A stretch of 64,000 bases of DNA from a candidate division WOR-3 bacterium (lineage in GTDB: Bacteria; Hydrothermota; 32-111). The stretch lies in assembly GCA_039804105.1 (NCBI GenBank), contig JBDRZU010000001.1:416001-480000 (forward strand). The letters are read 5' to 3'. This document shows positions 1-64,000 of this stretch, piece by piece. Under the pieces are notes generated by a model. The model was not told where the DNA came from. It did no database searches and saw only the letters and a list, made by a program, of their open reading frames with translations. The translations under genes and the position numbers were made by a program. The number at the start of each line of letters is the position of its first letter. Position 1 is the first letter of the stretch.

Positions 1-1262
1 TATGGAAAAATTTCCTCAGAAGGTATAACTGCTTGGAGAGATTTTTCTGCAAGGAATCCATGCCCTATCTCTCTTCTTCCCGGACCTTTTAAAGGTGAAA
101 CTTCTCCAACTGAAAAAGGTGGGAAGTTATAATGCAACATAAAAGATTTTTTAGATTCTCCTTCAAGATCTTCGATAACCTGTTCATCAGACGATGTTCC
201 AAGAGTTAGACATGCAAGTGATTGTGTTTCACCTCTTGTGAAAAGTGCTGATCCGTGTGTTCTCGGCATAAGCCCGACTTCACAACTTATCTTTCTGATC
301 TCTTTTGTTTTTCTTCCATCAAGTCGTATTCCCTCTTTCAAGATTCTTTCTCTTATCATTTCTTTCCTGTTATCCTCTATCAGTGATGGTATGACGTTAA
401 CAAAATCTTCATATTCCTCTTTGAGATTTTCTACAACCTCTTTAATTAGTTTTTCAAATTCCTGATTTCTCTTCTGCTTTTCAAAAATATTGTTCAATAC
501 TTTCAACCTCTCAGTTGTCATTTCCTTTATTTTATCCTTTAAATCCTGCGGGATAATGAAAGGTTCATATTCCATCTTTTTTACTTCGATCTGTTCTATG
601 AGTTGTTTCTGGATATTTATAGATTCTCTTATTATGTTGTGTCCAAATTCTATAGCCCTCAACATATCCTCTTCTGAGACCTCATTTGCTGATGCTTCAA
701 TCGTTGTAACAGTTGTCTCTGTTCCAGCAAGGACAAGTTCAAGATCAGCATCTTCAAGTTCATCAAAAGTTGGTGAATCAATCAGTTGACCATCAACAAG
801 GGCAACCCTACAGGCACCTACGGGGCCATTGAAAGGTATATCCGAAATCATAAGTGCTGCTGATGCACCGATGACACCCAAAACATCAGTATCGATTTTT
901 CCATCAGCGGAAAAGAGTGTTGCGATTATCTGTGTTTCATTTATGAAATCATCGGGAAAAAGTGGCCTTATAGGTCTATCGATCAATCTGCTTGCAAGGA
1001 TCTCTCGATCTCTTGGCTTACCTTCCCTCTTGAAAAATCCACCAGGAATCTTTCCAGTTGCGAAATATTTCTCTCTGTAATCAACAGTGAGAGGGAAAAA
1101 GTCCTGTCCCTCTTTTTTTGTTTTTGATGCAACTGCTGTTACAAGAAGAATGTTTTCATTCAATTTTACCACTACTGAACCGTTGGCCTGTTTTGCAAGT
1201 TTACCTGTTGAAATTTCCAAATTGAACCGACCATACGGCCCATTTGCTTTTTTTTCTTCCAT
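1..1262 (-). CDS. pnp: Polyribonucleotide nucleotidyltransferase (PNPase), runs off the left edge
   Basis: Not in the ORF track. Manual translation from ATG at 1262 gives MEEKKANGPYGRFNLEISTGKLAKQANGSV...DFFPLTVDYREKYFATGKIPGGFFKREGKP. GAGGGG SD upstream; follows rpsO. Confidence 0.97.
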   Translation of the reverse strand, partial: MEEKKANGPYGRFNLEISTGKLAKQANGSVVVKLNENILLVTAVASKTKKEGQDFFPLTVDYREKYFATGKIPGGFFKREGKPRDREILASRLIDRPIRPLFPDDFINETQIIATLFSADGKIDTDVLGVIGASAALMISDIPFNGPVGACRVALVDGQLIDSPTFDELEDADLELVLAGTETTVTTIEASANEVSEEDMLRAIEFGHNIIRESINIQKQLIEQIEVKKMEYEPFIIPQDLKDKIKEMTTERLKVLNNIFEKQKRNQEFEKLIKEVVENLKEEYEDFVNVIPSLIEDNRKEMIRERILKEGIRLDGRKTKEIRKISCEVGLMPRTHGSALFTRGETQSLACLTLGTSSDEQVIEDLEGESKKSFMLHYNFPPFSVGEVSPLKGPGRREIGHGFLAEKSLQAVIPSEEIFP

Positions 1263-1274
1263 TCGTTACCCCTC

Positions 1275-1544
1275 TTATTTTCTTAAATTTAATTCTTTCA
1301 CTATCTTTTTATACCTTTCAAAATCCTTTTGCATAAGATAGTTTAACAATCTTTTTCTTTTACCAACCATTAAAAGAAGTCCTCTTCTTGAATGTATATC
1401 CTTTTTAAATTTTTTCAGATGTTCAGTCACCTGGTTGATCCTTTCAGTTAAAAGAGCGATTTGAACTTCTGGAGATCCTGTATCATTCTCTTTGATTGCA
1501 AACTTTTCAATGATCTCTTTTTTCTTTTCCTTTTTTAAAGCCAT
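1275..1544 (-). CDS. rpsO: 30S ribosomal protein S15
   Basis: [13 protein letters not shown] and [22 protein letters not shown] signatures. Confidence 0.99.
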
Positions 1545-2473
1545 AATTCCTCCTTTAAATTTTTTATTTCTTCTTTATCTTTTTTTAACTGCTCTATTAG
1601 TTCATTTTCTCCTGGGAATTTTACTTCGTCTCTTAACCTTTTTATAAAGTGTATTTTCAAAGTTTTGTTATAAAGATTTTCATTAAAATCAAGTATATGA
1701 ACTTCAAGAGATAATTTTTCATCAAAAGTCGGCCGTTTCCCAACATTCATCATTCCTTTATATTTTTTACCTTCATATATTACCAATACAGCGTAAACTC
1801 CATTTTGAGGCATAATCTTTATCTTTTCATCAAATTCGATGTTTGCTGTTGGGAATCCAAGGATTGCACCTCTTCCTTCTCCTCTAACAACAACACCTTT
1901 TACAAAATATTTGTATCCTAAAAATTTATTCGCCTCTTCAATGTTCCCAAATTTTATGAATTTTCTGATTATCGAACTTGAAATAATCTGTGCATCTTCA
2001 ACTTCAGGTTCAACTAATTCAAATTTTATTCTTTCCTTCAAAAGTATTGACCTCAATTTTACAATATCCCCTTTTCTGTTGTTTCCAAAATGTGTATCGT
2101 ATCCAACAACAAATGTTGAAGGTGCAAGGCGGTTTATTATTATTTTTTCAACAAAATCATCGGCCGAAATCTGCGCGAAATTTTTATCAAAAGGAATTAT
2201 CAAAAGATTGTCAACAAGGTTTGAAGTTTCAAACATATAAAGTTTATCTTCAAGTGTTGTTAAAAGAAAATTTTCTTTGATACCTTCGAGAACTATTCGC
2301 GGATGAGGTTCAAAAGTGATTACAAGATTTTCTTTCCCTTCTCTTTTTGAAATTTTAGATAAATTTTCCAAAACCTTTTTGTGTCCCTTATGAATTCCAT
2401 CAAAAGAACCGATCGTGATAACTTTTCCTTTTAAACTATCATCGACTTTATTCAATCCATAAAATATGTTCAT
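1535..2473 (-). CDS. ribF: Bifunctional riboflavin kinase/FAD synthetase
   Basis: [24 protein letters not shown] and EVHILDF motifs. ATG at 2473 overlaps the truB stop (ATGA). Confidence 0.97.
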
Positions 2474-3336
2474 ACAATACACCTTTTTGGATAGATAAAA
2501 CCATCCTTATTTTCAGCAACAATATAATTTTTTTCATATTTTACAAGAAGTAATTTTTTGTCAAAATTATTTTTCAACTTCAAAAAATTACCATTCTTTA
2601 AAATATTAAAATCTTTTCGATCAACTTCGAGGGTATCCATTATTTCTTTTACAATTTCCTCCAGTTTTTTCGAATCTTCAATTTTTATATCATCTATTTT
2701 TTTTGCATCCCCTATTTTAAAAAATCCATTTTCCAATCTTCTCAACTTTACAACAGTTCCATAGGTATCAAGTTTCTCACCAATTTCTTTTGCAAATGAT
2801 CTGACATAAAACCCCTTTTTGACCCTTAATTGAATATTAAGATTTTTTCCATCAAAATAGATTATCTTGAAATCCTTCATAAAAACCTTTTTTCTTTTTT
2901 CTTCAAACATTATTCCTTTTCTTGCAAGGTTATACGCTCTTTCTCCTTGTATTTTCACAGCCGAATATTTTGGAACCATTTGCAATTGTTCACCGAGAAA
3001 AAAGTTCTTTATAACTTTTTCTACATCTTTTTCATGAATTTTTATTTTTTGATTTTTTCTTTCGACTATTTTTCCTGTAACATCAAGAGTATCAGTCAAA
3101 ATACCGAACTCTATCAACGCATCATAAACCTTATCACAATCTTCCAAAAATCTTATAAGTTTTGTGAAATTCCCTGAAAAAAGGGGTAACACACCTGAGG
3201 CAAAAGGATCAAGAGTTCCGAGAAAACCAACTTTTTTTTCTTTGAAAATACTTCTGAATCTTTTAACTATTTCAAACGATGTTAAACCTTCTTCCTTGTC
3301 TATGTTGAATATTAGATCGATCGTAGTGTTCACCAC
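2470..3336 (-). CDS. truB: tRNA pseudouridine(55) synthase
   Basis: GFLGTLDPFASGVL, TDTLDVTG, PKYSAVKIQGERAY, GFYVRS; truB-ribF-rpsO-pnp synteny. Confidence 0.96.
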   Translation of the reverse strand: MVNTTIDLIFNIDKEEGLTSFEIVKRFRSIFKEKKVGFLGTLDPFASGVLPLFSGNFTKLIRFLEDCDKVYDALIEFGILTDTLDVTGKIVERKNQKIKIHEKDVEKVIKNFFLGEQLQMVPKYSAVKIQGERAYNLARKGIMFEEKRKKVFMKDFKIIYFDGKNLNIQLRVKKGFYVRSFAKEIGEKLDTYGTVVKLRRLENGFFKIGDAKKIDDIKIEDSKKLEEIVKEIMDTLEVDRKDFNILKNGNFLKLKNNFDKKLLLVKYEKNYIVAENKDGFIYPKRCIV

Positions 3337-4412
3337 CTGAAACCGATTGAGATTCTGTAGTTTGAAGTTTCAAAATCGTATATATCAGAATCTATACCAA
3401 GATCAAGTCTGAAACTGTTTTTCACCATGATTCCACCACCGAAAGTGAATCCCATCCTTTGCCCATAATAATCAAGAAAATATCCCAACCTTAAAGACAG
3501 AAGATTGTAATAGGTGTATTCAATTCCAGCACCAAGCCAGGTGTCAAGAAATTCAGCTTCGAGTAGTGAAAGAGTATCTTCACTCTCTGGGTTACTCATA
3601 TTTTCATACTTTTCAAGGATTCTTGACAGTTCAAAGGTGAAATCTGATTTTGAAAGTGAATCGAGTTGTATTCCAGCAATAACTTTTGTCAGATCTGTTG
3701 TAAAAATCAACTTGTTCAACTCATTCTGTATAATCGTTTGAGCAAATCCGATCCTAAGAGTTCTCGGAAGATCATCCACTGAACCATCAGCAATGTATTT
3801 GAGTCCAGGACCGAGATTTGAAAGAGAAACACCAATAGATGTTTTTTCACCAAACTTTTTCAAAAATCCAAAATCCAAAGCAACAGATTGTCCCTGCCCT
3901 CCTCTTTCTTCTCCTATATATTTCTGAATTATCCAATCAGGTGCTAAAAAAGAGTAGATGAATTTGCCTGTTACTCCCAACGACATATCATTTTTGATCC
4001 TGTAGGAATATGAAAGTGATAAAGCAAAATCAAAAGTTGTCCATACTGCGGTTGGGTCATTGTTTTCCTCAGCTGACATCTCTCCAGCTGTAAGATAAAT
4101 TATACTTCCACCCCAAACACCATAATTTGTTGGAATAACAGCTGAAAGAAATTCATAATACATATCATTCCCAAGGGCTGTAAGCCATGGAGAATGCATA
4201 AGCACTATATCTTTCTTTTCCTGCAAACCCATCCCTGCAGGGTTGTAATACGTAGCGAGTGCATCATCAGATAACGCAGTATAAGAGTTTCCCAGAGAAA
4301 CTGCCCTTGAACCGGGATAAATAAGTAAAAAAACTGCACCTGCCTGGGAGGCGGTTGAAAAGATAAGTACATATGTAAAGAGCAAAATTATAATTATTAA
4401 AATTTTTTTCAT
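3330..4412 (-). CDS. PorV/PorQ-family outer-membrane beta-barrel (T9SS shuttle-like)
   Basis: Signal peptide, FLLIYPGSRAVSLG..YTALSDDALATYYNPAG N-terminal motif, GIEYTY..LRLGY, C-terminal aromatic GFRW. AGGAG SD favours ATG 4412. Confidence 0.8.
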   Translation of the reverse strand: MKKILIIIILLFTYVLIFSTASQAGAVFLLIYPGSRAVSLGNSYTALSDDALATYYNPAGMGLQEKKDIVLMHSPWLTALGNDMYYEFLSAVIPTNYGVWGGSIIYLTAGEMSAEENNDPTAVWTTFDFALSLSYSYRIKNDMSLGVTGKFIYSFLAPDWIIQKYIGEERGGQGQSVALDFGFLKKFGEKTSIGVSLSNLGPGLKYIADGSVDDLPRTLRIGFAQTIIQNELNKLIFTTDLTKVIAGIQLDSLSKSDFTFELSRILEKYENMSNPESEDTLSLLEAEFLDTWLGAGIEYTYYNLLSLRLGYFLDYYGQRMGFTFGGGIMVKNSFRLDLGIDSDIYDFETSNYRISIGFRW

Positions 4413-4470
4413 CTTCACTCCTAATATTTTATATTAGGATAATAATTGAATAATAATGTGATGTCAATAG

Positions 4471-4662
4471 TTAAACAACTTTTTGAACTGAACCTGAACG
4501 AAGACATCTTGAGCAAACATAGATATATTTAATTTTATTATCTACTTTTGCTTTTACTCTCCTTAAATTCGGCATCCTTTTTTTCTTTGTCACATTGTGC
4601 GCATGTGAAATATTTGAGCCAAACTGTGGTCCTTTTCCGCAAACTTCACATCTATTAGCCAT
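4471..4662 (-). CDS. rpmB: 50S ribosomal protein L28 (Zn-binding type)
   Basis: CEVCGK..GSNISHAHN..PNL..VCSRCLRSG. Confidence 0.97.
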   Translation of the reverse strand: MANRCEVCGKGPQFGSNISHAHNVTKKKRMPNLRRVKAKVDNKIKYIYVCSRCLRSGSVQKVV

Positions 4663-4817
4663 TTAGTTTCTCCTTTTTTTTGGTGAAGTATACCATATTA
4701 AGTGAAAAAATCAATAGGTTAAAAAATTAGTTTCAAATAAAGACAGGTGTAAAATAAAATTTACTTTTTGACCTCTTAATAAAATATCAAATTATGTTTT
4801 TAGTGTAATTTAAAATT

Positions 4818-4832
4818 TGGCACGATAATTGA
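4818..4832 (+). promoter_or_regulatory. Putative sigma54 (-24/-12) promoter
   Basis: TGGCACG-ATAA-TTGA versus consensus TGGCACG-N4-TTGC (one mismatch at -12), upstream of an AGGAGG SD and ATG 4861. Confidence 0.5.
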
Positions 4833-4860
4833 TTATAGTTATTGAAAAAAAGGAGGTATT

Positions 4861-5361
4861 ATGAAAAAACTTTTAACAGTTTCACTCTTCATACTTCTTG
4901 CAAGTATAACCGTTTTAGCTGATAAAAATGATGCTGAATTTCTTGATTATAATATTAAATCCCAACCTGATATTCATAGAAACTATATAATTCCACCCCA
5001 ACCCGTTTTACCTGATGATAACAATTCAACTCAATTAAATTCCCTCCCCGAAAACCATAGAAACTACATAATTCCACCTCAACCTGTTCTTCCTGAAGAT
5101 GAAAATTCAGTTCAATTAAAATCGTCTCCTGATAAAAGAAGACACAATATTATTCCACCAAATCCAGTGAATCCTCAAAATCCTATAACATTCTCAAAGA
5201 CAATAGATCTTAAAAATCTTGGGGAGTTTGAAATACAGATTTACAACCTGAACGGTGAAAGAGTTAATAATAATTTGAACTCTCTTCCGACAGGCAAATA
5301 TTTACTACTTTTGAAAAATGGTAAAAATATTTTTAAAGAGAAAATAGTGATTTTAAAATAA
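4861..5361 (+). CDS. Small secreted protein with three 27-aa-spaced Pro-rich repeats and a T9SS-type C-terminal domain
   Basis: Signal peptide; (H/R)RxxIIPPxPV three times; C-terminus IQIYNLNGERV..LPTGKYLLLLK..KEKIVILK. Confidence 0.8.
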   Translation: MKKLLTVSLFILLASITVLADKNDAEFLDYNIKSQPDIHRNYIIPPQPVLPDDNNSTQLNSLPENHRNYIIPPQPVLPEDENSVQLKSSPDKRRHNIIPPNPVNPQNPITFSKTIDLKNLGEFEIQIYNLNGERVNNNLNSLPTGKYLLLLKNGKNIFKEKIVILK

Positions 5362-5394
5362 TACCATCTCTTTATAAAACCTCATCTCTCCTTT

Positions 5395-5424
5395 CAAAAA
5401 ACCCCAAACCTTTGGGGTTTTTTG
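5395..5424. terminator. Bidirectional intrinsic terminator
   Basis: CAAAAAACCCCAAA-CC-TTTGGGGTTTTTTG between convergent genes. Confidence 0.85.
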
Positions 5425-5426
5425 AT

Positions 5427-6680
5427 TTAAAGAAATTTTTTTCTTTTGAAAAACCTTTCAAGCTCTTTTCCTGTAATTATATAATCTGTGTTGAATATAT
5501 AAACAAGAATAATAACTAAAATTATGAAAAAGAATAGATTATATAGTATTCCATAAAAAACCATTTTATATTGATCAAAAAATAAAAGTTTCATCGTCAT
5601 CATCGGATGTGAAAACGGTATTAAAAAAACTATTGTTCTAAAAGGCCAAGATAAAGTATCAAAATCTTTAAACATCGTTAAAAACATAGGTATTATTGCA
5701 AGTATTGAAACCGGCATTGTTAATGTCTGAGCCGACTTGTAATCTTTCGCAAAAAGTCCAAGCAACAAACACATCGAAAGTCCGGATAACAATGATAGAA
5801 ATATTGAAAGACCTATCAAAATATAATCTGAAAAATAAAAAACTTTGAAATCAGGCATGTATGAAATATTTTCAGAAAAACCTTTCATATAATTATAAAA
5901 CCCTGTCATATAGATTGAAGCCATTACCATTCCAACAATTCCACCACCTATTATTTTCCCAAGAACGATATCTCTTCTTTCAACTGGCATCGTAAGAAGT
6001 GTCTCAAGTGTTTTATTCTCTTTTTCCATACCCATCGATGATATTATCATTCCTCCAGACATCACCAGAAGCATCATAATTATCACAGGGACAAAATTCG
6101 TCTGATTCCCAAGAAAGGAATATAAAGTTTTTGGGCTAACATTTTTAAAAGTTTTTTCTTTAACTTTTAAATCTTGTGTTTTAATTGTAAATGGATCGAG
6201 AATATTTTCTTTTTTTATGCCTTCTTCGATCAAAAGGTATTTAGATAGATCATTCTTGGAATATATAAGACACTTTTCAATTACATCTGAAGACATAAAA
6301 TCGAAAAGTCCCGTTCCTTTCAAAATCCACTCAACTTTTAACTCTCCTTTTTCTCCTTTCAAAACTGCATTCTTGAATCCTTTCTCAATAATGATTATAG
6401 CCCCACCTTCTTTTTTTAATATTTCCAATTGATCATTAAAACTCTTTTTTTCCAATTCACCTTTTGAATATTTTAAAATAAAATCAGAAAATTTCTTTGA
6501 AATTTCTGTTGAATCTTTATCAATAATTACTATATTAGCATTATTGATCTCTGCGTTTTTTTCAGCATTCGAAACATATTTACCTATATAACCTAACACA
6601 AAAGATACAAAGATTAGTGAAATTATTGTCGACTTATTTAAAAGTTCCTTTATCTCTTTTTTTATAATGTTAAGAATCAT
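5427..6680 (-). CDS. ABC-2 type permease (NatB-like)
   Basis: EKENKTLETLLTMPV..IVLGK motif, multiple TM segments, coupled to the ATPase. Confidence 0.88.
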   Translation of the reverse strand: MILNIIKKEIKELLNKSTIISLIFVSFVLGYIGKYVSNAEKNAEINNANIVIIDKDSTEISKKFSDFILKYSKGELEKKSFNDQLEILKKEGGAIIIIEKGFKNAVLKGEKGELKVEWILKGTGLFDFMSSDVIEKCLIYSKNDLSKYLLIEEGIKKENILDPFTIKTQDLKVKEKTFKNVSPKTLYSFLGNQTNFVPVIIMMLLVMSGGMIISSMGMEKENKTLETLLTMPVERRDIVLGKIIGGGIVGMVMASIYMTGFYNYMKGFSENISYMPDFKVFYFSDYILIGLSIFLSLLSGLSMCLLLGLFAKDYKSAQTLTMPVSILAIIPMFLTMFKDFDTLSWPFRTIVFLIPFSHPMMTMKLLFFDQYKMVFYGILYNLFFFIILVIILVYIFNTDYIITGKELERFFKRKKFL

Positions 6681-7399
6681 CTTTTTTCTCCAACAACTTT
6701 TACAAATATTTTTTCAATATTCTCAGCATTATATTTTTCTTTTAATTTTTTTATACTACCACTTTCAACAATAATCCCCTCATTTATCAGTGATATTCGA
6801 TCACACAGGTAATCGACCTCAAGCATATTGTGAGATGAAACTATAAAGGTTGTCCCCTCTTTTGCTTTTTGTTTTATAATATTTCTGATCTGTGTTGCAT
6901 TGATAACATCAAGTCCAGAGGTCGGCTCGTCAAGTATCGCAAGTTTTGGTTCTATCATTAAACTTCGTGCTATCAAAAGCCTTCTTATCATCCCTTTAGA
7001 ATATGTATCGATCTTATCGTTTAACCTATCTTTCAAAGATGAAATTTCTATTCCATATTCAAGAGTTTTTTCGATATCTCTTCCATCTTTAAAAAAATTT
7101 ACAAAAAATTTTAAGTAATCAATTCCTTTCAGATTTTTGTAAGCACCAGCATCTTCTGGTAGATAGGAGATTATCTTTTTTATTTCCATCTTTTTCGAAA
7201 TATCATATCCAAAGATTTCTACATTTCCTTCACTTTTATTCAGAATAGTCGAAAGTATTCTAAGACATGTAGATTTCCCCGCTCCATTTGGACCTATCAA
7301 ACCAAAAATTTCACCCTGATTAACTTCGAAGTTGATCCCTTTCAACGCCTGTACTTTTCCAAAATTTTTTTTCAAATTTTCTACTTTAACCACAACCAT
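6677..7399 (-). CDS. ABC transporter ATP-binding protein (NatA-like)
   Basis: GPNGAGKST, YSKGM, ILDEPTSGLD, SSH. Confidence 0.95.
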   Translation of the reverse strand: MVVVKVENLKKNFGKVQALKGINFEVNQGEIFGLIGPNGAGKSTCLRILSTILNKSEGNVEIFGYDISKKMEIKKIISYLPEDAGAYKNLKGIDYLKFFVNFFKDGRDIEKTLEYGIEISSLKDRLNDKIDTYSKGMIRRLLIARSLMIEPKLAILDEPTSGLDVINATQIRNIIKQKAKEGTTFIVSSHNMLEVDYLCDRISLINEGIIVESGSIKKLKEKYNAENIEKIFVKVVGEKR

Positions 7400-7401
7400 A
7401 C

Positions 7402-7941
7402 TTAATCATCTGTATTATTTTTCAATAGTACAAAGAATAAAAGAAGTGAAACTCCAACCGAACCGATACAACCTATACTTCGTTCAAATAAAACAATTAA
7501 ATTTTTATAAGTTTTTTTTATATCTTTATTTGAATAATCATAATATGGAATAAAAATTATTGAGAATAAACTGAGTAAACTTGAAAGTGTAATTAGAGTT
7601 ATAAAAATTGGAACACCGATTTGACCTAAAGAGTTGATAATAGTTTTACTCTGTCCTAAAGTAAAAATTACTTCAAATATTCCTACAACCAAAATAAAAA
7701 CAAATCCAACAAAAGATAACACTATTGAACCAGTAACAGGTGATCCAAGACAACATCCAAAAAGCAGGTTATCCTTTGCAACATTTAAGTTATTTGAAAG
7801 AGGTGAAATTTCTATACAGCAGAAAGGTTTTTTATTTAAACTTTTTTCTTTGAAATTCAAACTATCAGATTGTTCTGTTTGGGGAAAGATCGAAAGTGAT
7901 GTTAAAGACAAAATTAAAAAAATTATAATAAATTTTTTCAT
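7402..7941 (-). CDS. Hypothetical membrane protein
   Basis: Signal-like N-terminus plus about 3 hydrophobic segments; TTGACA-N16-TAAAAT upstream. Confidence 0.6.
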   Translation of the reverse strand: MKKFIIIFLILSLTSLSIFPQTEQSDSLNFKEKSLNKKPFCCIEISPLSNNLNVAKDNLLFGCCLGSPVTGSIVLSFVGFVFILVVGIFEVIFTLGQSKTIINSLGQIGVPIFITLITLSSLLSLFSIIFIPYYDYSNKDIKKTYKNLIVLFERSIGCIGSVGVSLLLFFVLLKNNTDD

Positions 7942-7998
7942 TATTTATTTTGATTTTACTCCATTTTCCTTTAATGTCAATCATTATTTTCATATTTT

Positions 7999-8031
7999 GG
8001 GGACGGTGCTTGACTTTTTGACATTTTTTGG
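7999..8031 (+). repeat. ~33-bp dispersed motif, copy A (GGGGACGGTGCTTGACTTTTTGACATTTTTTGG)
   Basis: Reverse complement matches copies at ~54778-54808 and ~56955-56986. Confidence 0.9.
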
Positions 8032-8127
8032 TAAATCCCTGTTTTAAATATAGTTATCACGACACTTTTGATTTCAAAAATGATTTGAATTTTTGATGTA
8101 ACTAGGCATCAATAAATCTATATTTGT

Positions 8128-8592
8128 TTACTTTTTTATATACTCGAGAACAAAAGTATAATTATCATTTAAAGAGTACTGAAATGCACCTCGAAAAATC
8201 CCTTTAACCTTTTTTACAAGAGCTTTGTCTTTTGTAGTTAATGAGATTCCATAGAGTATTCCAGTTTTTGGATGTTTTGGTTTGTTGTTAACAATCCAGT
8301 TTTCCCAGTCATACCTTATATCTTTTCGAGGCTTATAATTAAATTTGAAACCTTTAGGTAAATATTTTTTTAATTCTTTTGGCACTGTGCCAGGGCCATA
8401 ATCTGGTGGGAATTTCCCAGTATCAACATAGTAAGCAATAACCGCTTCTCTAATAACTTCAAAATCAGTTATGACTTTTGCTGCCTCTGCAGTTTTTTTT
8501 GCTTCATAAAACGATGGAAGAGCAAAGTTAACTATTATTGATATTATTAAAATAACTATCATCAACTCAATTAAAGAAAATCCTTTTTTCAT
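8128..8592 (-). CDS. Prepilin-type N-terminal cleavage/methylation protein (T2SS pseudopilin or type IV pilin-like)
   Basis: MKKG/FSLIELMIVILIISII class III signal; AYYVDTGKFP. Confidence 0.88.
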   Translation of the reverse strand: MKKGFSLIELMIVILIISIIVNFALPSFYEAKKTAEAAKVITDFEVIREAVIAYYVDTGKFPPDYGPGTVPKELKKYLPKGFKFNYKPRKDIRYDWENWIVNNKPKHPKTGILYGISLTTKDKALVKKVKGIFRGAFQYSLNDNYTFVLEYIKK

Positions 8593-9071
8593 TTTTCCCC
8601 CTCTTCTAAAACAAGATTTTTAAATTTTTCGGGAATAAGTAATATTGGATCATCTTTTGAATTGTAGGTTATAACTTTTTCATTTTGTTTTATAGAAAGT
8701 TCAAATATTGAATCATCCATAATAGAATAATCAACAGAGTCCTGTTCATGAACAAACTCTTTTAAATCTTTTGGTAAAAAACCATTTTGCTCTTTATAGT
8801 TCTTTATCTTCATCACCGTAAGATACAGAAATATCTTTTTGTTTTCTTCGATTTCACTCTCAGATAAAGTAAGTTTATTCATTTGTTCAAACTTTTTTAC
8901 ATTGAAAAATATCGATGCTATAAAAAGTATAAAAATCACAATAAAAGTCAGCAACTTAGCAACCTTTTCAATGTTTTTCTCTTTAGTTTTTACTTCCTTT
9001 TTCTTTTTATCCTCTTCTTCTTCTTCAACTTTCTGGATGAGATCTTGAATATCCTTTTTCACTTCATCCAT
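8589..9071 (-). CDS. Hypothetical bitopic membrane protein co-transcribed with the pilin
   Basis: Charged N-terminus, one TM helix, YKEQNGFLPKDL pseudopilin-like motif, ATGA overlap. Confidence 0.65.
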   Translation of the reverse strand: MDEVKKDIQDLIQKVEEEEEDKKKKEVKTKEKNIEKVAKLLTFIVIFILFIASIFFNVKKFEQMNKLTLSESEIEENKKIFLYLTVMKIKNYKEQNGFLPKDLKEFVHEQDSVDYSIMDDSIFELSIKQNEKVITYNSKDDPILLIPEKFKNLVLEEGEK

Positions 9072-9254
9072 AAAAACTCCTCTTATTTTGGAAAATTATA
9101 AACAAAAATTATTCCAAATCTATCTTATTGAAAATTACCACTTTGTAAAATTACCCTCCATTTTTATTGTAATAATTTTTAAACATTGTAAAAGAGAAAT
9201 TACAAAAATTTTATAAACATAAAAAACTAAAATTGAAATCTGAAAAAAAATCAA

Positions 9255-12200
9255 TTATTTTATTACAACCATTTTTTTAGTGATTTCTTCTTCCCCATCT
9301 CTAAGTTTAATTATATAGATTCCAGGCACAAGAACCCTACCATCATAAAAATGATTTCCTTCCATATTATTAACTTGTCTTTCAACAATTCTACCTGTCA
9401 CATCATAAATAACAAATTCGTTTTTCCTGTTTTTCACTCCAAAATTTACTGAATTAACATTTATACTAAGAAAAGTTTTATAGTGTTTGTTTTTATTTCC
9501 AACTTTTGAGATTTCATGAGTTTTCGTAGTAATTGCTCTTTTTAGTATAAAATAACCATTTGAACCAACTGTATGTATCAATGAATCTTCAACAAATACA
9601 CCAAGGGCTTCAGCACCATTAATAATATAGTAACCTTCCTCTACAGGATTTGTAACTGAAGAAATATCAATAACTCTCAAACCAGAATAACTGTCAGCGA
9701 CATAAGCATAATCACCAAAAACATAAGTATCTATTGCATATCCTGGGGTATCGTAGGAACCTACTTCAACAGGGGATAATAGATCTGATATATCTATTAT
9801 TCTTAATCCTGCCTCCCCATCAGCAACATAAGCATAATTTCCAGATATAAATATATCTTTTGTGTTGTATAAACTGAAATAACTTAATTCATTTATAAAA
9901 GGTAAATCTACCAATAAAATTCTCAACCCACTATAACCATCTGCTATAAACACATAAAACCAATCATAATCTTTAATAACTTGAAGACCACATGTATTAC
10001 CAGGAGTATCATAATAACCAATTTCTTGAGGGTTTGTTGGAATACTTACATTTATTATTCTAAGTCCATATGTTCCATCGGTAATAAAAGCAAGAGTATC
10101 AATAACATATACATGTTGAACATAGCCAGGAGTATCATAATATCCAATCTCTTGTGGATTAGCAGGATTACTTATATCTATTATTCTTAAACCTGCAGAA
10201 TAAGCCGCTACATAGGCATAATTCCCAGAAATAAAAACATTCCTCGGTTCTCCGGGAGTATCATGAAAACCAATTTGAACAGGATTTGTTGAATCACTCA
10301 CATCAACAATTCTTAACCCATTGAGCCAATCAGCAACATAAGCATAGTTATCTTTTACATAAACATTACAAAAACGTCCACTTGGGTTATAATATGCTTT
10401 TTCTATAATATTTGGTGGACAAATCATTGAAATTATTATTAAACCTCCGATATCGGAAGCAAGATAAATATTATTTTCAGAAAATGCAAGATTATGGGTA
10501 AAAGATTTCGTTCTATATGAAGTCACAAACTCTGGATTCAGTGGATTAGAAACATCTATAACTACAATCCCATTGTTTCCATCAGCTATATAAGCAAAAC
10601 TTCCAGAAACATATACATTATAAGCATTGCCTGGAGTATCATAATAACCAATTTCATAAGGATTATAGATATTAGAAATATCAATTATTCTCAATCCAAA
10701 GTTATCATCAGCAATATAAGCAAAATTACCTTCTACATAAATAGACTGTGAATAACCTGGAGTATTATAACTACTCACATATAAAGGGTTGGCGGGATTT
10801 GTCACATCAATTATTACCAAACCATTATCATCATAAGCAAGATATGCAAAATTACCGGAAACATAAACATCTCTAATATAGCTGAGAGAAGAGAACTGAT
10901 AATAACCTACTTCAAATGGGTTTATTGGATCCGATATATCTATTATTCTTAACGCATCAAAATCTGCAACATAAGCATATCTTCCTGAGATAAATATTTT
11001 TCCAGCATACCCAGGTGTATCATAATAACCAACTTCATATGGATTTAATGGATTAGAAATATCTATTATTCTTATCCCCGCATTATCATCAGCAATATAT
11101 GCATACTTCTCATATATTTTAACATCACAGGCAAACCCGGGAGTATCATAATAACTTATTTGTACAGGTTCGTTTGGATTAGAAATATCCAAAATTCTTA
11201 AACCTGAATAACCATCCGCTACAAACGCATAATTACCTGATAGTTCTATTTTTCTTGCTGATCCTGGGGTATCATAGTAACCCCTTTGTGATAAATTTAT
11301 GGGGAGGGTATTTAGATCAATTATATGTAAACCAGAAGTTTCTGACGCAATATATACATAATTCCCGGAACCATCAATTTTTAAAGGCAAACCAGCGATA
11401 TTATAAAAAGCAATCTCATATGGATTTGACGGATTTGATACATCAATTATATAAAAACCTGATTCTGACATTAAATCAACATATAACAAAAATAAATAAT
11501 TCCCTGATAAATAAAACCCTGTTGTTATACCACGTTGTGAATAAAAGTTCCCAATTTCTGTTGGATTTGCTGGATCACTTACATCAATTATTCGTAAAAA
11601 ATTACCAACACTAATATACGCGTACTTTGATGATGCATAAACACTCCTTGCATATCCAGATGTAATATAATAACCTAATTCTAACGGATTTGTTGGATCA
11701 CTTATATCGACTATTCGTAAACCATAACTACCATCCGCAATATATGCATAATTGCCAGAAATGTACACATCCCATGCATAACCAGGTGTATCATAACTGC
11801 CTACTTCTATTGGATTTTTCGGATCACTTATATCGACTATTCGTAAACCATAACTACCATCCGCAATATATGCATAATTGCCAGAAATATAAATATCAGA
11901 TACATATCCAGGTGTATCATAATACCCTATTCCCTTAGGACTAAGTGGATCTGTAACATCTATTATTATCAAACCAGAATAACCATCAGCAACATATGCA
12001 TAAGTTCCCGAAATAAAAACGTCTTCTGCGTCTCCAGATGTCTCGTAAAAACCAACATCATAAATATTTGTAGGATCACTTATGTTTATAATTTTTAAAC
12101 CATAATTGTGTACAGTTACATAAGCGTATTGACCAGATAAGAATACTCCTATTATATCATCCGGATATAAATCTGTTTCATTTGGATTAACTGAATTTAT

Positions 12201-13223
12201 TTCGAGCATTCTTAATCCTGATTCATAATATACTGCATAAGCATAGTTATCTATAACATAGATATCTAAAAGAAGATCATCATTTGGGTCGAAATAACCA
12301 ATTTCTTTGGCAAATGATGGGTTTGAGATGTTTAAAATTCTCATTCCTGAAATCCCATCTGCAAGGTAGACATACTTACCAAAAACGTAAATATCATAAA
12401 CAAATCCTGATGTATCAAAATATTTAATTTTCTTTGGTACAGAAGGAGTAGAAACATCTATTATTGCTAAACCAGAATCTCCATCAGCAATATAAGCATA
12501 AAAATTATCAACACATAGGTCAACTGCATTCCCTGGAGTATCAAAATATCCAACCTCATAAGGGTTTGATGGGTCAGTTATATTTATAATACGTAAGCCA
12601 AATTCATATTCTGTTAAGTAAGCATAATTATTAACTACATAAACACCAGTAATAGGACCAGCAGAGACATAGGAACCAATTTCTAAAGGATTTGAGGGAT
12701 TAGACACATCAAATATTTTTAATCCAGAAATATCAGCAGCAACATAAACATAATTTCCTAATACAAATAGATCATAAGGATTTCCAATAATATTAATACT
12801 ACTGATTATAGATGGTTGTTTTGGATCTGAAACATCAACTATAATCAACCCCGAATTTTCGACAGCAATATAAGCATAATCACCCAACACAAAAATGTCA
12901 TTTAAATAATTTGGTAACACGATATTATTTATTAAAATTGGATTGCTTTTATTTTTTACATCTACTATAGTAAGTGAATAATCCATTCCAATATAAGCAA
13001 GAGTATCTACAACATATAGACATGTTGTTCTATCAAAACAAGGTAATCTTCCAATACCTTTAACATTCAAACTATCATTAGCCCATTTTACTTCTGAATT
13101 TAATGGATCATTAAACTTTTCTTCATTTACATCAGGCAAATATGAGGGGAATAAAAAAGATGGAATAAAAAACAATATAAACAGTAATAAAGTACAAAAT
13201 ACCTTTTTCACACTCACCTCCAT
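9255..13223 (-). CDS. Large secreted LVIVD-repeat protein with T9SS-type C-terminal domain
   Basis: More than 25 ~42-aa repeats (GNYAYVADG..GLRIIDISNP..P.EVGYYDTPG); signal peptide; C-terminal IYDVTGR..PGIYII..KKMVVIK. Confidence 0.92.
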   Translation of the reverse strand: MEVSVKKVFCTLLLFILFFIPSFLFPSYLPDVNEEKFNDPLNSEVKWANDSLNVKGIGRLPCFDRTTCLYVVDTLAYIGMDYSLTIVDVKNKSNPILINNIVLPNYLNDIFVLGDYAYIAVENSGLIIVDVSDPKQPSIISSINIIGNPYDLFVLGNYVYVAADISGLKIFDVSNPSNPLEIGSYVSAGPITGVYVVNNYAYLTEYEFGLRIINITDPSNPYEVGYFDTPGNAVDLCVDNFYAYIADGDSGLAIIDVSTPSVPKKIKYFDTSGFVYDIYVFGKYVYLADGISGMRILNISNPSFAKEIGYFDPNDDLLLDIYVIDNYAYAVYYESGLRMLEINSVNPNETDLYPDDIIGVFLSGQYAYVTVHNYGLKIINISDPTNIYDVGFYETSGDAEDVFISGTYAYVADGYSGLIIIDVTDPLSPKGIGYYDTPGYVSDIYISGNYAYIADGSYGLRIVDISDPKNPIEVGSYDTPGYAWDVYISGNYAYIADGSYGLRIVDISDPTNPLELGYYITSGYARSVYASSKYAYISVGNFLRIIDVSDPANPTEIGNFYSQRGITTGFYLSGNYLFLLYVDLMSESGFYIIDVSNPSNPYEIAFYNIAGLPLKIDGSGNYVYIASETSGLHIIDLNTLPINLSQRGYYDTPGSARKIELSGNYAFVADGYSGLRILDISNPNEPVQISYYDTPGFACDVKIYEKYAYIADDNAGIRIIDISNPLNPYEVGYYDTPGYAGKIFISGRYAYVADFDALRIIDISDPINPFEVGYYQFSSLSYIRDVYVSGNFAYLAYDDNGLVIIDVTNPANPLYVSSYNTPGYSQSIYVEGNFAYIADDNFGLRIIDISNIYNPYEIGYYDTPGNAYNVYVSGSFAYIADGNNGIVVIDVSNPLNPEFVTSYRTKSFTHNLAFSENNIYLASDIGGLIIISMICPPNIIEKAYYNPSGRFCNVYVKDNYAYVADWLNGLRIVDVSDSTNPVQIGFHDTPGEPRNVFISGNYAYVAAYSAGLRIIDISNPANPQEIGYYDTPGYVQHVYVIDTLAFITDGTYGLRIINVSIPTNPQEIGYYDTPGNTCGLQVIKDYDWFYVFIADGYSGLRILLVDLPFINELSYFSLYNTKDIFISGNYAYVADGEAGLRIIDISDLLSPVEVGSYDTPGYAIDTYVFGDYAYVADSYSGLRVIDISSVTNPVEEGYYIINGAEALGVFVEDSLIHTVGSNGYFILKRAITTKTHEISKVGNKNKHYKTFLSINVNSVNFGVKNRKNEFVIYDVTGRIVERQVNNMEGNHFYDGRVLVPGIYIIKLRDGEEEITKKMVVIK
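11695..11888. repeat. Identical 68-bp direct repeat inside the LVIVD gene (11695-11762 = 11821-11888)
   Basis: Exact nucleotide match at a 126-bp (42-codon) offset. Confidence 0.9.
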
Positions 13224-13293
13224 ATTTCTATAAAAATTTTATATGAAAAAAAATTATCCTGTCAATACAAATATTTCCTAATTTGGGAAACTA

Positions 13294-14508
13294 TTATTCG
13301 GGTTTACCAATCTTACCTATAAAAAGGATATTTTTTGTATTATTTTCAACTATTAAAAACAAAAAAGGTCTATCTATTTTTAAAATTCTTTTTTGAATAA
13401 CAGCAGTTTCTTTAACTATTATAACACCAGTTGCTGCTGCAGCTTCACTCCCTTCTTCATCAACTTTCAAAAAAGATTGATGTATAACATTACTAATATA
13501 AAGGTCATCATAATCTGTCATATTAGAAAAATCTGCTTCAGGAGTGAAAGATTTTTCCATACCCATTTCTATCAAAACATCGTTAAGTAAATATTTTTTT
13601 TCAAGTTTAAATTTTGGGAAAGATATCCTATCAAATTTCTCAAATCTCATAGAATCAAAACAATTTTTTATTTCAAGATAATCAAGCGGGAAAACACTTT
13701 TCATTCCACTAAAAGGAACCAGAAATATCGCAGAGTAATTTGTATCCGCATATGGAAACTCCACTATGAAAAACTTATCATTTTCAAAATATTTTAATGG
13801 TTCTTTAAGATCTGTTGACATCATTTTACATTTTACTTTTTTATACCCATCTACAATAAAATCATCTTCGAAGGTATATTTCTTTTCAAACTGTTTTTTC
13901 CATAATGCATTAAAATATATTGCATTTGTTATTATGAGTGTCGTTGATTTATCAATGATCCCTTTAGGTAAAAAATCTTTTATCTTTTCCTTTGTAAAAT
14001 CTTCTATATATTTATTTATCTTTAACCTTGATTCTTCTGTTTTATTTATGAAATCGACTTTTTCTGCAAAAGATCTATAGTTTTCTTTCACAGTTTTAGG
14101 ATATTCATCCTTAAACCTATACGATTTTTCCATCCACAGGCCATTCGATATCTTTATAGTAATATTTTTATCTTCTTTATCAAAAAATTTGATTTCATCT
14201 GAATAGATAGATCTTAAAACTTCTTTGTCAGGGAAGTGAAAAACTTTTTTGATCTCTTTTTCTGTCTCTCCACCTGCACCCTCATATGTAATTGCCAATG
14301 CACTTGCTATACTGAAAGGAGATATCACTACATTCTCATCTTTATCATACAATCTGTTCAAAAGTTCGAAACCAAAAAGATTATAAAAATTTACATTTTT
14401 TGAAATAGTGTTATTGTAATTTTCAACTTTTTTTACATTATCAGATTTTGCACAAGAAAAAGATAACATAACAAGAATAAAAATCATCAAATTAAAAAAC
14501 TTTTTCAT
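13294..14508 (-). CDS. Serpin family protein, probable lipoprotein
   Basis: NVVISPFSI, NAIYFNALW, PKFK, hinge VDEEGSEAAAAT, DRPFLFLI; lipobox-like SFSC. Confidence 0.95.
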   Translation of the reverse strand: MKKFFNLMIFILVMLSFSCAKSDNVKKVENYNNTISKNVNFYNLFGFELLNRLYDKDENVVISPFSIASALAITYEGAGGETEKEIKKVFHFPDKEVLRSIYSDEIKFFDKEDKNITIKISNGLWMEKSYRFKDEYPKTVKENYRSFAEKVDFINKTEESRLKINKYIEDFTKEKIKDFLPKGIIDKSTTLIITNAIYFNALWKKQFEKKYTFEDDFIVDGYKKVKCKMMSTDLKEPLKYFENDKFFIVEFPYADTNYSAIFLVPFSGMKSVFPLDYLEIKNCFDSMRFEKFDRISFPKFKLEKKYLLNDVLIEMGMEKSFTPEADFSNMTDYDDLYISNVIHQSFLKVDEEGSEAAAATGVIIVKETAVIQKRILKIDRPFLFLIVENNTKNILFIGKIGKPE

Positions 14509-14521
14509 AAAAAATCTCCTT

Positions 14522-15721
14522 TTAAATTTTCAACTTTGTGGAATTCTTCTCCAAAATTATAAAAAACTTTACCCAGAAATACTCAAAACTGTATTTAAAA
14601 TTTATTTTACTCCAGAGGTTCACGATTAACATCCATAACAAAACATTAAAAAAACCGAACAAAAAAGTTTTATTCATATCAAGATTCCATCCCGGGTTCA
14701 ACTTTAAATAAAATTTTCTTAACAATTCTGAAATCAAAACTTCCATAATGTATATTGAAAGACTGACCCTACTAAAATTATATATTAAAGAAAAGTTTTT
14801 TAAAACACTTTTCTTTCTCTCGAATAAAAGATAGATCAAAATAACACTGAAAATAAAAAATCCAAGTTCAAAATTTGTTTTAAAATACCAGAATAAATCC
14901 GGCTTTGAAATCGATTTTGGGAATTTCGACATTCCATACAAACCATAAAGAATTAAAAACAAAGATGCAGGTAAAACAACTTTTTTTAAAATATCTTCCC
15001 TTTTATCAAATATCAAATAACCGATAAGCATCCCAAACAATCCATAGGAAAAATAGGTTATCAGAGGATATGGATTTGCTATGAAAAATGTTAACACAAT
15101 AGCAGGTAATAAAACTTGATTGATTTTCAACAGATCAAAATATTTATAGATGTCAACTCTAATAAAAGAGAAAAAAATTATTGAAAAACCTGCAACAAAT
15201 AAAAAATTGTAAATCAAATCCCTTTTGAACTTTAATTTTTTGAACATGATTTGTAAAAATGAAAGTAAAACGATGTTAAAAGCTATGGTTGAAATCGATG
15301 ATCCATCAAAAAGTTTTTTGTAAGGATGAAACTGATTCATACTGCCTCTTATTAAAGCAGCGAATAGAGTTAGATCAGGTTTATTGTTAACAAAATCAAC
15401 ATTCCATCTACCAGCAACAAGGTTTAAGTAAAAATGTATTATGATGTAAATTACAAATATAAAAAGTAAAATTTTCCAGATATTTTTATTTTCATTTTTT
15501 TCTTCCCTTTTTAAAAATGCAAAAGTGTTCACTATCGAAGAATAAATGATAAAGATTCCTCCCCATAATGCCATAAAACTTATGAGAACAATAAAAATTG
15601 GTGGATTTGAAAAATCTATTTGATGTATTTTATCATAATTGTAAATCGAACAATGAAAAAATATAATGAAAATCATCGCTAAACCTCTTATGATATCAAA
15701 TGTCAAAATCCTATCCTTCAC
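14522..15721 (-). CDS. Polytopic membrane protein, HGSNAT/DUF418-like acyltransferase
   Basis: RILTFDIIRGLAM..H at the N-terminus, SLSIY and YSFEYFW near the C-terminus, about 10 TMs. Confidence 0.65.
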   Translation of the reverse strand: MKDRILTFDIIRGLAMIFIIFFHCSIYNYDKIHQIDFSNPPIFIVLISFMALWGGIFIIYSSIVNTFAFLKREEKNENKNIWKILLFIFVIYIIIHFYLNLVAGRWNVDFVNNKPDLTLFAALIRGSMNQFHPYKKLFDGSSISTIAFNIVLLSFLQIMFKKLKFKRDLIYNFLFVAGFSIIFFSFIRVDIYKYFDLLKINQVLLPAIVLTFFIANPYPLITYFSYGLFGMLIGYLIFDKREDILKKVVLPASLFLILYGLYGMSKFPKSISKPDLFWYFKTNFELGFFIFSVILIYLLFERKKSVLKNFSLIYNFSRVSLSIYIMEVLISELLRKFYLKLNPGWNLDMNKTFLFGFFNVLLWMLIVNLWSKINFKYSFEYFWVKFFIILEKNSTKLKI

Positions 15722-17103
15722 AGATCCTCCTTCACTTCAAATTCTCTTATCATTCTTATAAATTTATTAGATTTCCTATTTTGACTTATATTTTCAAAAG
15801 ATATTTCTATTTCAGGTTCTTTACATCCATAATCTTTGAAAACTTCTTTTATACTTTTAACCAAATTTTCTTTTTCAAAAGATTCTTCCTTTTCGGTTTT
15901 CTTTAATTCAATTATAATATGAAGTTTTTGGGGACTTTTTTCAAATACCTGATACTCCTCTATTTTTTCTGAACTTGTTATAATTGCCCTTGAGATATAA
16001 TCTGGTGAAATAAACTGTAAACCATTTCCATCAATTTTTTCACCATAAAAAAGATGATCATTCCTTCCAGCAATACTTTCAATGACTCGAAAATTCGAAC
16101 CACACGAACATCTTTTTGGACTTATCGTTATCACATCGTTAAGGTTGTATCGTATAATCGGTTGTGCCCTTTTATGAAGGTCTGTGATAATAAGTTTTTC
16201 ACATTGTTTACCAGGAGGAGTTTCACTGAAATCTTTGTTTAAAGTTTCAACATAAACAAGATCTTCATTTATATGCAGATTTTCTTTTTCACATGTAATT
16301 CCTATAGGACCCTCTGTTGCTTTATATATTTCATGAATGGGACAATTAAAAACTTCTTTTAGAAAAATTTTCACATCTGGATACAGGATTTCTGCATAGG
16401 AAATAATTCTCTTGGGTTTTATTTTACAAAGTCCCATTTTTACCTGTTTAGCGATTAGTTTTAACATCGAAGGTGGTGCTGAAATTATATTTGGGTTTAT
16501 ATTTTCAAGTTTTTTACAAATATTTTCAATAGTATCAAGTTGACTTATATAGTTAAATGAGTGGCCAAAAATGTTAAAGTTAAATGCCGGTGCACTGACC
16601 CTTAATATGAATGCGATTTTCATCTTTTGATTTTCTGGGAAATCGAATCTTGCTAAAAATGCTGCTTTCATATACATCTCTTCTCTCGGGGTAACAATTT
16701 CTACTCCTTTATTTCCACTTGTTCCAGAAGACATTCCTATGTTGAGTCCTTTAAACCTTCTTGAAAAATCTCTACTTTTTTCAACCTCACAACAAAAATT
16801 TATAATCTCCTCTTTCTTCAGTCCAAGTGTATTATATGTTGTCAGATTATCCATCATAATATTTTTATTTATTATCGGGAGTTTTTTGAAATCTTTCAGA
16901 TCATATCCACTGTAAAGTTTATTGAAAAATTCTGATTTTTTAAAAGCATATTCAACAACAAGATCTCTTTTAATTCTCTGGTAATTTTCAATATCCTTTT
17001 TTGAAAAATGTTTAAAAGCGTATTTTGAAAAAAGATAAAATACTAAAAAATTTTGCGTTTCAAAATCAGCAAAAAAATCTTTAATCTTATAAAAATCCAT
17101 CAA
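15718..17103 (-). CDS. Adenylate-forming enzyme, coenzyme F390 synthetase/phenylacetate-CoA ligase-like
   Basis: LPIINK, GMSSGTSGNKG, EIYKATEG, LHINED, QPIIRYNLND, IAGR. Confidence 0.85.
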   Translation of the reverse strand: MMDFYKIKDFFADFETQNFLVFYLFSKYAFKHFSKKDIENYQRIKRDLVVEYAFKKSEFFNKLYSGYDLKDFKKLPIINKNIMMDNLTTYNTLGLKKEEIINFCCEVEKSRDFSRRFKGLNIGMSSGTSGNKGVEIVTPREEMYMKAAFLARFDFPENQKMKIAFILRVSAPAFNFNIFGHSFNYISQLDTIENICKKLENINPNIISAPPSMLKLIAKQVKMGLCKIKPKRIISYAEILYPDVKIFLKEVFNCPIHEIYKATEGPIGITCEKENLHINEDLVYVETLNKDFSETPPGKQCEKLIITDLHKRAQPIIRYNLNDVITISPKRCSCGSNFRVIESIAGRNDHLFYGEKIDGNGLQFISPDYISRAIITSSEKIEEYQVFEKSPQKLHIIIELKKTEKEESFEKENLVKSIKEVFKDYGCKEPEIEISFENISQNRKSNKFIRMIREFEVKEDL

Positions 17104-17105
17104 AA

Positions 17106-17543
17106 CTATTTATTGTCTTGCTCAACCTTTTCCAGCTCTTTAACAGGTGCAGGGACAAAAAAAGAAACTATAAAAATTGACACGAAAACTCCAAAGAAAA
17201 ATGAAGTAAAGATTAGTTTTGTAAGATTTGCCGACTTTACTTTATAATAGTTGTTCAACCTGTAGCTCAAATCGTCAAGTGTAACATTCGTAAATGTCTC
17301 ATTTTTATCGTAAAGAACTAACTTATTCTCAGTTATACTTTTCTGTAAAAGTTCCCCTCTAAGAAAAATTTCAAAATCGTTTGCGCTTTTTTCATAAGGG
17401 ATCATCATATTTGTTCCAGTCCAATAGATGTTTTTATTCCCGAAAAAAGTGTTAAAAAGATCAGCAATGAAAAATGAACCAACGATGATTATTCCAGTTA
17501 ACCCAAGGAAAAATAAACTGTTATTTTTTTTCTTCATATTCAC
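17106..17543 (-). CDS. Hypothetical membrane protein (2 TM)
   Basis: Hydrophobic N- and C-terminal helices; operonic spacing. Confidence 0.65.
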   Translation of the reverse strand: MNMKKKNNSLFFLGLTGIIIVGSFFIADLFNTFFGNKNIYWTGTNMMIPYEKSANDFEIFLRGELLQKSITENKLVLYDKNETFTNVTLDDLSYRLNNYYKVKSANLTKLIFTSFFFGVFVSIFIVSFFVPAPVKELEKVEQDNK

Positions 17544-17881
17544 TCCTTATCTCTTTTAAAATTTTTCATCTCAAAAGGAATTTCTATGGAAAGTTCATAA
17601 AACCCTGCATATTTCCCATCAATATAAAAAGGTTGTTGGTAGATCAATTTTTTTACACCTTTCTTTTCGATAGTATAAACATTCTTTTCTTGTTTTTCCA
17701 TGATTTCTTTCAATTTAGATTTTGCTGGCTCTGGATGACAATCAAAAACTGATTTACCTATCAAATTTTCTCCATAATCCTGAAAAATCTTTTTTGCTTT
17801 CTCGTTCATATAAATTATTATTCCTTCCCTATCACACACTGTAATACCAATATCGAGTTGATTGAAAAATTTTAATTCCAT
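17540..17881 (-). CDS. Stand-alone PAS domain protein
   Basis: GITVCDREGIIIYMNEKA..LIGKSVFDCHP. Confidence 0.85.
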   Translation of the reverse strand: MELKFFNQLDIGITVCDREGIIIYMNEKAKKIFQDYGENLIGKSVFDCHPEPAKSKLKEIMEKQEKNVYTIEKKGVKKLIYQQPFYIDGKYAGFYELSIEIPFEMKNFKRDKE

Positions 17882-17983
17882 AAGTTAATTTTACCTTTTT
17901 TTAGATGTTTTACAATAGAAAAAATTATAAATTGAAATTGATTTTTAATTCAATGGTGATTATAATTAAAAAAGGAGGCAGTT

Positions 17984-18472
17984 ATTAAAAAATCTTTTAA
18001 ACTTTCTATGATAATTTTATCTTTTATCTTTTCAACCTGTACACTCCTTTCTCCAGTAAGAGATATAGTTGGAACTTGGAAAACAACATACCCTGTAAAA
18101 GTTTACTATGAAACAGATTACAACAATTTTACGGGCACTCTTGAACCTGTTGCATACGAGTACTGGGATATAGAAATGAAAATTTCACAAACATTTTCTT
18201 CAAATGAAGTTGATATAGAATGGAAATATACAAGATCTGGTTTCACTCCACTTGTTGATGAACCAGGAGTTGTCCCAGAGCCATCACCTATTTATTTGAC
18301 TGGTACAATCAATGGCACAAGGATATACTTGAGCAAATATGATGATCCGACATTTGGTGAACTAAACTATTTAACAGATCTTATGGAAGGATTTATCGAT
18401 TATCTTTACACAGGCATCTACTCTCAAAGAACTTATTGTAATCCTAACGATTTAAAGTTTATCAAGCAATAA
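17984..18472 (+). CDS. Hypothetical lipoprotein (probable ATT start at 17984; first ATG at 18008)
   Basis: AGGAGG SD 5 nt before an in-frame ATT, giving MKKSFKLSMIILSFIFSTC; DIVGTWK lipocalin-like motif. Confidence 0.6.
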   Translation: MKKSFKLSMIILSFIFSTCTLLSPVRDIVGTWKTTYPVKVYYETDYNNFTGTLEPVAYEYWDIEMKISQTFSSNEVDIEWKYTRSGFTPLVDEPGVVPEPSPIYLTGTINGTRIYLSKYDDPTFGELNYLTDLMEGFIDYLYTGIYSQRTYCNPNDLKFIKQ

Positions 18473-19418
18473 AATCTTTTACATTTTCTTTTTTTTCTAC
18501 AAGTTTTTTTCTAAACTCCATTATTGGTAAATCACCTTGAACAAGTTTGTCGTTAAAAATATTTTTTTTCTGTGTGATTACAACTCTTCTATCCTGATGT
18601 AAAATTATCTTATTGAATATCATTCCTAAATCTGCAATCATTCTGTTAAGAAACGACAGAGGAAACAGTTTCACATAAAATCTCAAATAAACAACACTCC
18701 TTTCTTTATCCACTGGAGCAAAAAATGCAACAACTCTTACCTTTTCAGATATATGGTTCTGCCAAACATTTGGAAAAATAAATTCCAGATATATTGAACT
18801 ATCCTCAATTTTTAATTCTTCAGGTTTTTTTGCAATAAATCCATTTTCTTTTTCGTTGAAAACATAGAAAAAAAATTTTTTTTCATCTATCCATTTAACA
18901 ACAGGTCCATTTACAACTGTTCGGCCACCCATCCCTATCGTGTTATGATGAACGAAAGGTAGATGCATCACATCAAGTTGGTTTTCAACTGATCTTGTGA
19001 ATGGGACACTCCATTCTTCTCCATATTCAGAGTAAGAAAATCCACTATCAATATCATCAAAAAATTTTGGGGAATCTGTTGGTTTCTCATCTCCAACCCA
19101 TAACCATATAAAATTTTCCTTTTCTTCAACAGTGAAACTTTTAACATAGAACTCTCGTGCAACTATAAATTTTCTTCCATATGCAGGTATCGTTTGAACT
19201 GAACCATCCCCCTGATATTCAAAACCATGAAAAGGACATTGTAATTTCCCTTCAACAATTTTTCCTTTTGATAATCTCGCTTTTCTATGAACACAAAAAT
19301 CCTCGATACAACAAACTTTATTATTTCGATCTCTCCAAAGTACGAGTTCAATTCCACATCTTTTGATTCCAACTGGCTTATTTTTCAATTTTGAAGAAGG
19401 GTATATAGCAAACCACAT
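18462..19418 (-). CDS. Rieske non-heme iron oxygenase alpha subunit
   Basis: Rieske motifs CVHR and CPFHG; mononuclear Fe motif ENQLDVMHLPFVH; QDRRVV. Confidence 0.9.
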   Translation of the reverse strand: MWFAIYPSSKLKNKPVGIKRCGIELVLWRDRNNKVCCIEDFCVHRKARLSKGKIVEGKLQCPFHGFEYQGDGSVQTIPAYGRKFIVAREFYVKSFTVEEKENFIWLWVGDEKPTDSPKFFDDIDSGFSYSEYGEEWSVPFTRSVENQLDVMHLPFVHHNTIGMGGRTVVNGPVVKWIDEKKFFFYVFNEKENGFIAKKPEELKIEDSSIYLEFIFPNVWQNHISEKVRVVAFFAPVDKERSVVYLRFYVKLFPLSFLNRMIADLGMIFNKIILHQDRRVVITQKKNIFNDKLVQGDLPIMEFRKKLVEKKENVKDFIA

Positions 19419-19427
19419 ATTCCACTC

Positions 19428-20351
19428 CTATATTAAATTTTTTGGAAATGGTTTAAAAATTGTTTGTTCTTTCAAATACTCAATATCAAATCTTATAACA
19501 TACGACTGTAAAAGTTTTAAAACTGTTGTTAAATCCAACTTTTCATTTTTAAATTCATTAAGGTTTTCCAAAATAAAATCTTTTTCATCTTTTTTAATTC
19601 TATCTTTAAAATAACCAAGAATATGTAAAAAAGTGTTATAAAAAGATGTTCTTCTGTAATTGATCTTTAAACCAGAAAACAAAACCTGTTCATAAAATAA
19701 AAACACAGTATCGATATCATAATTTTCATGGTTTGCTACTATTTTTCCTAAATCTCTTAACATCCTTTGATTATAAGATAGAAAAAGATATTTGTTTTGC
19801 GAATGGAAATTTATAAGTTTGTTCATGTTTTTTTCGAGTTTTCTGAAATTTGAAATTAAAAAAATTTTGGTTAGAAAATTCTCTTTTAAATATAAATTTT
19901 TCAATCGACCTTCAGATTCCACAGGAATATCTGTATAAAACTCCAAAACATTTTTTGCAAAAAATCCAGATCCATTTTCAACAACATTACCCTCTCTATT
20001 AAATACTTTAACATTTTTAATTCCACACGAAGGTGATTTTTCCTTTAAAATCACTCCATCAAAATTCCCTTGGTTTTTAAGAAAATTTTTTGAAAATTTT
20101 TCCATCTTTTCAGTTATGTCCTTTTCTGTATTATGCTGTATCAAAAAGTAAGATTTATCCTTTTTAACAATTCTTATCGGATCACGAGGAACTCCAAGCC
20201 CAATTTCAACTTCCGGACAAACAGTTTCAAAATCCACATATCTGACTAACTTTTTTATAAAATCATCCTGAATAACTATTCCGTTCCATCTTACAGGTTC
20301 AAACCCCAAACACCTACTAACAAGAATTTTGGGTTTACTAATATTTTCCAT
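19428..20351 (-). CDS. DUF523 (thiouracil desulfurase-like) plus DUF1722 (YbgA) protein
   Basis: VSRCLG..VRWNG, CPEVEIGLGVPR, LKEKSPSCG, EGRL, FHSQNKY, HILGYFK. Confidence 0.9.
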   Translation of the reverse strand: MENISKPKILVSRCLGFEPVRWNGIVIQDDFIKKLVRYVDFETVCPEVEIGLGVPRDPIRIVKKDKSYFLIQHNTEKDITEKMEKFSKNFLKNQGNFDGVILKEKSPSCGIKNVKVFNREGNVVENGSGFFAKNVLEFYTDIPVESEGRLKNLYLKENFLTKIFLISNFRKLEKNMNKLINFHSQNKYLFLSYNQRMLRDLGKIVANHENYDIDTVFLFYEQVLFSGLKINYRRTSFYNTFLHILGYFKDRIKKDEKDFILENLNEFKNEKLDLTTVLKLLQSYVIRFDIEYLKEQTIFKPFPKNLI

Positions 20352-21231
20352 CTGATACCTCTTTTAAAATTTTTTGTGCCTTAAATACGCTTTTTTCTTT
20401 ATTCTTTATTTCAAGCATAACATCAAAATCAAATCCTTTTGTTTTAAGGAGAAAATCCTTAAAATCGTTTTCATCAATATCGTACGAATGTGAACATCTT
20501 TTTTTGTTTTCTCCCTGTGAACTATAATCAACGATAAGTTTACCGTCTATCTTTTTCCAGGTTTTTATCGTTTCTTTAATTCCCTCGTAAAAAGATTCTC
20601 CATTATTCAAACATGCATGATGGAAAACATCAAAAACGACTGGTATTTTTATTTTTTTATAAATTACCAAGCAATCTTTTAAAGAAAATGATCTATCATC
20701 ATTTTCGATAACCAAGCGATTTTTTATGCGCAGTGGAAGTTTTTCATAATTTTCAATAAATCTTAAAATAGATTTTTCTTTATCATTATAAACTCCACCA
20801 ACATGTATTTGGATCTTTGCATCATAACCTGTTTCCATAAGTTCAAGAATGTCGCTATGGTATTCAAGTTCCTTTATACTCCTTTCAACAATTTTTTCAT
20901 CCGGTGAGTTGATCAAAACGAATTGATCGGGATGCATCGAAACTCTGATTTTGTTATCCCTTAAAATCTTTCCTAAAAGTTTAAAGTCACTTTCAAAAAA
21001 TTTCTGCCAGTTGAATTTGCATATAGGGTGTGAAGCAAATGGAACAATATCAGAACTGATTCTGAAAAAATAAATATTGTTAGAAATATTAAACTCAAGA
21101 ATCTTCAATAAACAGGTAAGATTGTTTTTTATTTTTTCCTTTAGATTTTCTTCAGAATAATTTTTCAATCTAAATGTTTTATTTGGAGAACACCCAACAC
21201 TTAGATTGATACAAGGGTAGCCAATTTTCAT
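20338..21231 (-). CDS. uvsE: UV DNA damage endonuclease
   Basis: IGYPCIN, FRISSDIVPFASHP, SMHPDQF, IHVGG, IENDD, FDVFHH, MLEIKNKE. Confidence 0.95.
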   Translation of the reverse strand: MKIGYPCINLSVGCSPNKTFRLKNYSEENLKEKIKNNLTCLLKILEFNISNNIYFFRISSDIVPFASHPICKFNWQKFFESDFKLLGKILRDNKIRVSMHPDQFVLINSPDEKIVERSIKELEYHSDILELMETGYDAKIQIHVGGVYNDKEKSILRFIENYEKLPLRIKNRLVIENDDRSFSLKDCLVIYKKIKIPVVFDVFHHACLNNGESFYEGIKETIKTWKKIDGKLIVDYSSQGENKKRCSHSYDIDENDFKDFLLKTKGFDFDVMLEIKNKEKSVFKAQKILKEVSDGKY

Positions 21232-22113
21232 TTATCTTCCTAAAAATTGTAAAATGATTTTTGCAGTTTGCTCTGGACATTCCTCTTGAGGTATATGTCC
21301 ACAACTATCGATGATTTCTATCGTTGAACCCTTTATGTAATTCTTTAATTCAAAACTAACTTTTTGTGGGATTATTGAATCGTTTGTTGAAGAAATTATT
21401 AAAACTGGAATATCAATATTCCTCATGTCATTTTTGTTCAAAATATTTTTTGAACTGATCGTCATATAATAAAGTGACTTCTCCCATCCATCAATCTTTG
21501 TTGGTTTTTTGTAATTTTCTAATATTTCCTTCGTTAATTTACTTCTATCATAAAAAGCTTTTTCCAATATTCTCTCTCCTTGATCAACAAAAGTATCCTT
21601 TATTTTTCTTATTGTAAAACTTTTAACAAAAGGAATTTTCAAAAAATATCTTAAAATTGGATTTATATCCCTTGAAGTGATTGAACTATTTATCAGTATA
21701 ACACCTTTTATATCTTTTTTATGTTTTAAAGCATATAAAAGAGAAATATATCCACCCTGTGAATTACCAACAAGAAAGATATTTTTGTTTTTATAACCTT
21801 TCTTTTCTATCAGTTTTTCCAGAAGTTCAATTTGAAATTCATAAGAATAAGGATTTCTATTTTTTACTATTTCTGGTCTGTCTGAGAACCCAAATCCAGG
21901 TCTATCGTATGCAAAAATCTGAAAATCATTTTCTAAATATTCACTTATTTTTTCAAAAGAATAAGAATAGGAACCAAAACCATGTAGACAAATCAATACA
22001 GTATCTTTAAGATCAGTTTCAAAATAATTTATTTTTAATGAATCAACATAAATTTCGGAATAAGTGGAAAAAAGAAAAAATCGAAAAATATAAAAGAAAT
22101 CAAGAAATCCCAT
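21232..22113 (-). CDS. Alpha/beta hydrolase
   Basis: LHGFG, YDRPGFGFS, GNSQGG nucleophile elbow, CGHIPQEECP. Confidence 0.92.
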   Translation of the reverse strand: MGFLDFFYIFRFFLFSTYSEIYVDSLKINYFETDLKDTVLICLHGFGSYSYSFEKISEYLENDFQIFAYDRPGFGFSDRPEIVKNRNPYSYEFQIELLEKLIEKKGYKNKNIFLVGNSQGGYISLLYALKHKKDIKGVILINSSITSRDINPILRYFLKIPFVKSFTIRKIKDTFVDQGERILEKAFYDRSKLTKEILENYKKPTKIDGWEKSLYYMTISSKNILNKNDMRNIDIPVLIISSTNDSIIPQKVSFELKNYIKGSTIEIIDSCGHIPQEECPEQTAKIILQFLGR

Positions 22114-22209
22114 ATAAGTATCTTAAGTCCGATTTTTTTGTTGTCAATACAAATTGACTTGTAAATTTGTATTTATATCATAGAATTTATAATATAAAAA
22201 GGAGTGGAT

Positions 22210-22563
22210 ATGAAAAAAGTTTTTCTGTTTTTTCTTTTGAGTATATTTTCACTTTTTTGTTTTGCACATGGTCCATCAAAAATTGAAATTTCTTTCAACG
22301 ACTCAATCGATCTTTTTTATGTAAAAGTTTTTCATTCTGTTCCCTCCCCTACCGCACATTATATTAAATCAATTAAACTTCTCGTTAATGGTGTCGAATT
22401 AATTGAACAAAAATTCACCAAACAATCAACAAAAGATTTTGAAGAAGCATATTTTCTTTTTCGAAACTCTCCAACGGATACTTTAGTTGAAATTTCTGCA
22501 ACATGCAATATTATTGGGAGTAAAAAAGAGAGATTGTTATTACAAGAGAAAAAGGTTGAATAA
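22210..22563 (+). CDS. Exported protein with desulfoferrodoxin/superoxide reductase-like His/Cys pattern
   Basis: Signal peptide, then HGP, FHSV, HYIKSI and ATCNIIG. Confidence 0.55.
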   Translation: MKKVFLFFLLSIFSLFCFAHGPSKIEISFNDSIDLFYVKVFHSVPSPTAHYIKSIKLLVNGVELIEQKFTKQSTKDFEEAYFLFRNSPTDTLVEISATCNIIGSKKERLLLQEKKVE

Positions 22564-22606
22564 AAATGTTGTTAATTTAATAATGAAATTACACAAAGGG
22601 GCATTT

Positions 22607-22774
22607 ATGAAATTTTTAATTTCAGGTATTCTCGCGTTCACCTTTTTTAATATAACTTTACTGTCAGGCATCTTTTTACGAAAATTAAAATTGAAAATTA
22701 TTCATCATAAAATTTTAGCTGCAATCAGTTTATTATTTTCTCTAATACATATTTTTTTTGTTTTCTTTTCTTGA
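22607..22774 (+). CDS. Small 2-TM membrane protein
   Basis: AAGGGG SD, ATG at 22607, two hydrophobic helices containing His residues. Confidence 0.55.
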   Translation: MKFLISGILAFTFFNITLLSGIFLRKLKLKIIHHKILAAISLLFSLIHIFFVFFS

Positions 22775-22777
22775 TTT

Positions 22778-23743
22778 ATGGATTCAAAAAAACTTTTCCT
22801 GCTTTCAATTTTAAAAAGAGCAGAAATATATAATATATGCGGTAATTCAAAAAGGGGGCTAAAAGATATTGAGATAATATTAAGATCAAAAACAATTAAT
22901 AACTTTAAAAGTATAAAAGCTGCTTCTCTCATGTTAAAATCAGAAATTCTGGGAACGATTGGGAATTTTGAAAAGATGCAAGAATTAGTAATTGAAGCGA
23001 ATAAAATTTTTGAGGAAATCAACGATCTGGAAGGTAAAGCATCTGTTCTAACAACTTTATCTTTTCTAAAAACCTACAAAGGCGATTTTGATAGTTCAAT
23101 AAAAGATTTAAATCTATCATTAAAAATCTTGAAAAAATTGCACAATGAATATGAAATAGCAAATCTTTTGAACAATCTCGCATATCTATATGATTTGAAA
23201 AATGAAAAAAGGAAGGCACTTTATTATTATAAAAAAGCATTAGAGATCAGGAAAAAGATCAATGATTTGAAAGGTATCGGAGAAAGTTATAACAATATTG
23301 GTTTTATCTATGAGGATTTAAAAAATTTTAAAATCGCCATAAAATTTTACAAAAAATCATTAGAAATTCGAAAAAAAATTGGATATAAAAATGGTCAAGG
23401 GATTACCCTTGTGAATTTAGGATATCTTTACAAAAATTTAGGGGATATTAAGCGATCCATAAAATGCTTTTTGGATTCAATTGAAATTTTTAAAGAAATT
23501 GGGAATGATAATTACCTTTCCAAATCTTTTTATTACTTAGGGAATATTTATAGATCAATAAATGAGCTTGAACTATCATGTTTTTACTATATTGAATCTT
23601 TAAAAATTAAAAGAAGATTAAAAGAAACAAAAATCATTAAAGAAATCTTAACCAATCTAATCGATAACTATAACAGAATATCAGACAGAAAAAATATGAA
23701 AAAGTTTCAAAAATTATTTCAACAATATAATTCAGATAAATAA
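22778..23743 (+). CDS. Stand-alone tetratricopeptide repeat protein
   Basis: Repeats such as SYNNIGFIY..AIKFYKKSLEIRKKIG; N-terminus aligns with the TPR proteins at 33250 and 40944. Confidence 0.9.
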   Translation: MDSKKLFLLSILKRAEIYNICGNSKRGLKDIEIILRSKTINNFKSIKAASLMLKSEILGTIGNFEKMQELVIEANKIFEEINDLEGKASVLTTLSFLKTYKGDFDSSIKDLNLSLKILKKLHNEYEIANLLNNLAYLYDLKNEKRKALYYYKKALEIRKKINDLKGIGESYNNIGFIYEDLKNFKIAIKFYKKSLEIRKKIGYKNGQGITLVNLGYLYKNLGDIKRSIKCFLDSIEIFKEIGNDNYLSKSFYYLGNIYRSINELELSCFYYIESLKIKRRLKETKIIKEILTNLIDNYNRISDRKNMKKFQKLFQQYNSDK

Positions 23744-23798
23744 AATAAAATTACCAATAATGACCTTTCAGTTAAACTCTATAACTTTTATCGCTTTG

Positions 23799-24917
23799 TC
23801 AATTAAGATTTATAATACATTGCTTGCTTAAATTTTCATACTCTTCTAAAAGATTTTTTATCAACTCTTTTACTGACACTATTCTGTCAATAAGATAAGC
23901 GTTTGCACCACAAAAAGTAAAACCCTGTGTCAGTTTACCATTTTTCGCATTTGTTAGTGCAAGAGCAATGCAGTATGGGACCTTTTTAAAATCACATGTT
24001 GCTAAACATTTCCATGGACATTTGAATGGTTTTTTAATCCCTTCATATACTTCATTTATAAAATTGTTTTTTATAGCCCTTCCAGGTAATCCAACAGGAC
24101 TGTCGATTATCACTATATCATCCTTCTTGCATTTTAAGTATTCTTGTTTGAACTCATCTGAAGCATCACATTCAAAAGTTGCAACAAATCTTGTTGCCAT
24201 CTGAACACCACTTGCACCCATTTGTATAAACTTATAAATATCAGCACCATCAAAAATTCCGCCTGCAGCAATAACCGGAACTTTTTTATTGAATTTTTCT
24301 TCATAATTTTTTATCTCTAAAAGAACCTCAGGAACAATTTTTTCCAATTTGTAATTAGGATCATCTATGTTTTCTTTTTTAAATCCGAGGTGACCACCAG
24401 CTTTTGGTCCTTCGACAACAACAGCATCTGGTATCAAATTATAATTGTTTTCCCAATATCTAAAGATAACCCTTGCTGCTTTTGCAGATGATACTATAAC
24501 AACAAATTTTGTTGATGAATTTTTCATCATTTCAGTGGTCAATCTGTTAGGGTTTAAAAGCGGAAGTCCTGCTCCCATAAAAACAAGATCAACTTTCTCA
24601 TCAATTGCAGTCAACAAAAGTTCTTCAAAATCTGAAAGTGCAACCATTATATTAACACCTATAATTCCTTTCGTTTTCTCTCTTGCTTTTCTGATCTCTT
24701 TTCTCAATGCTCTTCTGTTTGCTTCTTTAAAATTGGTGACAAAATCTGGTTCAAGCATTCCAATTCCAGCAGCAGCGATAACACCTATCCCGCCTTCATT
24801 GGCAACTGCTGAAGCTAAACTTGATAATGAAATTCCAACTCCCATTCCACCCTGAACGATTGGAATTTTTGCAATGAAATCCCCGATCCTAAGTTCGGGA
24901 ATACTTTTTAAGTTCAT
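23799..24917 (-). CDS. Nitronate monooxygenase/FabK-like flavin oxidoreductase
   Basis: PIVQGGMGVG, VEGPKAGGHLG, IAAGGI, GVQMATRF, SPVGLPGRA. Confidence 0.92.
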   Translation of the reverse strand: MNLKSIPELRIGDFIAKIPIVQGGMGVGISLSSLASAVANEGGIGVIAAAGIGMLEPDFVTNFKEANRRALRKEIRKAREKTKGIIGVNIMVALSDFEELLLTAIDEKVDLVFMGAGLPLLNPNRLTTEMMKNSSTKFVVIVSSAKAARVIFRYWENNYNLIPDAVVVEGPKAGGHLGFKKENIDDPNYKLEKIVPEVLLEIKNYEEKFNKKVPVIAAGGIFDGADIYKFIQMGASGVQMATRFVATFECDASDEFKQEYLKCKKDDIVIIDSPVGLPGRAIKNNFINEVYEGIKKPFKCPWKCLATCDFKKVPYCIALALTNAKNGKLTQGFTFCGANAYLIDRIVSVKELIKNLLEEYENLSKQCIINLN

Positions 24918-24934
24918 TTTTTCTCCTTTTCATT

Positions 24935-24959
24935 TGACCATTTAAAATGATCATTTAAA
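24935..24959. promoter_or_regulatory. Putative operator (imperfect palindrome and tandem repeat)
   Basis: TGACCATTT-A-AAATGATCA palindrome overlapping TGA(C/T)CATTTAAA repeated at a 13-bp period, just upstream of the SD of the 24917 gene. Confidence 0.4.
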
Positions 24960-25296
24960 CAATTATTTTCATAAACCATATAAAATATCTTTCCTTTTGC
25001 CTCCATTTTAAATTTTGGGAATATTTTCGTTGAATCTTTTATAAAAATTTTAATTATTACCTCATGTAAATCTAAGAATAAAAAAATAATCCATAGAAAT
25101 CAGATTTTTAAAATTTAACCAACTTTTCAAAAATGTGAAAATTTGGGAAGGTTTTTAATTTATTACAAACAACTATCATTTTGATATTATCATAAACCCT
25201 ATTTTCTGAAAAGTCAATAAAAAATCACTTAAATAAATATTTTTCAATTATTTCTTTTAAAATCTTGTTTAAACATTTTTAATTTAAAAACAAAAA

Positions 25297-25689
25297 TCAT
25301 TTTTTTAACTTTTTAATTACTCTATACACAATTCTGAAAATACCAAAGATGATTAAAAATATTCCAAGATATCCTGTCAAATAGATAATCAAATTAAATG
25401 GATTTTTACGAAAAGAAATATTTACAAGAGAAACTGAAACAATAAAAAGAACAAAACCTAAAATTAATAGATCAACTCCACTAACATCAAAAAATTTTTT
25501 CACTCTTCTTTTTTTCTTTCGATCTTCACGAAATCCCAAAACTATTCCCACTATTATTATCAAAATTCCCAAAAATATAACTGCCTGTGTAATCAAAACT
25601 CCTAATTTCGCAACCAACATCCCAACAAGGAAAAATAAAATACCTGTTATCAAAAATGATGTCTTAATCAAAAAATTTTTATTCTTCAT
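25297..25689 (-). CDS. Hypothetical 4-TM membrane protein
   Basis: Four hydrophobic helices; overlaps the antiporter stop. Confidence 0.6.
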   Translation of the reverse strand: MKNKNFLIKTSFLITGILFFLVGMLVAKLGVLITQAVIFLGILIIIVGIVLGFREDRKKKRRVKKFFDVSGVDLLILGFVLFIVSVSLVNISFRKNPFNLIIYLTGYLGIFLIIFGIFRIVYRVIKKLKK

Positions 25690-26881
25690 TCATCTCCTCA
25701 AGTTTAGCATAAACATTAACATTCTCTTTTTCTTTTTTCATAAGATGTTTTGGAAGAAAGTAGAAGTTTGCAATCATGGTTGGAACAACAGCACTTGCTA
25801 TAACAGTTATAACAAGCAAGGAGTATTGTTGTTTGTTGATAATATTGTGTGAATAACCAAATAGAGCAGAAATCGTTCCAAAAGTTAAACCCGTTGACAT
25901 CAATAATGTATAATACCATCTCTCTTTTGAATCTTTTCTAAAAACACTTACTACAGGAAATAAACCAAAAATTTTTGAAATAACTTTACTCATAAATAGT
26001 ACAAAAAAAACTATTGGAGCAGAGATTAATGATGAAATGCCAACAAGAGAACCAGCACGAATAAAATAGAATGGTGTTAAAAATCCAACTGTTAAACTTC
26101 TTAATCTTCTAACCCAAATACTGTTTTTTGTCGCAAACTCAGCGAGTGCCATTCCAAGAATATATGCAGGTAATACTGCTTCACTACCTGCCCACAGAGC
26201 AAAAGCACTCATTGCAAAAAGAACAAATGAAACCCATTTGATCCTTATCGCAGCGGTTCTATTCCCATATATTTTTGTGATATACTGAGTAAAAATTGGG
26301 AACAATATGATTACAATAATTGTAAAGACAACAAAAATCAAAGTTTTCAGAGTGAAAGGTGAAAAAATAAGTCCTAAGGCAATCACAGTTCCAAGATCAT
26401 TTATAAAACATGAACCAAGAATTCCTTTCCCAAACTCAGTTTTGTTTAACCCAGTTTCTAACATAACTGAGTATACAACAGCCATAGAGGTGGTTGATAA
26501 AGCGATCCCTGCAAGTAAACTCGCTTTCACATCCCATCTTAGTAAAAAATATGATATTAGAGACGCCCCGATAAAAGGAGCAAAAAAACCGATAAATCCA
26601 ACAATAAAAACCTCTTTGAGTTTTACCTTTATCACTTTTGGATCAAGTTCAGCACCTGCAAGAAAAGTTAGAAATATTGAGCCGGTTGATGCGAGAAATT
26701 TTAACCACTCCTGATCGTTTCCAACAAGTTCACTTCCTAAAAATTTGTTTGAAAAAAAAGCAGCTAAAATTCCAACACATATCTCAACAAGTGCTATTGA
26801 GATTTTTAAATGGTATGCAATAATTGCTGAAATAACTGCTAAACAAAGCCATATCGACGCTATTATAAAAATATTTTCCAA
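25679..26881 (-). CDS. Cation:proton antiporter (CPA2 family)
   Basis: LTFLAGAE, ALSTTSMAVV, FINDLG, TPFYF; about 12 TMs; TTG start with AGGAG SD. Confidence 0.9.
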   Translation of the reverse strand: MENIFIIASIWLCLAVISAIIAYHLKISIALVEICVGILAAFFSNKFLGSELVGNDQEWLKFLASTGSIFLTFLAGAELDPKVIKVKLKEVFIVGFIGFFAPFIGASLISYFLLRWDVKASLLAGIALSTTSMAVVYSVMLETGLNKTEFGKGILGSCFINDLGTVIALGLIFSPFTLKTLIFVVFTIIVIILFPIFTQYITKIYGNRTAAIRIKWVSFVLFAMSAFALWAGSEAVLPAYILGMALAEFATKNSIWVRRLRSLTVGFLTPFYFIRAGSLVGISSLISAPIVFFVLFMSKVISKIFGLFPVVSVFRKDSKERWYYTLLMSTGLTFGTISALFGYSHNIINKQQYSLLVITVIASAVVPTMIANFYFLPKHLMKKEKENVNVYAKLEEMNEE

Positions 26882-27013
26882 AACTACTCCTGTTTTTGAC
26901 TTATATACTATTGTTTAATAAGTTAAAGTCAATAATTTTTGTGAAGTCAATCCACTTTTTAGTGTTGACAATTTTTATAATTCATTTTAAATTAAAAAAA
27001 TAGAGGAGAAAAC

Positions 27014-28210
27014 ATGAGAACAAAATTTTTATTATTAATCATTGTGTTACCATTACTAATTTTCTCACAAAAAGTAATAGATAAAAATAATTTCCATAGG
27101 GATTATTTTTTTGCTTATTATAATAATTACGATATAACTAACTCTTCTGAAAATTTCAGAACAGGTCTGAAAATTTTCAGTGATCTTTATTATAGAGGGA
27201 TTTCATCAAAAATTGACAATAGTTTTATTAAAGGAGTTCTTGGCTTCACATTCAGTTTTACATCAAGATGGTTTTCGATGTTATGGCCACATGAGTTTGG
27301 TCACTATCTAAGAGCAAAACAGGTTGGTGGAGATTTTTCATTTGTAAAATTTCAGTTCCCTGGTGTTGTTGGAGATATGGATTTACCTGTAGATGCTACA
27401 TTAGAAGATCACACTCTTGCGCTTATCGGTGGTTTTGAAGCAAACTATCTTACAACAAGAGATGTCCAATTTGATTTTTACAGGTTTGATGGACTTTATA
27501 ACGATGAATATGGGATGTCTTTTGGAAACAGAATAATGTATCCTTTTTATGCTTTTTTGATCGCGCAGCAGAATCCACAAGATCCACAAACATGGATAAT
27601 TTCAGGTGGAGATCCTGTAAATTTTACAAAACTTGTTTGGGAGATGAATGGAAGAAAAGTTTTCAATCCTGATAGTTCGATCAATGAAGGACTTGTAAAA
27701 TTCTATAACGATGCTGCTTACCTTTCAATCTTATGGAATCTTTTAGATATAAACCTTTATAAACAGGTTCTATCATATTTTGGTGATGAACTAAAAGGGA
27801 AAAAACCTTTTTATATTGGAGCTAAAAACCTTTTCTGGTCTTATGGAACATTTTTCAACACTTCACCACTTGGAGTTGAACTTTATTTTAGTAATTATTT
27901 AAAAGTTTATGATTACTTTATAAATCTTTATATTAGATACGGTTTACCATTCAAAAATAATGGCATCGGCCTTGCTCTTCCACAGGTTCTAAAATTTAAA
28001 AATATATCTTTCGGCTTAAATTCTGACTTCTGGACACAGGACTATTATGGTAAAGGTTTTCTTGTTTCAACCAATCTTTCATATCGAATGAAAGAAAAAT
28101 GGAATTTAGAAACACAAATAGGTTATAAAACAAAAGGCTATATACCTGGTAAAACAACAAAAGAAGGATTGTTGTTTTTGTTCGGAATCAGATATGTCTT
28201 TTTAGAATAA
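27014..28210 (+). CDS. Hypothetical exported protein with HEXXH motif and beta-strand-rich C-terminus
   Basis: Signal peptide, WPHEFGH, C-terminal amphipathic strands ending GIRYVFLE; GAGGAG SD. Confidence 0.65.
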   Translation: MRTKFLLLIIVLPLLIFSQKVIDKNNFHRDYFFAYYNNYDITNSSENFRTGLKIFSDLYYRGISSKIDNSFIKGVLGFTFSFTSRWFSMLWPHEFGHYLRAKQVGGDFSFVKFQFPGVVGDMDLPVDATLEDHTLALIGGFEANYLTTRDVQFDFYRFDGLYNDEYGMSFGNRIMYPFYAFLIAQQNPQDPQTWIISGGDPVNFTKLVWEMNGRKVFNPDSSINEGLVKFYNDAAYLSILWNLLDINLYKQVLSYFGDELKGKKPFYIGAKNLFWSYGTFFNTSPLGVELYFSNYLKVYDYFINLYIRYGLPFKNNGIGLALPQVLKFKNISFGLNSDFWTQDYYGKGFLVSTNLSYRMKEKWNLETQIGYKTKGYIPGKTTKEGLLFLFGIRYVFLE

Positions 28211-28263
28211 AAAAAGTAATTAAAAGTTCTTTTCTTTCTTGTTGTTTCAGTTTTTAAAAGTAA

Positions 28264-28749
28264 TTATTTTTTTCTGAGTTCATCTTTAATATCGTTAAGT
28301 GTTTTATTAATTTTTAACAGATAATCTAATATAAACATTTGACGGATAATCTGCCATAAAATAAAAATGCCAAGAATTAATATAAATCCTATATAAATTT
28401 GAGTAGATCTACCAGAATCTTTTATTTCTTCAATTATCTCGGGGAATATCATCTTTATACCAATTAAATTTATTGCTATTATCAAAACCATAAATATCAA
28501 TAGAATACTTAAATATTTATAATTATTTAAAACATTTTTTAAACCAAAATCATCACTATTTTTAGAAAAATTTATATTAAGGGAACCTTCTGATTTATTT
28601 ATTTTCGGTTTTTCTTCAGAAGTTTGTATAGCATCATCAGGCACTACATTCTCTTTTCCACAATAAGGACACCTTGCAATATCACCTATTTTGAGAAATT
28701 TTACAATGATTTCATTTTCACATTTTGAACACTTAAACTTTAAAGCCAT
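28264..28749 (-). CDS. Zinc-ribbon membrane protein
   Basis: CSKC..CPYC at the N-terminus and two TM helices. Confidence 0.7.
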   Translation of the reverse strand: MALKFKCSKCENEIIVKFLKIGDIARCPYCGKENVVPDDAIQTSEEKPKINKSEGSLNINFSKNSDDFGLKNVLNNYKYLSILLIFMVLIIAINLIGIKMIFPEIIEEIKDSGRSTQIYIGFILILGIFILWQIIRQMFILDYLLKINKTLNDIKDELRKK

Positions 28750-28771
28750 TTTTTCCCTTTTTTACATTACT

Positions 28772-29662
28772 CTATAAGTTTTTATGTTCGACATTGTTTT
28801 TCCCTTCCCGCTTGATTTTATACATTAAATCATCTGCCTGTTTGATCATATCGTTTATTTCATAATCAAACTTGTTAAAAGTTATAGCACCAATACTCAA
28901 TGTAACAGGATAATCGTTCTTTTTTACTTCTATAAGGACAACATCTTTTAACCTTTTTAAAATATTGTCAGAAAGTTTATAATCAGTTTCTGGTAATAGT
29001 AAGATAAATTCATCTCCACCAATTCTTGCAAGTATATCTGTCTCCCTGATATTTTTCTTTATTGTTTGTGCAATTTTTATAAGAAGCGAATCACCTTCAA
29101 GATGCCCATAAGTATCGTTTACAGATTTAAAATTATCAAGATCAATATAAGCAAGTGTAAAAGGTTTTTTACTCCTTTTTGCTTTCATAAGTTCCTGTTC
29201 AAACAGAATATAAAAAAACCTGCTGTTTGTAACAGCAGTCAAAGAATCAGTCAATGATTCTTTTTTTACTTTTTTATACATTTCAAGAAAACGGGACATA
29301 AAAAATGAATGCAAAGAAAAATATCCCAATCGCATTATCGCATTCCATAAGGGAATTAGAAAGTTTTCATATTGGTGTCCACTGTAAATATCAGCCAAAG
29401 CCCATATTACAGCAGAAAAGAGTGAAATAATGATTCCACTATAAAAACCACCAAAAAGAACTGAAATCGATATCGGGATCAAATAGAAAATTGAGAAAGA
29501 TACTTCAAATCCAGTTTTGTGATCGATAATCCCAAGTAGAATAACTAACAATAAAGAGAAAAATAAAACCATATATTTTAATTTTTTACTATTTTTATTA
29601 TCTGTAACCATTTCATCAGAAATTTTCCAACCGGTCAAAATATTATTAAAAAAATTTTTCAT
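28772..29662 (-). CDS. Membrane-bound diguanylate cyclase
   Basis: N-terminal TMs; DLDNFKSVNDTYGHLEGD and RIGGDEF. Confidence 0.95.
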   Translation of the reverse strand: MKNFFNNILTGWKISDEMVTDNKNSKKLKYMVLFFSLLLVILLGIIDHKTGFEVSFSIFYLIPISISVLFGGFYSGIIISLFSAVIWALADIYSGHQYENFLIPLWNAIMRLGYFSLHSFFMSRFLEMYKKVKKESLTDSLTAVTNSRFFYILFEQELMKAKRSKKPFTLAYIDLDNFKSVNDTYGHLEGDSLLIKIAQTIKKNIRETDILARIGGDEFILLLPETDYKLSDNILKRLKDVVLIEVKKNDYPVTLSIGAITFNKFDYEINDMIKQADDLMYKIKREGKNNVEHKNL

Positions 29663-29737
29663 ATTTAAATGATAATGGAAAATAAGGTAAAATCAAGAAA
29701 GAAGGTTGGGGGAATGAAGATTTTCTCTTAGTTACTC

Positions 29738-29795
29738 GGACTCGAGCCCCAACCTAATGGTTATCAGTCACTCGATCTACTGACTGAGCTACAGA
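29738..29795 (-). pseudogene. Degenerate partial copy of tRNA-Asn
   Basis: Minus strand TAGCTCAGTCAGTAGATCGAGTGACTGATAACCATTAGGTTGGGGCTCGAGTCC aligns to the D, anticodon and T arms of the tRNA at 32483-32558; acceptor 3' end missing. Confidence 0.8.
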
Positions 29796-29834
29796 AAGTT
29801 TTTTTCAAGAAAATTTATTTTCCCCCAATTTTGT

Positions 29835-30971
29835 TTATTCAATACTTTTCAAATGAATTTTAAAATTTAAAATCATATGAACAATTAAAGGGTATTGAGG
29901 ATTATCAAGTATAACTAAACGCTCACCGGTAGGAGCTTCACATAAAATACAATCCAAAACAATAACTTTATCTTTGTATTTAACTTTTACTTTCTTTTGT
30001 CCTTTTAAGAATAATTCTACTGGTGTTTGGTTTATTTCATCAGTATAGGGATAATATGTTACTTTCTTTTTCTTTTTCAATTCTTTAAACATATTTTGAG
30101 AACAAAAAACACTTGTCCCATCAGTTAAAACTAAAGGATCTGAATTACGTGAGCTATAAATATAATTATATTGATTAAGTGAATTTTTTAAAGCTTCACT
30201 TGAAATAATAATCTCACCACCTTTTTTACCCATTTTATACCACGAATAATGAATTTTATCAGATAATTCTTTTAATTCAAATGACATAGGTTCAAGATAA
30301 TTAATTGTATAATTTAATTTCGTGCCATCTTTTAACCAGTTTTTGTCGTCATTTTTATAAGATTTAAAATCTTCCCAGTATTCATTTCCTTTTGCATCAA
30401 TATATCCCAAATAACCATCAACACCTACCAAAGCCAATCCATTATCAAACATCCATGAACTATCATATTTATATGGTATAATCAAATTTCCCTTTGTATC
30501 AATATATCCCCAGCGATTATTCTTTTTTACAGATGCTAATCCATTTGAAAATGCTTGTGCTTCTTGATATTGAGGTTTGATCAACACATTACCGGTCTTG
30601 TCTTTATAACCATACAAACCATTTTCTTCAAAAACTTCTAACAACACTTCTGGTTGAACTTCCTGTTGTTGTTCTTCTGTTGAAGGAGGTTCAGATTCTT
30701 CTCCTTTTGTGTTTATAAAAAATACTTCATCATTTATGTTTACTATAGCAAAGCCATTATAGAATGGTTCCACAAAATCGTATTTACATTCGATCACTAT
30801 TTTTTTATTCCTATCACAGAATCCCCATTTATCACCTTTTCGATACGGTATGAGTTCAGGTGGTTCTGGAAGATTTTGTGCAAACAAAAAAAGTGCGTTT
30901 GAAAGTAAAAACCAGAAAAATAAAATTTTAGATAAACCTGAAAAAATTGAGGCCTTTTTTAAGTTTTTCAT
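29835..30971 (-). CDS. Exported WG-repeat protein, paralogue 1
   Basis: KWGFCD, LYGYKDKTG, WGYIDTKG repeats; GGTGG SD before MKNLKK. Confidence 0.85.
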   Translation of the reverse strand: MKNLKKASIFSGLSKILFFWFLLSNALFLFAQNLPEPPELIPYRKGDKWGFCDRNKKIVIECKYDFVEPFYNGFAIVNINDEVFFINTKGEESEPPSTEEQQQEVQPEVLLEVFEENGLYGYKDKTGNVLIKPQYQEAQAFSNGLASVKKNNRWGYIDTKGNLIIPYKYDSSWMFDNGLALVGVDGYLGYIDAKGNEYWEDFKSYKNDDKNWLKDGTKLNYTINYLEPMSFELKELSDKIHYSWYKMGKKGGEIIISSEALKNSLNQYNYIYSSRNSDPLVLTDGTSVFCSQNMFKELKKKKKVTYYPYTDEINQTPVELFLKGQKKVKVKYKDKVIVLDCILCEAPTGERLVILDNPQYPLIVHMILNFKIHLKSIE

Positions 30972-31108
30972 AAATACCACCATTCTTTTTTTAGGTTTAT
31001 TTAATTTTTGTTCTACAAATATTTTAAAAAAAAATAAATAAAAAATCAACCTGATAAAAACTTTGAAAACAGATATTTGACTATGAAATTAAAATTTTGA
31101 ATGTAATT
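30778..31108. repeat. ~330-bp direct repeat, copy 1 (upstream region, signal peptide and first WG repeat)
   Basis: Near-identical to 32070-32399, with about 6-7 differences by eye. Confidence 0.92.
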
Positions 31109-31162
31109 AGTTTATCTCTTCTTAATTTAAAATTTCTTTATACTTGTAAACGAATATCAATT

Positions 31163-32263
31163 TTAATCTTTATTTTCCTTCTCCATTATCTTTACAAGTT
31201 CTTCTATTCTTTCTAAAGTTTCTACTCCAAAAACTCCATCGTCTGTACTCAAATCAAGAAGTTCATACTTCTTTGATATCTTATTCAACTCTATTTTTAA
31301 TTCATTTACACTATTAAAATTTTCTATATCTAATTTTCTTATTTTCATCAATATATCCAATGCTACATATATTTCAACATCAAATTTTTCATCAGTTTCA
31401 ATAATATATCCAAGAATTTTTAACTTTTCATTTACTAAATTATGTAGATTTAAAATATCTCCTTTTGAATTTATACCAATTATTCCCAGGTTATAAAAAA
31501 AGTCTTTATTTGAATCTATAAAATTATTTATTTCTTCTAATTTAGCTACATTATATAAAGTTATAATATTAAATTTCAATCTAAATTCGCTTACATATTT
31601 TGTATAACTCACTAAAGTAAATAGATTACCATATCTTGAATTTATATCTCCCAAAATGTTACTATCGACTTCTTTTCCTGTTTTATCTATATAGAATTCT
31701 TTCCCATTCAATTTAACACGAGCAATACCATTAGAAAAATTAGAAGCTCTCTCATATTTTACAGGGATAACTTCTTTACCGTTCTTATCTATATAGCCAT
31801 ATTTGTCATACAATTCTCCATTTTTTTGAACAACAGCAAGACCTTCAGAAAAAGACCATGTTCCAACATATTTCATTGGAATTATTATTTTTCCCTTTTT
31901 GTTTATATATCCCCATATGCCGTTCTGTTCAACAGCAGCAAATCCTTCTGAAAAATTTCTTACTAAATCAAACTCCGGTGCTATAACTTCTTTTCCCGTT
32001 TTATCTATATATCCCCACTTGCCATTCAATTTAACTGCCGCAAGTCCTTCTGAGAAAGGCAGTGCACCATCATATTTACATTCGATCACAATTTTTTTAT
32101 TCCTATCACAGAACCCCCATTTATCACCTTTTCGATACGGTATGAATTCAGGTGGTTCTGGAAGATTTTGTGCAAACAAAAAAAGTGCGTTTGAAAGTAA
32201 AAACCAGAAAAATAAAATTTTAGATAAACCTGAAAAAATTGAGGCCTTTTTTAAGTTTTTCAT
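31163..32263 (-). CDS. Exported WG-repeat protein, paralogue 2
   Basis: FSEGLAAVKLNGKWGYIDKTG repeats; N-terminal ~63 aa shared with paralogue 1; unrelated C-terminus ending in DDGVFGVET (peptidoglycan-binding-like). Confidence 0.88.
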   Translation of the reverse strand: MKNLKKASIFSGLSKILFFWFLLSNALFLFAQNLPEPPEFIPYRKGDKWGFCDRNKKIVIECKYDGALPFSEGLAAVKLNGKWGYIDKTGKEVIAPEFDLVRNFSEGFAAVEQNGIWGYINKKGKIIIPMKYVGTWSFSEGLAVVQKNGELYDKYGYIDKNGKEVIPVKYERASNFSNGIARVKLNGKEFYIDKTGKEVDSNILGDINSRYGNLFTLVSYTKYVSEFRLKFNIITLYNVAKLEEINNFIDSNKDFFYNLGIIGINSKGDILNLHNLVNEKLKILGYIIETDEKFDVEIYVALDILMKIRKLDIENFNSVNELKIELNKISKKYELLDLSTDDGVFGVETLERIEELVKIMEKENKD

Positions 32264-32399
32264 AAATACCCCCATTCTTTTTTTAGGTTTATTTAATTTT
32301 TGTTCTACAAATATTTTAAAAAAAATAAATAAAAAATCAACCTGATAAAAACTTTGAAAACAAATATTTGACTATGAAATTAAAATTTTGAATGTAATT
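32070..32399. repeat. ~330-bp direct repeat, copy 2
   Basis: Near-identical to 30778-31108. Confidence 0.92.
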
Positions 32400-32482
32400 G
32401 ACTTTTACAATTGGATGGAACAATTAAAATAAATGTATTTTATACTGTTATAAGTTAATGGAAAGTTTTCGGATTTCTTTTT

Positions 32483-32558
32483 TGGCTCCCCGGGAGGGAC
32501 TCGAACCCCCGACCTGGTGGTTAACAGCCACTCGCTCTACCGACTGAGCTACCGAGGA
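32483..32558 (-). tRNA. tRNA-Asn (GTT)
   Basis: 76-nt cloverleaf TCCTCGGTAGCTCAGTCGGTAGAGCGAGTGGCT-GTT-AACCACCAGGTCGGGGGTTCGAGTCCCTCCCGGGGAGCCA with encoded CCA; TTGACA-N16-TATAAT upstream. Confidence 0.97.
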
Positions 32559-32677
32559 ATGCCAAATGTAAATACCAATTTTGAAATTTATTATATTAAA
32601 ACTTTACTGGTTGTCAATAGTAAAAATTTTTGTTGACTTTTTAGTTGAATCTGTTAATTTAAAAAAAAGGAGGGCTT

Positions 32678-33256
32678 TTGAAAAAATATACTCTTTTCTT
32701 GTTTTTTGTTTTATCATTTTCACTTTTTCTTTTCTCAGAAACAATAACCTACAAAACCTATGATTTTAAAGATTTAAAAATGTCAGTGTCTGTTCCAAAA
32801 AACTGGAAATTCGAAGAAGTTACAAATGATAAATTGATACAAAAGATATGGACACCAGAAAAAGAAACTTTTGGAAGTGATAAATTTTGGTTCTTTATCG
32901 GAAAAGGTGTTTTAAACGATTTTACAAAAGATCCTTCAAAGGCAACAGTCGAGGAGATTGACTCTGTCCAATCTTTTATTGAATATGAGTTCCAGACCTC
33001 TTTTGAAAATCAGGGATATTTTATCGATGATGTTAAAAAATCGATAAAAACGATCAATGGAAAAAGTTTTTACTATTTTGATTTTTTACTCGGTTATGAT
33101 TATGAATATGAAGATGATATTTACACAACATATACAAAATCTTTGATATATTTTGCAAATGATATAGTGATAACTTATATAGTTGAAAGTGAATTTGTTT
33201 CAACAGATCAACAGAAAATACTCGATAAAATTCTTGGGAGTATGAAATTTTACTGA
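32678..33256 (+). CDS. Hypothetical exported protein (PsbP/Mog1-like pattern)
   Basis: AGGAGG SD with TTG start, signal peptide, SVSVPKNW, C-terminal ILDKILGSMKF. Confidence 0.65.
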   Translation: MKKYTLFLFFVLSFSLFLFSETITYKTYDFKDLKMSVSVPKNWKFEEVTNDKLIQKIWTPEKETFGSDKFWFFIGKGVLNDFTKDPSKATVEEIDSVQSFIEYEFQTSFENQGYFIDDVKKSIKTINGKSFYYFDFLLGYDYEYEDDIYTTYTKSLIYFANDIVITYIVESEFVSTDQQKILDKILGSMKFY

Positions 33257-34377
33257 GAGAAAATATTTTTATATTTTTGCTCAAACAAAATAACCTTCTC
33301 AGTTAAACTTTTTTCATCTTTGTGTTGTAAAATTATGTCGTATAAAATTTTTATGATTTCTTTATTTTCTTTTTTCAGAAATTTTTCAAATAATCTTAAA
33401 AAATATCTAAATGACTCTTTCATTCTATCACTTTTTTTAAAACTTTCAAAAAGTGAAATAAAGTTCTTATCAATATTTTGATAAAAGTTTATTTTGACCC
33501 TTAATCTAATCGCATCTTTTAAATATTTGATCGATTTTTCATAATCCCCTTTTTTTTCATAAACAACTCCTATAGAAGCAAGATTTAAAACTTCTGTTGA
33601 ATGATCAAAAATCTCCCTTTTAATCGGTAAAGATTCAAAAAAATATTCCAAACTTTTATCGAGTTCATTTTTAAAAAGATAAATATATCCAATGTTATAA
33701 ATAACCGAAGAGAGCATCTTTTTTTCACCTATCTTCTTCAATATTTCTTTCGCTTTTTCAAGGTATAAAATTCCATTCTCATAATCTTTATTTCTTGCAT
33801 AGATCATCCCTATGTTGTTCAAAGATTGTGCCTGTGCAAGTTTATCATCGATTTCGGTTCTGACTTTTAAAGATTCAAAATAAAAATTCAAGGATTTTTC
33901 ATTATCACCTTTTACTTTATAAACAAAACCAAGATTATTCAAAACAAATCCCAGCGCTCCACCTGCTCTACTTTTTTCTCCATTTTCATTTATTTGATAC
34001 TGTTTTATCAGTATTGAATAACATTCCTGAAGAATTTCAAGTTCTCTATCATATTCGCCTTTACTTCCAAGTGCCATCGCGTATGAATTCAAACTGTTCG
34101 CATAACCGGTTAAATCATCAACAGATTTAAAAAGTTCAGACGATTTTTTTGCATATAACATCATATTATCATAATCATTTAAAATTTCATAAGCTACAAC
34201 TTTTTCCATGTAAAGTTTAGCAAGATTATCAATAAGATTATTTTTTTCTGCTACTTTTTCACCCTCTTTAACATCTTTTAGTGCTTTATCGATTTTACCT
34301 AAAAGATTGTAAACTTGAGCCCTTGCTCTTAAAGTTTCGATAAAAATTATTTCAAAATCTTTTTTCATAATCAGCAT
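33250..34377 (-). CDS. Stand-alone tetratricopeptide repeat protein
   Basis: LNNLGFVY, SLNNIGMIY and YNIGYIY repeats; N-terminal motif shared with 22778 and 40944. Confidence 0.9.
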   Translation of the reverse strand: MLIMKKDFEIIFIETLRARAQVYNLLGKIDKALKDVKEGEKVAEKNNLIDNLAKLYMEKVVAYEILNDYDNMMLYAKKSSELFKSVDDLTGYANSLNSYAMALGSKGEYDRELEILQECYSILIKQYQINENGEKSRAGGALGFVLNNLGFVYKVKGDNEKSLNFYFESLKVRTEIDDKLAQAQSLNNIGMIYARNKDYENGILYLEKAKEILKKIGEKKMLSSVIYNIGYIYLFKNELDKSLEYFFESLPIKREIFDHSTEVLNLASIGVVYEKKGDYEKSIKYLKDAIRLRVKINFYQNIDKNFISLFESFKKSDRMKESFRYFLRLFEKFLKKENKEIIKILYDIILQHKDEKSLTEKVILFEQKYKNIFSQ

Positions 34378-34730
34378 ACATCAGAAATTTTATCGAGGAA
34401 ATGTTGTATCTCAACATTTCTACCCTCAGGATCTTTGATATAAAAATGGTATATTTTAAAATAGGTATTCGTTTTCAACTCAACTGTAACATAATCTTTT
34501 AACTTCTCATACATTTTTTCAACATCTTGTTTCGTTTCATAAAAGAATGTGATCACACCAGAATTTTCAACCATATCAGAATCACAAAAACCAAGCAGAA
34601 GATTTTCATATTTCAAAATCACACATTTTTTTTGATCAATAAAAACTTCCATTCCAAAATTTTCTATATAAAATTTTTTTATTTCTTGAAGATTTTTTGT
34701 TTTGAAAAAAATTATTCCCCCGTTTTTCAA
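34371..34730 (-). CDS. VOC/glyoxalase family protein
   Basis: KFYIENFGME..FYIKDPEGRNVEIQ. Confidence 0.85.
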   Translation of the reverse strand: MKNGGIIFFKTKNLQEIKKFYIENFGMEVFIDQKKCVILKYENLLLGFCDSDMVENSGVITFFYETKQDVEKMYEKLKDYVTVELKTNTYFKIYHFYIKDPEGRNVEIQHFLDKISDVC

Positions 34731-36472
34731 TCTTTCTCCTTATCTATAAAAATTTTATACTCTAAATCGTTTTTGTAAAGTTCATTATGTGAGCAACATC
34801 CTTTTGCATGTTGTTGATTTAGAAATATCACTTTATCCATATATTTGATCGTTGCCAATCTATGCGATACAACTATTGTGATTGACTCTTTCAGAAATTC
34901 TTTAAGTGAATCCCATAACTTCTTTTCGTTTCCAGTATCAAGTGATGATGTTATATCATCAAAAATAAGCAGTTCAGGTTTTTTCATCAACGCTCTTGCG
35001 ATCGAAATTCTCTGCTTTTGACCACCACTTAACGATGTTCCCCTCTGTCCCACCAAAGTTTCATCCTTTAAAAGAAACCTTTTGATCTCATCTTCCATAT
35101 TAATAATTTTTAAAACTTTTTCATAATAATCTTTCTCATAATCTTCAACTCCAAACAATATGTTTTCTTTCAATGTCCCAGAGAATAATAATGGCTCTTG
35201 CAAAACAAAACCAACCTTTTCTCTATAACTTTTTAAATCTATATCCTCAAAAGGTATTCCGTTTATCAAAATTCTTCCAGATGTTGGGATGAGAAATCCA
35301 GATAAAAGATTTAAAAGAGTTGATTTCCCTGCTCCAACCTGACCAACAATTATTATCTTTTCTCCTTTATTGAACTTAAACGAAAGATTTTCAAGAATCA
35401 GATTCTTCTGGTTGTATCCGAAAGAAACATTTTCAAACTCAATATTTTCGATTTTATCGATTTTAAGATTTTTGTTTGAATTATAGATCTTTACAGGATA
35501 ATCTTTTATCTCTTCAAGTCGATCGATGTTAACAAAAGATTGTTTCCCAGATACAAAAAGTTGTGGAAGGTCAAGAACAGGATAGATCAGTATCGAAAGG
35601 TATGTATAGAACGCATAAAAAGTTCCAACAGAGATTTCCCCTTTCAAAACAAGCATTCCACCATAAAGTATCACAACGATCTGCGCAATCCTATCAATAT
35701 ATTCATAAACAAGATTTATCAATGAGTTGAGTTTTATCAGATCGATTTCTGTTTTCATCCTTATATTCAATGCTTTTTCAAAAAATCTGTTGTACTGGCT
35801 CTCTTTGTTATATGACTTAATTATTTTGATCCCTGAAAAACTCATTTCAAGTTGATTGTTGATTTCACTTATCGCTTCCTGATTCATTTTGAACGAAAGA
35901 TAGAGTTTGCTGCTTAAAAGATAAAAGAAGAGAACCATCAGAGGTATAGGTAAAACCGAAAGTAGTGTGAGTTTCCAGTTCAAGAAAAACATCACAACAA
36001 GACAGAAGAATATTTTCGAAGATGAATCGAGTGCTCGAAATATACCCGAACACAAAAACCAGCATATTTTGGGGAAATCGGAAAGATCATCAGTTAATCT
36101 TGTGACAAGATCCCCTGTTCTAAAGTTGTTAAAAAACGAATAGTCCTTTTTGAGTATATATGAAAAATATTTCATTCTAAGTTTATTTTCAAATCTGTAA
36201 TTCATAAAAGCTCTCAATGTCGGATACATTCCTGAAAAAATTCTAACGATCCCAACACCGAGAAGAAAATATACAATTCTGTATATTTCTACCATCGGAT
36301 TTTTTATTTCTATTTTTGAATTCAAAATTTTATTAAGGTTATCAAACAGGATCTTAAAAACGAATGGATAGGCAACCGTTACAAATGTTGAAAGCAAAGT
36401 GATAAAAAATAAAAGTATTAAAAATCTTTTTTCCTCTTTCCAGACTTGCCAAATCCACTTAATATGTTCCAT
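34727..36472 (-). CDS. ABC exporter half-transporter (TMD plus NBD, degenerate Walker B)
   Basis: GQVGAGKST, LSGGQKQR, IFDDITSSLD, SHR. Confidence 0.93.
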   Translation of the reverse strand: MEHIKWIWQVWKEEKRFLILLFFITLLSTFVTVAYPFVFKILFDNLNKILNSKIEIKNPMVEIYRIVYFLLGVGIVRIFSGMYPTLRAFMNYRFENKLRMKYFSYILKKDYSFFNNFRTGDLVTRLTDDLSDFPKICWFLCSGIFRALDSSSKIFFCLVVMFFLNWKLTLLSVLPIPLMVLFFYLLSSKLYLSFKMNQEAISEINNQLEMSFSGIKIIKSYNKESQYNRFFEKALNIRMKTEIDLIKLNSLINLVYEYIDRIAQIVVILYGGMLVLKGEISVGTFYAFYTYLSILIYPVLDLPQLFVSGKQSFVNIDRLEEIKDYPVKIYNSNKNLKIDKIENIEFENVSFGYNQKNLILENLSFKFNKGEKIIIVGQVGAGKSTLLNLLSGFLIPTSGRILINGIPFEDIDLKSYREKVGFVLQEPLLFSGTLKENILFGVEDYEKDYYEKVLKIINMEDEIKRFLLKDETLVGQRGTSLSGGQKQRISIARALMKKPELLIFDDITSSLDTGNEKKLWDSLKEFLKESITIVVSHRLATIKYMDKVIFLNQQHAKGCCSHNELYKNDLEYKIFIDKEKD

Positions 36473-36473
36473 A

Positions 36474-38213
36474 TCAATCCTTTAAAATATGTTGCTTCAC
36501 AATATTTTGATATTCTTTCGATTTTTCAAGCAACTGCTTATGTGTGCCTGATGCTATTATGTTTCCATTTTCGAAAAGAAAAATCTTATCACAGTTGATA
36601 ACAGTTGATAACCTGTGTGCTATAATGATTGATGTTTTATTTTCAAGAATTCTATCAAGTGCATCGATAATTTTTTTCTCAGTCATTTCATCAATCGAAG
36701 ATGTAGCTTCATCCATTATCACAACAGATGCTTTTGAAAACACTAAAACTCTTGCCAAATTTATAAACTGTTTCTCCCCTGCTGAAATATTTCTGCCTTT
36801 CTCTTTGATCTCTCTGTATATCCCAAACTCATCACTAAGCAATGTCTCTCCATAAACATCTTTTAATGATTTTTTTACAATATCTTCAGAAATCTCTTCA
36901 TCGTATAATCTCACATTCTCAAGAATATCTCCGGGGAAAATTATTCCTTCCTGTGGAATATAAGCAAAAAGTTCTCTTAATGATTTTAAGTCATACTCTT
37001 TTAATTCAACTCCATCTATCAAAATTTTTCCTTTATAATTTTTGTAAAATCCAAGCAAAAGATTTGCAGTTGTTGTTTTACCACTTCCAGATGGACCAAC
37101 AAAAGCAACCTTTTCACCTGCTTCAATTTTAAAAGAAATATCTTTTAGTACCTGCTCCCCTTCCTTATATTCGAAAAAAACATTTTCAAACATTATATTT
37201 TGTTTTAGTTTCGTAATCTTTTTACTTCCTGAAAATGATTCTTCTGTTGGATTTTCTATTATCTTGAAAATTCTTTGTAGTGAAACAAAAGCCCTTTGAA
37301 ACATATTGAAATTTTCTGCAATCTGCATAATCGGTTCAAATAATCTCAATCCATACTGGATAAATATAACAAGTGTTCCAACAGTCAAAACTCCAGAAAA
37401 AATTTTCGGCGATATGAGTAAAATCACGATTATGATAAAAAGTGTTTCAACAAAAAATGTTTGTAAACTCCAGAACGAATATTCTATAAACGATGTTTTC
37501 GTTTCAACATTGAATTTTTCCTTCGATTTCATTTCAACAATATTTTTTATTTTTTCTTCTTTGTTAAAAAGTTGTATCACCATCATTCCCTGAATGTATT
37601 CAGTTAACTGTGCAGAAAGCTCAGCGTAAAGTTCTCTGACCTTTTTGAAAAATTTGGTCAGGTATCTGATCAAGAAAATCGAAAAAATAAAAACCAACGA
37701 TAAAGGAATAAGTAAAATTAAAGTTACAAAACTGTTTTTTAACATCAAAACTGTTATCATTCCTATAAAAAATATAATGTTCCCAAAGATCATTATCATC
37801 TGACTTGAAAATAGTTGCTTTACTCTTTCCCCATCACTTTCAACCCTTGCGATCAACTCTCCAACCTTCCTTGCATCAAAAAAACTGATTGGTAATTTTA
37901 ACATATGTGAAAAAAGATCCATTTTCAGAGATGTTATGAGTTTCAAACCAAGTCGGGCAAAGATTAAATTTTGAATGTATGTTAAAAAACCTGAGATAAT
38001 GATAACACCAACAAAAAAGGATGAATATTTTAATAGATCTGAAACACTTCCAGAAGGAATCGTTTTATCAACTATATGTGCAAGGATAAGGGGATCTACC
38101 AATCTTGAAATCGAAACGAGGATAGTGATGAGAAAACCTAATATGAAAAATAGTTTTTCTTTTTTTATGTAAAAGAATATCTTTTGAAAATAGTTTTCAT
38201 TTCTTTCTTTCAT
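36474..38213 (-). CDS. ABC exporter half-transporter (heterodimer partner)
   Basis: GPSGSGKTT, ISAGEKQ, MDEATSSID, AHRLST. Confidence 0.93.
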   Translation of the reverse strand: MKERNENYFQKIFFYIKKEKLFFILGFLITILVSISRLVDPLILAHIVDKTIPSGSVSDLLKYSSFFVGVIIISGFLTYIQNLIFARLGLKLITSLKMDLFSHMLKLPISFFDARKVGELIARVESDGERVKQLFSSQMIMIFGNIIFFIGMITVLMLKNSFVTLILLIPLSLVFIFSIFLIRYLTKFFKKVRELYAELSAQLTEYIQGMMVIQLFNKEEKIKNIVEMKSKEKFNVETKTSFIEYSFWSLQTFFVETLFIIIVILLISPKIFSGVLTVGTLVIFIQYGLRLFEPIMQIAENFNMFQRAFVSLQRIFKIIENPTEESFSGSKKITKLKQNIMFENVFFEYKEGEQVLKDISFKIEAGEKVAFVGPSGSGKTTTANLLLGFYKNYKGKILIDGVELKEYDLKSLRELFAYIPQEGIIFPGDILENVRLYDEEISEDIVKKSLKDVYGETLLSDEFGIYREIKEKGRNISAGEKQFINLARVLVFSKASVVIMDEATSSIDEMTEKKIIDALDRILENKTSIIIAHRLSTVINCDKIFLFENGNIIASGTHKQLLEKSKEYQNIVKQHILKD

Positions 38214-38287
38214 TTTAAGAATTATATAATTTGTGAAAATTATTACAACATATTTGATTTTTTTGATATTTTTTGTAAAATAATTGT

Positions 38288-40957
38288 ATGGGAGAAAATA
38301 AAAATATTTATAATCTTTTTGTCCCCGATATCTTTAAACAACTGAAAAACGAAAGTAAAATTTTTGATTCTTTTAACTGCTCTTCAATCTTTGTCGATAT
38401 TTCAGGATTCACAGCGATGAGTGAGAAACTTTCAAAACTTGGGAAAGAAGGATCAGAAGAGGTTAACAAAATTTTAAACTCTTATTTTGAAAATCTTGTA
38501 AAAATTACTTATTCGTATGGTGGTGATATTTATCGATTCGCCGGAGATGCTTTTTTTGCAATTTTCAAAGAGGATAACAAATTTTCATTAGATTCAAGAG
38601 AGAGAAGTTTGAACTGTTCTTATGATATTTTAAAGTATGTGAAAAAGAATGAGAATATAAAAACAAAAAATGGAAAGTTCAAAATCGGAGTTCATATATC
38701 ACTTGATTATGGAAAGGTGAACTTTTTTGATTTAAAATCAACATTTTTTGCAGGTGGTAAACCTTTAAACAAACTTATAGAACTATCCGACATTGCTAAA
38801 AAAGGTGAAATTATAACCACAACAGAGTTTAAAGAAGTAAAAAATTTTGTTTTCGAATCTGAAGGTGATTACTATAAAGTTTTGAGAAGAAAAAAGACCT
38901 CAAAATTCCAGATAGATCAGGATAAAAAAAATTTTCACGAAAACATTTTAGATGATTACATCCCTGTTTGGCTGAAGGAAAGGTTAAAATTAAAAAACAC
39001 TATTGATAGCAAGGATGGGGAACATAGAAAAATTTCTGTTATTTTCATACATCTGCCTCAAATTGACTATGAAAATGAACAGGAAAAAAGTTTACAATTT
39101 TTAAAAAACTATTACGAGATTATAAAAGAGTACTGTGAAAAATATGAGGGTATAATAACAAGCATAGATCCATACAAAGATGGAGAGAGATTTTTAATAA
39201 TATTTGGTTTCCCCAAAACCTATGAGGACTCTGAAATAAGATCTCTACTATTTTTAAACGATTTAAAACATGACTCAAGAATAGATTTTTCAAAACTCAA
39301 GGCAGGTGTGAATTCTGATTATGTTTTCGTTTCAATAATCGGAGGAAAAGAACGATATGAGTACACTGTTCTTGGAGATGGAGTTAACCTTGCTGCAAGA
39401 ATCGCAGCAAAATCGGAAACTGGACTTGTTTTGGTAAGTGAGAATATTTTTAATAAAACATACCATTATTTCAATTTCAAAAATTTTGGAGATCTTGAAC
39501 TGAAAGGAAAAGAAAAAAAAGAAAAGACATTTATACTTGAAAATAAAAAGGAATTGAAAAAAGAGAATATCACAAGATGGATATCACAAACGGAAAAAAT
39601 AATTGGAAGAGATCAAGAGATAAAAAGAATTGAAGAAACTTTTTCAAAAGTCAAAAATGGAAACGGATACATACTTTCAATAAGTGGAGAACCTGGAATC
39701 GGAAAATCAAGGCTCGTTGAAGAGATGATTAAAATTTCATCTGAAAATGAATTTTTAATTTTTAAAGGAGAATGCTTTTCCTATGGAAGTTCATTTTCAT
39801 ACCATCCATGGATTGAAATCTTGAAGGAAATTTTTGATTTAAAGCCCACCGATGATAGTTCAGCAAAAGAACAAAAGATTTTAAAATCTCTTGAAAATTT
39901 TGATCAGGAATTAAAAGAATGGGCTGCATTATTTGGGGAACTTTTAGGAATAACATTTCACGACCAATCAAACTTGAAATATCTCGATACAAAACTGAAA
40001 AAACAAAAAACTTTTGATGTTATAACCAAACTCCTATTGGAACTCTCAATGAAAAAACCTTTAAACATTATACTTGAGGATTTCCACTGGGCTGATTCAA
40101 TATCTTTTGAACTTTTCAATTTTGTTTCGAATAAAATTTCAGATCACAAAATTCTTTTAACTCTTGTTTACAGACCATCAAAGGATCTTGAGAATGCAGA
40201 AAAAAAATTCCAAACTGAAAAGATAGTGTTAAAAGAATTATCAAAAGAGGACTCTTTAAAACTCGTTAAAAACTTGCTCAACATTGAAAACATCTCCGAA
40301 AATTTTAAAGAACTGATCATCAAGAAATCTCAAGGAAATCCATTCTATATCGAGGAACTTGTGAAATCATTGATAGAACAGGGATATATAGAAGAAGCAG
40401 AAAATCAGTGGGAATTTAAGGGTGATATAGAACAACTCGTTCTTCCTGAAAGTGTTGAGTCGATCATCCAATCAAGAATAGATACTCTCGATTTTACAGA
40501 TCGAGATGTTATACAAACAGCATCAGTTTTAGGCAGAGAGGTTGACCTTGATATACTTGAAAACATTTATGAGAACAAAAAATTGTTAGAAGAGTCATTA
40601 AAAAATCTCGAAAGGTTTGATCTGATAAAAAAAAGTGAAACAGGTAAAAACACTTACTATTTTAAGCATATCCTGACACAGGAGGTTGCTTATGGAACAT
40701 TGTCGTTTGCAAAAAAAGAGGAGTTGCACAACAGAATAGGAAACTTTATTGAGGAAAAATATATAGATAATCTTGATGATTTCTATGAACTATTATCACA
40801 TCATTATTTTCATGCTAAAAATTATGAAAAATCCTTGCTTTACTCATATCACGCAGGAGAAAAAGCAAAAAAGATATATGCGAATGAGGATGCTATAAAA
40901 TATTTTACAAGAGCGATAGATTCCTATAAAAATTTAAAGAAAAATGTTACAAGGTAA
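38288..40957 (+). CDS. Tandem class III adenylate/guanylate cyclase domains plus AAA/STAND ATPase, lacking the TPR array
   Basis: C1: FVDISGFT and FAGDA. C2: EYTVLGDGVNLAARIA. ATPase: IIGRDQE, GEPGIGKSRL, ILEDFHWAD, SQGNPFYIEE, ASVLGRE, YFKHIL, YANEDAIKYF. Confidence 0.93.
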   Translation: MGENKNIYNLFVPDIFKQLKNESKIFDSFNCSSIFVDISGFTAMSEKLSKLGKEGSEEVNKILNSYFENLVKITYSYGGDIYRFAGDAFFAIFKEDNKFSLDSRERSLNCSYDILKYVKKNENIKTKNGKFKIGVHISLDYGKVNFFDLKSTFFAGGKPLNKLIELSDIAKKGEIITTTEFKEVKNFVFESEGDYYKVLRRKKTSKFQIDQDKKNFHENILDDYIPVWLKERLKLKNTIDSKDGEHRKISVIFIHLPQIDYENEQEKSLQFLKNYYEIIKEYCEKYEGIITSIDPYKDGERFLIIFGFPKTYEDSEIRSLLFLNDLKHDSRIDFSKLKAGVNSDYVFVSIIGGKERYEYTVLGDGVNLAARIAAKSETGLVLVSENIFNKTYHYFNFKNFGDLELKGKEKKEKTFILENKKELKKENITRWISQTEKIIGRDQEIKRIEETFSKVKNGNGYILSISGEPGIGKSRLVEEMIKISSENEFLIFKGECFSYGSSFSYHPWIEILKEIFDLKPTDDSSAKEQKILKSLENFDQELKEWAALFGELLGITFHDQSNLKYLDTKLKKQKTFDVITKLLLELSMKKPLNIILEDFHWADSISFELFNFVSNKISDHKILLTLVYRPSKDLENAEKKFQTEKIVLKELSKEDSLKLVKNLLNIENISENFKELIIKKSQGNPFYIEELVKSLIEQGYIEEAENQWEFKGDIEQLVLPESVESIIQSRIDTLDFTDRDVIQTASVLGREVDLDILENIYENKKLLEESLKNLERFDLIKKSETGKNTYYFKHILTQEVAYGTLSFAKKEELHNRIGNFIEEKYIDNLDDFYELLSHHYFHAKNYEKSLLYSYHAGEKAKKIYANEDAIKYFTRAIDSYKNLKKNVTR

Positions 40958-42332
40958 TGATCTAAAAGTTCTATATATAAAATCATTGATTTTAAGATCA
41001 GATGTCTATTCGCTGATTTCTGATAATAAAAATGCTTTAAAAGATATTAACGAAGCAAATAAAGAGATAAAAAAATTCAATGATCTGAAACTTCTTACAG
41101 ATATATTAATTCAGGAAAGTCAAATATACTTTTCACTTTCAAATTATGAAAAATCAAAAGTTCTGATTTTAAAAGCACAGAATCTCTCAAAAAAAAGAAA
41201 AGACAAATACGATCTTGCAAAATGTTATAATAGATTGGGTAACATATACAACTTAACAGGTGATTATAAAAAAAGTTTAAAATATTATTTAAAATCACTT
41301 GAAATTGCAAAAAACTTAAAACAACTTGAAGGGATAAGCGGAAGATACAATAATATTGGGTCAATCTATTACTATCTTGGAAACAACAAAAAAGCACTTG
41401 AGTATTATAAAAAATCACTCGAAATAAAATTGAAATTCAATGAGCCAAAAAGCATCGCTGTTACCTATAACAATATTGCAGTTGTCTATGAGAATTTGAA
41501 CGAATATAAGAAAGCTCTTGAATATTTTTTAAAAACAAAAGAATTACTTGAAAAAATTGGTTCTCCACTTGAAAAAGCAAGAAATCTTACAAACATTGGG
41601 AATATATACCTCGATATGGAAAAGTATGATAACGCACTCGAACTTTTTGAACAAGCAAAAAACATACAGGAAGAAATAAACGATAAACATGGTTTAACAC
41701 TCTCATATTACAACATTGCAACTGCAAAAACATATAAAGGAAATATCGATCAGGCAATAGAATTTTTAGAAAAATCTAATGAGATTGCAAATGAAGTAAA
41801 AGATTTAAGAAGATTGGGAATAAATCTTGTGGATATGGGATATCTTTACTTTGAACTCGAAGATTTAAAAAAAGTTGAAGAAATTTTAAAACAGGTTTTC
41901 TTTTATGTTAAAAAAGTTAACATTCCAGATCTGACTTTATGGTATCAAAATCTTTCAACAGAACTCTTTTTGAAGAAAAAGAATTTAAAAAAGGCTGAAA
42001 ATTTTTTGAAGTTATCTGAAAAAGTTTTAAAAAAATTCAATATTGAAAAAGAAAAAGCAAGATTTTTGGTTACAAAATCTAAATTCCTTGCTGCAAAAGG
42101 AGATTTTCAAACCGCAATAAATGAGATTAAAGAAGGTATGAAAATCTATCAAAAGATAAAAGACAATTTCAGTTTTTACAAATCATACATTGTTCTTTTA
42201 ACATACCTCTCACAAAAAGATAAAAAACTTTTTTCTGAGAAAGATTTCAAAAAAATAAAAAAATATTTTAAGAGTATTGATAATAAATTTTTTATAACTA
42301 AAATTGAATCACTTGAAAAGGAGTTGTTATGA
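40944..42332 (+). CDS. Tetratricopeptide repeat protein overlapping the cyclase-ATPase stop
   Basis: YNRLGNIY, YNNIGSIY and YNNIAVVY repeats; 14-nt overlap with the upstream gene. Confidence 0.9.
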   Translation: MLQGNDLKVLYIKSLILRSDVYSLISDNKNALKDINEANKEIKKFNDLKLLTDILIQESQIYFSLSNYEKSKVLILKAQNLSKKRKDKYDLAKCYNRLGNIYNLTGDYKKSLKYYLKSLEIAKNLKQLEGISGRYNNIGSIYYYLGNNKKALEYYKKSLEIKLKFNEPKSIAVTYNNIAVVYENLNEYKKALEYFLKTKELLEKIGSPLEKARNLTNIGNIYLDMEKYDNALELFEQAKNIQEEINDKHGLTLSYYNIATAKTYKGNIDQAIEFLEKSNEIANEVKDLRRLGINLVDMGYLYFELEDLKKVEEILKQVFFYVKKVNIPDLTLWYQNLSTELFLKKKNLKKAENFLKLSEKVLKKFNIEKEKARFLVTKSKFLAAKGDFQTAINEIKEGMKIYQKIKDNFSFYKSYIVLLTYLSQKDKKLFSEKDFKKIKKYFKSIDNKFFITKIESLEKELL

Positions 42333-43063
42333 AAAAATTTTTATTGTTTACTATAGTAATTTGGGCAATAATTTTTCATGCCGAAACAGAAAAGGAGATT
42401 TTACAAAAGATTGAAAATAAATATTCTTCATACTCAGATATAAAAAGTATGCAGGCAACATATAAAAGTATATTTTTCAGTAACGATATGAAAGTTCCAA
42501 TGACAACAAACATCTGGGTAAAAGACAAAAAGATGAAGTTGGACATAATCCCTGACAAATCGGAAATTGAAGATGTAGAACAGATGGCAACAACAATAAT
42601 AAATGATGGAGAAAATATTTTTCTTGTAAATCCAATCGTTGGGAAAGTTAAATTAAGTGAAAAGGAAAAAGAAAATTACATTCAGGATAAAGGGCTTCTA
42701 TGGTGGAAACAATTGAGTAAAGAATACAAATATTTAAAAGATCATGAAAACTCTTATGTTTTTCAGAAAAAATCAAACGGTTCGCTCATTTTTATTGACA
42801 AAAAAAATCTGTTCCTTGTTAAAACTGTTGATTATCAGAATGAAAATCAGGATACGGTTATCATGGTTATGAGTGATTACAAACAGATCGACTCAAAATA
42901 TTATATGCCTTTCTTAATAACAGCAACCTTAGATGGCCAAAAGATTATGGAGATGAAAACACAAAAAATAGATATCAATATAAAAATCGATGATTCAGTA
43001 TTTGAAGTAAAAGCAACCAAAGAGATGGATATAAATGATCTGATCAATAAGTATTCTAAATGA
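42329..43063 (+). CDS. LolA-like outer-membrane lipoprotein-sorting family protein
   Basis: Signal peptide, IWVKDKKMKLD, SDYKQID..MPF..INIKIDDSVF; AAGGAG SD. Confidence 0.7.
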   Translation: MKKFLLFTIVIWAIIFHAETEKEILQKIENKYSSYSDIKSMQATYKSIFFSNDMKVPMTTNIWVKDKKMKLDIIPDKSEIEDVEQMATTIINDGENIFLVNPIVGKVKLSEKEKENYIQDKGLLWWKQLSKEYKYLKDHENSYVFQKKSNGSLIFIDKKNLFLVKTVDYQNENQDTVIMVMSDYKQIDSKYYMPFLITATLDGQKIMEMKTQKIDINIKIDDSVFEVKATKEMDINDLINKYSK

Positions 43064-43312
43064 TCACTCTTTTTCCATCGCTTCTTCAGGGATTATTATA
43101 ATAATAAAATCTTTGTTTAACTGCATTAGATCGGTTTTAAAAATTCTCCCATCTGAAGTTCTAACTTCTGCATCAGTCACAGGAATGAAAGGTTTTGCGA
43201 TATTGTTTAAAAAATCTGTCAACCTTCCACCTGGTGGTATGTGAACAAAACCTCTAACCTCTGAATTTGTTGTAAATATTAAAGATTTTACTTTTTCCCT
43301 TTCAAAAGCCAT
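43064..43312 (-). CDS. Small conserved hypothetical protein (DUF6812-like)
   Basis: VRGFVHIPPGGRLTDFLN..FIPVTDAEV; GGAGG SD. Confidence 0.65.
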   Translation of the reverse strand: MAFEREKVKSLIFTTNSEVRGFVHIPPGGRLTDFLNNIAKPFIPVTDAEVRTSDGRIFKTDLMQLNKDFIIIIIPEEAMEKE

Positions 43313-43320
43313 TTTTCCTC

Positions 43321-43770
43321 CTAATAGGTTAAACCTTTTTTCATCTTTTCACTTCTTGTTTCACTCATCAATATAAACTCTCCTTCACTCTCAGCACACA
43401 CTGATTCATCGGCATCCTTTAAAACTGCTATCGTAATGGTTTTATTATCAAGTTTTTCTTTCAAATGACTCTCAACTTTGTATTTTAATCCAGATTTAAC
43501 AGGTTTCAAAAAATTGACCCTAATACTTTTTGTTAAAGCCATCTTTCCGGTTAACTCTATATTCGCCCATGCCATCGCTTCATCAAGAACCATCGTAACG
43601 ATTCCACCATGGATTATGTTGTCATATCCGATATAATTTTTATCAAAAACCACTTCTGCAAAAACAAAATTTTTTCCCTCGTTGAGATAAAAATCAAGTT
43701 TCAGTCCTACCGGATTTTTTTTCCCACACACAACACATCCATCAAAATACGGTAATTTTTTATACCTCAT
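43321..43770 (-). CDS. PaaI family thioesterase
   Basis: CVVCGKKNPVGL, IHGGIVTMVLDEAM, VNFLKPV. Confidence 0.9.
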   Translation of the reverse strand: MRYKKLPYFDGCVVCGKKNPVGLKLDFYLNEGKNFVFAEVVFDKNYIGYDNIIHGGIVTMVLDEAMAWANIELTGKMALTKSIRVNFLKPVKSGLKYKVESHLKEKLDNKTITIAVLKDADESVCAESEGEFILMSETRSEKMKKGLTY

Positions 43771-44548
43771 AACACTCCCTCCTTCTATCTTTAAAAATAT
43801 CGTTTAAATTATTTATCTTTTTATCCCTTGATTTTTTCAGATCTATCTCTGTAATAAAAATATTTTCATCTCGTTCCTTTGCCCTAAAGATTATTTCTCC
43901 TTGTGGAGAAACTATCTGACTCTGCCCTGTGAATTTGTATTCTTTTTCTTTTCCAATCCTATTTGCGGTTACAGAGTAAATTCGATTTTCCAAAGATCTT
44001 GTTATCATCGCATTTTGACAGTAAGGCATCACAAGGTTTGATGGATGAGCCAAAATATCTGCACCTTTTAAAGCGAGAGTTCTTGCTGCCTCAGGGAAAA
44101 TCCAATCAAAACAGATCATCATTCCAATCTTCATACCATCAACATCTATTACAAAAAACCCTGTATCCCCTTTTCTGAAAAGTTTTTTTTCGTTAAAAAA
44201 TAAATGTGTTTTTCTATACACATACCTTTTACCTGAAGAGGTTATAGCGATCGCCGAATTGTAAAGATCATTTTTTTCTTTCTCTGAAAAACCAAGAACT
44301 ATCGTTTTTGAATCTTTTTCACAAAGATAAACAAGATCATCAAAAATTTTATCATCTTTTTTAAACGATAATTTTTTCAATTCGTTTTTGTTTTCAAAAG
44401 CATATCCTGAAAGTGAAAGTTCAGGAAACACAAGAAGGTCAAAAGAGCTTTCTTTTGTGATTTTTATGATTTTATCTAAATTCTTCTCAACCTGTTTATG
44501 TTCAATTTTTAATTGGGCAAAACCGACTTTATATTGACTTCTCTTCAT
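43760..44548 (-). CDS. Nitrilase-related carbon-nitrogen hydrolase
   Basis: VFPEL, YRKTHL and ICFDWIFPE (E-K-C triad). True start is MKRSQY at 44548; the longer ORF overlaps cobB. Confidence 0.92.
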   Translation of the reverse strand: MKRSQYKVGFAQLKIEHKQVEKNLDKIIKITKESSFDLLVFPELSLSGYAFENKNELKKLSFKKDDKIFDDLVYLCEKDSKTIVLGFSEKEKNDLYNSAIAITSSGKRYVYRKTHLFFNEKKLFRKGDTGFFVIDVDGMKIGMMICFDWIFPEAARTLALKGADILAHPSNLVMPYCQNAMITRSLENRIYSVTANRIGKEKEYKFTGQSQIVSPQGEIIFRAKERDENIFITEIDLKKSRDKKINNLNDIFKDRRRECYEV

Positions 44549-44570
44549 AATATTTATATTATAGTAAGAT

Positions 44571-45278
44571 ATGCAAATTTCAATATCTTCAAACGATACA
44601 GTTTTTGTTCTAACCGGCGCAGGCATAAGTGCAGAAAGTGGACTCTCGACTTTCAGGGATTCAGGTGGACTTTGGGAGCAATACAATATTGAAGATGTTG
44701 CAACTCCAGAAGCGTTCCAAAAAAACCCTGCGCTTGTTTGGGAGTTTTATTCAAAAAGAAGAAAACAATTAAAAGAAGTTGTGCCAAACAAAGCACATTT
44801 CGCTCTTGCTGATTTTCAGAAAAAACACCCAAAAACTTACATCGTAACCCAGAATGTAGATGATCTACATGAACGAGCAGGATCATCAAAAGTTATACAT
44901 ATGCACGGAAGTTTACTAAGAATCAAATGCACAAGATGTTTTTATTTCGAAGAACATTTAGATGATGTTGAAGGAATACCTAAATGTAAAAAATGTGGAA
45001 ACATTTTAAGGCCTGATATCGTCTGGTTTGGAGAAGTCCCATATTTTTTAAATGAAATCTATGAACTTTTATCGAAAACAAAACTTTTTGTTGGAATTGG
45101 AACAAGCGGTCAGGTCTACCCTGCTGCTGCTTTTGTTTCGATTGCTAAAAAATTCAAAGCAAAAACAGTTTTTTTAAACAAGGAAAGTATTTATAATGAG
45201 GATATAGATATATTTATTGAGGGAAACGCGACAGAAATCGTTGAAAAATTTTTTACAGGTATAAAAATTTTAGAATGA
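44571..45278 (+). CDS. cobB: NAD-dependent protein deacylase (sirtuin)
   Basis: TGAGISAESG..TFR, YSKRR, TQNVDDLHERAG, HG, CxxC..CxxC, RPDIVWFGE, GTSG.VYPAA. Confidence 0.93.
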   Translation: MQISISSNDTVFVLTGAGISAESGLSTFRDSGGLWEQYNIEDVATPEAFQKNPALVWEFYSKRRKQLKEVVPNKAHFALADFQKKHPKTYIVTQNVDDLHERAGSSKVIHMHGSLLRIKCTRCFYFEEHLDDVEGIPKCKKCGNILRPDIVWFGEVPYFLNEIYELLSKTKLFVGIGTSGQVYPAAAFVSIAKKFKAKTVFLNKESIYNEDIDIFIEGNATEIVEKFFTGIKILE

Positions 45279-48082
45279 AAAAAATTTTTTATATTATTGT
45301 AATTATTTTATTCACAATACCCCTTTTGAGTCAAATTCTTGTTCCAAAAGTTTTCAACGATATGTCAAACACTTTTTTCACTTCCTCTGAACATTTCAAT
45401 TACATATACAAAAAAGAACTTTCAGAAGATATTGAAAAAATAATAAAGATATCTGAAGGTGTTTATGATACATTGAAAAAATTGATGAAAACTGAACCTC
45501 CAAACAAAATAAATCTTCTGATAACAGATCAGTCAGATCTTCCAAATGGGTTTTCAACTCCAATTCTTAATCCAACTGTTAACATCTATCTTGCAAATCC
45601 TGATCCATCATTCATATCAAAACATGAGAATTGGATCGAATATGTGTTGATACATGAATTGACTCATACATTCCATCTGACAAAAACAAAACCAAAAATT
45701 TTGAGTAAAACTTTGAACTCATGTTTATATCTTCCAGCTGTTGCACAGCCGATGTATTTTCTTGAAGGATACACGGTCTATAATGAATCAACCATAAAAT
45801 CAGGTCGATTGAAGGACACAAATTTTGAAGCAATTTTGAGAACATTATATCTGGAAAACAAAAAAGCACCACTTGATCGGGCTGTATCATATTATGATAG
45901 TGAATATCCTTACGGAACATTGCCTTATCTTTATGGTCCCTATATTTTTGAGAAAATTAAAGAAATTTCTGGAAAAGAGATTTACACCATCTCAGATATC
46001 AATTTATGCACCTGTTTACCTATTGAATTTTTATTCCCAGATCTTGTTTTTCTGATAAAAAATTCTTATCTTCCTTCAACTATTTTGGACATAGTGTATA
46101 AAGATGTTGAGAAAAAGACATTTGAAATGATGAAAAATTATGATTTCTATCTAAAAGAAAAACTTATTAACGATGGACTTGAAAAATCGAATCCTGTCTT
46201 CAAAGACAATAAAATTTATTTTATAGAATCCTACTTTAACAAAAGACAGAGAATAATTCTTTATGAAAATGGCAAAAAAATTGAACTTTTTAAAACTTTA
46301 TATACAACAAAATTTCAGATCACAGATGAGTTTATCATTTACGATATGATCGATCTATACGACAATATTTCATATTTCTTTTCAATATATTCCTACAATT
46401 TAAAAACAAAAAAGATAAAAAAATTGCCACACACTTTCAGAGGGTTTTCACCTGAAATTTTTGGAGACACATTATTTTTCATAAGGAACACTCAGAATAA
46501 AAATCTCATAATTTTTTATTCTTTAAAAACAGAAAGTTTACTCGATTCAATCGAATTTCCTGAAAATTACAGGTTGAATTCTTTATCGACAAAAGATGGA
46601 AAATCCCTTCTCTTATCCATTTACAGAGATGGAGGTTTTACAGATATAGTTTTATTTGATCTTGAAAATAAAAAGGAAAAGTTTTTAACATCTGACAGAG
46701 AGACAGATTTTTTGCCCCAGTGGAGCAAAAAATATAACGGCTTTTACTTTATCTCTGATCGAGATGGGTTCAATACTCTCTTTTTCTATGATCTTGATTC
46801 CAATCGAATCTATCCATATTTAAGGTCTATAAATAACATTTCAAATTATTCTATTGATGAAGAAAATGAAAAAGTTTATTTTCAGGATATTACAAAAGAT
46901 GGTGATAACATTTTTTATGCGAAATTAAAAAAACTTGAAGATAAAAAATATGAAATACACTTGAAAGAGTATAAAAATTATATTCCGATAAGCAAAAATT
47001 TTGATTACAGAATTGATCAAAAAAAATATATACTACCAAAATTTTCAGGTCCCGGAACTTATTACTTTTTACCTCTTTTCGTTCCACTTTTTGATGATTC
47101 TTTATCGATGAGTGATATTCTCTTACTTCTGCCATTCTTGAATATAAACGCAGATATATCGCAATCATTATCTTTTTTAACACTTGGAATCTTTTCATAT
47201 ACATACGATCTGAATTCAAATCCATCTGATATTCAATATTACAACTTTTCTCAAATCGTTTTTTCACAATTTAAACATGATATTTTTGTTTCTTTCGATT
47301 TACTCAACGAAGGGAGCAAAACTGGAATTAAAAAATACCTTCCTGATAGTTATTCAATTTCAGCAGGGATATTCTTTGATCGATTAAAGTTCGAACACTC
47401 TATATCTTTCTCACCAGCATTCTCAATTTTGAAGACCGATTCTCTGTATTCAAAAGGTTTATATTTTGATTTTCTGTATTCCAAAACCGAAAGTTCAAGA
47501 AGAAGTATAATACCTTCGTCAGGTTATAGATTTATATCAAACATATTTTTATCTAAATCAAACATTTCAGGTTATGATCATATAAATGATCTCGGGCTTA
47601 ATCTTAAACTTGAATTCTATGGTTCTTCAAACTGGAGAACGACATTTTTTGCTTTCTTCGAAACTTTTTTAACGAACAACTATAATGTAAATGTTTATAA
47701 TCCTTCATCCAATGAAAATCTTTTCTACAAAAATGTCAAACTAAGATACAACTATCTTGATGAAGGTAATTTTGTTTCATTCGCTTCGAAAAATTTGAAC
47801 CTTGTAAAGATAGGACTTTTAAACATTCCTTTGCATATAAACAGAGGTATCCCGATAAAACTATTCGTCTCTTCACCAATAAAATTGTCTTATTTAACAC
47901 TATCACTAACACACACTGAAGGATATTCAATCGATCAAAAGGAAAGGATTTCAGTTTCAAAATTCAATATAAATCTGATCTCTGATCTTTTTGCACTTGG
48001 GACATTCGCACCCGGTATTTTTATTTCTTATGATCATATATACGGAATTCCAAATCTTGGTATCACTCTTTCCCTTTACTGA
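45275..48082 (+). CDS. Large exported protein: HEXXH metallopeptidase-like domain, TolB/PD40-like propeller and beta-rich C-terminus
   Basis: Signal peptide; LIHELTH..FLEG; DFLPQWS..FISDRDG; C-terminal GITLSLY. Confidence 0.7.
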   Translation: MKKIFYIIVIILFTIPLLSQILVPKVFNDMSNTFFTSSEHFNYIYKKELSEDIEKIIKISEGVYDTLKKLMKTEPPNKINLLITDQSDLPNGFSTPILNPTVNIYLANPDPSFISKHENWIEYVLIHELTHTFHLTKTKPKILSKTLNSCLYLPAVAQPMYFLEGYTVYNESTIKSGRLKDTNFEAILRTLYLENKKAPLDRAVSYYDSEYPYGTLPYLYGPYIFEKIKEISGKEIYTISDINLCTCLPIEFLFPDLVFLIKNSYLPSTILDIVYKDVEKKTFEMMKNYDFYLKEKLINDGLEKSNPVFKDNKIYFIESYFNKRQRIILYENGKKIELFKTLYTTKFQITDEFIIYDMIDLYDNISYFFSIYSYNLKTKKIKKLPHTFRGFSPEIFGDTLFFIRNTQNKNLIIFYSLKTESLLDSIEFPENYRLNSLSTKDGKSLLLSIYRDGGFTDIVLFDLENKKEKFLTSDRETDFLPQWSKKYNGFYFISDRDGFNTLFFYDLDSNRIYPYLRSINNISNYSIDEENEKVYFQDITKDGDNIFYAKLKKLEDKKYEIHLKEYKNYIPISKNFDYRIDQKKYILPKFSGPGTYYFLPLFVPLFDDSLSMSDILLLLPFLNINADISQSLSFLTLGIFSYTYDLNSNPSDIQYYNFSQIVFSQFKHDIFVSFDLLNEGSKTGIKKYLPDSYSISAGIFFDRLKFEHSISFSPAFSILKTDSLYSKGLYFDFLYSKTESSRRSIIPSSGYRFISNIFLSKSNISGYDHINDLGLNLKLEFYGSSNWRTTFFAFFETFLTNNYNVNVYNPSSNENLFYKNVKLRYNYLDEGNFVSFASKNLNLVKIGLLNIPLHINRGIPIKLFVSSPIKLSYLTLSLTHTEGYSIDQKERISVSKFNINLISDLFALGTFAPGIFISYDHIYGIPNLGITLSLY

Positions 48083-48125
48083 AATTTGTTGACTTTAAAA
48101 TCGATTCAGTTAACATATTAAAGTT

Positions 48126-49331
48126 ATGGAAGAGAAAAAATGTAAAAAAAATTTTCCTTTAGGTGTTATAAATGGTATTCTGATGAACCTTGTTGATACA
48201 ATAACAGGTTCTTCAACAGTGCTTCCATTATATTTGAGTCATCTTACAAAGTCATCGATCGTGATTGGATTCGGTTCATCATTATATAACTTCTTATGGC
48301 CTATGCCACAACTCTTCACAGCATTTTTTCTTGAAGGTAAAAAAAGAAAAAAATTTGTTTATGACATAACCGCATATATCAGATTTCTTTCAATACTTTT
48401 AATGGCAATTTTAATTTTCATAAATCCGAAGAATATTTTACTGTTGTTTATATTTTCTATGTTTATTTACCACATATCTGGTGGAATAGCAGGGCTTCCA
48501 TTTATGGATATAGTAGCAAAAACAATAAGTCCTAAAAAGCAACATCTTTTCTGGGGATTAAGGATCGCTATCGGTGGTTTTCTATCAATACTTGGTGGTT
48601 TTTTAGTAAAATTTGTGCTTGCTAAATACAATTATCCAGTTAATTTTTCAATACTATTTTTTATCGCATCAATATTCGTTGGAGTAGGGTTATATTCTTT
48701 CTGTCTTGTTTATGAACCAGAAGAACCCGAAAGAGAAAGGGAGAAAAATTTTTTCAAATTTTTAAAAACCGGTTTTCTAACGATTTTAAATGATAAAAGA
48801 TTCACAACTCTATTCTCACTAAGAATACTCGCTGGAATATCTCTCGCTCTTGAACCATTCTTTATGATCTATGTTATAAAAGTTTTGAAAATGAGAGTTG
48901 AACTTTCTGGAATTTTAATCTCATTAAGGATGGGTGGACTTTTGATATCAAACTTTTTATGGGACTACATACAGAAGAAAAAATCGTTAAAACATCTTTT
49001 CGTAATAAGTTCGATAACCGGAATGATTATTCCCATTTTGGCATATTTATCAATTAAAAATCACTTATTAATATTCATTCTATTTTTCGTTAACGGAATC
49101 TTTTATTCAGGCATACAGGTAGCAAGCCCATCGTTACTCTTAACAATATCCCCTTCTGAAAAAAGATCAACATACATTGGATTCTACAATACACTTCTTT
49201 CACCAATTTATCTTTTCCCTGTTATAAATGGAATCATTATCGATAAAATTTCCTTTAACTTCGCTTTCCTTGTTTCTTTTATCGTTTCCTTCGTCTCTTT
49301 ATTTTTATCTTTAAAGTTAAGAAAACTATAG
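48126..49331 (+). CDS. MFS transporter
   Basis: About 12 TMs, FMDIVAKTI, SPSEKRSTYIG. Confidence 0.88.
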   Translation: MEEKKCKKNFPLGVINGILMNLVDTITGSSTVLPLYLSHLTKSSIVIGFGSSLYNFLWPMPQLFTAFFLEGKKRKKFVYDITAYIRFLSILLMAILIFINPKNILLLFIFSMFIYHISGGIAGLPFMDIVAKTISPKKQHLFWGLRIAIGGFLSILGGFLVKFVLAKYNYPVNFSILFFIASIFVGVGLYSFCLVYEPEEPEREREKNFFKFLKTGFLTILNDKRFTTLFSLRILAGISLALEPFFMIYVIKVLKMRVELSGILISLRMGGLLISNFLWDYIQKKKSLKHLFVISSITGMIIPILAYLSIKNHLLIFILFFVNGIFYSGIQVASPSLLLTISPSEKRSTYIGFYNTLLSPIYLFPVINGIIIDKISFNFAFLVSFIVSFVSLFLSLKLRKL

Positions 49332-49334
49332 AAA

Positions 49335-52300
49335 TTACTTTATCAGAAAAATCTTTTTTGTTAAAACTTTATCCTTGTTTTCAACTCTTACAAAATAAAT
49401 CCCTGAGGGCTTTTCAAATTTTAAAGTTTTGATACCTTTTTTCACCTCTCTATAAAAAATGAGCTTTCCTGTGATATCATAAACTTTAAGATTGATCTTA
49501 TCAAAATCACCATCGATGAAAAAAGAACCGGTTCGATAAGAAAGCAATATATTATCCTGATTTGGATTTCTTACAAACTTCTCTCCCGAAAAATTGATTT
49601 TTTCACCCGGGAGTGTTATATCATCAATATAAACACCTTTATATTGCACAGGATCATTTTCAGAATAGAAAGAAAATTGAATTATCGATTTTTTGTTCTG
49701 CAAATTCTTGAAGTCAGAAGCATTGAAAATATAGTTTTTAAAATAATCTGTTCTTTGGGAAAGTGTTATCAAAGGCATTTCAAAAGAATCTGATACAAGT
49801 TTTACAACAAGATAATCCATTCCAGGTTCAATATCAACGAACGAAGAGAAACCAAAAATATAGTTTGTATCGAACACAAAAGAATCAGAATAAAAAGTTG
49901 TGATATAATTTGCAGGATATGTTTCGAGAGTTTTATATCCTGAAAAGATTGAATATGACCCAATGTTGCTTCTTCTATCTGTTATATGGAAAAATGCTGT
50001 TGAAGAATCGACTCTGATTGAAGAAGGGTTTTCGAAACTCTCGTATGAATTGTTATCGTTAATGTGAAGTTTGTATGTTAATACTTTTGTTTCAACAGCG
50101 GAAGTAAAATCAAGTTCCAATGTTTCAGTCTGTTGAGTGTTAATAAGTGCGAAACTATCAGAAAAAATATTTTTACCTTTTAGTATCTGAAAGTTCTTTG
50201 CCTTAATACTTAAACCAAGTGTTTCAGTTGTAAAACTGTTCACATAGACATTATATTTTACGATTTCCCCAGAAATATAATGTTGTTTTTCAGGTATAAA
50301 CTTTACTTTCAGATTCTCAGAGATATTCCTTCCATACTCGACATACAAAGTGTCATTTTCAAGCACTACTCCAATCAAGCTTGAATTTTTTAGCATCTGT
50401 TCTGTTATAAATCTGAAAGTGATAATCGTATCACTAAGAAAGGTAAAACTTGTATCATTATCTATAAAATTTAAAGTGTCAGTATTAGAAAAAGTTTCAA
50501 CATAAAAAAGATCACTTGAATCACCTGTTAAATAAAGATTTAATAGAAAAGTATCGTTGATCTTTTGAAAAGTATAATCTTTCAGAAAAAGGGACTTTGA
50601 ATAAAAATCTTCTAAAATTATCGTTGTATCAAGAAGCGTCTCATCATTATTATTCACATACAAAAATATTGAATCTGAGTTATCAAGTTTTACAGATAAA
50701 ATATTTTTCTCTTTGTAAATGAAAGTATCAACTGAAAAGGTTTGTCCAACGATCGATACGAAACAACTATCTTGTGTTTGAACTGAAAGGTTCAGATAAC
50801 CACCTTTGTAAATAGGTTTAACAAATCGAATTGTGCTCTGCTGTTTATTTGTTTTCAGGTTAAGCAAAGGATCCCCAAAGTAGTTCAAAGTGTAAAACTG
50901 CCATCTCCAATCGTTTTTCAATCTGATCTCATCGATAAAATTCAAAGATGTTTCATTCAAGGATAAAGAAGGATTATTGTAGTTGTTCAAAATGTTTTTG
51001 AAAAAGGTATAGTTTAAAATATCCCCTGTTCCAAATCCCGCGAAATAAGGTGTATACCACCCATACCTTGAATTACCTATATAATAACCACCACCGTTGG
51101 GAGAGAGTATAAAATGCTCTGCAACACAATCGTAATCATAAGCAGCTGAAAGACATGATAGAGAATACATCAAAACAGGGTTTGTATTTTTCAAAGTATC
51201 AAAATTACTTCTTGATGTATAATCGATGCCAGTTTGAATTACTGAATAGTTGCCGTGTCCATCATGAGATATTAAATATGGACTCTTGTTGATATTTTCA
51301 ATGAATGAAAAAGAAGAAAGATTGTTTGAACTTTCATAAAGTTTAATCGTAGGATTTTTGATAGGAATGTTCTTTATCATATTTTCAATATTCTGACTTC
51401 CATCAGTGTTCGGATCAAGAAACGAAGCAGCAAAAAGGATTGTATCGTTAATGAGATTCTCAAACTTTATAACTTTCTGGATAAAATTGGCAATATCAGA
51501 ACTTGTTTTCACTGGAACTCTTCCGATAAGGATATCTGGTGCTAAGTCAATCGAATCCCCATTATCAAAGAGTGTATCGTTAACAAAGTTTGGGTAACCA
51601 TCAAGACATGAGAAAAATTTGTCTGTTGGTATCGTTTGATCTGAAGCAGAAAGTTGTGGAGTTATAATGAGTTGAACATAAAAAGGTGGAATCACATCAA
51701 CATCTCCACCGAGTAGAACACCAGTCAAACTACCTGTTTCATAAGAAGTTTTAATAAATTCTCTAATCGCTTCACCTTTTGTTTTTGCTGGATACAAAGA
51801 AAAGATTTCGGAAACACCAACTATATTTACATTGTATTCCTTTTTTAAATTCACATAGTCAGTCCAATATGATTTCAAACTATCAGCAGTGATTATCAAA
51901 AACTCATTTTTACTTTTGGTGGTTGTTTTGTTTAAACCAACTGTTTTAAAAAATATAACAAGTTTACCTTTTCTTCTGAAAATTTTTCCATTTTCATAAT
52001 AAAAGTTGTTGACATAGCCCGAAACAAAAACTTTATCGTTTGATTTTGATTTGAAAATTCTGTATGTTTCTTCAGGAAAAACATTTTTAACAAGTTTTAG
52101 AGAAGACCTTTTCGATGGAGAAAATATTTTCGGTAAAGGATTTTCACCTGCGATCAAAGTGAAATCTTTTAATGTATCTATACTTTCAACCAAAAAATAT
52201 GAACTATCTATCAAGATATCATTTTCAAACTGGATAAAAATCTTGTATGATGGAATAACAGGATACGATTCTTTGATATGATAAAAATATTTAGAGTCAA

Positions 52301-52412
52301 AACCTTTTACAATTTCATTGAAATCATTATTATCGTTGATATCAATAACAAACTGCTCTGAACAAATAACAATTGAAACAAAAAGGATAAGAAAAAACAT
52401 AAAATTTTTCAT
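49335..52412 (-). CDS. C25 (gingipain-family) cysteine peptidase with T9SS-type C-terminal domain
   Basis: VLLGGDVDVIP, IGRVPV, catalytic GHG and SC, YFGDP; C-terminal VYDITGK..SGIYFVRV..KKIFLIK; GGAGG SD before ATG 52412. Confidence 0.9.
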   Translation of the reverse strand: MKNFMFFLILFVSIVICSEQFVIDINDNNDFNEIVKGFDSKYFYHIKESYPVIPSYKIFIQFENDILIDSSYFLVESIDTLKDFTLIAGENPLPKIFSPSKRSSLKLVKNVFPEETYRIFKSKSNDKVFVSGYVNNFYYENGKIFRRKGKLVIFFKTVGLNKTTTKSKNEFLIITADSLKSYWTDYVNLKKEYNVNIVGVSEIFSLYPAKTKGEAIREFIKTSYETGSLTGVLLGGDVDVIPPFYVQLIITPQLSASDQTIPTDKFFSCLDGYPNFVNDTLFDNGDSIDLAPDILIGRVPVKTSSDIANFIQKVIKFENLINDTILFAASFLDPNTDGSQNIENMIKNIPIKNPTIKLYESSNNLSSFSFIENINKSPYLISHDGHGNYSVIQTGIDYTSRSNFDTLKNTNPVLMYSLSCLSAAYDYDCVAEHFILSPNGGGYYIGNSRYGWYTPYFAGFGTGDILNYTFFKNILNNYNNPSLSLNETSLNFIDEIRLKNDWRWQFYTLNYFGDPLLNLKTNKQQSTIRFVKPIYKGGYLNLSVQTQDSCFVSIVGQTFSVDTFIYKEKNILSVKLDNSDSIFLYVNNNDETLLDTTIILEDFYSKSLFLKDYTFQKINDTFLLNLYLTGDSSDLFYVETFSNTDTLNFIDNDTSFTFLSDTIITFRFITEQMLKNSSLIGVVLENDTLYVEYGRNISENLKVKFIPEKQHYISGEIVKYNVYVNSFTTETLGLSIKAKNFQILKGKNIFSDSFALINTQQTETLELDFTSAVETKVLTYKLHINDNNSYESFENPSSIRVDSSTAFFHITDRRSNIGSYSIFSGYKTLETYPANYITTFYSDSFVFDTNYIFGFSSFVDIEPGMDYLVVKLVSDSFEMPLITLSQRTDYFKNYIFNASDFKNLQNKKSIIQFSFYSENDPVQYKGVYIDDITLPGEKINFSGEKFVRNPNQDNILLSYRTGSFFIDGDFDKINLKVYDITGKLIFYREVKKGIKTLKFEKPSGIYFVRVENKDKVLTKKIFLIK

Positions 52413-52460
52413 AACACCTCCAAAAAAGATGATAAAACTTTTTATAAGAAAAATCAACAA

Positions 52461-52487
52461 AATAAAACCGGGGTTGTCGCCCCGGTT
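52461..52487 (-). terminator. Intrinsic terminator after the anti-sigma gene
   Basis: AACCGGGG-CGACAA-CCCCGGTT followed by TTATTTT on the minus strand. Confidence 0.8.
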
Positions 52488-52522
52488 GGGAGAGTAATTG
52501 AGTGTAGTTAGGGAGGGATGAA

Positions 52523-52963
52523 CTATTTAGTTATATAGTTAACACTTTTTGAGATATTCGAATAGTCCTCTGAAAGAAAACTTGAAAATGACTGTTCAAC
52601 AACAGATTTTTTTTCAGCAACCTTATACTTTTTTTCAATACTTTTTCTACCTGTCAAAAGAGTTATAGAAAAACTCATTACAAAAATCATAACAAGTACA
52701 AAAGCAAAAGATAGTGAAAATTTAAAAGAATTTTTTTGATTTGAAAATGTATTGACCTTTTTTTCAACAAAATCTCCATAAAGGTCTGGGAAAATTTCTA
52801 AATCAACTCCCTTAACAAGTTTATTAACTTTTAAATATTGTTCATAAATTTTTCTGCACAAATCACATGAACTCAAATGTTTTTTTATCTCTTCAAACTT
52901 CCTTTCATCCTCTATTTCGTTATCAATAAATTTCGATATTAAAATTTTATCAGGATGTTTCAT
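52523..52963 (-). CDS. zf-HC2 anti-sigma factor
   Basis: HLSSCDLC (HxxxCxxC), one TM helix, downstream of the ECF sigma. Confidence 0.88.
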   Translation of the reverse strand: MKHPDKILISKFIDNEIEDERKFEEIKKHLSSCDLCRKIYEQYLKVNKLVKGVDLEIFPDLYGDFVEKKVNTFSNQKNSFKFSLSFAFVLVMIFVMSFSITLLTGRKSIEKKYKVAEKKSVVEQSFSSFLSEDYSNISKSVNYITK

Positions 52964-52970
52964 AAAAACC

Positions 52971-53522
52971 TCACACTTTACTTTCTTTTTCGAGTTTTTC
53001 TCTAAGGTTCTCTCTTGCCCTGTAAACAAGAGACTCAACCGCTTTTTCAGAAACATTCAAAATTTCAGCAATTTCTTTGTATTTTTTTCCTTCCCTCTGG
53101 GAAAGGATAAATGCAATTCTCTGGTTTTCAGGTAATTCAAAAAGCAACCTTTCAGCAAGTTTTTTATCATATTCGTTTTTTTCTTCATCATAATTTTCAA
53201 TTTCACTTTCATTTATCTGGTCAAACGATACAAGATTTTTTTCCTTTTTGTTTTTTCTTAAAAAAGATATCGCATGATTTACACTGATTCTGTAAATCCA
53301 TGTTGAGAATTTTGATCTTTTCTTAAAATCTTTTAAACTCGTATAAACTTTCAAAAATATATCCTGAGTTATATCTCTCGAATCCTCATAATCTTTTGTG
53401 TATGAAAAAACAAGCATAAAAACCTTCTGTGAATATCTTTCAAAAAGAATCTTAAAAGAACTCTCATCACCTTTTAGAAATTCATCTACCAATTGTTCAT
53501 CTGATAAATTTACTTTATCCAT
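52971..53522 (-). CDS. ECF RNA polymerase sigma factor
   Basis: DITQDIFLKVY, FSTWIYRISVN, LPENQR, YKEIAEIL..VESLVYRAR. Confidence 0.95.
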   Translation of the reverse strand: MDKVNLSDEQLVDEFLKGDESSFKILFERYSQKVFMLVFSYTKDYEDSRDITQDIFLKVYTSLKDFKKRSKFSTWIYRISVNHAISFLRKNKKEKNLVSFDQINESEIENYDEEKNEYDKKLAERLLFELPENQRIAFILSQREGKKYKEIAEILNVSEKAVESLVYRARENLREKLEKESKV

Positions 53523-53556
53523 AAAAAATTGTGTGGGGATTTTAAAAATCCCCACA
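53523..53556 (-). terminator. Terminator-like hairpin immediately before the ECF sigma start
   Basis: TGTGGGGATTT/AAATCCCCACA stem followed by CAATTTTTT-ATG. Confidence 0.55.
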
Positions 53557-53568
53557 TCTTTTTATAGT

Positions 53569-54111
53569 TTAATCCTCTTCGTCCTCATTATCATCACCTA
53601 AAAAAGGACAATCACCATTAAATCCCATTCCTCTATTTTTACCAAAACCATCTTTGTAGTTCATTCCAAATCCCCAGCCCCTATTGAAACCAAAATGTTT
53701 ATCGAACAATTTTTTCTGTTCATCAGTTAAAAGTGAACGAATTTTAAAGTGGTTGGTGATTCTTGACTTTTCAATATCAAGTTTAATTTTACCAATTTCT
53801 TCAACGATTTTCAACGCTTTTTTCTCATCAGGGCTTTTTCTCATAAGTTCATTCAATTCAAAATTCTTCAAAGCGAGTTTGTATCTAAGTTCAATCAAAT
53901 TCTTGTGCTGTTCTGCCCTGAGATCATCAATCTTATCCTTCTGATCATCTGTTAGATTCAAAAATCCAAGATCATCAGCAAAAATTTTTACTTCTTTCTG
54001 CTTTACAATCTGAAAATCTTTGTTTTTAATCTTCATCCCCTGTGAATATGATGGGATAAACAGCATTGCTATAAAAAGTGCAACGAGTGTTACTGTGAGA
54101 AATTTTTTCAT
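53569..54111 (-). CDS. Spy/CpxP family periplasmic protein
   Basis: Signal peptide; LNLTDDQ and LLTDEQ (two LTxxQ motifs). Confidence 0.88.
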   Translation of the reverse strand: MKKFLTVTLVALFIAMLFIPSYSQGMKIKNKDFQIVKQKEVKIFADDLGFLNLTDDQKDKIDDLRAEQHKNLIELRYKLALKNFELNELMRKSPDEKKALKIVEEIGKIKLDIEKSRITNHFKIRSLLTDEQKKLFDKHFGFNRGWGFGMNYKDGFGKNRGMGFNGDCPFLGDDNEDEED

Positions 54112-54123
54112 TTTTCCTCCTTT

Positions 54124-54579
54124 TTATTTGATTATTCTTCTTTTCATTATCATTCTTTTTGGCATTCCCCTATTTTTAAAGAACTCTTCGAGAAACTCTT
54201 TTTCTTCTTCACTCAGATCACCTTTGAATTTTACTATAGAAAACACTAAATTCTTATCTATCATATATCTTGTTTTTGCCTGTTCCCTTAAAAATGAATC
54301 AAGTAAAGATGTATCAGGTTTATCCTTTTTGATAATCTCAATTATCTGCTCTTTTGTATCGTCAAGTTTTTCAAAATATGGCTCATTCAACTCTCTGACA
54401 TCATCCATAATATTTCTTAAATTTTCAAAAGCAGGAAACCTGTTTTTGAAATCTCTTTCATGAAATGGGAAATCGTTAACATCAGGTTTATTTACTAATA
54501 AAAAAATGTAAACACCTAAAAGCCCAATGTTTATTCCGACAGAAATTGCAAGAACGATGTATAGAATCTTTTCTTTCAT
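54124..54579 (-). CDS. Membrane-anchored periplasmic heavy-metal-sensor/Spy-like protein
   Basis: N-terminal TM (SVGINIGLLG), helical body, LSEEEK; AAGGAG SD before ATG 54579. Confidence 0.7.
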   Translation of the reverse strand: MKEKILYIVLAISVGINIGLLGVYIFLLVNKPDVNDFPFHERDFKNRFPAFENLRNIMDDVRELNEPYFEKLDDTKEQIIEIIKKDKPDTSLLDSFLREQAKTRYMIDKNLVFSIVKFKGDLSEEEKEFLEEFFKNRGMPKRMIMKRRIIK

Positions 54580-54664
54580 TTTTTCTCCTTTTTGTCTTTT
54601 TGACGCAAAAATTTTCAAAATCCCTCGCCTGGTAGCTGGACCAATTTATCGTTTTTCTATCTTG

Positions 54665-54768
54665 GTAGCCGCAATCTTTAGATTGCGCAATATTTCGCAG
54701 GCTAAAGCCTGCGCCTACTTTAGTTTGCGATATACCGTTTTTATCGGTAGCCATACCCTTTAGGGTGC
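54665..54768. repeat. Cluster of three GTAG-type REP hairpins, including an inverted (REPIN-like) pair
   Basis: GTAG-C-CGCAATC-TTTA-GATTGCG (54665-54687, +); GTAG-G-CGCAGGC-TTTA-GCCTGCG (54696-54718, -); GTAG-CCA-TACCC-TTTA-GGGTG (54747-54767, +). Confidence 0.8.
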
Positions 54769-54777
54769 ACTATACTT

Positions 54778-54813
54778 AAAAAAATGTCAAAAAGTCAAGC
54801 ACCGTCCCTGAAG
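54778..54813 (-). repeat. ~33-bp dispersed motif, copy B
   Basis: AAAAATGTCAAAAAGTCAAGCACCGTCCCTGAAGA; one mismatch to copy C over 35 bp. Confidence 0.9.
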
Positions 54814-56814
54814 ACATTAAGTAACCCATCAAGTCCAACAGAAGTAGGATATTATAACACACCAGGTAATTCATACGGTGTCTATTTATCAGGCAATCAT
54901 ATATATGTTTCTGATGGTCCAGTTGGAGTTTATATTTTACAATTTTTTGGAGATACAATAATTCCTTCATCATTTAACCTGATATCTCCAAAAGGTAACA
55001 TAAACGACAATACACCGACATATATATGGAATAAGTCGTATGATGAACATTTCAAGGAATACAGGTTATATGTGAATGGGAGTTTGAGTGTTACTATTAC
55101 AGATACAACATATACGGAGCCAACACCGATAGCAGATGGTCAGTACATATGGTATGTAACAGCTGTGGATAGTACTGATAACATAAGACAATCGAATCAA
55201 GTGGATACATTCAGATTGGATGTAACTAAGCCACCTGTACCAGTGATGGTGAGTCCTGCAAATAATAGTTCTACAAATATAACCAAGTTTGTATGGAAAA
55301 AGGTGATAGACAACTATAGTGGTATAAAGAGGTACGAGTTGATGTATGATGAAGATTCATTGTTTGGAAGCCCAGTGGTTCAAAATACAACGGATACAAC
55401 ATACACAGCGGTGTTGACAGATGGCAGATACTATTGGAGAGTAAGGGCGATAGATAATTTTGACAATGTAGGTGACTGGAGCACAAGGTGGAGTTTTGTG
55501 TATGATGAGACAGCTCCGGGTGGACCAGTGCTAATAAGTCCGAAGTGGGGGACAGAGGTAGAGGACTCGTTGATATTATTTGATTGGGGGGGTATTGGTA
55601 AAGGGTATAACTATAGGTAGTAAGGAAAGGGATGAGGAGAAAGTGAAGAAGGGAGTAAAAGGGACGAAGGTGTATTATGAGATAGAGGTGGATACTAATA
55701 GGAGTTTTGGAAGTGTATTGTATAGAGACACGGTGGAAGTAGATAGCGTGAGGATAAAGATAGTTAGAGATGACAAATATTACTGGAGAGTTAGGGGTTA
55801 TGATGAAGCTGGTAATGTTGGTGTTTGGGGGTAGATTCATTTGAGTTAGATATAAAGATACCAGTTATAAGCTTGAGCAAAAAGGTGTACGATTTTGGAG
55901 ATTTGGACACAAACAGGGTGTACATTTGGAGAGATTTATACATCAGGAATGTTGGAGATGGTGTATTAAAAGTAGATTCAGTGAAATATAGTAACACTAA
56001 ATTTTTTGCTGATACTACACATACATATCCACTTCTTATAAATCCAGGAGATAGTGTTAGGTATGGGACGAAGGCATTTTCAGTGGATACAGGTATGGTA
56101 GAGGGTAATTTGAGGGTGTATACGAACATATACAATGTAAAGGCAGACACGGTGTTGTTGAATGCACACTTTGGAAAGCCATTGAGGATAGATTCAGCAA
56201 AAGCATTTGATGGAAGCGTATATGGAGCTGGAATTGATGCTGATGATTATGTAGTGTTATATTTTAACCAACCGACGAATGGATTTAACATTACATTGTG
56301 GAACATAAACGATGTATTAAAATTATCAAATGGACATATATGGACAGATGGATTTGATCTTATTGATTCAGCATACTGGAATCCATTTAAAACAAAACTT
56401 ATAATAGAACTAAGTACAACGATAACACCACCAACGATAAGTGTAGGTGATACGATATATCCTGATTCAATGAGTATCATAGGTACATTGAATTCATTCA
56501 GATGTCATTATCCAGTTGTATTAAGAGGCACATTTGATATAACAGGGATAGAAGAGGAAGAACTAATTACTAAAAATCTGGATAAAAAGGTATCAGAGTT
56601 AAATGTGATGTTCAAAGAAGTTAGATATAGAGTCATTACAGATAATAATGAATTTTATATATACGATATCACAGGAAAAGTTATTTACAATGCAAAGCAT
56701 ATTCCTTTAGGCAATCATACATACAAGTTTGATCAACTTCCATCAGGTATATATTTTGTTAAACTAAAAGATGGAGATACTCAAATAAACAGAAAAGTTT
56801 TTGTGATAAAATAA
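54784..56814 (+). pseudogene. 5'-truncated, twice-frameshifted T9SS cargo gene (last LVIVD repeat, Ig/FN3-like repeats, ASH-like domain, CTD)
   Basis: Three consecutive ORFs (54784-55620, 55580-55834, 55825-56814) join into one protein via shifts at G7 (~55586-55592) and G5 (~55827-55831). No signal peptide. YYWRVRA/G motifs; CTD IYDITGK..PSGIYFVKL..RKVFVIK. Confidence 0.8.
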
Positions 56815-56859
56815 TATTGAATCAAATTCGCAAAACTTTAAAATATTTGTCAGCACAAT

Positions 56860-56887
56860 AAAAAGGGGTAAAAATTACCCCTTTTTT
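56860..56887. terminator. Intrinsic terminator, probably bidirectional
   Basis: AAAAAGGGGTAA-AAA-TTACCCCTTTTTT. Confidence 0.8.
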
Positions 56888-56954
56888 AGTTTCTTATACT
56901 TATTCCCAAAACTCTCAAACTCCACTATTGATGAGCATTTTTGAATGTTTATTC

Positions 56955-56991
56955 CCAAAAATGTCAAAAAGTCAAGCACCGTCCCCGAAGA
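56955..56991 (-). repeat. ~33-bp dispersed motif, copy C
   Basis: CCAAAAATGTCAAAAAGTCAAGCACCGTCCCCGAAGA; same orientation as copy B. Confidence 0.9.
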
Positions 56992-57017
56992 GGGTAACAC
57001 ACTAAAAGAAAGCAAAG

Positions 57018-57881
57018 TTAGTTTGTTTTTTCATTGATTTTTCTTTTGGAGTTAGTTTCATATTTACTTTTTGTTATTGGAGACTGAAAAAAATCATCAT
57101 TTAAAAATTTTAATAAATTTTCTAAGTTTTCCTTTTCAGAAGGAAAAATGATCTTTTTATTATCTTCATCGAACATGGTTTCGAGTTCAAAATTTTTTGC
57201 ATAATTTTTTGCATTATCAAAATTTTTTGTATTACTATAAATTTTGTCTATTATTTTATTGTTAATTATTAAATGTAGTTTTTTTCGCATTCTTGAATTT
57301 AAAATACTTATATCAAATGATTTATCTATTTGAATTTTATTATTTTTTTTAAAAAAATCATTAATTTCATCATCAGTCGCTTCTCTATAATAATTATTTA
57401 AGTTACTAAATATTTTTGATGCATTGTGATATGAAGGAAATGATAACTTTTTTCCCTCTTTTTGATAAAGAGCATCAATTTTAGAATCAATTATTAAACC
57501 TGCTTTTTCAAATTTGCAAAAGGTGTTTTTTGAGTATATTAAAAGCCACTTACTAGGTTCAATTATTTTTCTACTATCAAAACATTGATATGATATTTTA
57601 TCTTCATAATCAAAAAAAATAGTTTTAATATCTCTAATTTCATCTTTTTGCAAAATTTCTATGCTTGTAGGATTAAAATCCGTATAAGGGTTTTGAAAAT
57701 TTTCAATATATAAAACTTGGTTTTCTTCAGGTTTATATTCCACTGAAAATTCAATAAATTCTAATTTAAAAAACTTATCAATAAAATTTTCCATATAACT
57801 AGTTAGTCCCTCTTGCAATTTCTGTGTTATACTTATTTTTTTAATTTTATTATCTTTTTTTAGTATTGCATATATATTCAT
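57018..57881 (-). CDS. kwaB: Kiwa anti-phage protein KwaB (DUF4868-like)
   Basis: 287 aa; YKPEENQV..IENF, QCFDSRKII, GLIIDSK, FSNLNNYYREAT, LLKFLNDDFFQSPIT..YETNSKRK; directly follows a 4-TM partner. Confidence 0.75.
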   Translation of the reverse strand: MNIYAILKKDNKIKKISITQKLQEGLTSYMENFIDKFFKLEFIEFSVEYKPEENQVLYIENFQNPYTDFNPTSIEILQKDEIRDIKTIFFDYEDKISYQCFDSRKIIEPSKWLLIYSKNTFCKFEKAGLIIDSKIDALYQKEGKKLSFPSYHNASKIFSNLNNYYREATDDEINDFFKKNNKIQIDKSFDISILNSRMRKKLHLIINNKIIDKIYSNTKNFDNAKNYAKNFELETMFDEDNKKIIFPSEKENLENLLKFLNDDFFQSPITKSKYETNSKRKINEKTN

Positions 57882-57884
57882 ACT

Positions 57885-58388
57885 TTACTCCTTTTCTAAT
57901 AAAATGTAATTAGTTAATTGAACTACATTCTTTATTTGTTTGCTGTTTATAAGCATTTTTCTTGTAATCAAAATAAAAGTAGACCCTTCTACTAATTTTA
58001 TCTCGTATTGATGGTAACCCAATAAACTCAACAATGGATTAAAATGATATATATTTATGGTAAGAACGATAATGAAAAATAATACTAATAAAAACAATAC
58101 CATATGAATTTCTATTCCCAGCAAAGGTATAAGATAAGTAAAAATAAAAATAACACTTTCATTATCAGCAATAGATATTTCTTTTATAGATACAGGGATT
58201 ATTTCTAATTTTATCTTTGCAAGGTCTATGATAAGTTTTAAAATGAATAATAAAATAATTGCCAATATAAAATATAAGATCCCTTCCCTAAAATTCCAAG
58301 ATTTACTAAATGATTTAAACCAAAGGGTTAGTAAAACAGGTGAAAGTGATGTGGTAACTAGAATTACATGAATAAATTTACTAAACAT
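57885..58388 (-). CDS. kwaA: Kiwa anti-phage membrane protein KwaA
   Basis: LVTTSLSPVLL, FTYLIPLL, HFNPLLSLLGYHQYEI, FILITRK; multiple TMs; AAGGAGG SD. Confidence 0.75.
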   Translation of the reverse strand: MFSKFIHVILVTTSLSPVLLTLWFKSFSKSWNFREGILYFILAIILLFILKLIIDLAKIKLEIIPVSIKEISIADNESVIFIFTYLIPLLGIEIHMVLFLLVLFFIIVLTINIYHFNPLLSLLGYHQYEIKLVEGSTFILITRKMLINSKQIKNVVQLTNYILLEKE

Positions 58389-58412
58389 AATTTATCCTCC
58401 TTTTTATTCTTT

Positions 58413-61400
58413 TTACATATACATCCCTCCCACCATCTCATCCAATTCTTTCTGAATTTCATTTAACTTTATTTCTGCTTCTTCTTCAGTTATTTTACCT
58501 TCAAATTTTTGTCTTTGGGTTGTATATGCCTGGTTAAATATGTCTTCAAATTGTTTTAATTGATCAGATGTTGGAATGATGATGGGAAGTTGACGAATAT
58601 CGTTGATTTGTAAATTAACACTTTGGTTGATAAATGTTTTAAGAAAATCAAAAAGAAATCTAGAATTTAATAAACACACAAAATATTTGGCTGATATAAA
58701 ATTTAAAGTAGAATATAAAGACATAGAGCCCACATCATTAATAGTTTTTTCTTTTATCCTGCATTTTATAAACATACTTTTTTTTCGAATAGGAGTTGAT
58801 ACATTAGTCCAGCAAAACCCTTCCCTGAAATAGAATTGATAACCTTGCCATCTTGCTTTTGGATTAGATTGTAATATTTTTACATTCTCTTTGCTCCAAT
58901 CAATATAATATGGTGTTGGGGCATACCAGCGGTTGCCATCTTTGTCGCCTTTGTCATAAGGAACAAAGGTTTTTTCTCCGTTAATTCCATTAAGTTTTTC
59001 GTCTTCGGTAAGTTTATTTACATCGGCAATTTCATCTTTACTCACAATTCTATAAAGCCAGCCTTGCCCAAATTTATCTCTGCCATATTTTTCTTTTAAG
59101 TCATCAAATAGCATTCGGATTTCTTTTTCTGAAAGGGTATTTAAAAATGCTTGTGCATCTTGTTTGTTTTTAATGTTTTGTTTTTTACAAAACTCTTTGG
59201 CTAAAAGTAATTTTTCGGGTCTTTGTTTGCGCACATTTTCTGCCCATTTGGTTCCTTCTAATACCGCAACATATTTGCCATTGTTTGCAGTTGCTAAGCC
59301 CTGCCCTCCTTCCGTAATCAGTCCAAGCAAAGTAATATCACCCGGTTTTAAATTCTTGCGATATTGTTCCAGCGTGTGTTTATTTTTTTCTATATTTTTG
59401 CTTGTAGAGATTAGATCCCACCATTGATTTAATAATTCATTGACGGCTTTCACAAGGTGTTTATAAATTTTTATATTTTGGGGAGTGGGAATAAAAAATA
59501 CTTGATTAGGGGCAGTGACAAATACTTTTTGCAAAACTGTATATCTTTCTGGCTCAGAAATGCTTCTTTTTCCATCTAAAAAGGTAATCTGATGTTTTTC
59601 CTCTGCTTTTTGTTTTTGCACAATGGCAACACAAGTATCTACCATTCCTGATTCAAAAGGATTAGCAGTATCGAATAATTGAATTATTTTGTTTTTTAAT
59701 AATAAATCTCGTAAATTCTTTTTTGTTTGAATAGTCCAAAAAGTTTTGGAAGAAATATAGGCAAGGATTCCATTTTTTTTAAGTATTTCCATTCCTTTAA
59801 AATAGAAATGATTATAAGTGTCATCTGCAAATCCAAAATGTTGTTCAAGTTGTTTTTTTTGTTCTGATGTCACTCCTTTAGTAGAAATATACGGTGGATT
59901 ACCAATTACTATATCAAATCCACCTTTTTTATGAAACACTTCTGAAAAGTGTATATGGAAATCAAATTTTACTTTATTTATTGATGATTTTACTGTTTTG
60001 TAAACTGATAAAAATTCTAATTGTTTACTAAATAAATCTTCTATTTCATTTTTGATTCTAATTTTATCCACTGGCGAAGTAGTTGAAAAAAGGATGCGCT
60101 TCTTTTCTTCAATTATACTGCTTATCTTATCATCTGGTAGTAGTTTCTCTGGGATCCCTAACAACGAATCCCCACAGACAACCTTATAATCAAGGTTTGG
60201 TAGTGGTTTTATATTATAAAAATCCTCTTCATCGACAATCAATGACAGCCAAAATCTTAATTTACAGATTTCAACTGCTCCCGGATCAATATCAACTCCA
60301 TAAATAGAATTTTCTATACAATTCCTTTTTAAATCATAAGATTTTGTATCTTCTTCAGTGTATATAGAAAGTAGTTGTCTTAATCTTACGATTTCGTGCA
60401 TCATACCTATAGGAAAGGCTCCAGAACCAACTGCAGGATCGCATATTTTTATATCAGCAAGAAGTTTATCTATTTTTTTTGCATTTTGTTTTATACTTTC
60501 TGGTATTTCACTTTCATATTTTGTTGATTTTTGTTCCCCTCGTTCAATTTTTTCTGCTTTTTCAATTGCCACTTTTTCTATTTCCTGAGAATCTGCATAC
60601 TTAAAAAATTTTCCCAAATCATCTCTTGAGACTTTACCATTTAACTCTGTCTCAAGATAATTTATCAAACTCTCCTGACACATATAATGGACAATTTCTC
60701 TTGGGGTGTAATAGACTCCATATTCTTTGTTAAACTTGGCTTCTTCTCCTTTTTTACCTGAATTTAGAACCTTTAAAAACTCGTCAAAATTTTCACTTCT
60801 GATAGCATTAAGTTTTTCATAGATTTTACCAAGTAGTTCCGGATCAAGAGCTACTTCTTTTTCAAAAGGTTCTTCCTCATTTACTGTAAAATTATATCTA
60901 TCAAAAACATCAAGAATACCATCCCCAATATCACCTTCTTGGGTATAATTTGTATTAGAAAAAAGTTCATTAGGTAAGTTAATATCAACCTTTACCCAAT
61001 CAAAATTGTTTATAGGATCAAACAATCCACCATTCAAGAATGGTATTTTACAGTTAAATCTGCTATAATAATGACCATCAGCGCTTCTATCAGTTCTTAA
61101 TGCTTCATAAAAAAGTGGTTCAAAAATATCATTATAGAAGTTTTGATATTCCCCATATTCTTTATTAAATAACATTCTCATAAAATCTTTTGGACCGGTT
61201 CCCCAAGAATTTCTTTTTTCAACTCCAAACCAACCTTTCTTTTGCAAAAAATATAGAAATACAATCTGCCCGAGAAGTTTTTTTGCAAAATCAACTGTAT
61301 TTATGTTTTTACTTTCAAATTCTGTTTTTACTATCGAATTTTTATGTAGAATTTTATCAAGTTCAATTTTCGTTTTTATGAAAAGATCTCTATATTTTTC

Positions 61401-62000
61401 AAAAAATTCCTTTGTAACAATCTCAACATTAAACGCTTCTTCTAAATCTTCAAGTGTTGGCTTCCAATTATCATTTTCAAGTAGTTGGATAAATCTGCTT
61501 TGGGCAGTGTGGCAATTTTCATTTTTCCCAACCAAAAATGACCATCTTTTAGCAGGAGTAAATTCTTCTCTTACCTTTACCTTCCCTTTGGGAGTTTCCT
61601 CAAAAGTGTATTCCATTTTCACAAGTGAAAAACGCCAATCCTCTGAATCAGGGGAGACAAATGCAACAAGAGCAGCATCTTTCAATTTCCCGCCTCTTGA
61701 AACTTTTAAATACCAAGCAATAAAGTTTCTCTGCATTGCCCTTGCTCTTTCAAGTGAGGTTTCTTTTTTCAATTTAACAACAAGTAAATCAATCTCTTTA
61801 TCATCATAAGTATATTTCCCTATTCTTTCTAAATTTTCTATATATCCTTTAAAAGGATCAGGTATATAATTACCCTGATAAGTAAAAGTTTTTTCTTCAT
61901 ACTTTTTCAAAAGGTTTTTAAGAAAACGAATAAATTTTTCTTTATCGAACGAGTTTTCAAAAGTCTCTACTATTAATCTTTTTGCCTGATTTTTATCCAT
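58413..62000 (-). CDS. Type IIG/Eco57I-like N6-adenine DNA methyltransferase with target-recognition domain
   Basis: [24 protein letters not shown], motif [17 protein letters not shown], motif [12 protein letters not shown]. Confidence 0.9.
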
Positions 62001-64000
62001 TACTTTCTCCTGATAAATAAAGTGATAAAATAATTTTTCTTTTTTCCTTTTTATTATCTTTATTCAACGAATTTTCCTTATTTAATAATCGAGAAGGAAT
62101 TGTGTTTTTCAAAACTTGTAATACTTTCAATGGATTATTGATTTCTTTTCCAAGTTTTTCTAAATTTTTTAATACATTTTTAATTGTTTTTTTTGGTAAA
62201 CTACCTTTATCGAGAGTGAGAATAACTTCTTTTAAATAATCCTCTTGTTCTTCTGTAAGTTGCCTATTATTTTTTTGAGTAGCTTTTAAAATTTTTATCA
62301 ATTTTTCTGAATTATCACTACCACTTTTTCTTTCCACTACTTCTTCTAAAGTTGATTTTATAAAAGATTCATCGTTTTTCATCAACATTTCATAAAAGTT
62401 TTCAAGTGGTATTTTTTTTCTTTTTTCTTCAGGTGAACTTTCAAGAATTTTTGCAGCACTCGTAAAATCAAGTTCAGTAGTTTTATTTTTGTCTGAGAAG
62501 AAAAATTTCATCAAATTTCCTTTTTTGAAAAATGTGATCAATGAATCGGGGCTTTCCAAATAAATTTTTGAAGATCGTGCTTGTATTGGAAGTTCTTTTA
62601 TTCTCTCAAAAATTTCTGGTTTTTCATCCCTTATATTTTCAATAATCCTAAAATATTTTAATTCACTTTCATCTTCTTCATCCTCTTTTTCAAAAATTTC
62701 TTGAGAAAGGAGTTTATCAAACAATTCATGTGAGGTAACGGTTTCACTTTCAGTTAGAATTGCTGAATCTCCCCCAAGTAATGTTAAAAACGCTTCAATC
62801 TTTGAACGAGCAATATTTGTTAATTCAATTTCAGTATCAGCCTGTTTGGTAGGGAAAAAATTAAAAATATAAATTTTATCAAATTTCGTATCTATACGAT
62901 TCACTCTACCAACTCTTTGAATAAGTTTTGTTGGATTCCAAGGAATATCATAGTTGATAACAACATTTGAACGATGTAAATTGACACCTTCTGAAAGAAC
63001 CTCTGTTGAAACAAGTATTCTGTAATCATCTTTTTGGTCTTTTGCTCTTGCATCAAAATTTTCAATCACTTTAAATCTTATATTTTCTTTTGATTGACCA
63101 TGAAACAATAATGCTGTTTCACCAAATTCATTGTTGATTTTTTCAGTTAAATATTCGGCTGTTTCTTTTGATTCAGTAAAAATTATTAATTTGTTTTTTT
63201 TCAATAGAGGTTCATTTTTTATTTGTTTTAAAAAGGTATCAATTTTGGGATCTCTGTTTATACCAGCCCACATCTGTTTAATTTCCTGAAGAATTTTTAG
63301 ATCATTTTCAAGTTTTTTTAGAAAACCATCTTTAAAATCTTCAGATTTATATCTTTCTGCCTTACCTTCATCTATTAACTTTTGAATTTGTTCATCATCC
63401 CCCTCTTCAAAAAGTTCCATTATTTTATTGCTATATTTTTTACTAACATAAACATATCCATTTTTAAATGATTTTATAAATAATTCATAAGAATTTATGA
63501 ATCTATCAATACTCTTTTTAAAAGCAAAGAAACTACTTTCAAGCCTTTTTACAAGTAAAATTTTCATAAAATTCCCCATATTGATCTGGGATTGTTGCTC
63601 AATCGAAGGAAGGGATTCTTTCAAATCAAGTAAAGGTTGATAACGAGTATAGTTCAACCTTTTTGTAATCAGTTCAACAGTATTCATAAATATTTTATCT
63701 TCTTCATCATTTAATTGATAAAACACTGGTCTTGGCTTTTCAACTGTTGGAAATTTTACATTGTTTTTTAATAAATCATCTGCAAAATATTTCTCGATTT
63801 CAATTCTTGTTCTTCTCACCATTATATATTTTAAAACTTTTTCTCTGATTTCTTTAGAAACCTCTTTAACCTTTTTTAAATATAATTCATTGTTTTTATT
63901 TCTTAGTTTTTTCAATTCATTTTCCTTTTTTCTGAAGAAAGATTCAAGATTTGGAAGACCTGGGATATTACTTTTTCTCGCTGGCTGAAAAAGTTTTATT
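61993..64000 (-). CDS. SNF2-like/superfamily 2 helicase, C-terminal part (start lies beyond the right edge)
   Basis: Frame is open to the window end ([22 protein letters not shown]..). [53 protein letters not shown]. Confidence 0.9.

Follow-up and report, generated by a model that had tools for sequence, protein, structure and literature searches.

Single chains in which a cyclase is followed by an AAA_16 ATPase and TPR repeats are known from the mycobacterial Rv0386 family. To our knowledge, cyclase-STAND-TPR proteins are common but unstudied. In plant sensor/helper NLR networks a single signalling core takes its input from many sensors, and in polymorphic toxin loci (Rhs/CdiA) orphan C-terminal cassettes are arrayed behind the core gene and share a junction motif. 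Human full-length soluble adenylyl cyclase (sACfl) has a predicted STAND/P-loop region after C1-C2, the role of which is still unknown (PMC12802110). For TPR-type STANDs, autoinhibition through contacts between the NOD and the sensor has been described (PMC6468293), a model that we borrow below. Full-text literature searches and term searches inside individual papers gave no description of a split cyclase-STAND core with separate arms; in the text retrieved, the sole mention of 'split proteins' concerns their handling in an Avs7/Dsr1 analysis in one paper.

The DNA analysed here (the window, a stretch of 64,000 nucleotides) encodes a candidate core of this kind, P0004, and three TPR-only proteins, P0001, P0002 and P0003, referred to as arms (Table 1). 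The four open reading frames were recovered at the positions given there, and the three 30-residue strings quoted in the first-pass annotation match exactly.

Table 1. Positions in the window of the split core, the three arms and their sequence features
Feature	Position	Strand	Basis or remark
P0004, split core, 889 aa	38288..40957	+	tandem class III cyclase + AAA_16 STAND ATPase
P0004, last conserved helix YANEDAIKYFTRAI	40877..40918	+	proposed arm-docking surface, predicted from sequence
P0003, TPR-only arm, 462 aa, adjoins core	40944..42332	+	ORF, Pfam
P0003, N-terminal motif, residues 6-35	40959..41048	+	
P0002, TPR-only arm, 375 aa	33250..34377	-	ORF, Pfam
P0002, N-terminal motif, residues 7-36	34270..34359	-	
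P0001, TPR-only arm, 321 aa	22778..23743	+	ORF, Pfam
P0001, N-terminal motif, residues 2-31	22781..22870	+	

P0004 carries a C1-like cyclase domain at about residues 16-135, a C2-like domain at about 244-418 and an AAA_16 STAND ATPase at residues 438-612, followed by a helical/winged-helix region and a first TPR-like repeat with which the protein ends (...YANEDAIKYFTRAIDSYKNLKKNVTR, then the stop codon). Pfam finds Guanylate_cyc in two stretches, AAA_16 with 72.4 bits (cut-off 32.6) and NB-ARC with 25.8 bits (cut-off 23.5). The best match among solved structures is ADCY10 (4oya/4clf) with an E value of ~5e-24, and phmmer aligns residues 16-135 to its C1 domain and 244-389 to its C2 domain. As in sAC-type enzymes, two different cyclase domains are present in one chain, with the C1 Asp pair and the Asn/Arg of the C2 VN.AAR motif. 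In an alignment of 40 split orthologues (~900 aa, overall identity 36-50%), D37, D87, N367 and R371 are invariant and align to the equivalent ADCY10 motifs; we take D37/D87 to be the metal-binding Asp pair of C1 and N367/R371 to be the Asn/Arg of C2. The P-loop domain has both Walker A and Walker B, as expected of a STAND NTPase: GEPGIGKSR is invariant as G467, E468, G470, G472, K473, S474 and R475, and so are D598, W601 and D603. In the terminal helix of the same 40 cores, Y864, A865, N866 and A869 are invariant, and E868, I870, T874, R875, A876 and I877 are conserved at 90% or more. In contrast to the STAND family, however, P0004 has no TPR Pfam match, and the repeat-type sensor is missing from its own polypeptide. 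Its score against TIGR03903 (TOMM kinase/cyclase fusion), 241.8 bits, is below the cut-off of 705.75, and P0004 is not assigned to that family. Judged from its sequence, P0004 is a bacterial enzyme of the soluble adenylyl cyclase type (C1-C2) joined to a STAND ATPase. No other AAA_16 STAND of the assembly occupies a TPR-less frame, and the genome also encodes four single-chain cyclase-AAA_16-TPR paralogues and three cNMP-binding proteins. As the assembly is 85% complete, additional cores or arms may have been missed.

All three arms show TPR_12, TPR_1, TPR_8 and other matches above the Pfam cut-offs and consist of several of the 34-residue helix-turn-helix repeats that define TPR proteins. Each gene has its own ATG. 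The start of P0003 precedes the stop of P0004 by 14 nt in the +1 frame, so that the two genes overlap and P0003 does begin where the cyclase-ATPase ends, as had been claimed from the first reading. A 244-aa ORF, which overlaps the end of P0003, lacks a family match and looks secreted; it is not counted in the system. P0002 is on the opposite strand at a distance of 3.9 kb and is preceded by a pair of ABC exporter genes and an ORF of 119 aa; its translation may in fact begin at codon 4, since codon 1 is TTG in the closest relative, G001. P0001 lies 15 kb from the core within a gene-sized indel that is not present in G001. It is absent from G001 and is therefore dispensable there. The neighbours of P0001 and P0002 are unrelated genes, both arms are outside the operon of the core, and remnants of a cyclase gene were sought upstream of both and not found.

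The separation of core and TPR part turned out to be real, old and conserved. A core orthologue at E<=1e-120 is present in 43 of 271 genomes of the phylum. The 49 orthologous matches in these 271 genomes comprise 45 in frames of 858-989 aa, one partial match of 695 aa and three fused forms. Among the 96 best database rows, 91 are without a TPR Pfam domain and five are fused (1230-1459 aa). The core tree nests the fused forms among the split ones at at least four places. In G001 and in six other genomes (G003, G019, G006, G009, G005 and G049) the next gene after the core is a motif-bearing TPR gene. Core and arm are distinct genes in these six, with short gaps between them in five; in G007 the TPR genes are upstream of the core, and nothing TPR-like follows the core in G047, G025 and G037. 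The core of G001 is 92% identical to P0004, and the 14-nt overlap is kept there with substitutions inside it. The fission is ancient, and the split protein is the dominant form of the orthogroup.

The three arms had been described as aligning without gaps from their first residues, which is accurate across the 30-residue motif, with small gaps appearing beyond it. In pairwise BLASTP they are collinear from residues 1-7 with an identity of 25-31% and E values of 1e-24 to 1e-29. The regular expression of the shared pattern matches only these three ORFs, from which it was itself derived. Arg, Gly and Asp residues of the motif are close to invariant and correspond to R14, G22 and D30 of P0001. Sixteen relatives from other genomes, and none of the window sequences, went into an HMM of the first ~95 aa. 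When the 3769 ORFs of 60 aa or longer in this genome are searched with this HMM, the top three domain matches are the N-termini of the arms (50.9-52.4 bits), the fourth is the junction position of a fused paralogue (residues 855-926, 37.9 bits), and internal TPR repeats reach at most 29.5 bits. In a library of 1.84 billion proteins the 95-aa profile retrieves 121,862 at E<=1e-3, and the best 150 matches are long multi-TPR proteins aligned from about profile position 14 onward. Such proteins dominate this search because scores add over repeats; it shows that the profile is largely generic and is uninformative on N-terminal versus internal placement. The first-pass annotation had named a generic TPR helix as an outcome that would speak against its reading. 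From the conserved Arg on, the motif indeed follows the general TPR consensus, so that half of it is generic, yet the N-termini outscore internal repeats. In the fused orthologues the motif is internal and stands at the homologous junction, directly after ...AIEFFTRAI.SYE.L. As the alignments read, the motif corresponds to repeat one of the sensor array and not to a dedicated docking peptide; the arm genes start at this first sensor repeat. The conserved start could be mere inheritance from a duplicated partner gene.

A count of N-terminal profile matches against cores, suggested in the same annotation, came out in favour of an association. At E<=1e-17, 63 of the 77 matches are in frames of up to 600 aa, across 33 genomes. 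A split core is present in 31 of the 33 genomes with motif-start TPR-only genes, a co-occurrence that is inflated by the training of the profile on core-bearing genomes and by the relatedness of the genomes, which makes them non-independent. The two core-less cases are at contig ends, and the remaining core-less genomes of the 271 gave no N-terminal profile match at this threshold. Ten split-core genomes (G037, G047, G076, G135, G136, G157, G165, G167, G257 and G261) have no TPR-only match at the threshold, and G047, G025 and G037 lack a following TPR gene, so the core might also work alone.

The relatives of the arms occupy different positions. P0001 has its best relative in the core-adjacent gene of the congener G003 (44% identity, tree support 100/100). 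In the same TPR tree, the partners of P0002 are the TPR portions of the fused orthologues of G008 and G011 (support 96/89), while P0003 pairs with a gene of G007 that is dispersed (support 96/92). The type of arm that adjoins the core differs between congeners. Three to four motif-bearing TPR-only genes stand in tandem behind the core in G140, G146 and G138, and tandem arrays include short arm genes of 175-195 aa; dispersed single arm genes have unrelated neighbours. Depending on the genome, arms thus lie next to an orthologous core, form one chain with it or are encoded away from it, and several arm copies per core occur. The proposal of dispersed swappable arms gains partial backing from these P0001 and P0002 types, core-adjacent or fused elsewhere, and from the arrays of three to four genes behind single cores. 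The P0002 orthologue of G001 is 86% identical and in the same place, and dN/dS values of 0.09 for P0002 and 0.11 for P0003 indicate purifying selection. A homologue search for longer proteins with P0002 was dominated by CHAT/TPR proteins, and a related-locus search with a single-protein query found no relative.

We lean towards the view that the locus encodes an sAC-like STAND cyclase that is split by nature and is served in trans by alternative TPR sensor arms. P0003, P0002 and P0001 would each dock by stacking their first repeat on the last, almost invariant repeat of the core, YANE[ED]AI.[YF]FTRAI, and docking would rebuild an arm-sensor unit like that of MalT/PH0952. The sensor may keep the ATPase closed until a ligand binds, and release would be followed by nucleotide exchange, multimerisation and changed cAMP synthesis. 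With three arms, the core would respond to three kinds of input, and the arms would be rivals for its one docking site; some arms could equally be inhibitors. There is an even chance, in our estimation, that a single STAND cyclase core acts as the signalling hub for several interchangeable, separately encoded TPR sensor subunits. This would be a combinatorial receptor with three arms here and as many as four in tandem in other genomes, whose arms are gained, lost, moved and re-fused over evolutionary time, a bacterial parallel to sensor/helper NLR networks.

A simpler arrangement, which we regard as rather unlikely, is a two-subunit STAND in which only P0003 pairs with the core. P0001 and P0002 would then be duplicates that serve other partners or are free scaffolds, and the shared start would be inherited and now functionless. 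The mostly generic TPR character of the motif, the position of P0001 in a variable indel and its absence from G001, and the unrelated genes beside P0001 and P0002 outside the core operon all agree with this. However, dispersed arm genes score as high on the N-terminal signature as adjacent ones (among rows outside the training set, 70-95 bits for 11 dispersed and 67-92 bits for 13 adjacent genes), in other genomes the P0001 and P0002 types adjoin orthologous cores or share a chain with them, and core-less genomes have no such gene apart from the two contig-end cases. Moreover, P0002 is under purifying selection and is kept alongside the core in G001. It is also quite improbable that the TPR-only proteins bind the core only to keep the true sensor away, as competitive inhibitors or decoys, instead of being alternative sensors. 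The sharing of one docking site expected of the arms, their different lengths (321, 375 and 462 aa) and the 175-195 aa genes in the arrays would fit such a role, but in G003 no arm other than the P0001 type adjoins the core, and in G008/G011 the P0002 type is covalently joined to it; therefore both can be the main sensor.

Two further explanations concern the DNA itself. Silent cassettes recombined behind the core at the motif, like the orphan modules of polymorphic toxin loci, are suggested by the alternative modules in tandem behind the core gene, by the variation among congeners in the core-adjoining type and by a decayed extra arm gene in G003. A recombining array would have conserved junction DNA and cassettes without their own starts, whereas the motif DNA of the three window genes is identical at only 48-50 of 90 nt, with a longest exact run of 8-11 nt, and all arm genes have start codons of their own, which often overlap the stop of the gene before. 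Together with dN/dS of ~0.1 and the lack of a recombinase among the Pfam matches of the window, this makes the cassette explanation highly improbable. It is scarcely credible that the 14-nt overlap stems from a frameshift error, from a single-chain gene that has recently become a pseudogene or from a programmed +1 frameshift site: the two frames do differ by +1 beside an A-rich run, but the overlap is kept in G001 despite internal substitutions, the genes are separate in the six other genomes, nearly all orthologous matches are split-sized, and both genes are under purifying selection. A sequencing error as the origin of the split is ruled out by the overlap kept in G001 and by the 45 split-sized matches of 49.

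With core and sensor as separate small soluble proteins, the coupling of sensor, ATPase and cyclase becomes testable by mixing parts. If several arms do serve one core, bacteria would in this way widen the input range of one second-messenger enzyme without duplicating the enzyme. If true, the split cyclase with trans-acting arms would be an example of NLR-like receptors assembled from exchangeable subunits.

In comparison with the systems introduced above, P0004 resembles ADCY10 in the aligned motifs FVDISGFTAM, FAGDA and EYTV.G..VNLAAR. The Lys of GGDILKFAGDA in sAC binds bicarbonate, whereas P0004 has Arg at this position. sACfl is one polypeptide, and the short form of sAC is made by splicing and is without any STAND part; in the P0004 system the chain is cut behind the STAND module, and the sensor repeats are encoded by genes of their own that have multiplied. 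The single-chain bacterial cyclase-AAA_16-TPR proteins have the domain order of core plus arm, but hold their sensor in cis, one per core. MalT and PH0952 similarly have an AAA_16 NOD followed by TPR-like repeats, a likeness drawn here from sequence; they differ in being single chains with transcription as output. The arrays of arm genes are reminiscent of Rhs/CdiA cassettes, as alternative modules stand behind a core and each opens with a shared motif, but they differ in having no DNA-level junction repeat, in having their own starts and in being under purifying selection. In the NLR networks of plants both partners are complete NLRs, whereas here bare repeat arms would complete a sensor-less core.

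The proteins P0001 to P0004 are best read as a naturally split STAND cyclase resembling soluble adenylyl cyclase (sAC, ADCY10), with P0004 as the core and three TPR-only proteins as its putative arms. In P0004 an AAA_16 ATPase accompanies a pair of cyclase homology domains, and among the domain families searched no TPR family was matched in it; TPR families are the sole family matches of P0001, P0002 and P0003. The core ends in ...YANEDAIKYFTRAIDSYKNLKKNVTR*, and P0003 starts 14 nt ahead of its stop codon in the +1 frame. On the 5' side of P0001 there is a 119-aa ORF as well as a small membrane ORF; P0002 likewise has a 119-aa ORF there, together with two genes for ABC exporters; and no cyclase remnant was found upstream of either. 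Candidate division WOR-3 is the main source of named relatives of the assembly's proteins.

Features of the window
Feature	Position (nt)	Strand	Length (aa)	Remarks
P0004, core	38288-40957	+	889	
P0003, adjacent arm	40944-42332	+	462	
P0002, dispersed arm	33250-34377	-	375	
P0001, dispersed arm	22778-23743	+	321	
ORF behind P0003	42329-43063		244	overlaps the P0003 stop (ATGA); hydrophobic N-terminus; no Pfam or NCBIfam match
Variable spot	22535-23833			includes the P0001 indel
Two WG-repeat genes (PF14903; region 29795-32482)	29835-31049; 31163-32275	-		
LVIVD-repeat protein gene	9258-13223		1322	type IX secretion sorting domain
Bacterial serpin gene	13297-14508			PF00079, E 7e-101; adjoins the LVIVD-repeat gene
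Eco57I/MmeI-type fused restriction-modification methylase and adjoining helicase genes	58416-63915		1195; 640	helicase with Cas3-like C-terminal domain; possible defence locus

The first-pass annotation claimed that the three TPR-only proteins align from their first residues. The N-terminal strings it quoted match the sequence exactly, and the proteins turned out to be collinear paralogues with 25-31% identity (E 1e-24 to 1e-29). The pattern written from these starts matches only P0001, P0002 and P0003 among the 3769 ORFs of the genome, having been fitted to these three. As an independent test, an HMM covering the N-terminal ~95 residues was trained on 16 relatives from other genomes. Its three best domain matches in this genome are the N-termini of the arms (50.9-52.4 bits), the fourth is residues 855-926 of the fused paralogue C2_267136, where the core-equivalent part ends, and no internal repeat exceeds 29.5 bits. 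Since the N-termini rank above the internal repeats, the start is a position-specific signature, beyond any TPR. The objection that the motif is a generic TPR helix found equally at internal positions is answered for position in this genome, but, starting with the conserved Arg, the motif does follow a general TPR pattern. The HMM matched 121,862 proteins at E<=1e-3 in a library of 1.84 billion, and the best 150 of these are long multi-repeat proteins aligned from about profile position 14. R14, G22 and D30 (P0001 numbering) are conserved to at least 90% in 21 TPR-only proteins.

In fused orthologues, where core and TPR part form one chain, ...AIEFFTRAI.SYE.L... runs directly into the motif, as in ELFISVLKARGEIYNLIGKYNKGIEEF of P0032 and KIFIKALSKRAEVYSLIGSNEKAMCD of P0087, two of these orthologues. 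The sensor arm thus begins with the motif as its first repeat, and the cut between the genes falls immediately ahead of it. Few parts of the core are as well conserved as its last helix: although 40 split cores share only 36-50% identity overall, all of them have Y864, A865, N866 and A869. Cuts were also observed in paralogues. At L089 (G024:C1, 1077-4195) a single-cyclase STAND protein of 620 aa ends in ...AINYYEKALKLIEE and is followed by an overlapping 424-aa TPR gene; the boundary is the same as in the window, but the paralogue family is another one. At L088 (G059:C7, 1402-4916) and L090 (G030:C3, 1257-4801) the cut falls within the winged-helix region of a further single-cyclase STAND paralogue, and the second gene begins ...YIFKHPLTQEVAYNSL; this fission arose independently and at another point.

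Judged from sequence comparison, the split of core and arm is real and old. A database search with the C-terminal 290 residues of P0004 gave, among the best 96 rows (43-100% identity), 91 proteins with cyclase and AAA_16 domains and without a TPR domain, most of ~900 aa, and five fused proteins of 1230-1459 aa. Orthologues of the core at E<=1e-120 are present in 43 of 271 genomes of the phylum (49 matches). They comprise 45 open frames of 858-989 aa, one 695-aa partial match and three fused forms (1213, 1233 and 1248 aa). In G003, G019, G006, G009 and G005 a short gap separates the core from a motif-bearing TPR gene behind it; two TPR genes follow the core in G049 and G005, TPR genes lie upstream of it in G007, and the next gene is unrelated in G047, G025 and G037.

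Arms have switched between being adjacent to a core, fused to it and dispersed. The core tree places split and fused orthologues together, separate from the fused paralogues of this genome (support 100), and the fused forms are nested in at least four places. Among 60 related genomes, the best-matching relative of P0001 is encoded immediately after the core of the congener G003 (44% identity), and the two group together in the TPR tree (100/100). In G001 an orthologue of P0002 with 86% identity occupies the corresponding place, and the next relatives of P0002 are the TPR parts of fused orthologues in G011, G008 and G012 (96/89). P0003 forms a group with a dispersed G007 gene (96/92). Dispersed, adjacent and fused forms are mixed in these groups, which further include G010C12 with the G006-adjacent gene and fused P0087 (100/99), and the G049-adjacent gene with P0075 and P0088 (100/100). 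Arm type does not always keep step with the core tree: the core of P0032 groups with that of G003, but its arm does not.

Arm genes also come and go. P0001 is the content of a ~1.07-kb gene-sized indel absent from G001, which has 62 bp there. At this variable spot G001 has ~0.95 kb of additional sequence, which holds a ~315-aa open frame and is located between the small membrane ORF and the 119-aa ORF. Both WG-repeat genes lack a counterpart in the syntenic stretch of G001, which makes another gene-sized indel. In G003 (L077, G003:C7, ~4689-5000) the core-adjacent arm is directly followed by a second arm gene that has decayed and contains in-frame stops; over 34 aa its N-terminus has 44% identity to the P0002 type, a weak resemblance.

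At E<=1e-17 the N-terminal profile gave 77 matches in 41 of the 271 genomes; 63 lie in frames of at most 600 aa, from 33 genomes, and 19 of these rows are its own training sequences. The first-pass annotation would have been contradicted by such TPR genes in genomes lacking truncated cores. A split core is present in 31 of the 33, and both exceptions lie at contig ends (in G010 the core match is cut by one; G081 has a 139-aa frame at a contig start); no other core-less genome of the set has a match at this threshold. G002 and G004, of the same genus and 99% complete, are without a split core, and the frames holding their best profile matches (3.9e-11 and 1.3e-9) are 1236 and 1337 aa long. However, ten split-core genomes have no TPR-only match at E<=1e-17, which counts against the association, and the association is overstated because core-bearing genomes supplied the training sequences and related genomes are not independent. 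Immediately behind the core of G140, G146 and G138 there is a tandem array of three or four TPR-only genes that carry the motif; these arrays (L085, L086 and L087; G140:C1, G146:C11 and G138:C22) include short members of 175-195 aa, which may be truncated arms. Further genomes have arm pairs away from the core or lone arm genes amid housekeeping genes, and roughly half of the TPR-only matches (31 rows) fall on a different contig from the core.

Each arm's first repeat would dock on the core's last repeat, and the three arms may serve as alternative inputs to one core. The proposed control is autoinhibition followed by ligand-driven release, after the model for the STAND ATPases MalT and PH0952 (PMC6468293). 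That P0003 alone serves the core, the other arms having moved to other roles, seems rather unlikely; dispersed genes (70-95 bits) carry the signature at least as strongly as adjacent ones (67-92 bits; rows not used in training), and this assembly (1.81 Mb in two contigs, ~29% G+C, 85% complete) has no AAA_16 STAND in a TPR-less frame other than P0004. That the extra arms are decoys we consider improbable.

Still less credible is a role of the arms as silent recombination cassettes, since their motif DNA is identical at only 48-50 of 90 nt, and the genes have their own start codons and are under purifying selection. Between this assembly and G001, dN/dS amounts to 0.07 in the core, 0.11 in P0003 and 0.09 in P0002. 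The G001 core is 92% identical and retains the 14-nt overlap despite residue changes inside it. Together with the 45 split-sized matches, the kept overlap and these ratios exclude a sequencing error or a recent pseudogene, and the chance that error or programmed frameshifting explains the split is negligible.

Single-chain cyclase-STAND-TPR proteins, and sAC itself, are already known; full-text literature searches found no description of a conserved split in trans in which one core has several arm genes. Full-length sAC is predicted to have a STAND/P-loop region whose role is not known (PMC12802110). The best solved-structure match of P0004 is human and rat sAC. Both catalytic halves align, with FVDISGFTAM, FAGDA and EYTV.G..VNLAAR common to both, and the genome encodes three cNMP-binding proteins. 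The two differ at the Lys of sAC GGDILKFAGDA, which binds bicarbonate in sAC; the residue aligned to it in P0004 is Arg (residue 83; GGDIYRFAGDA; window 38288-38700).
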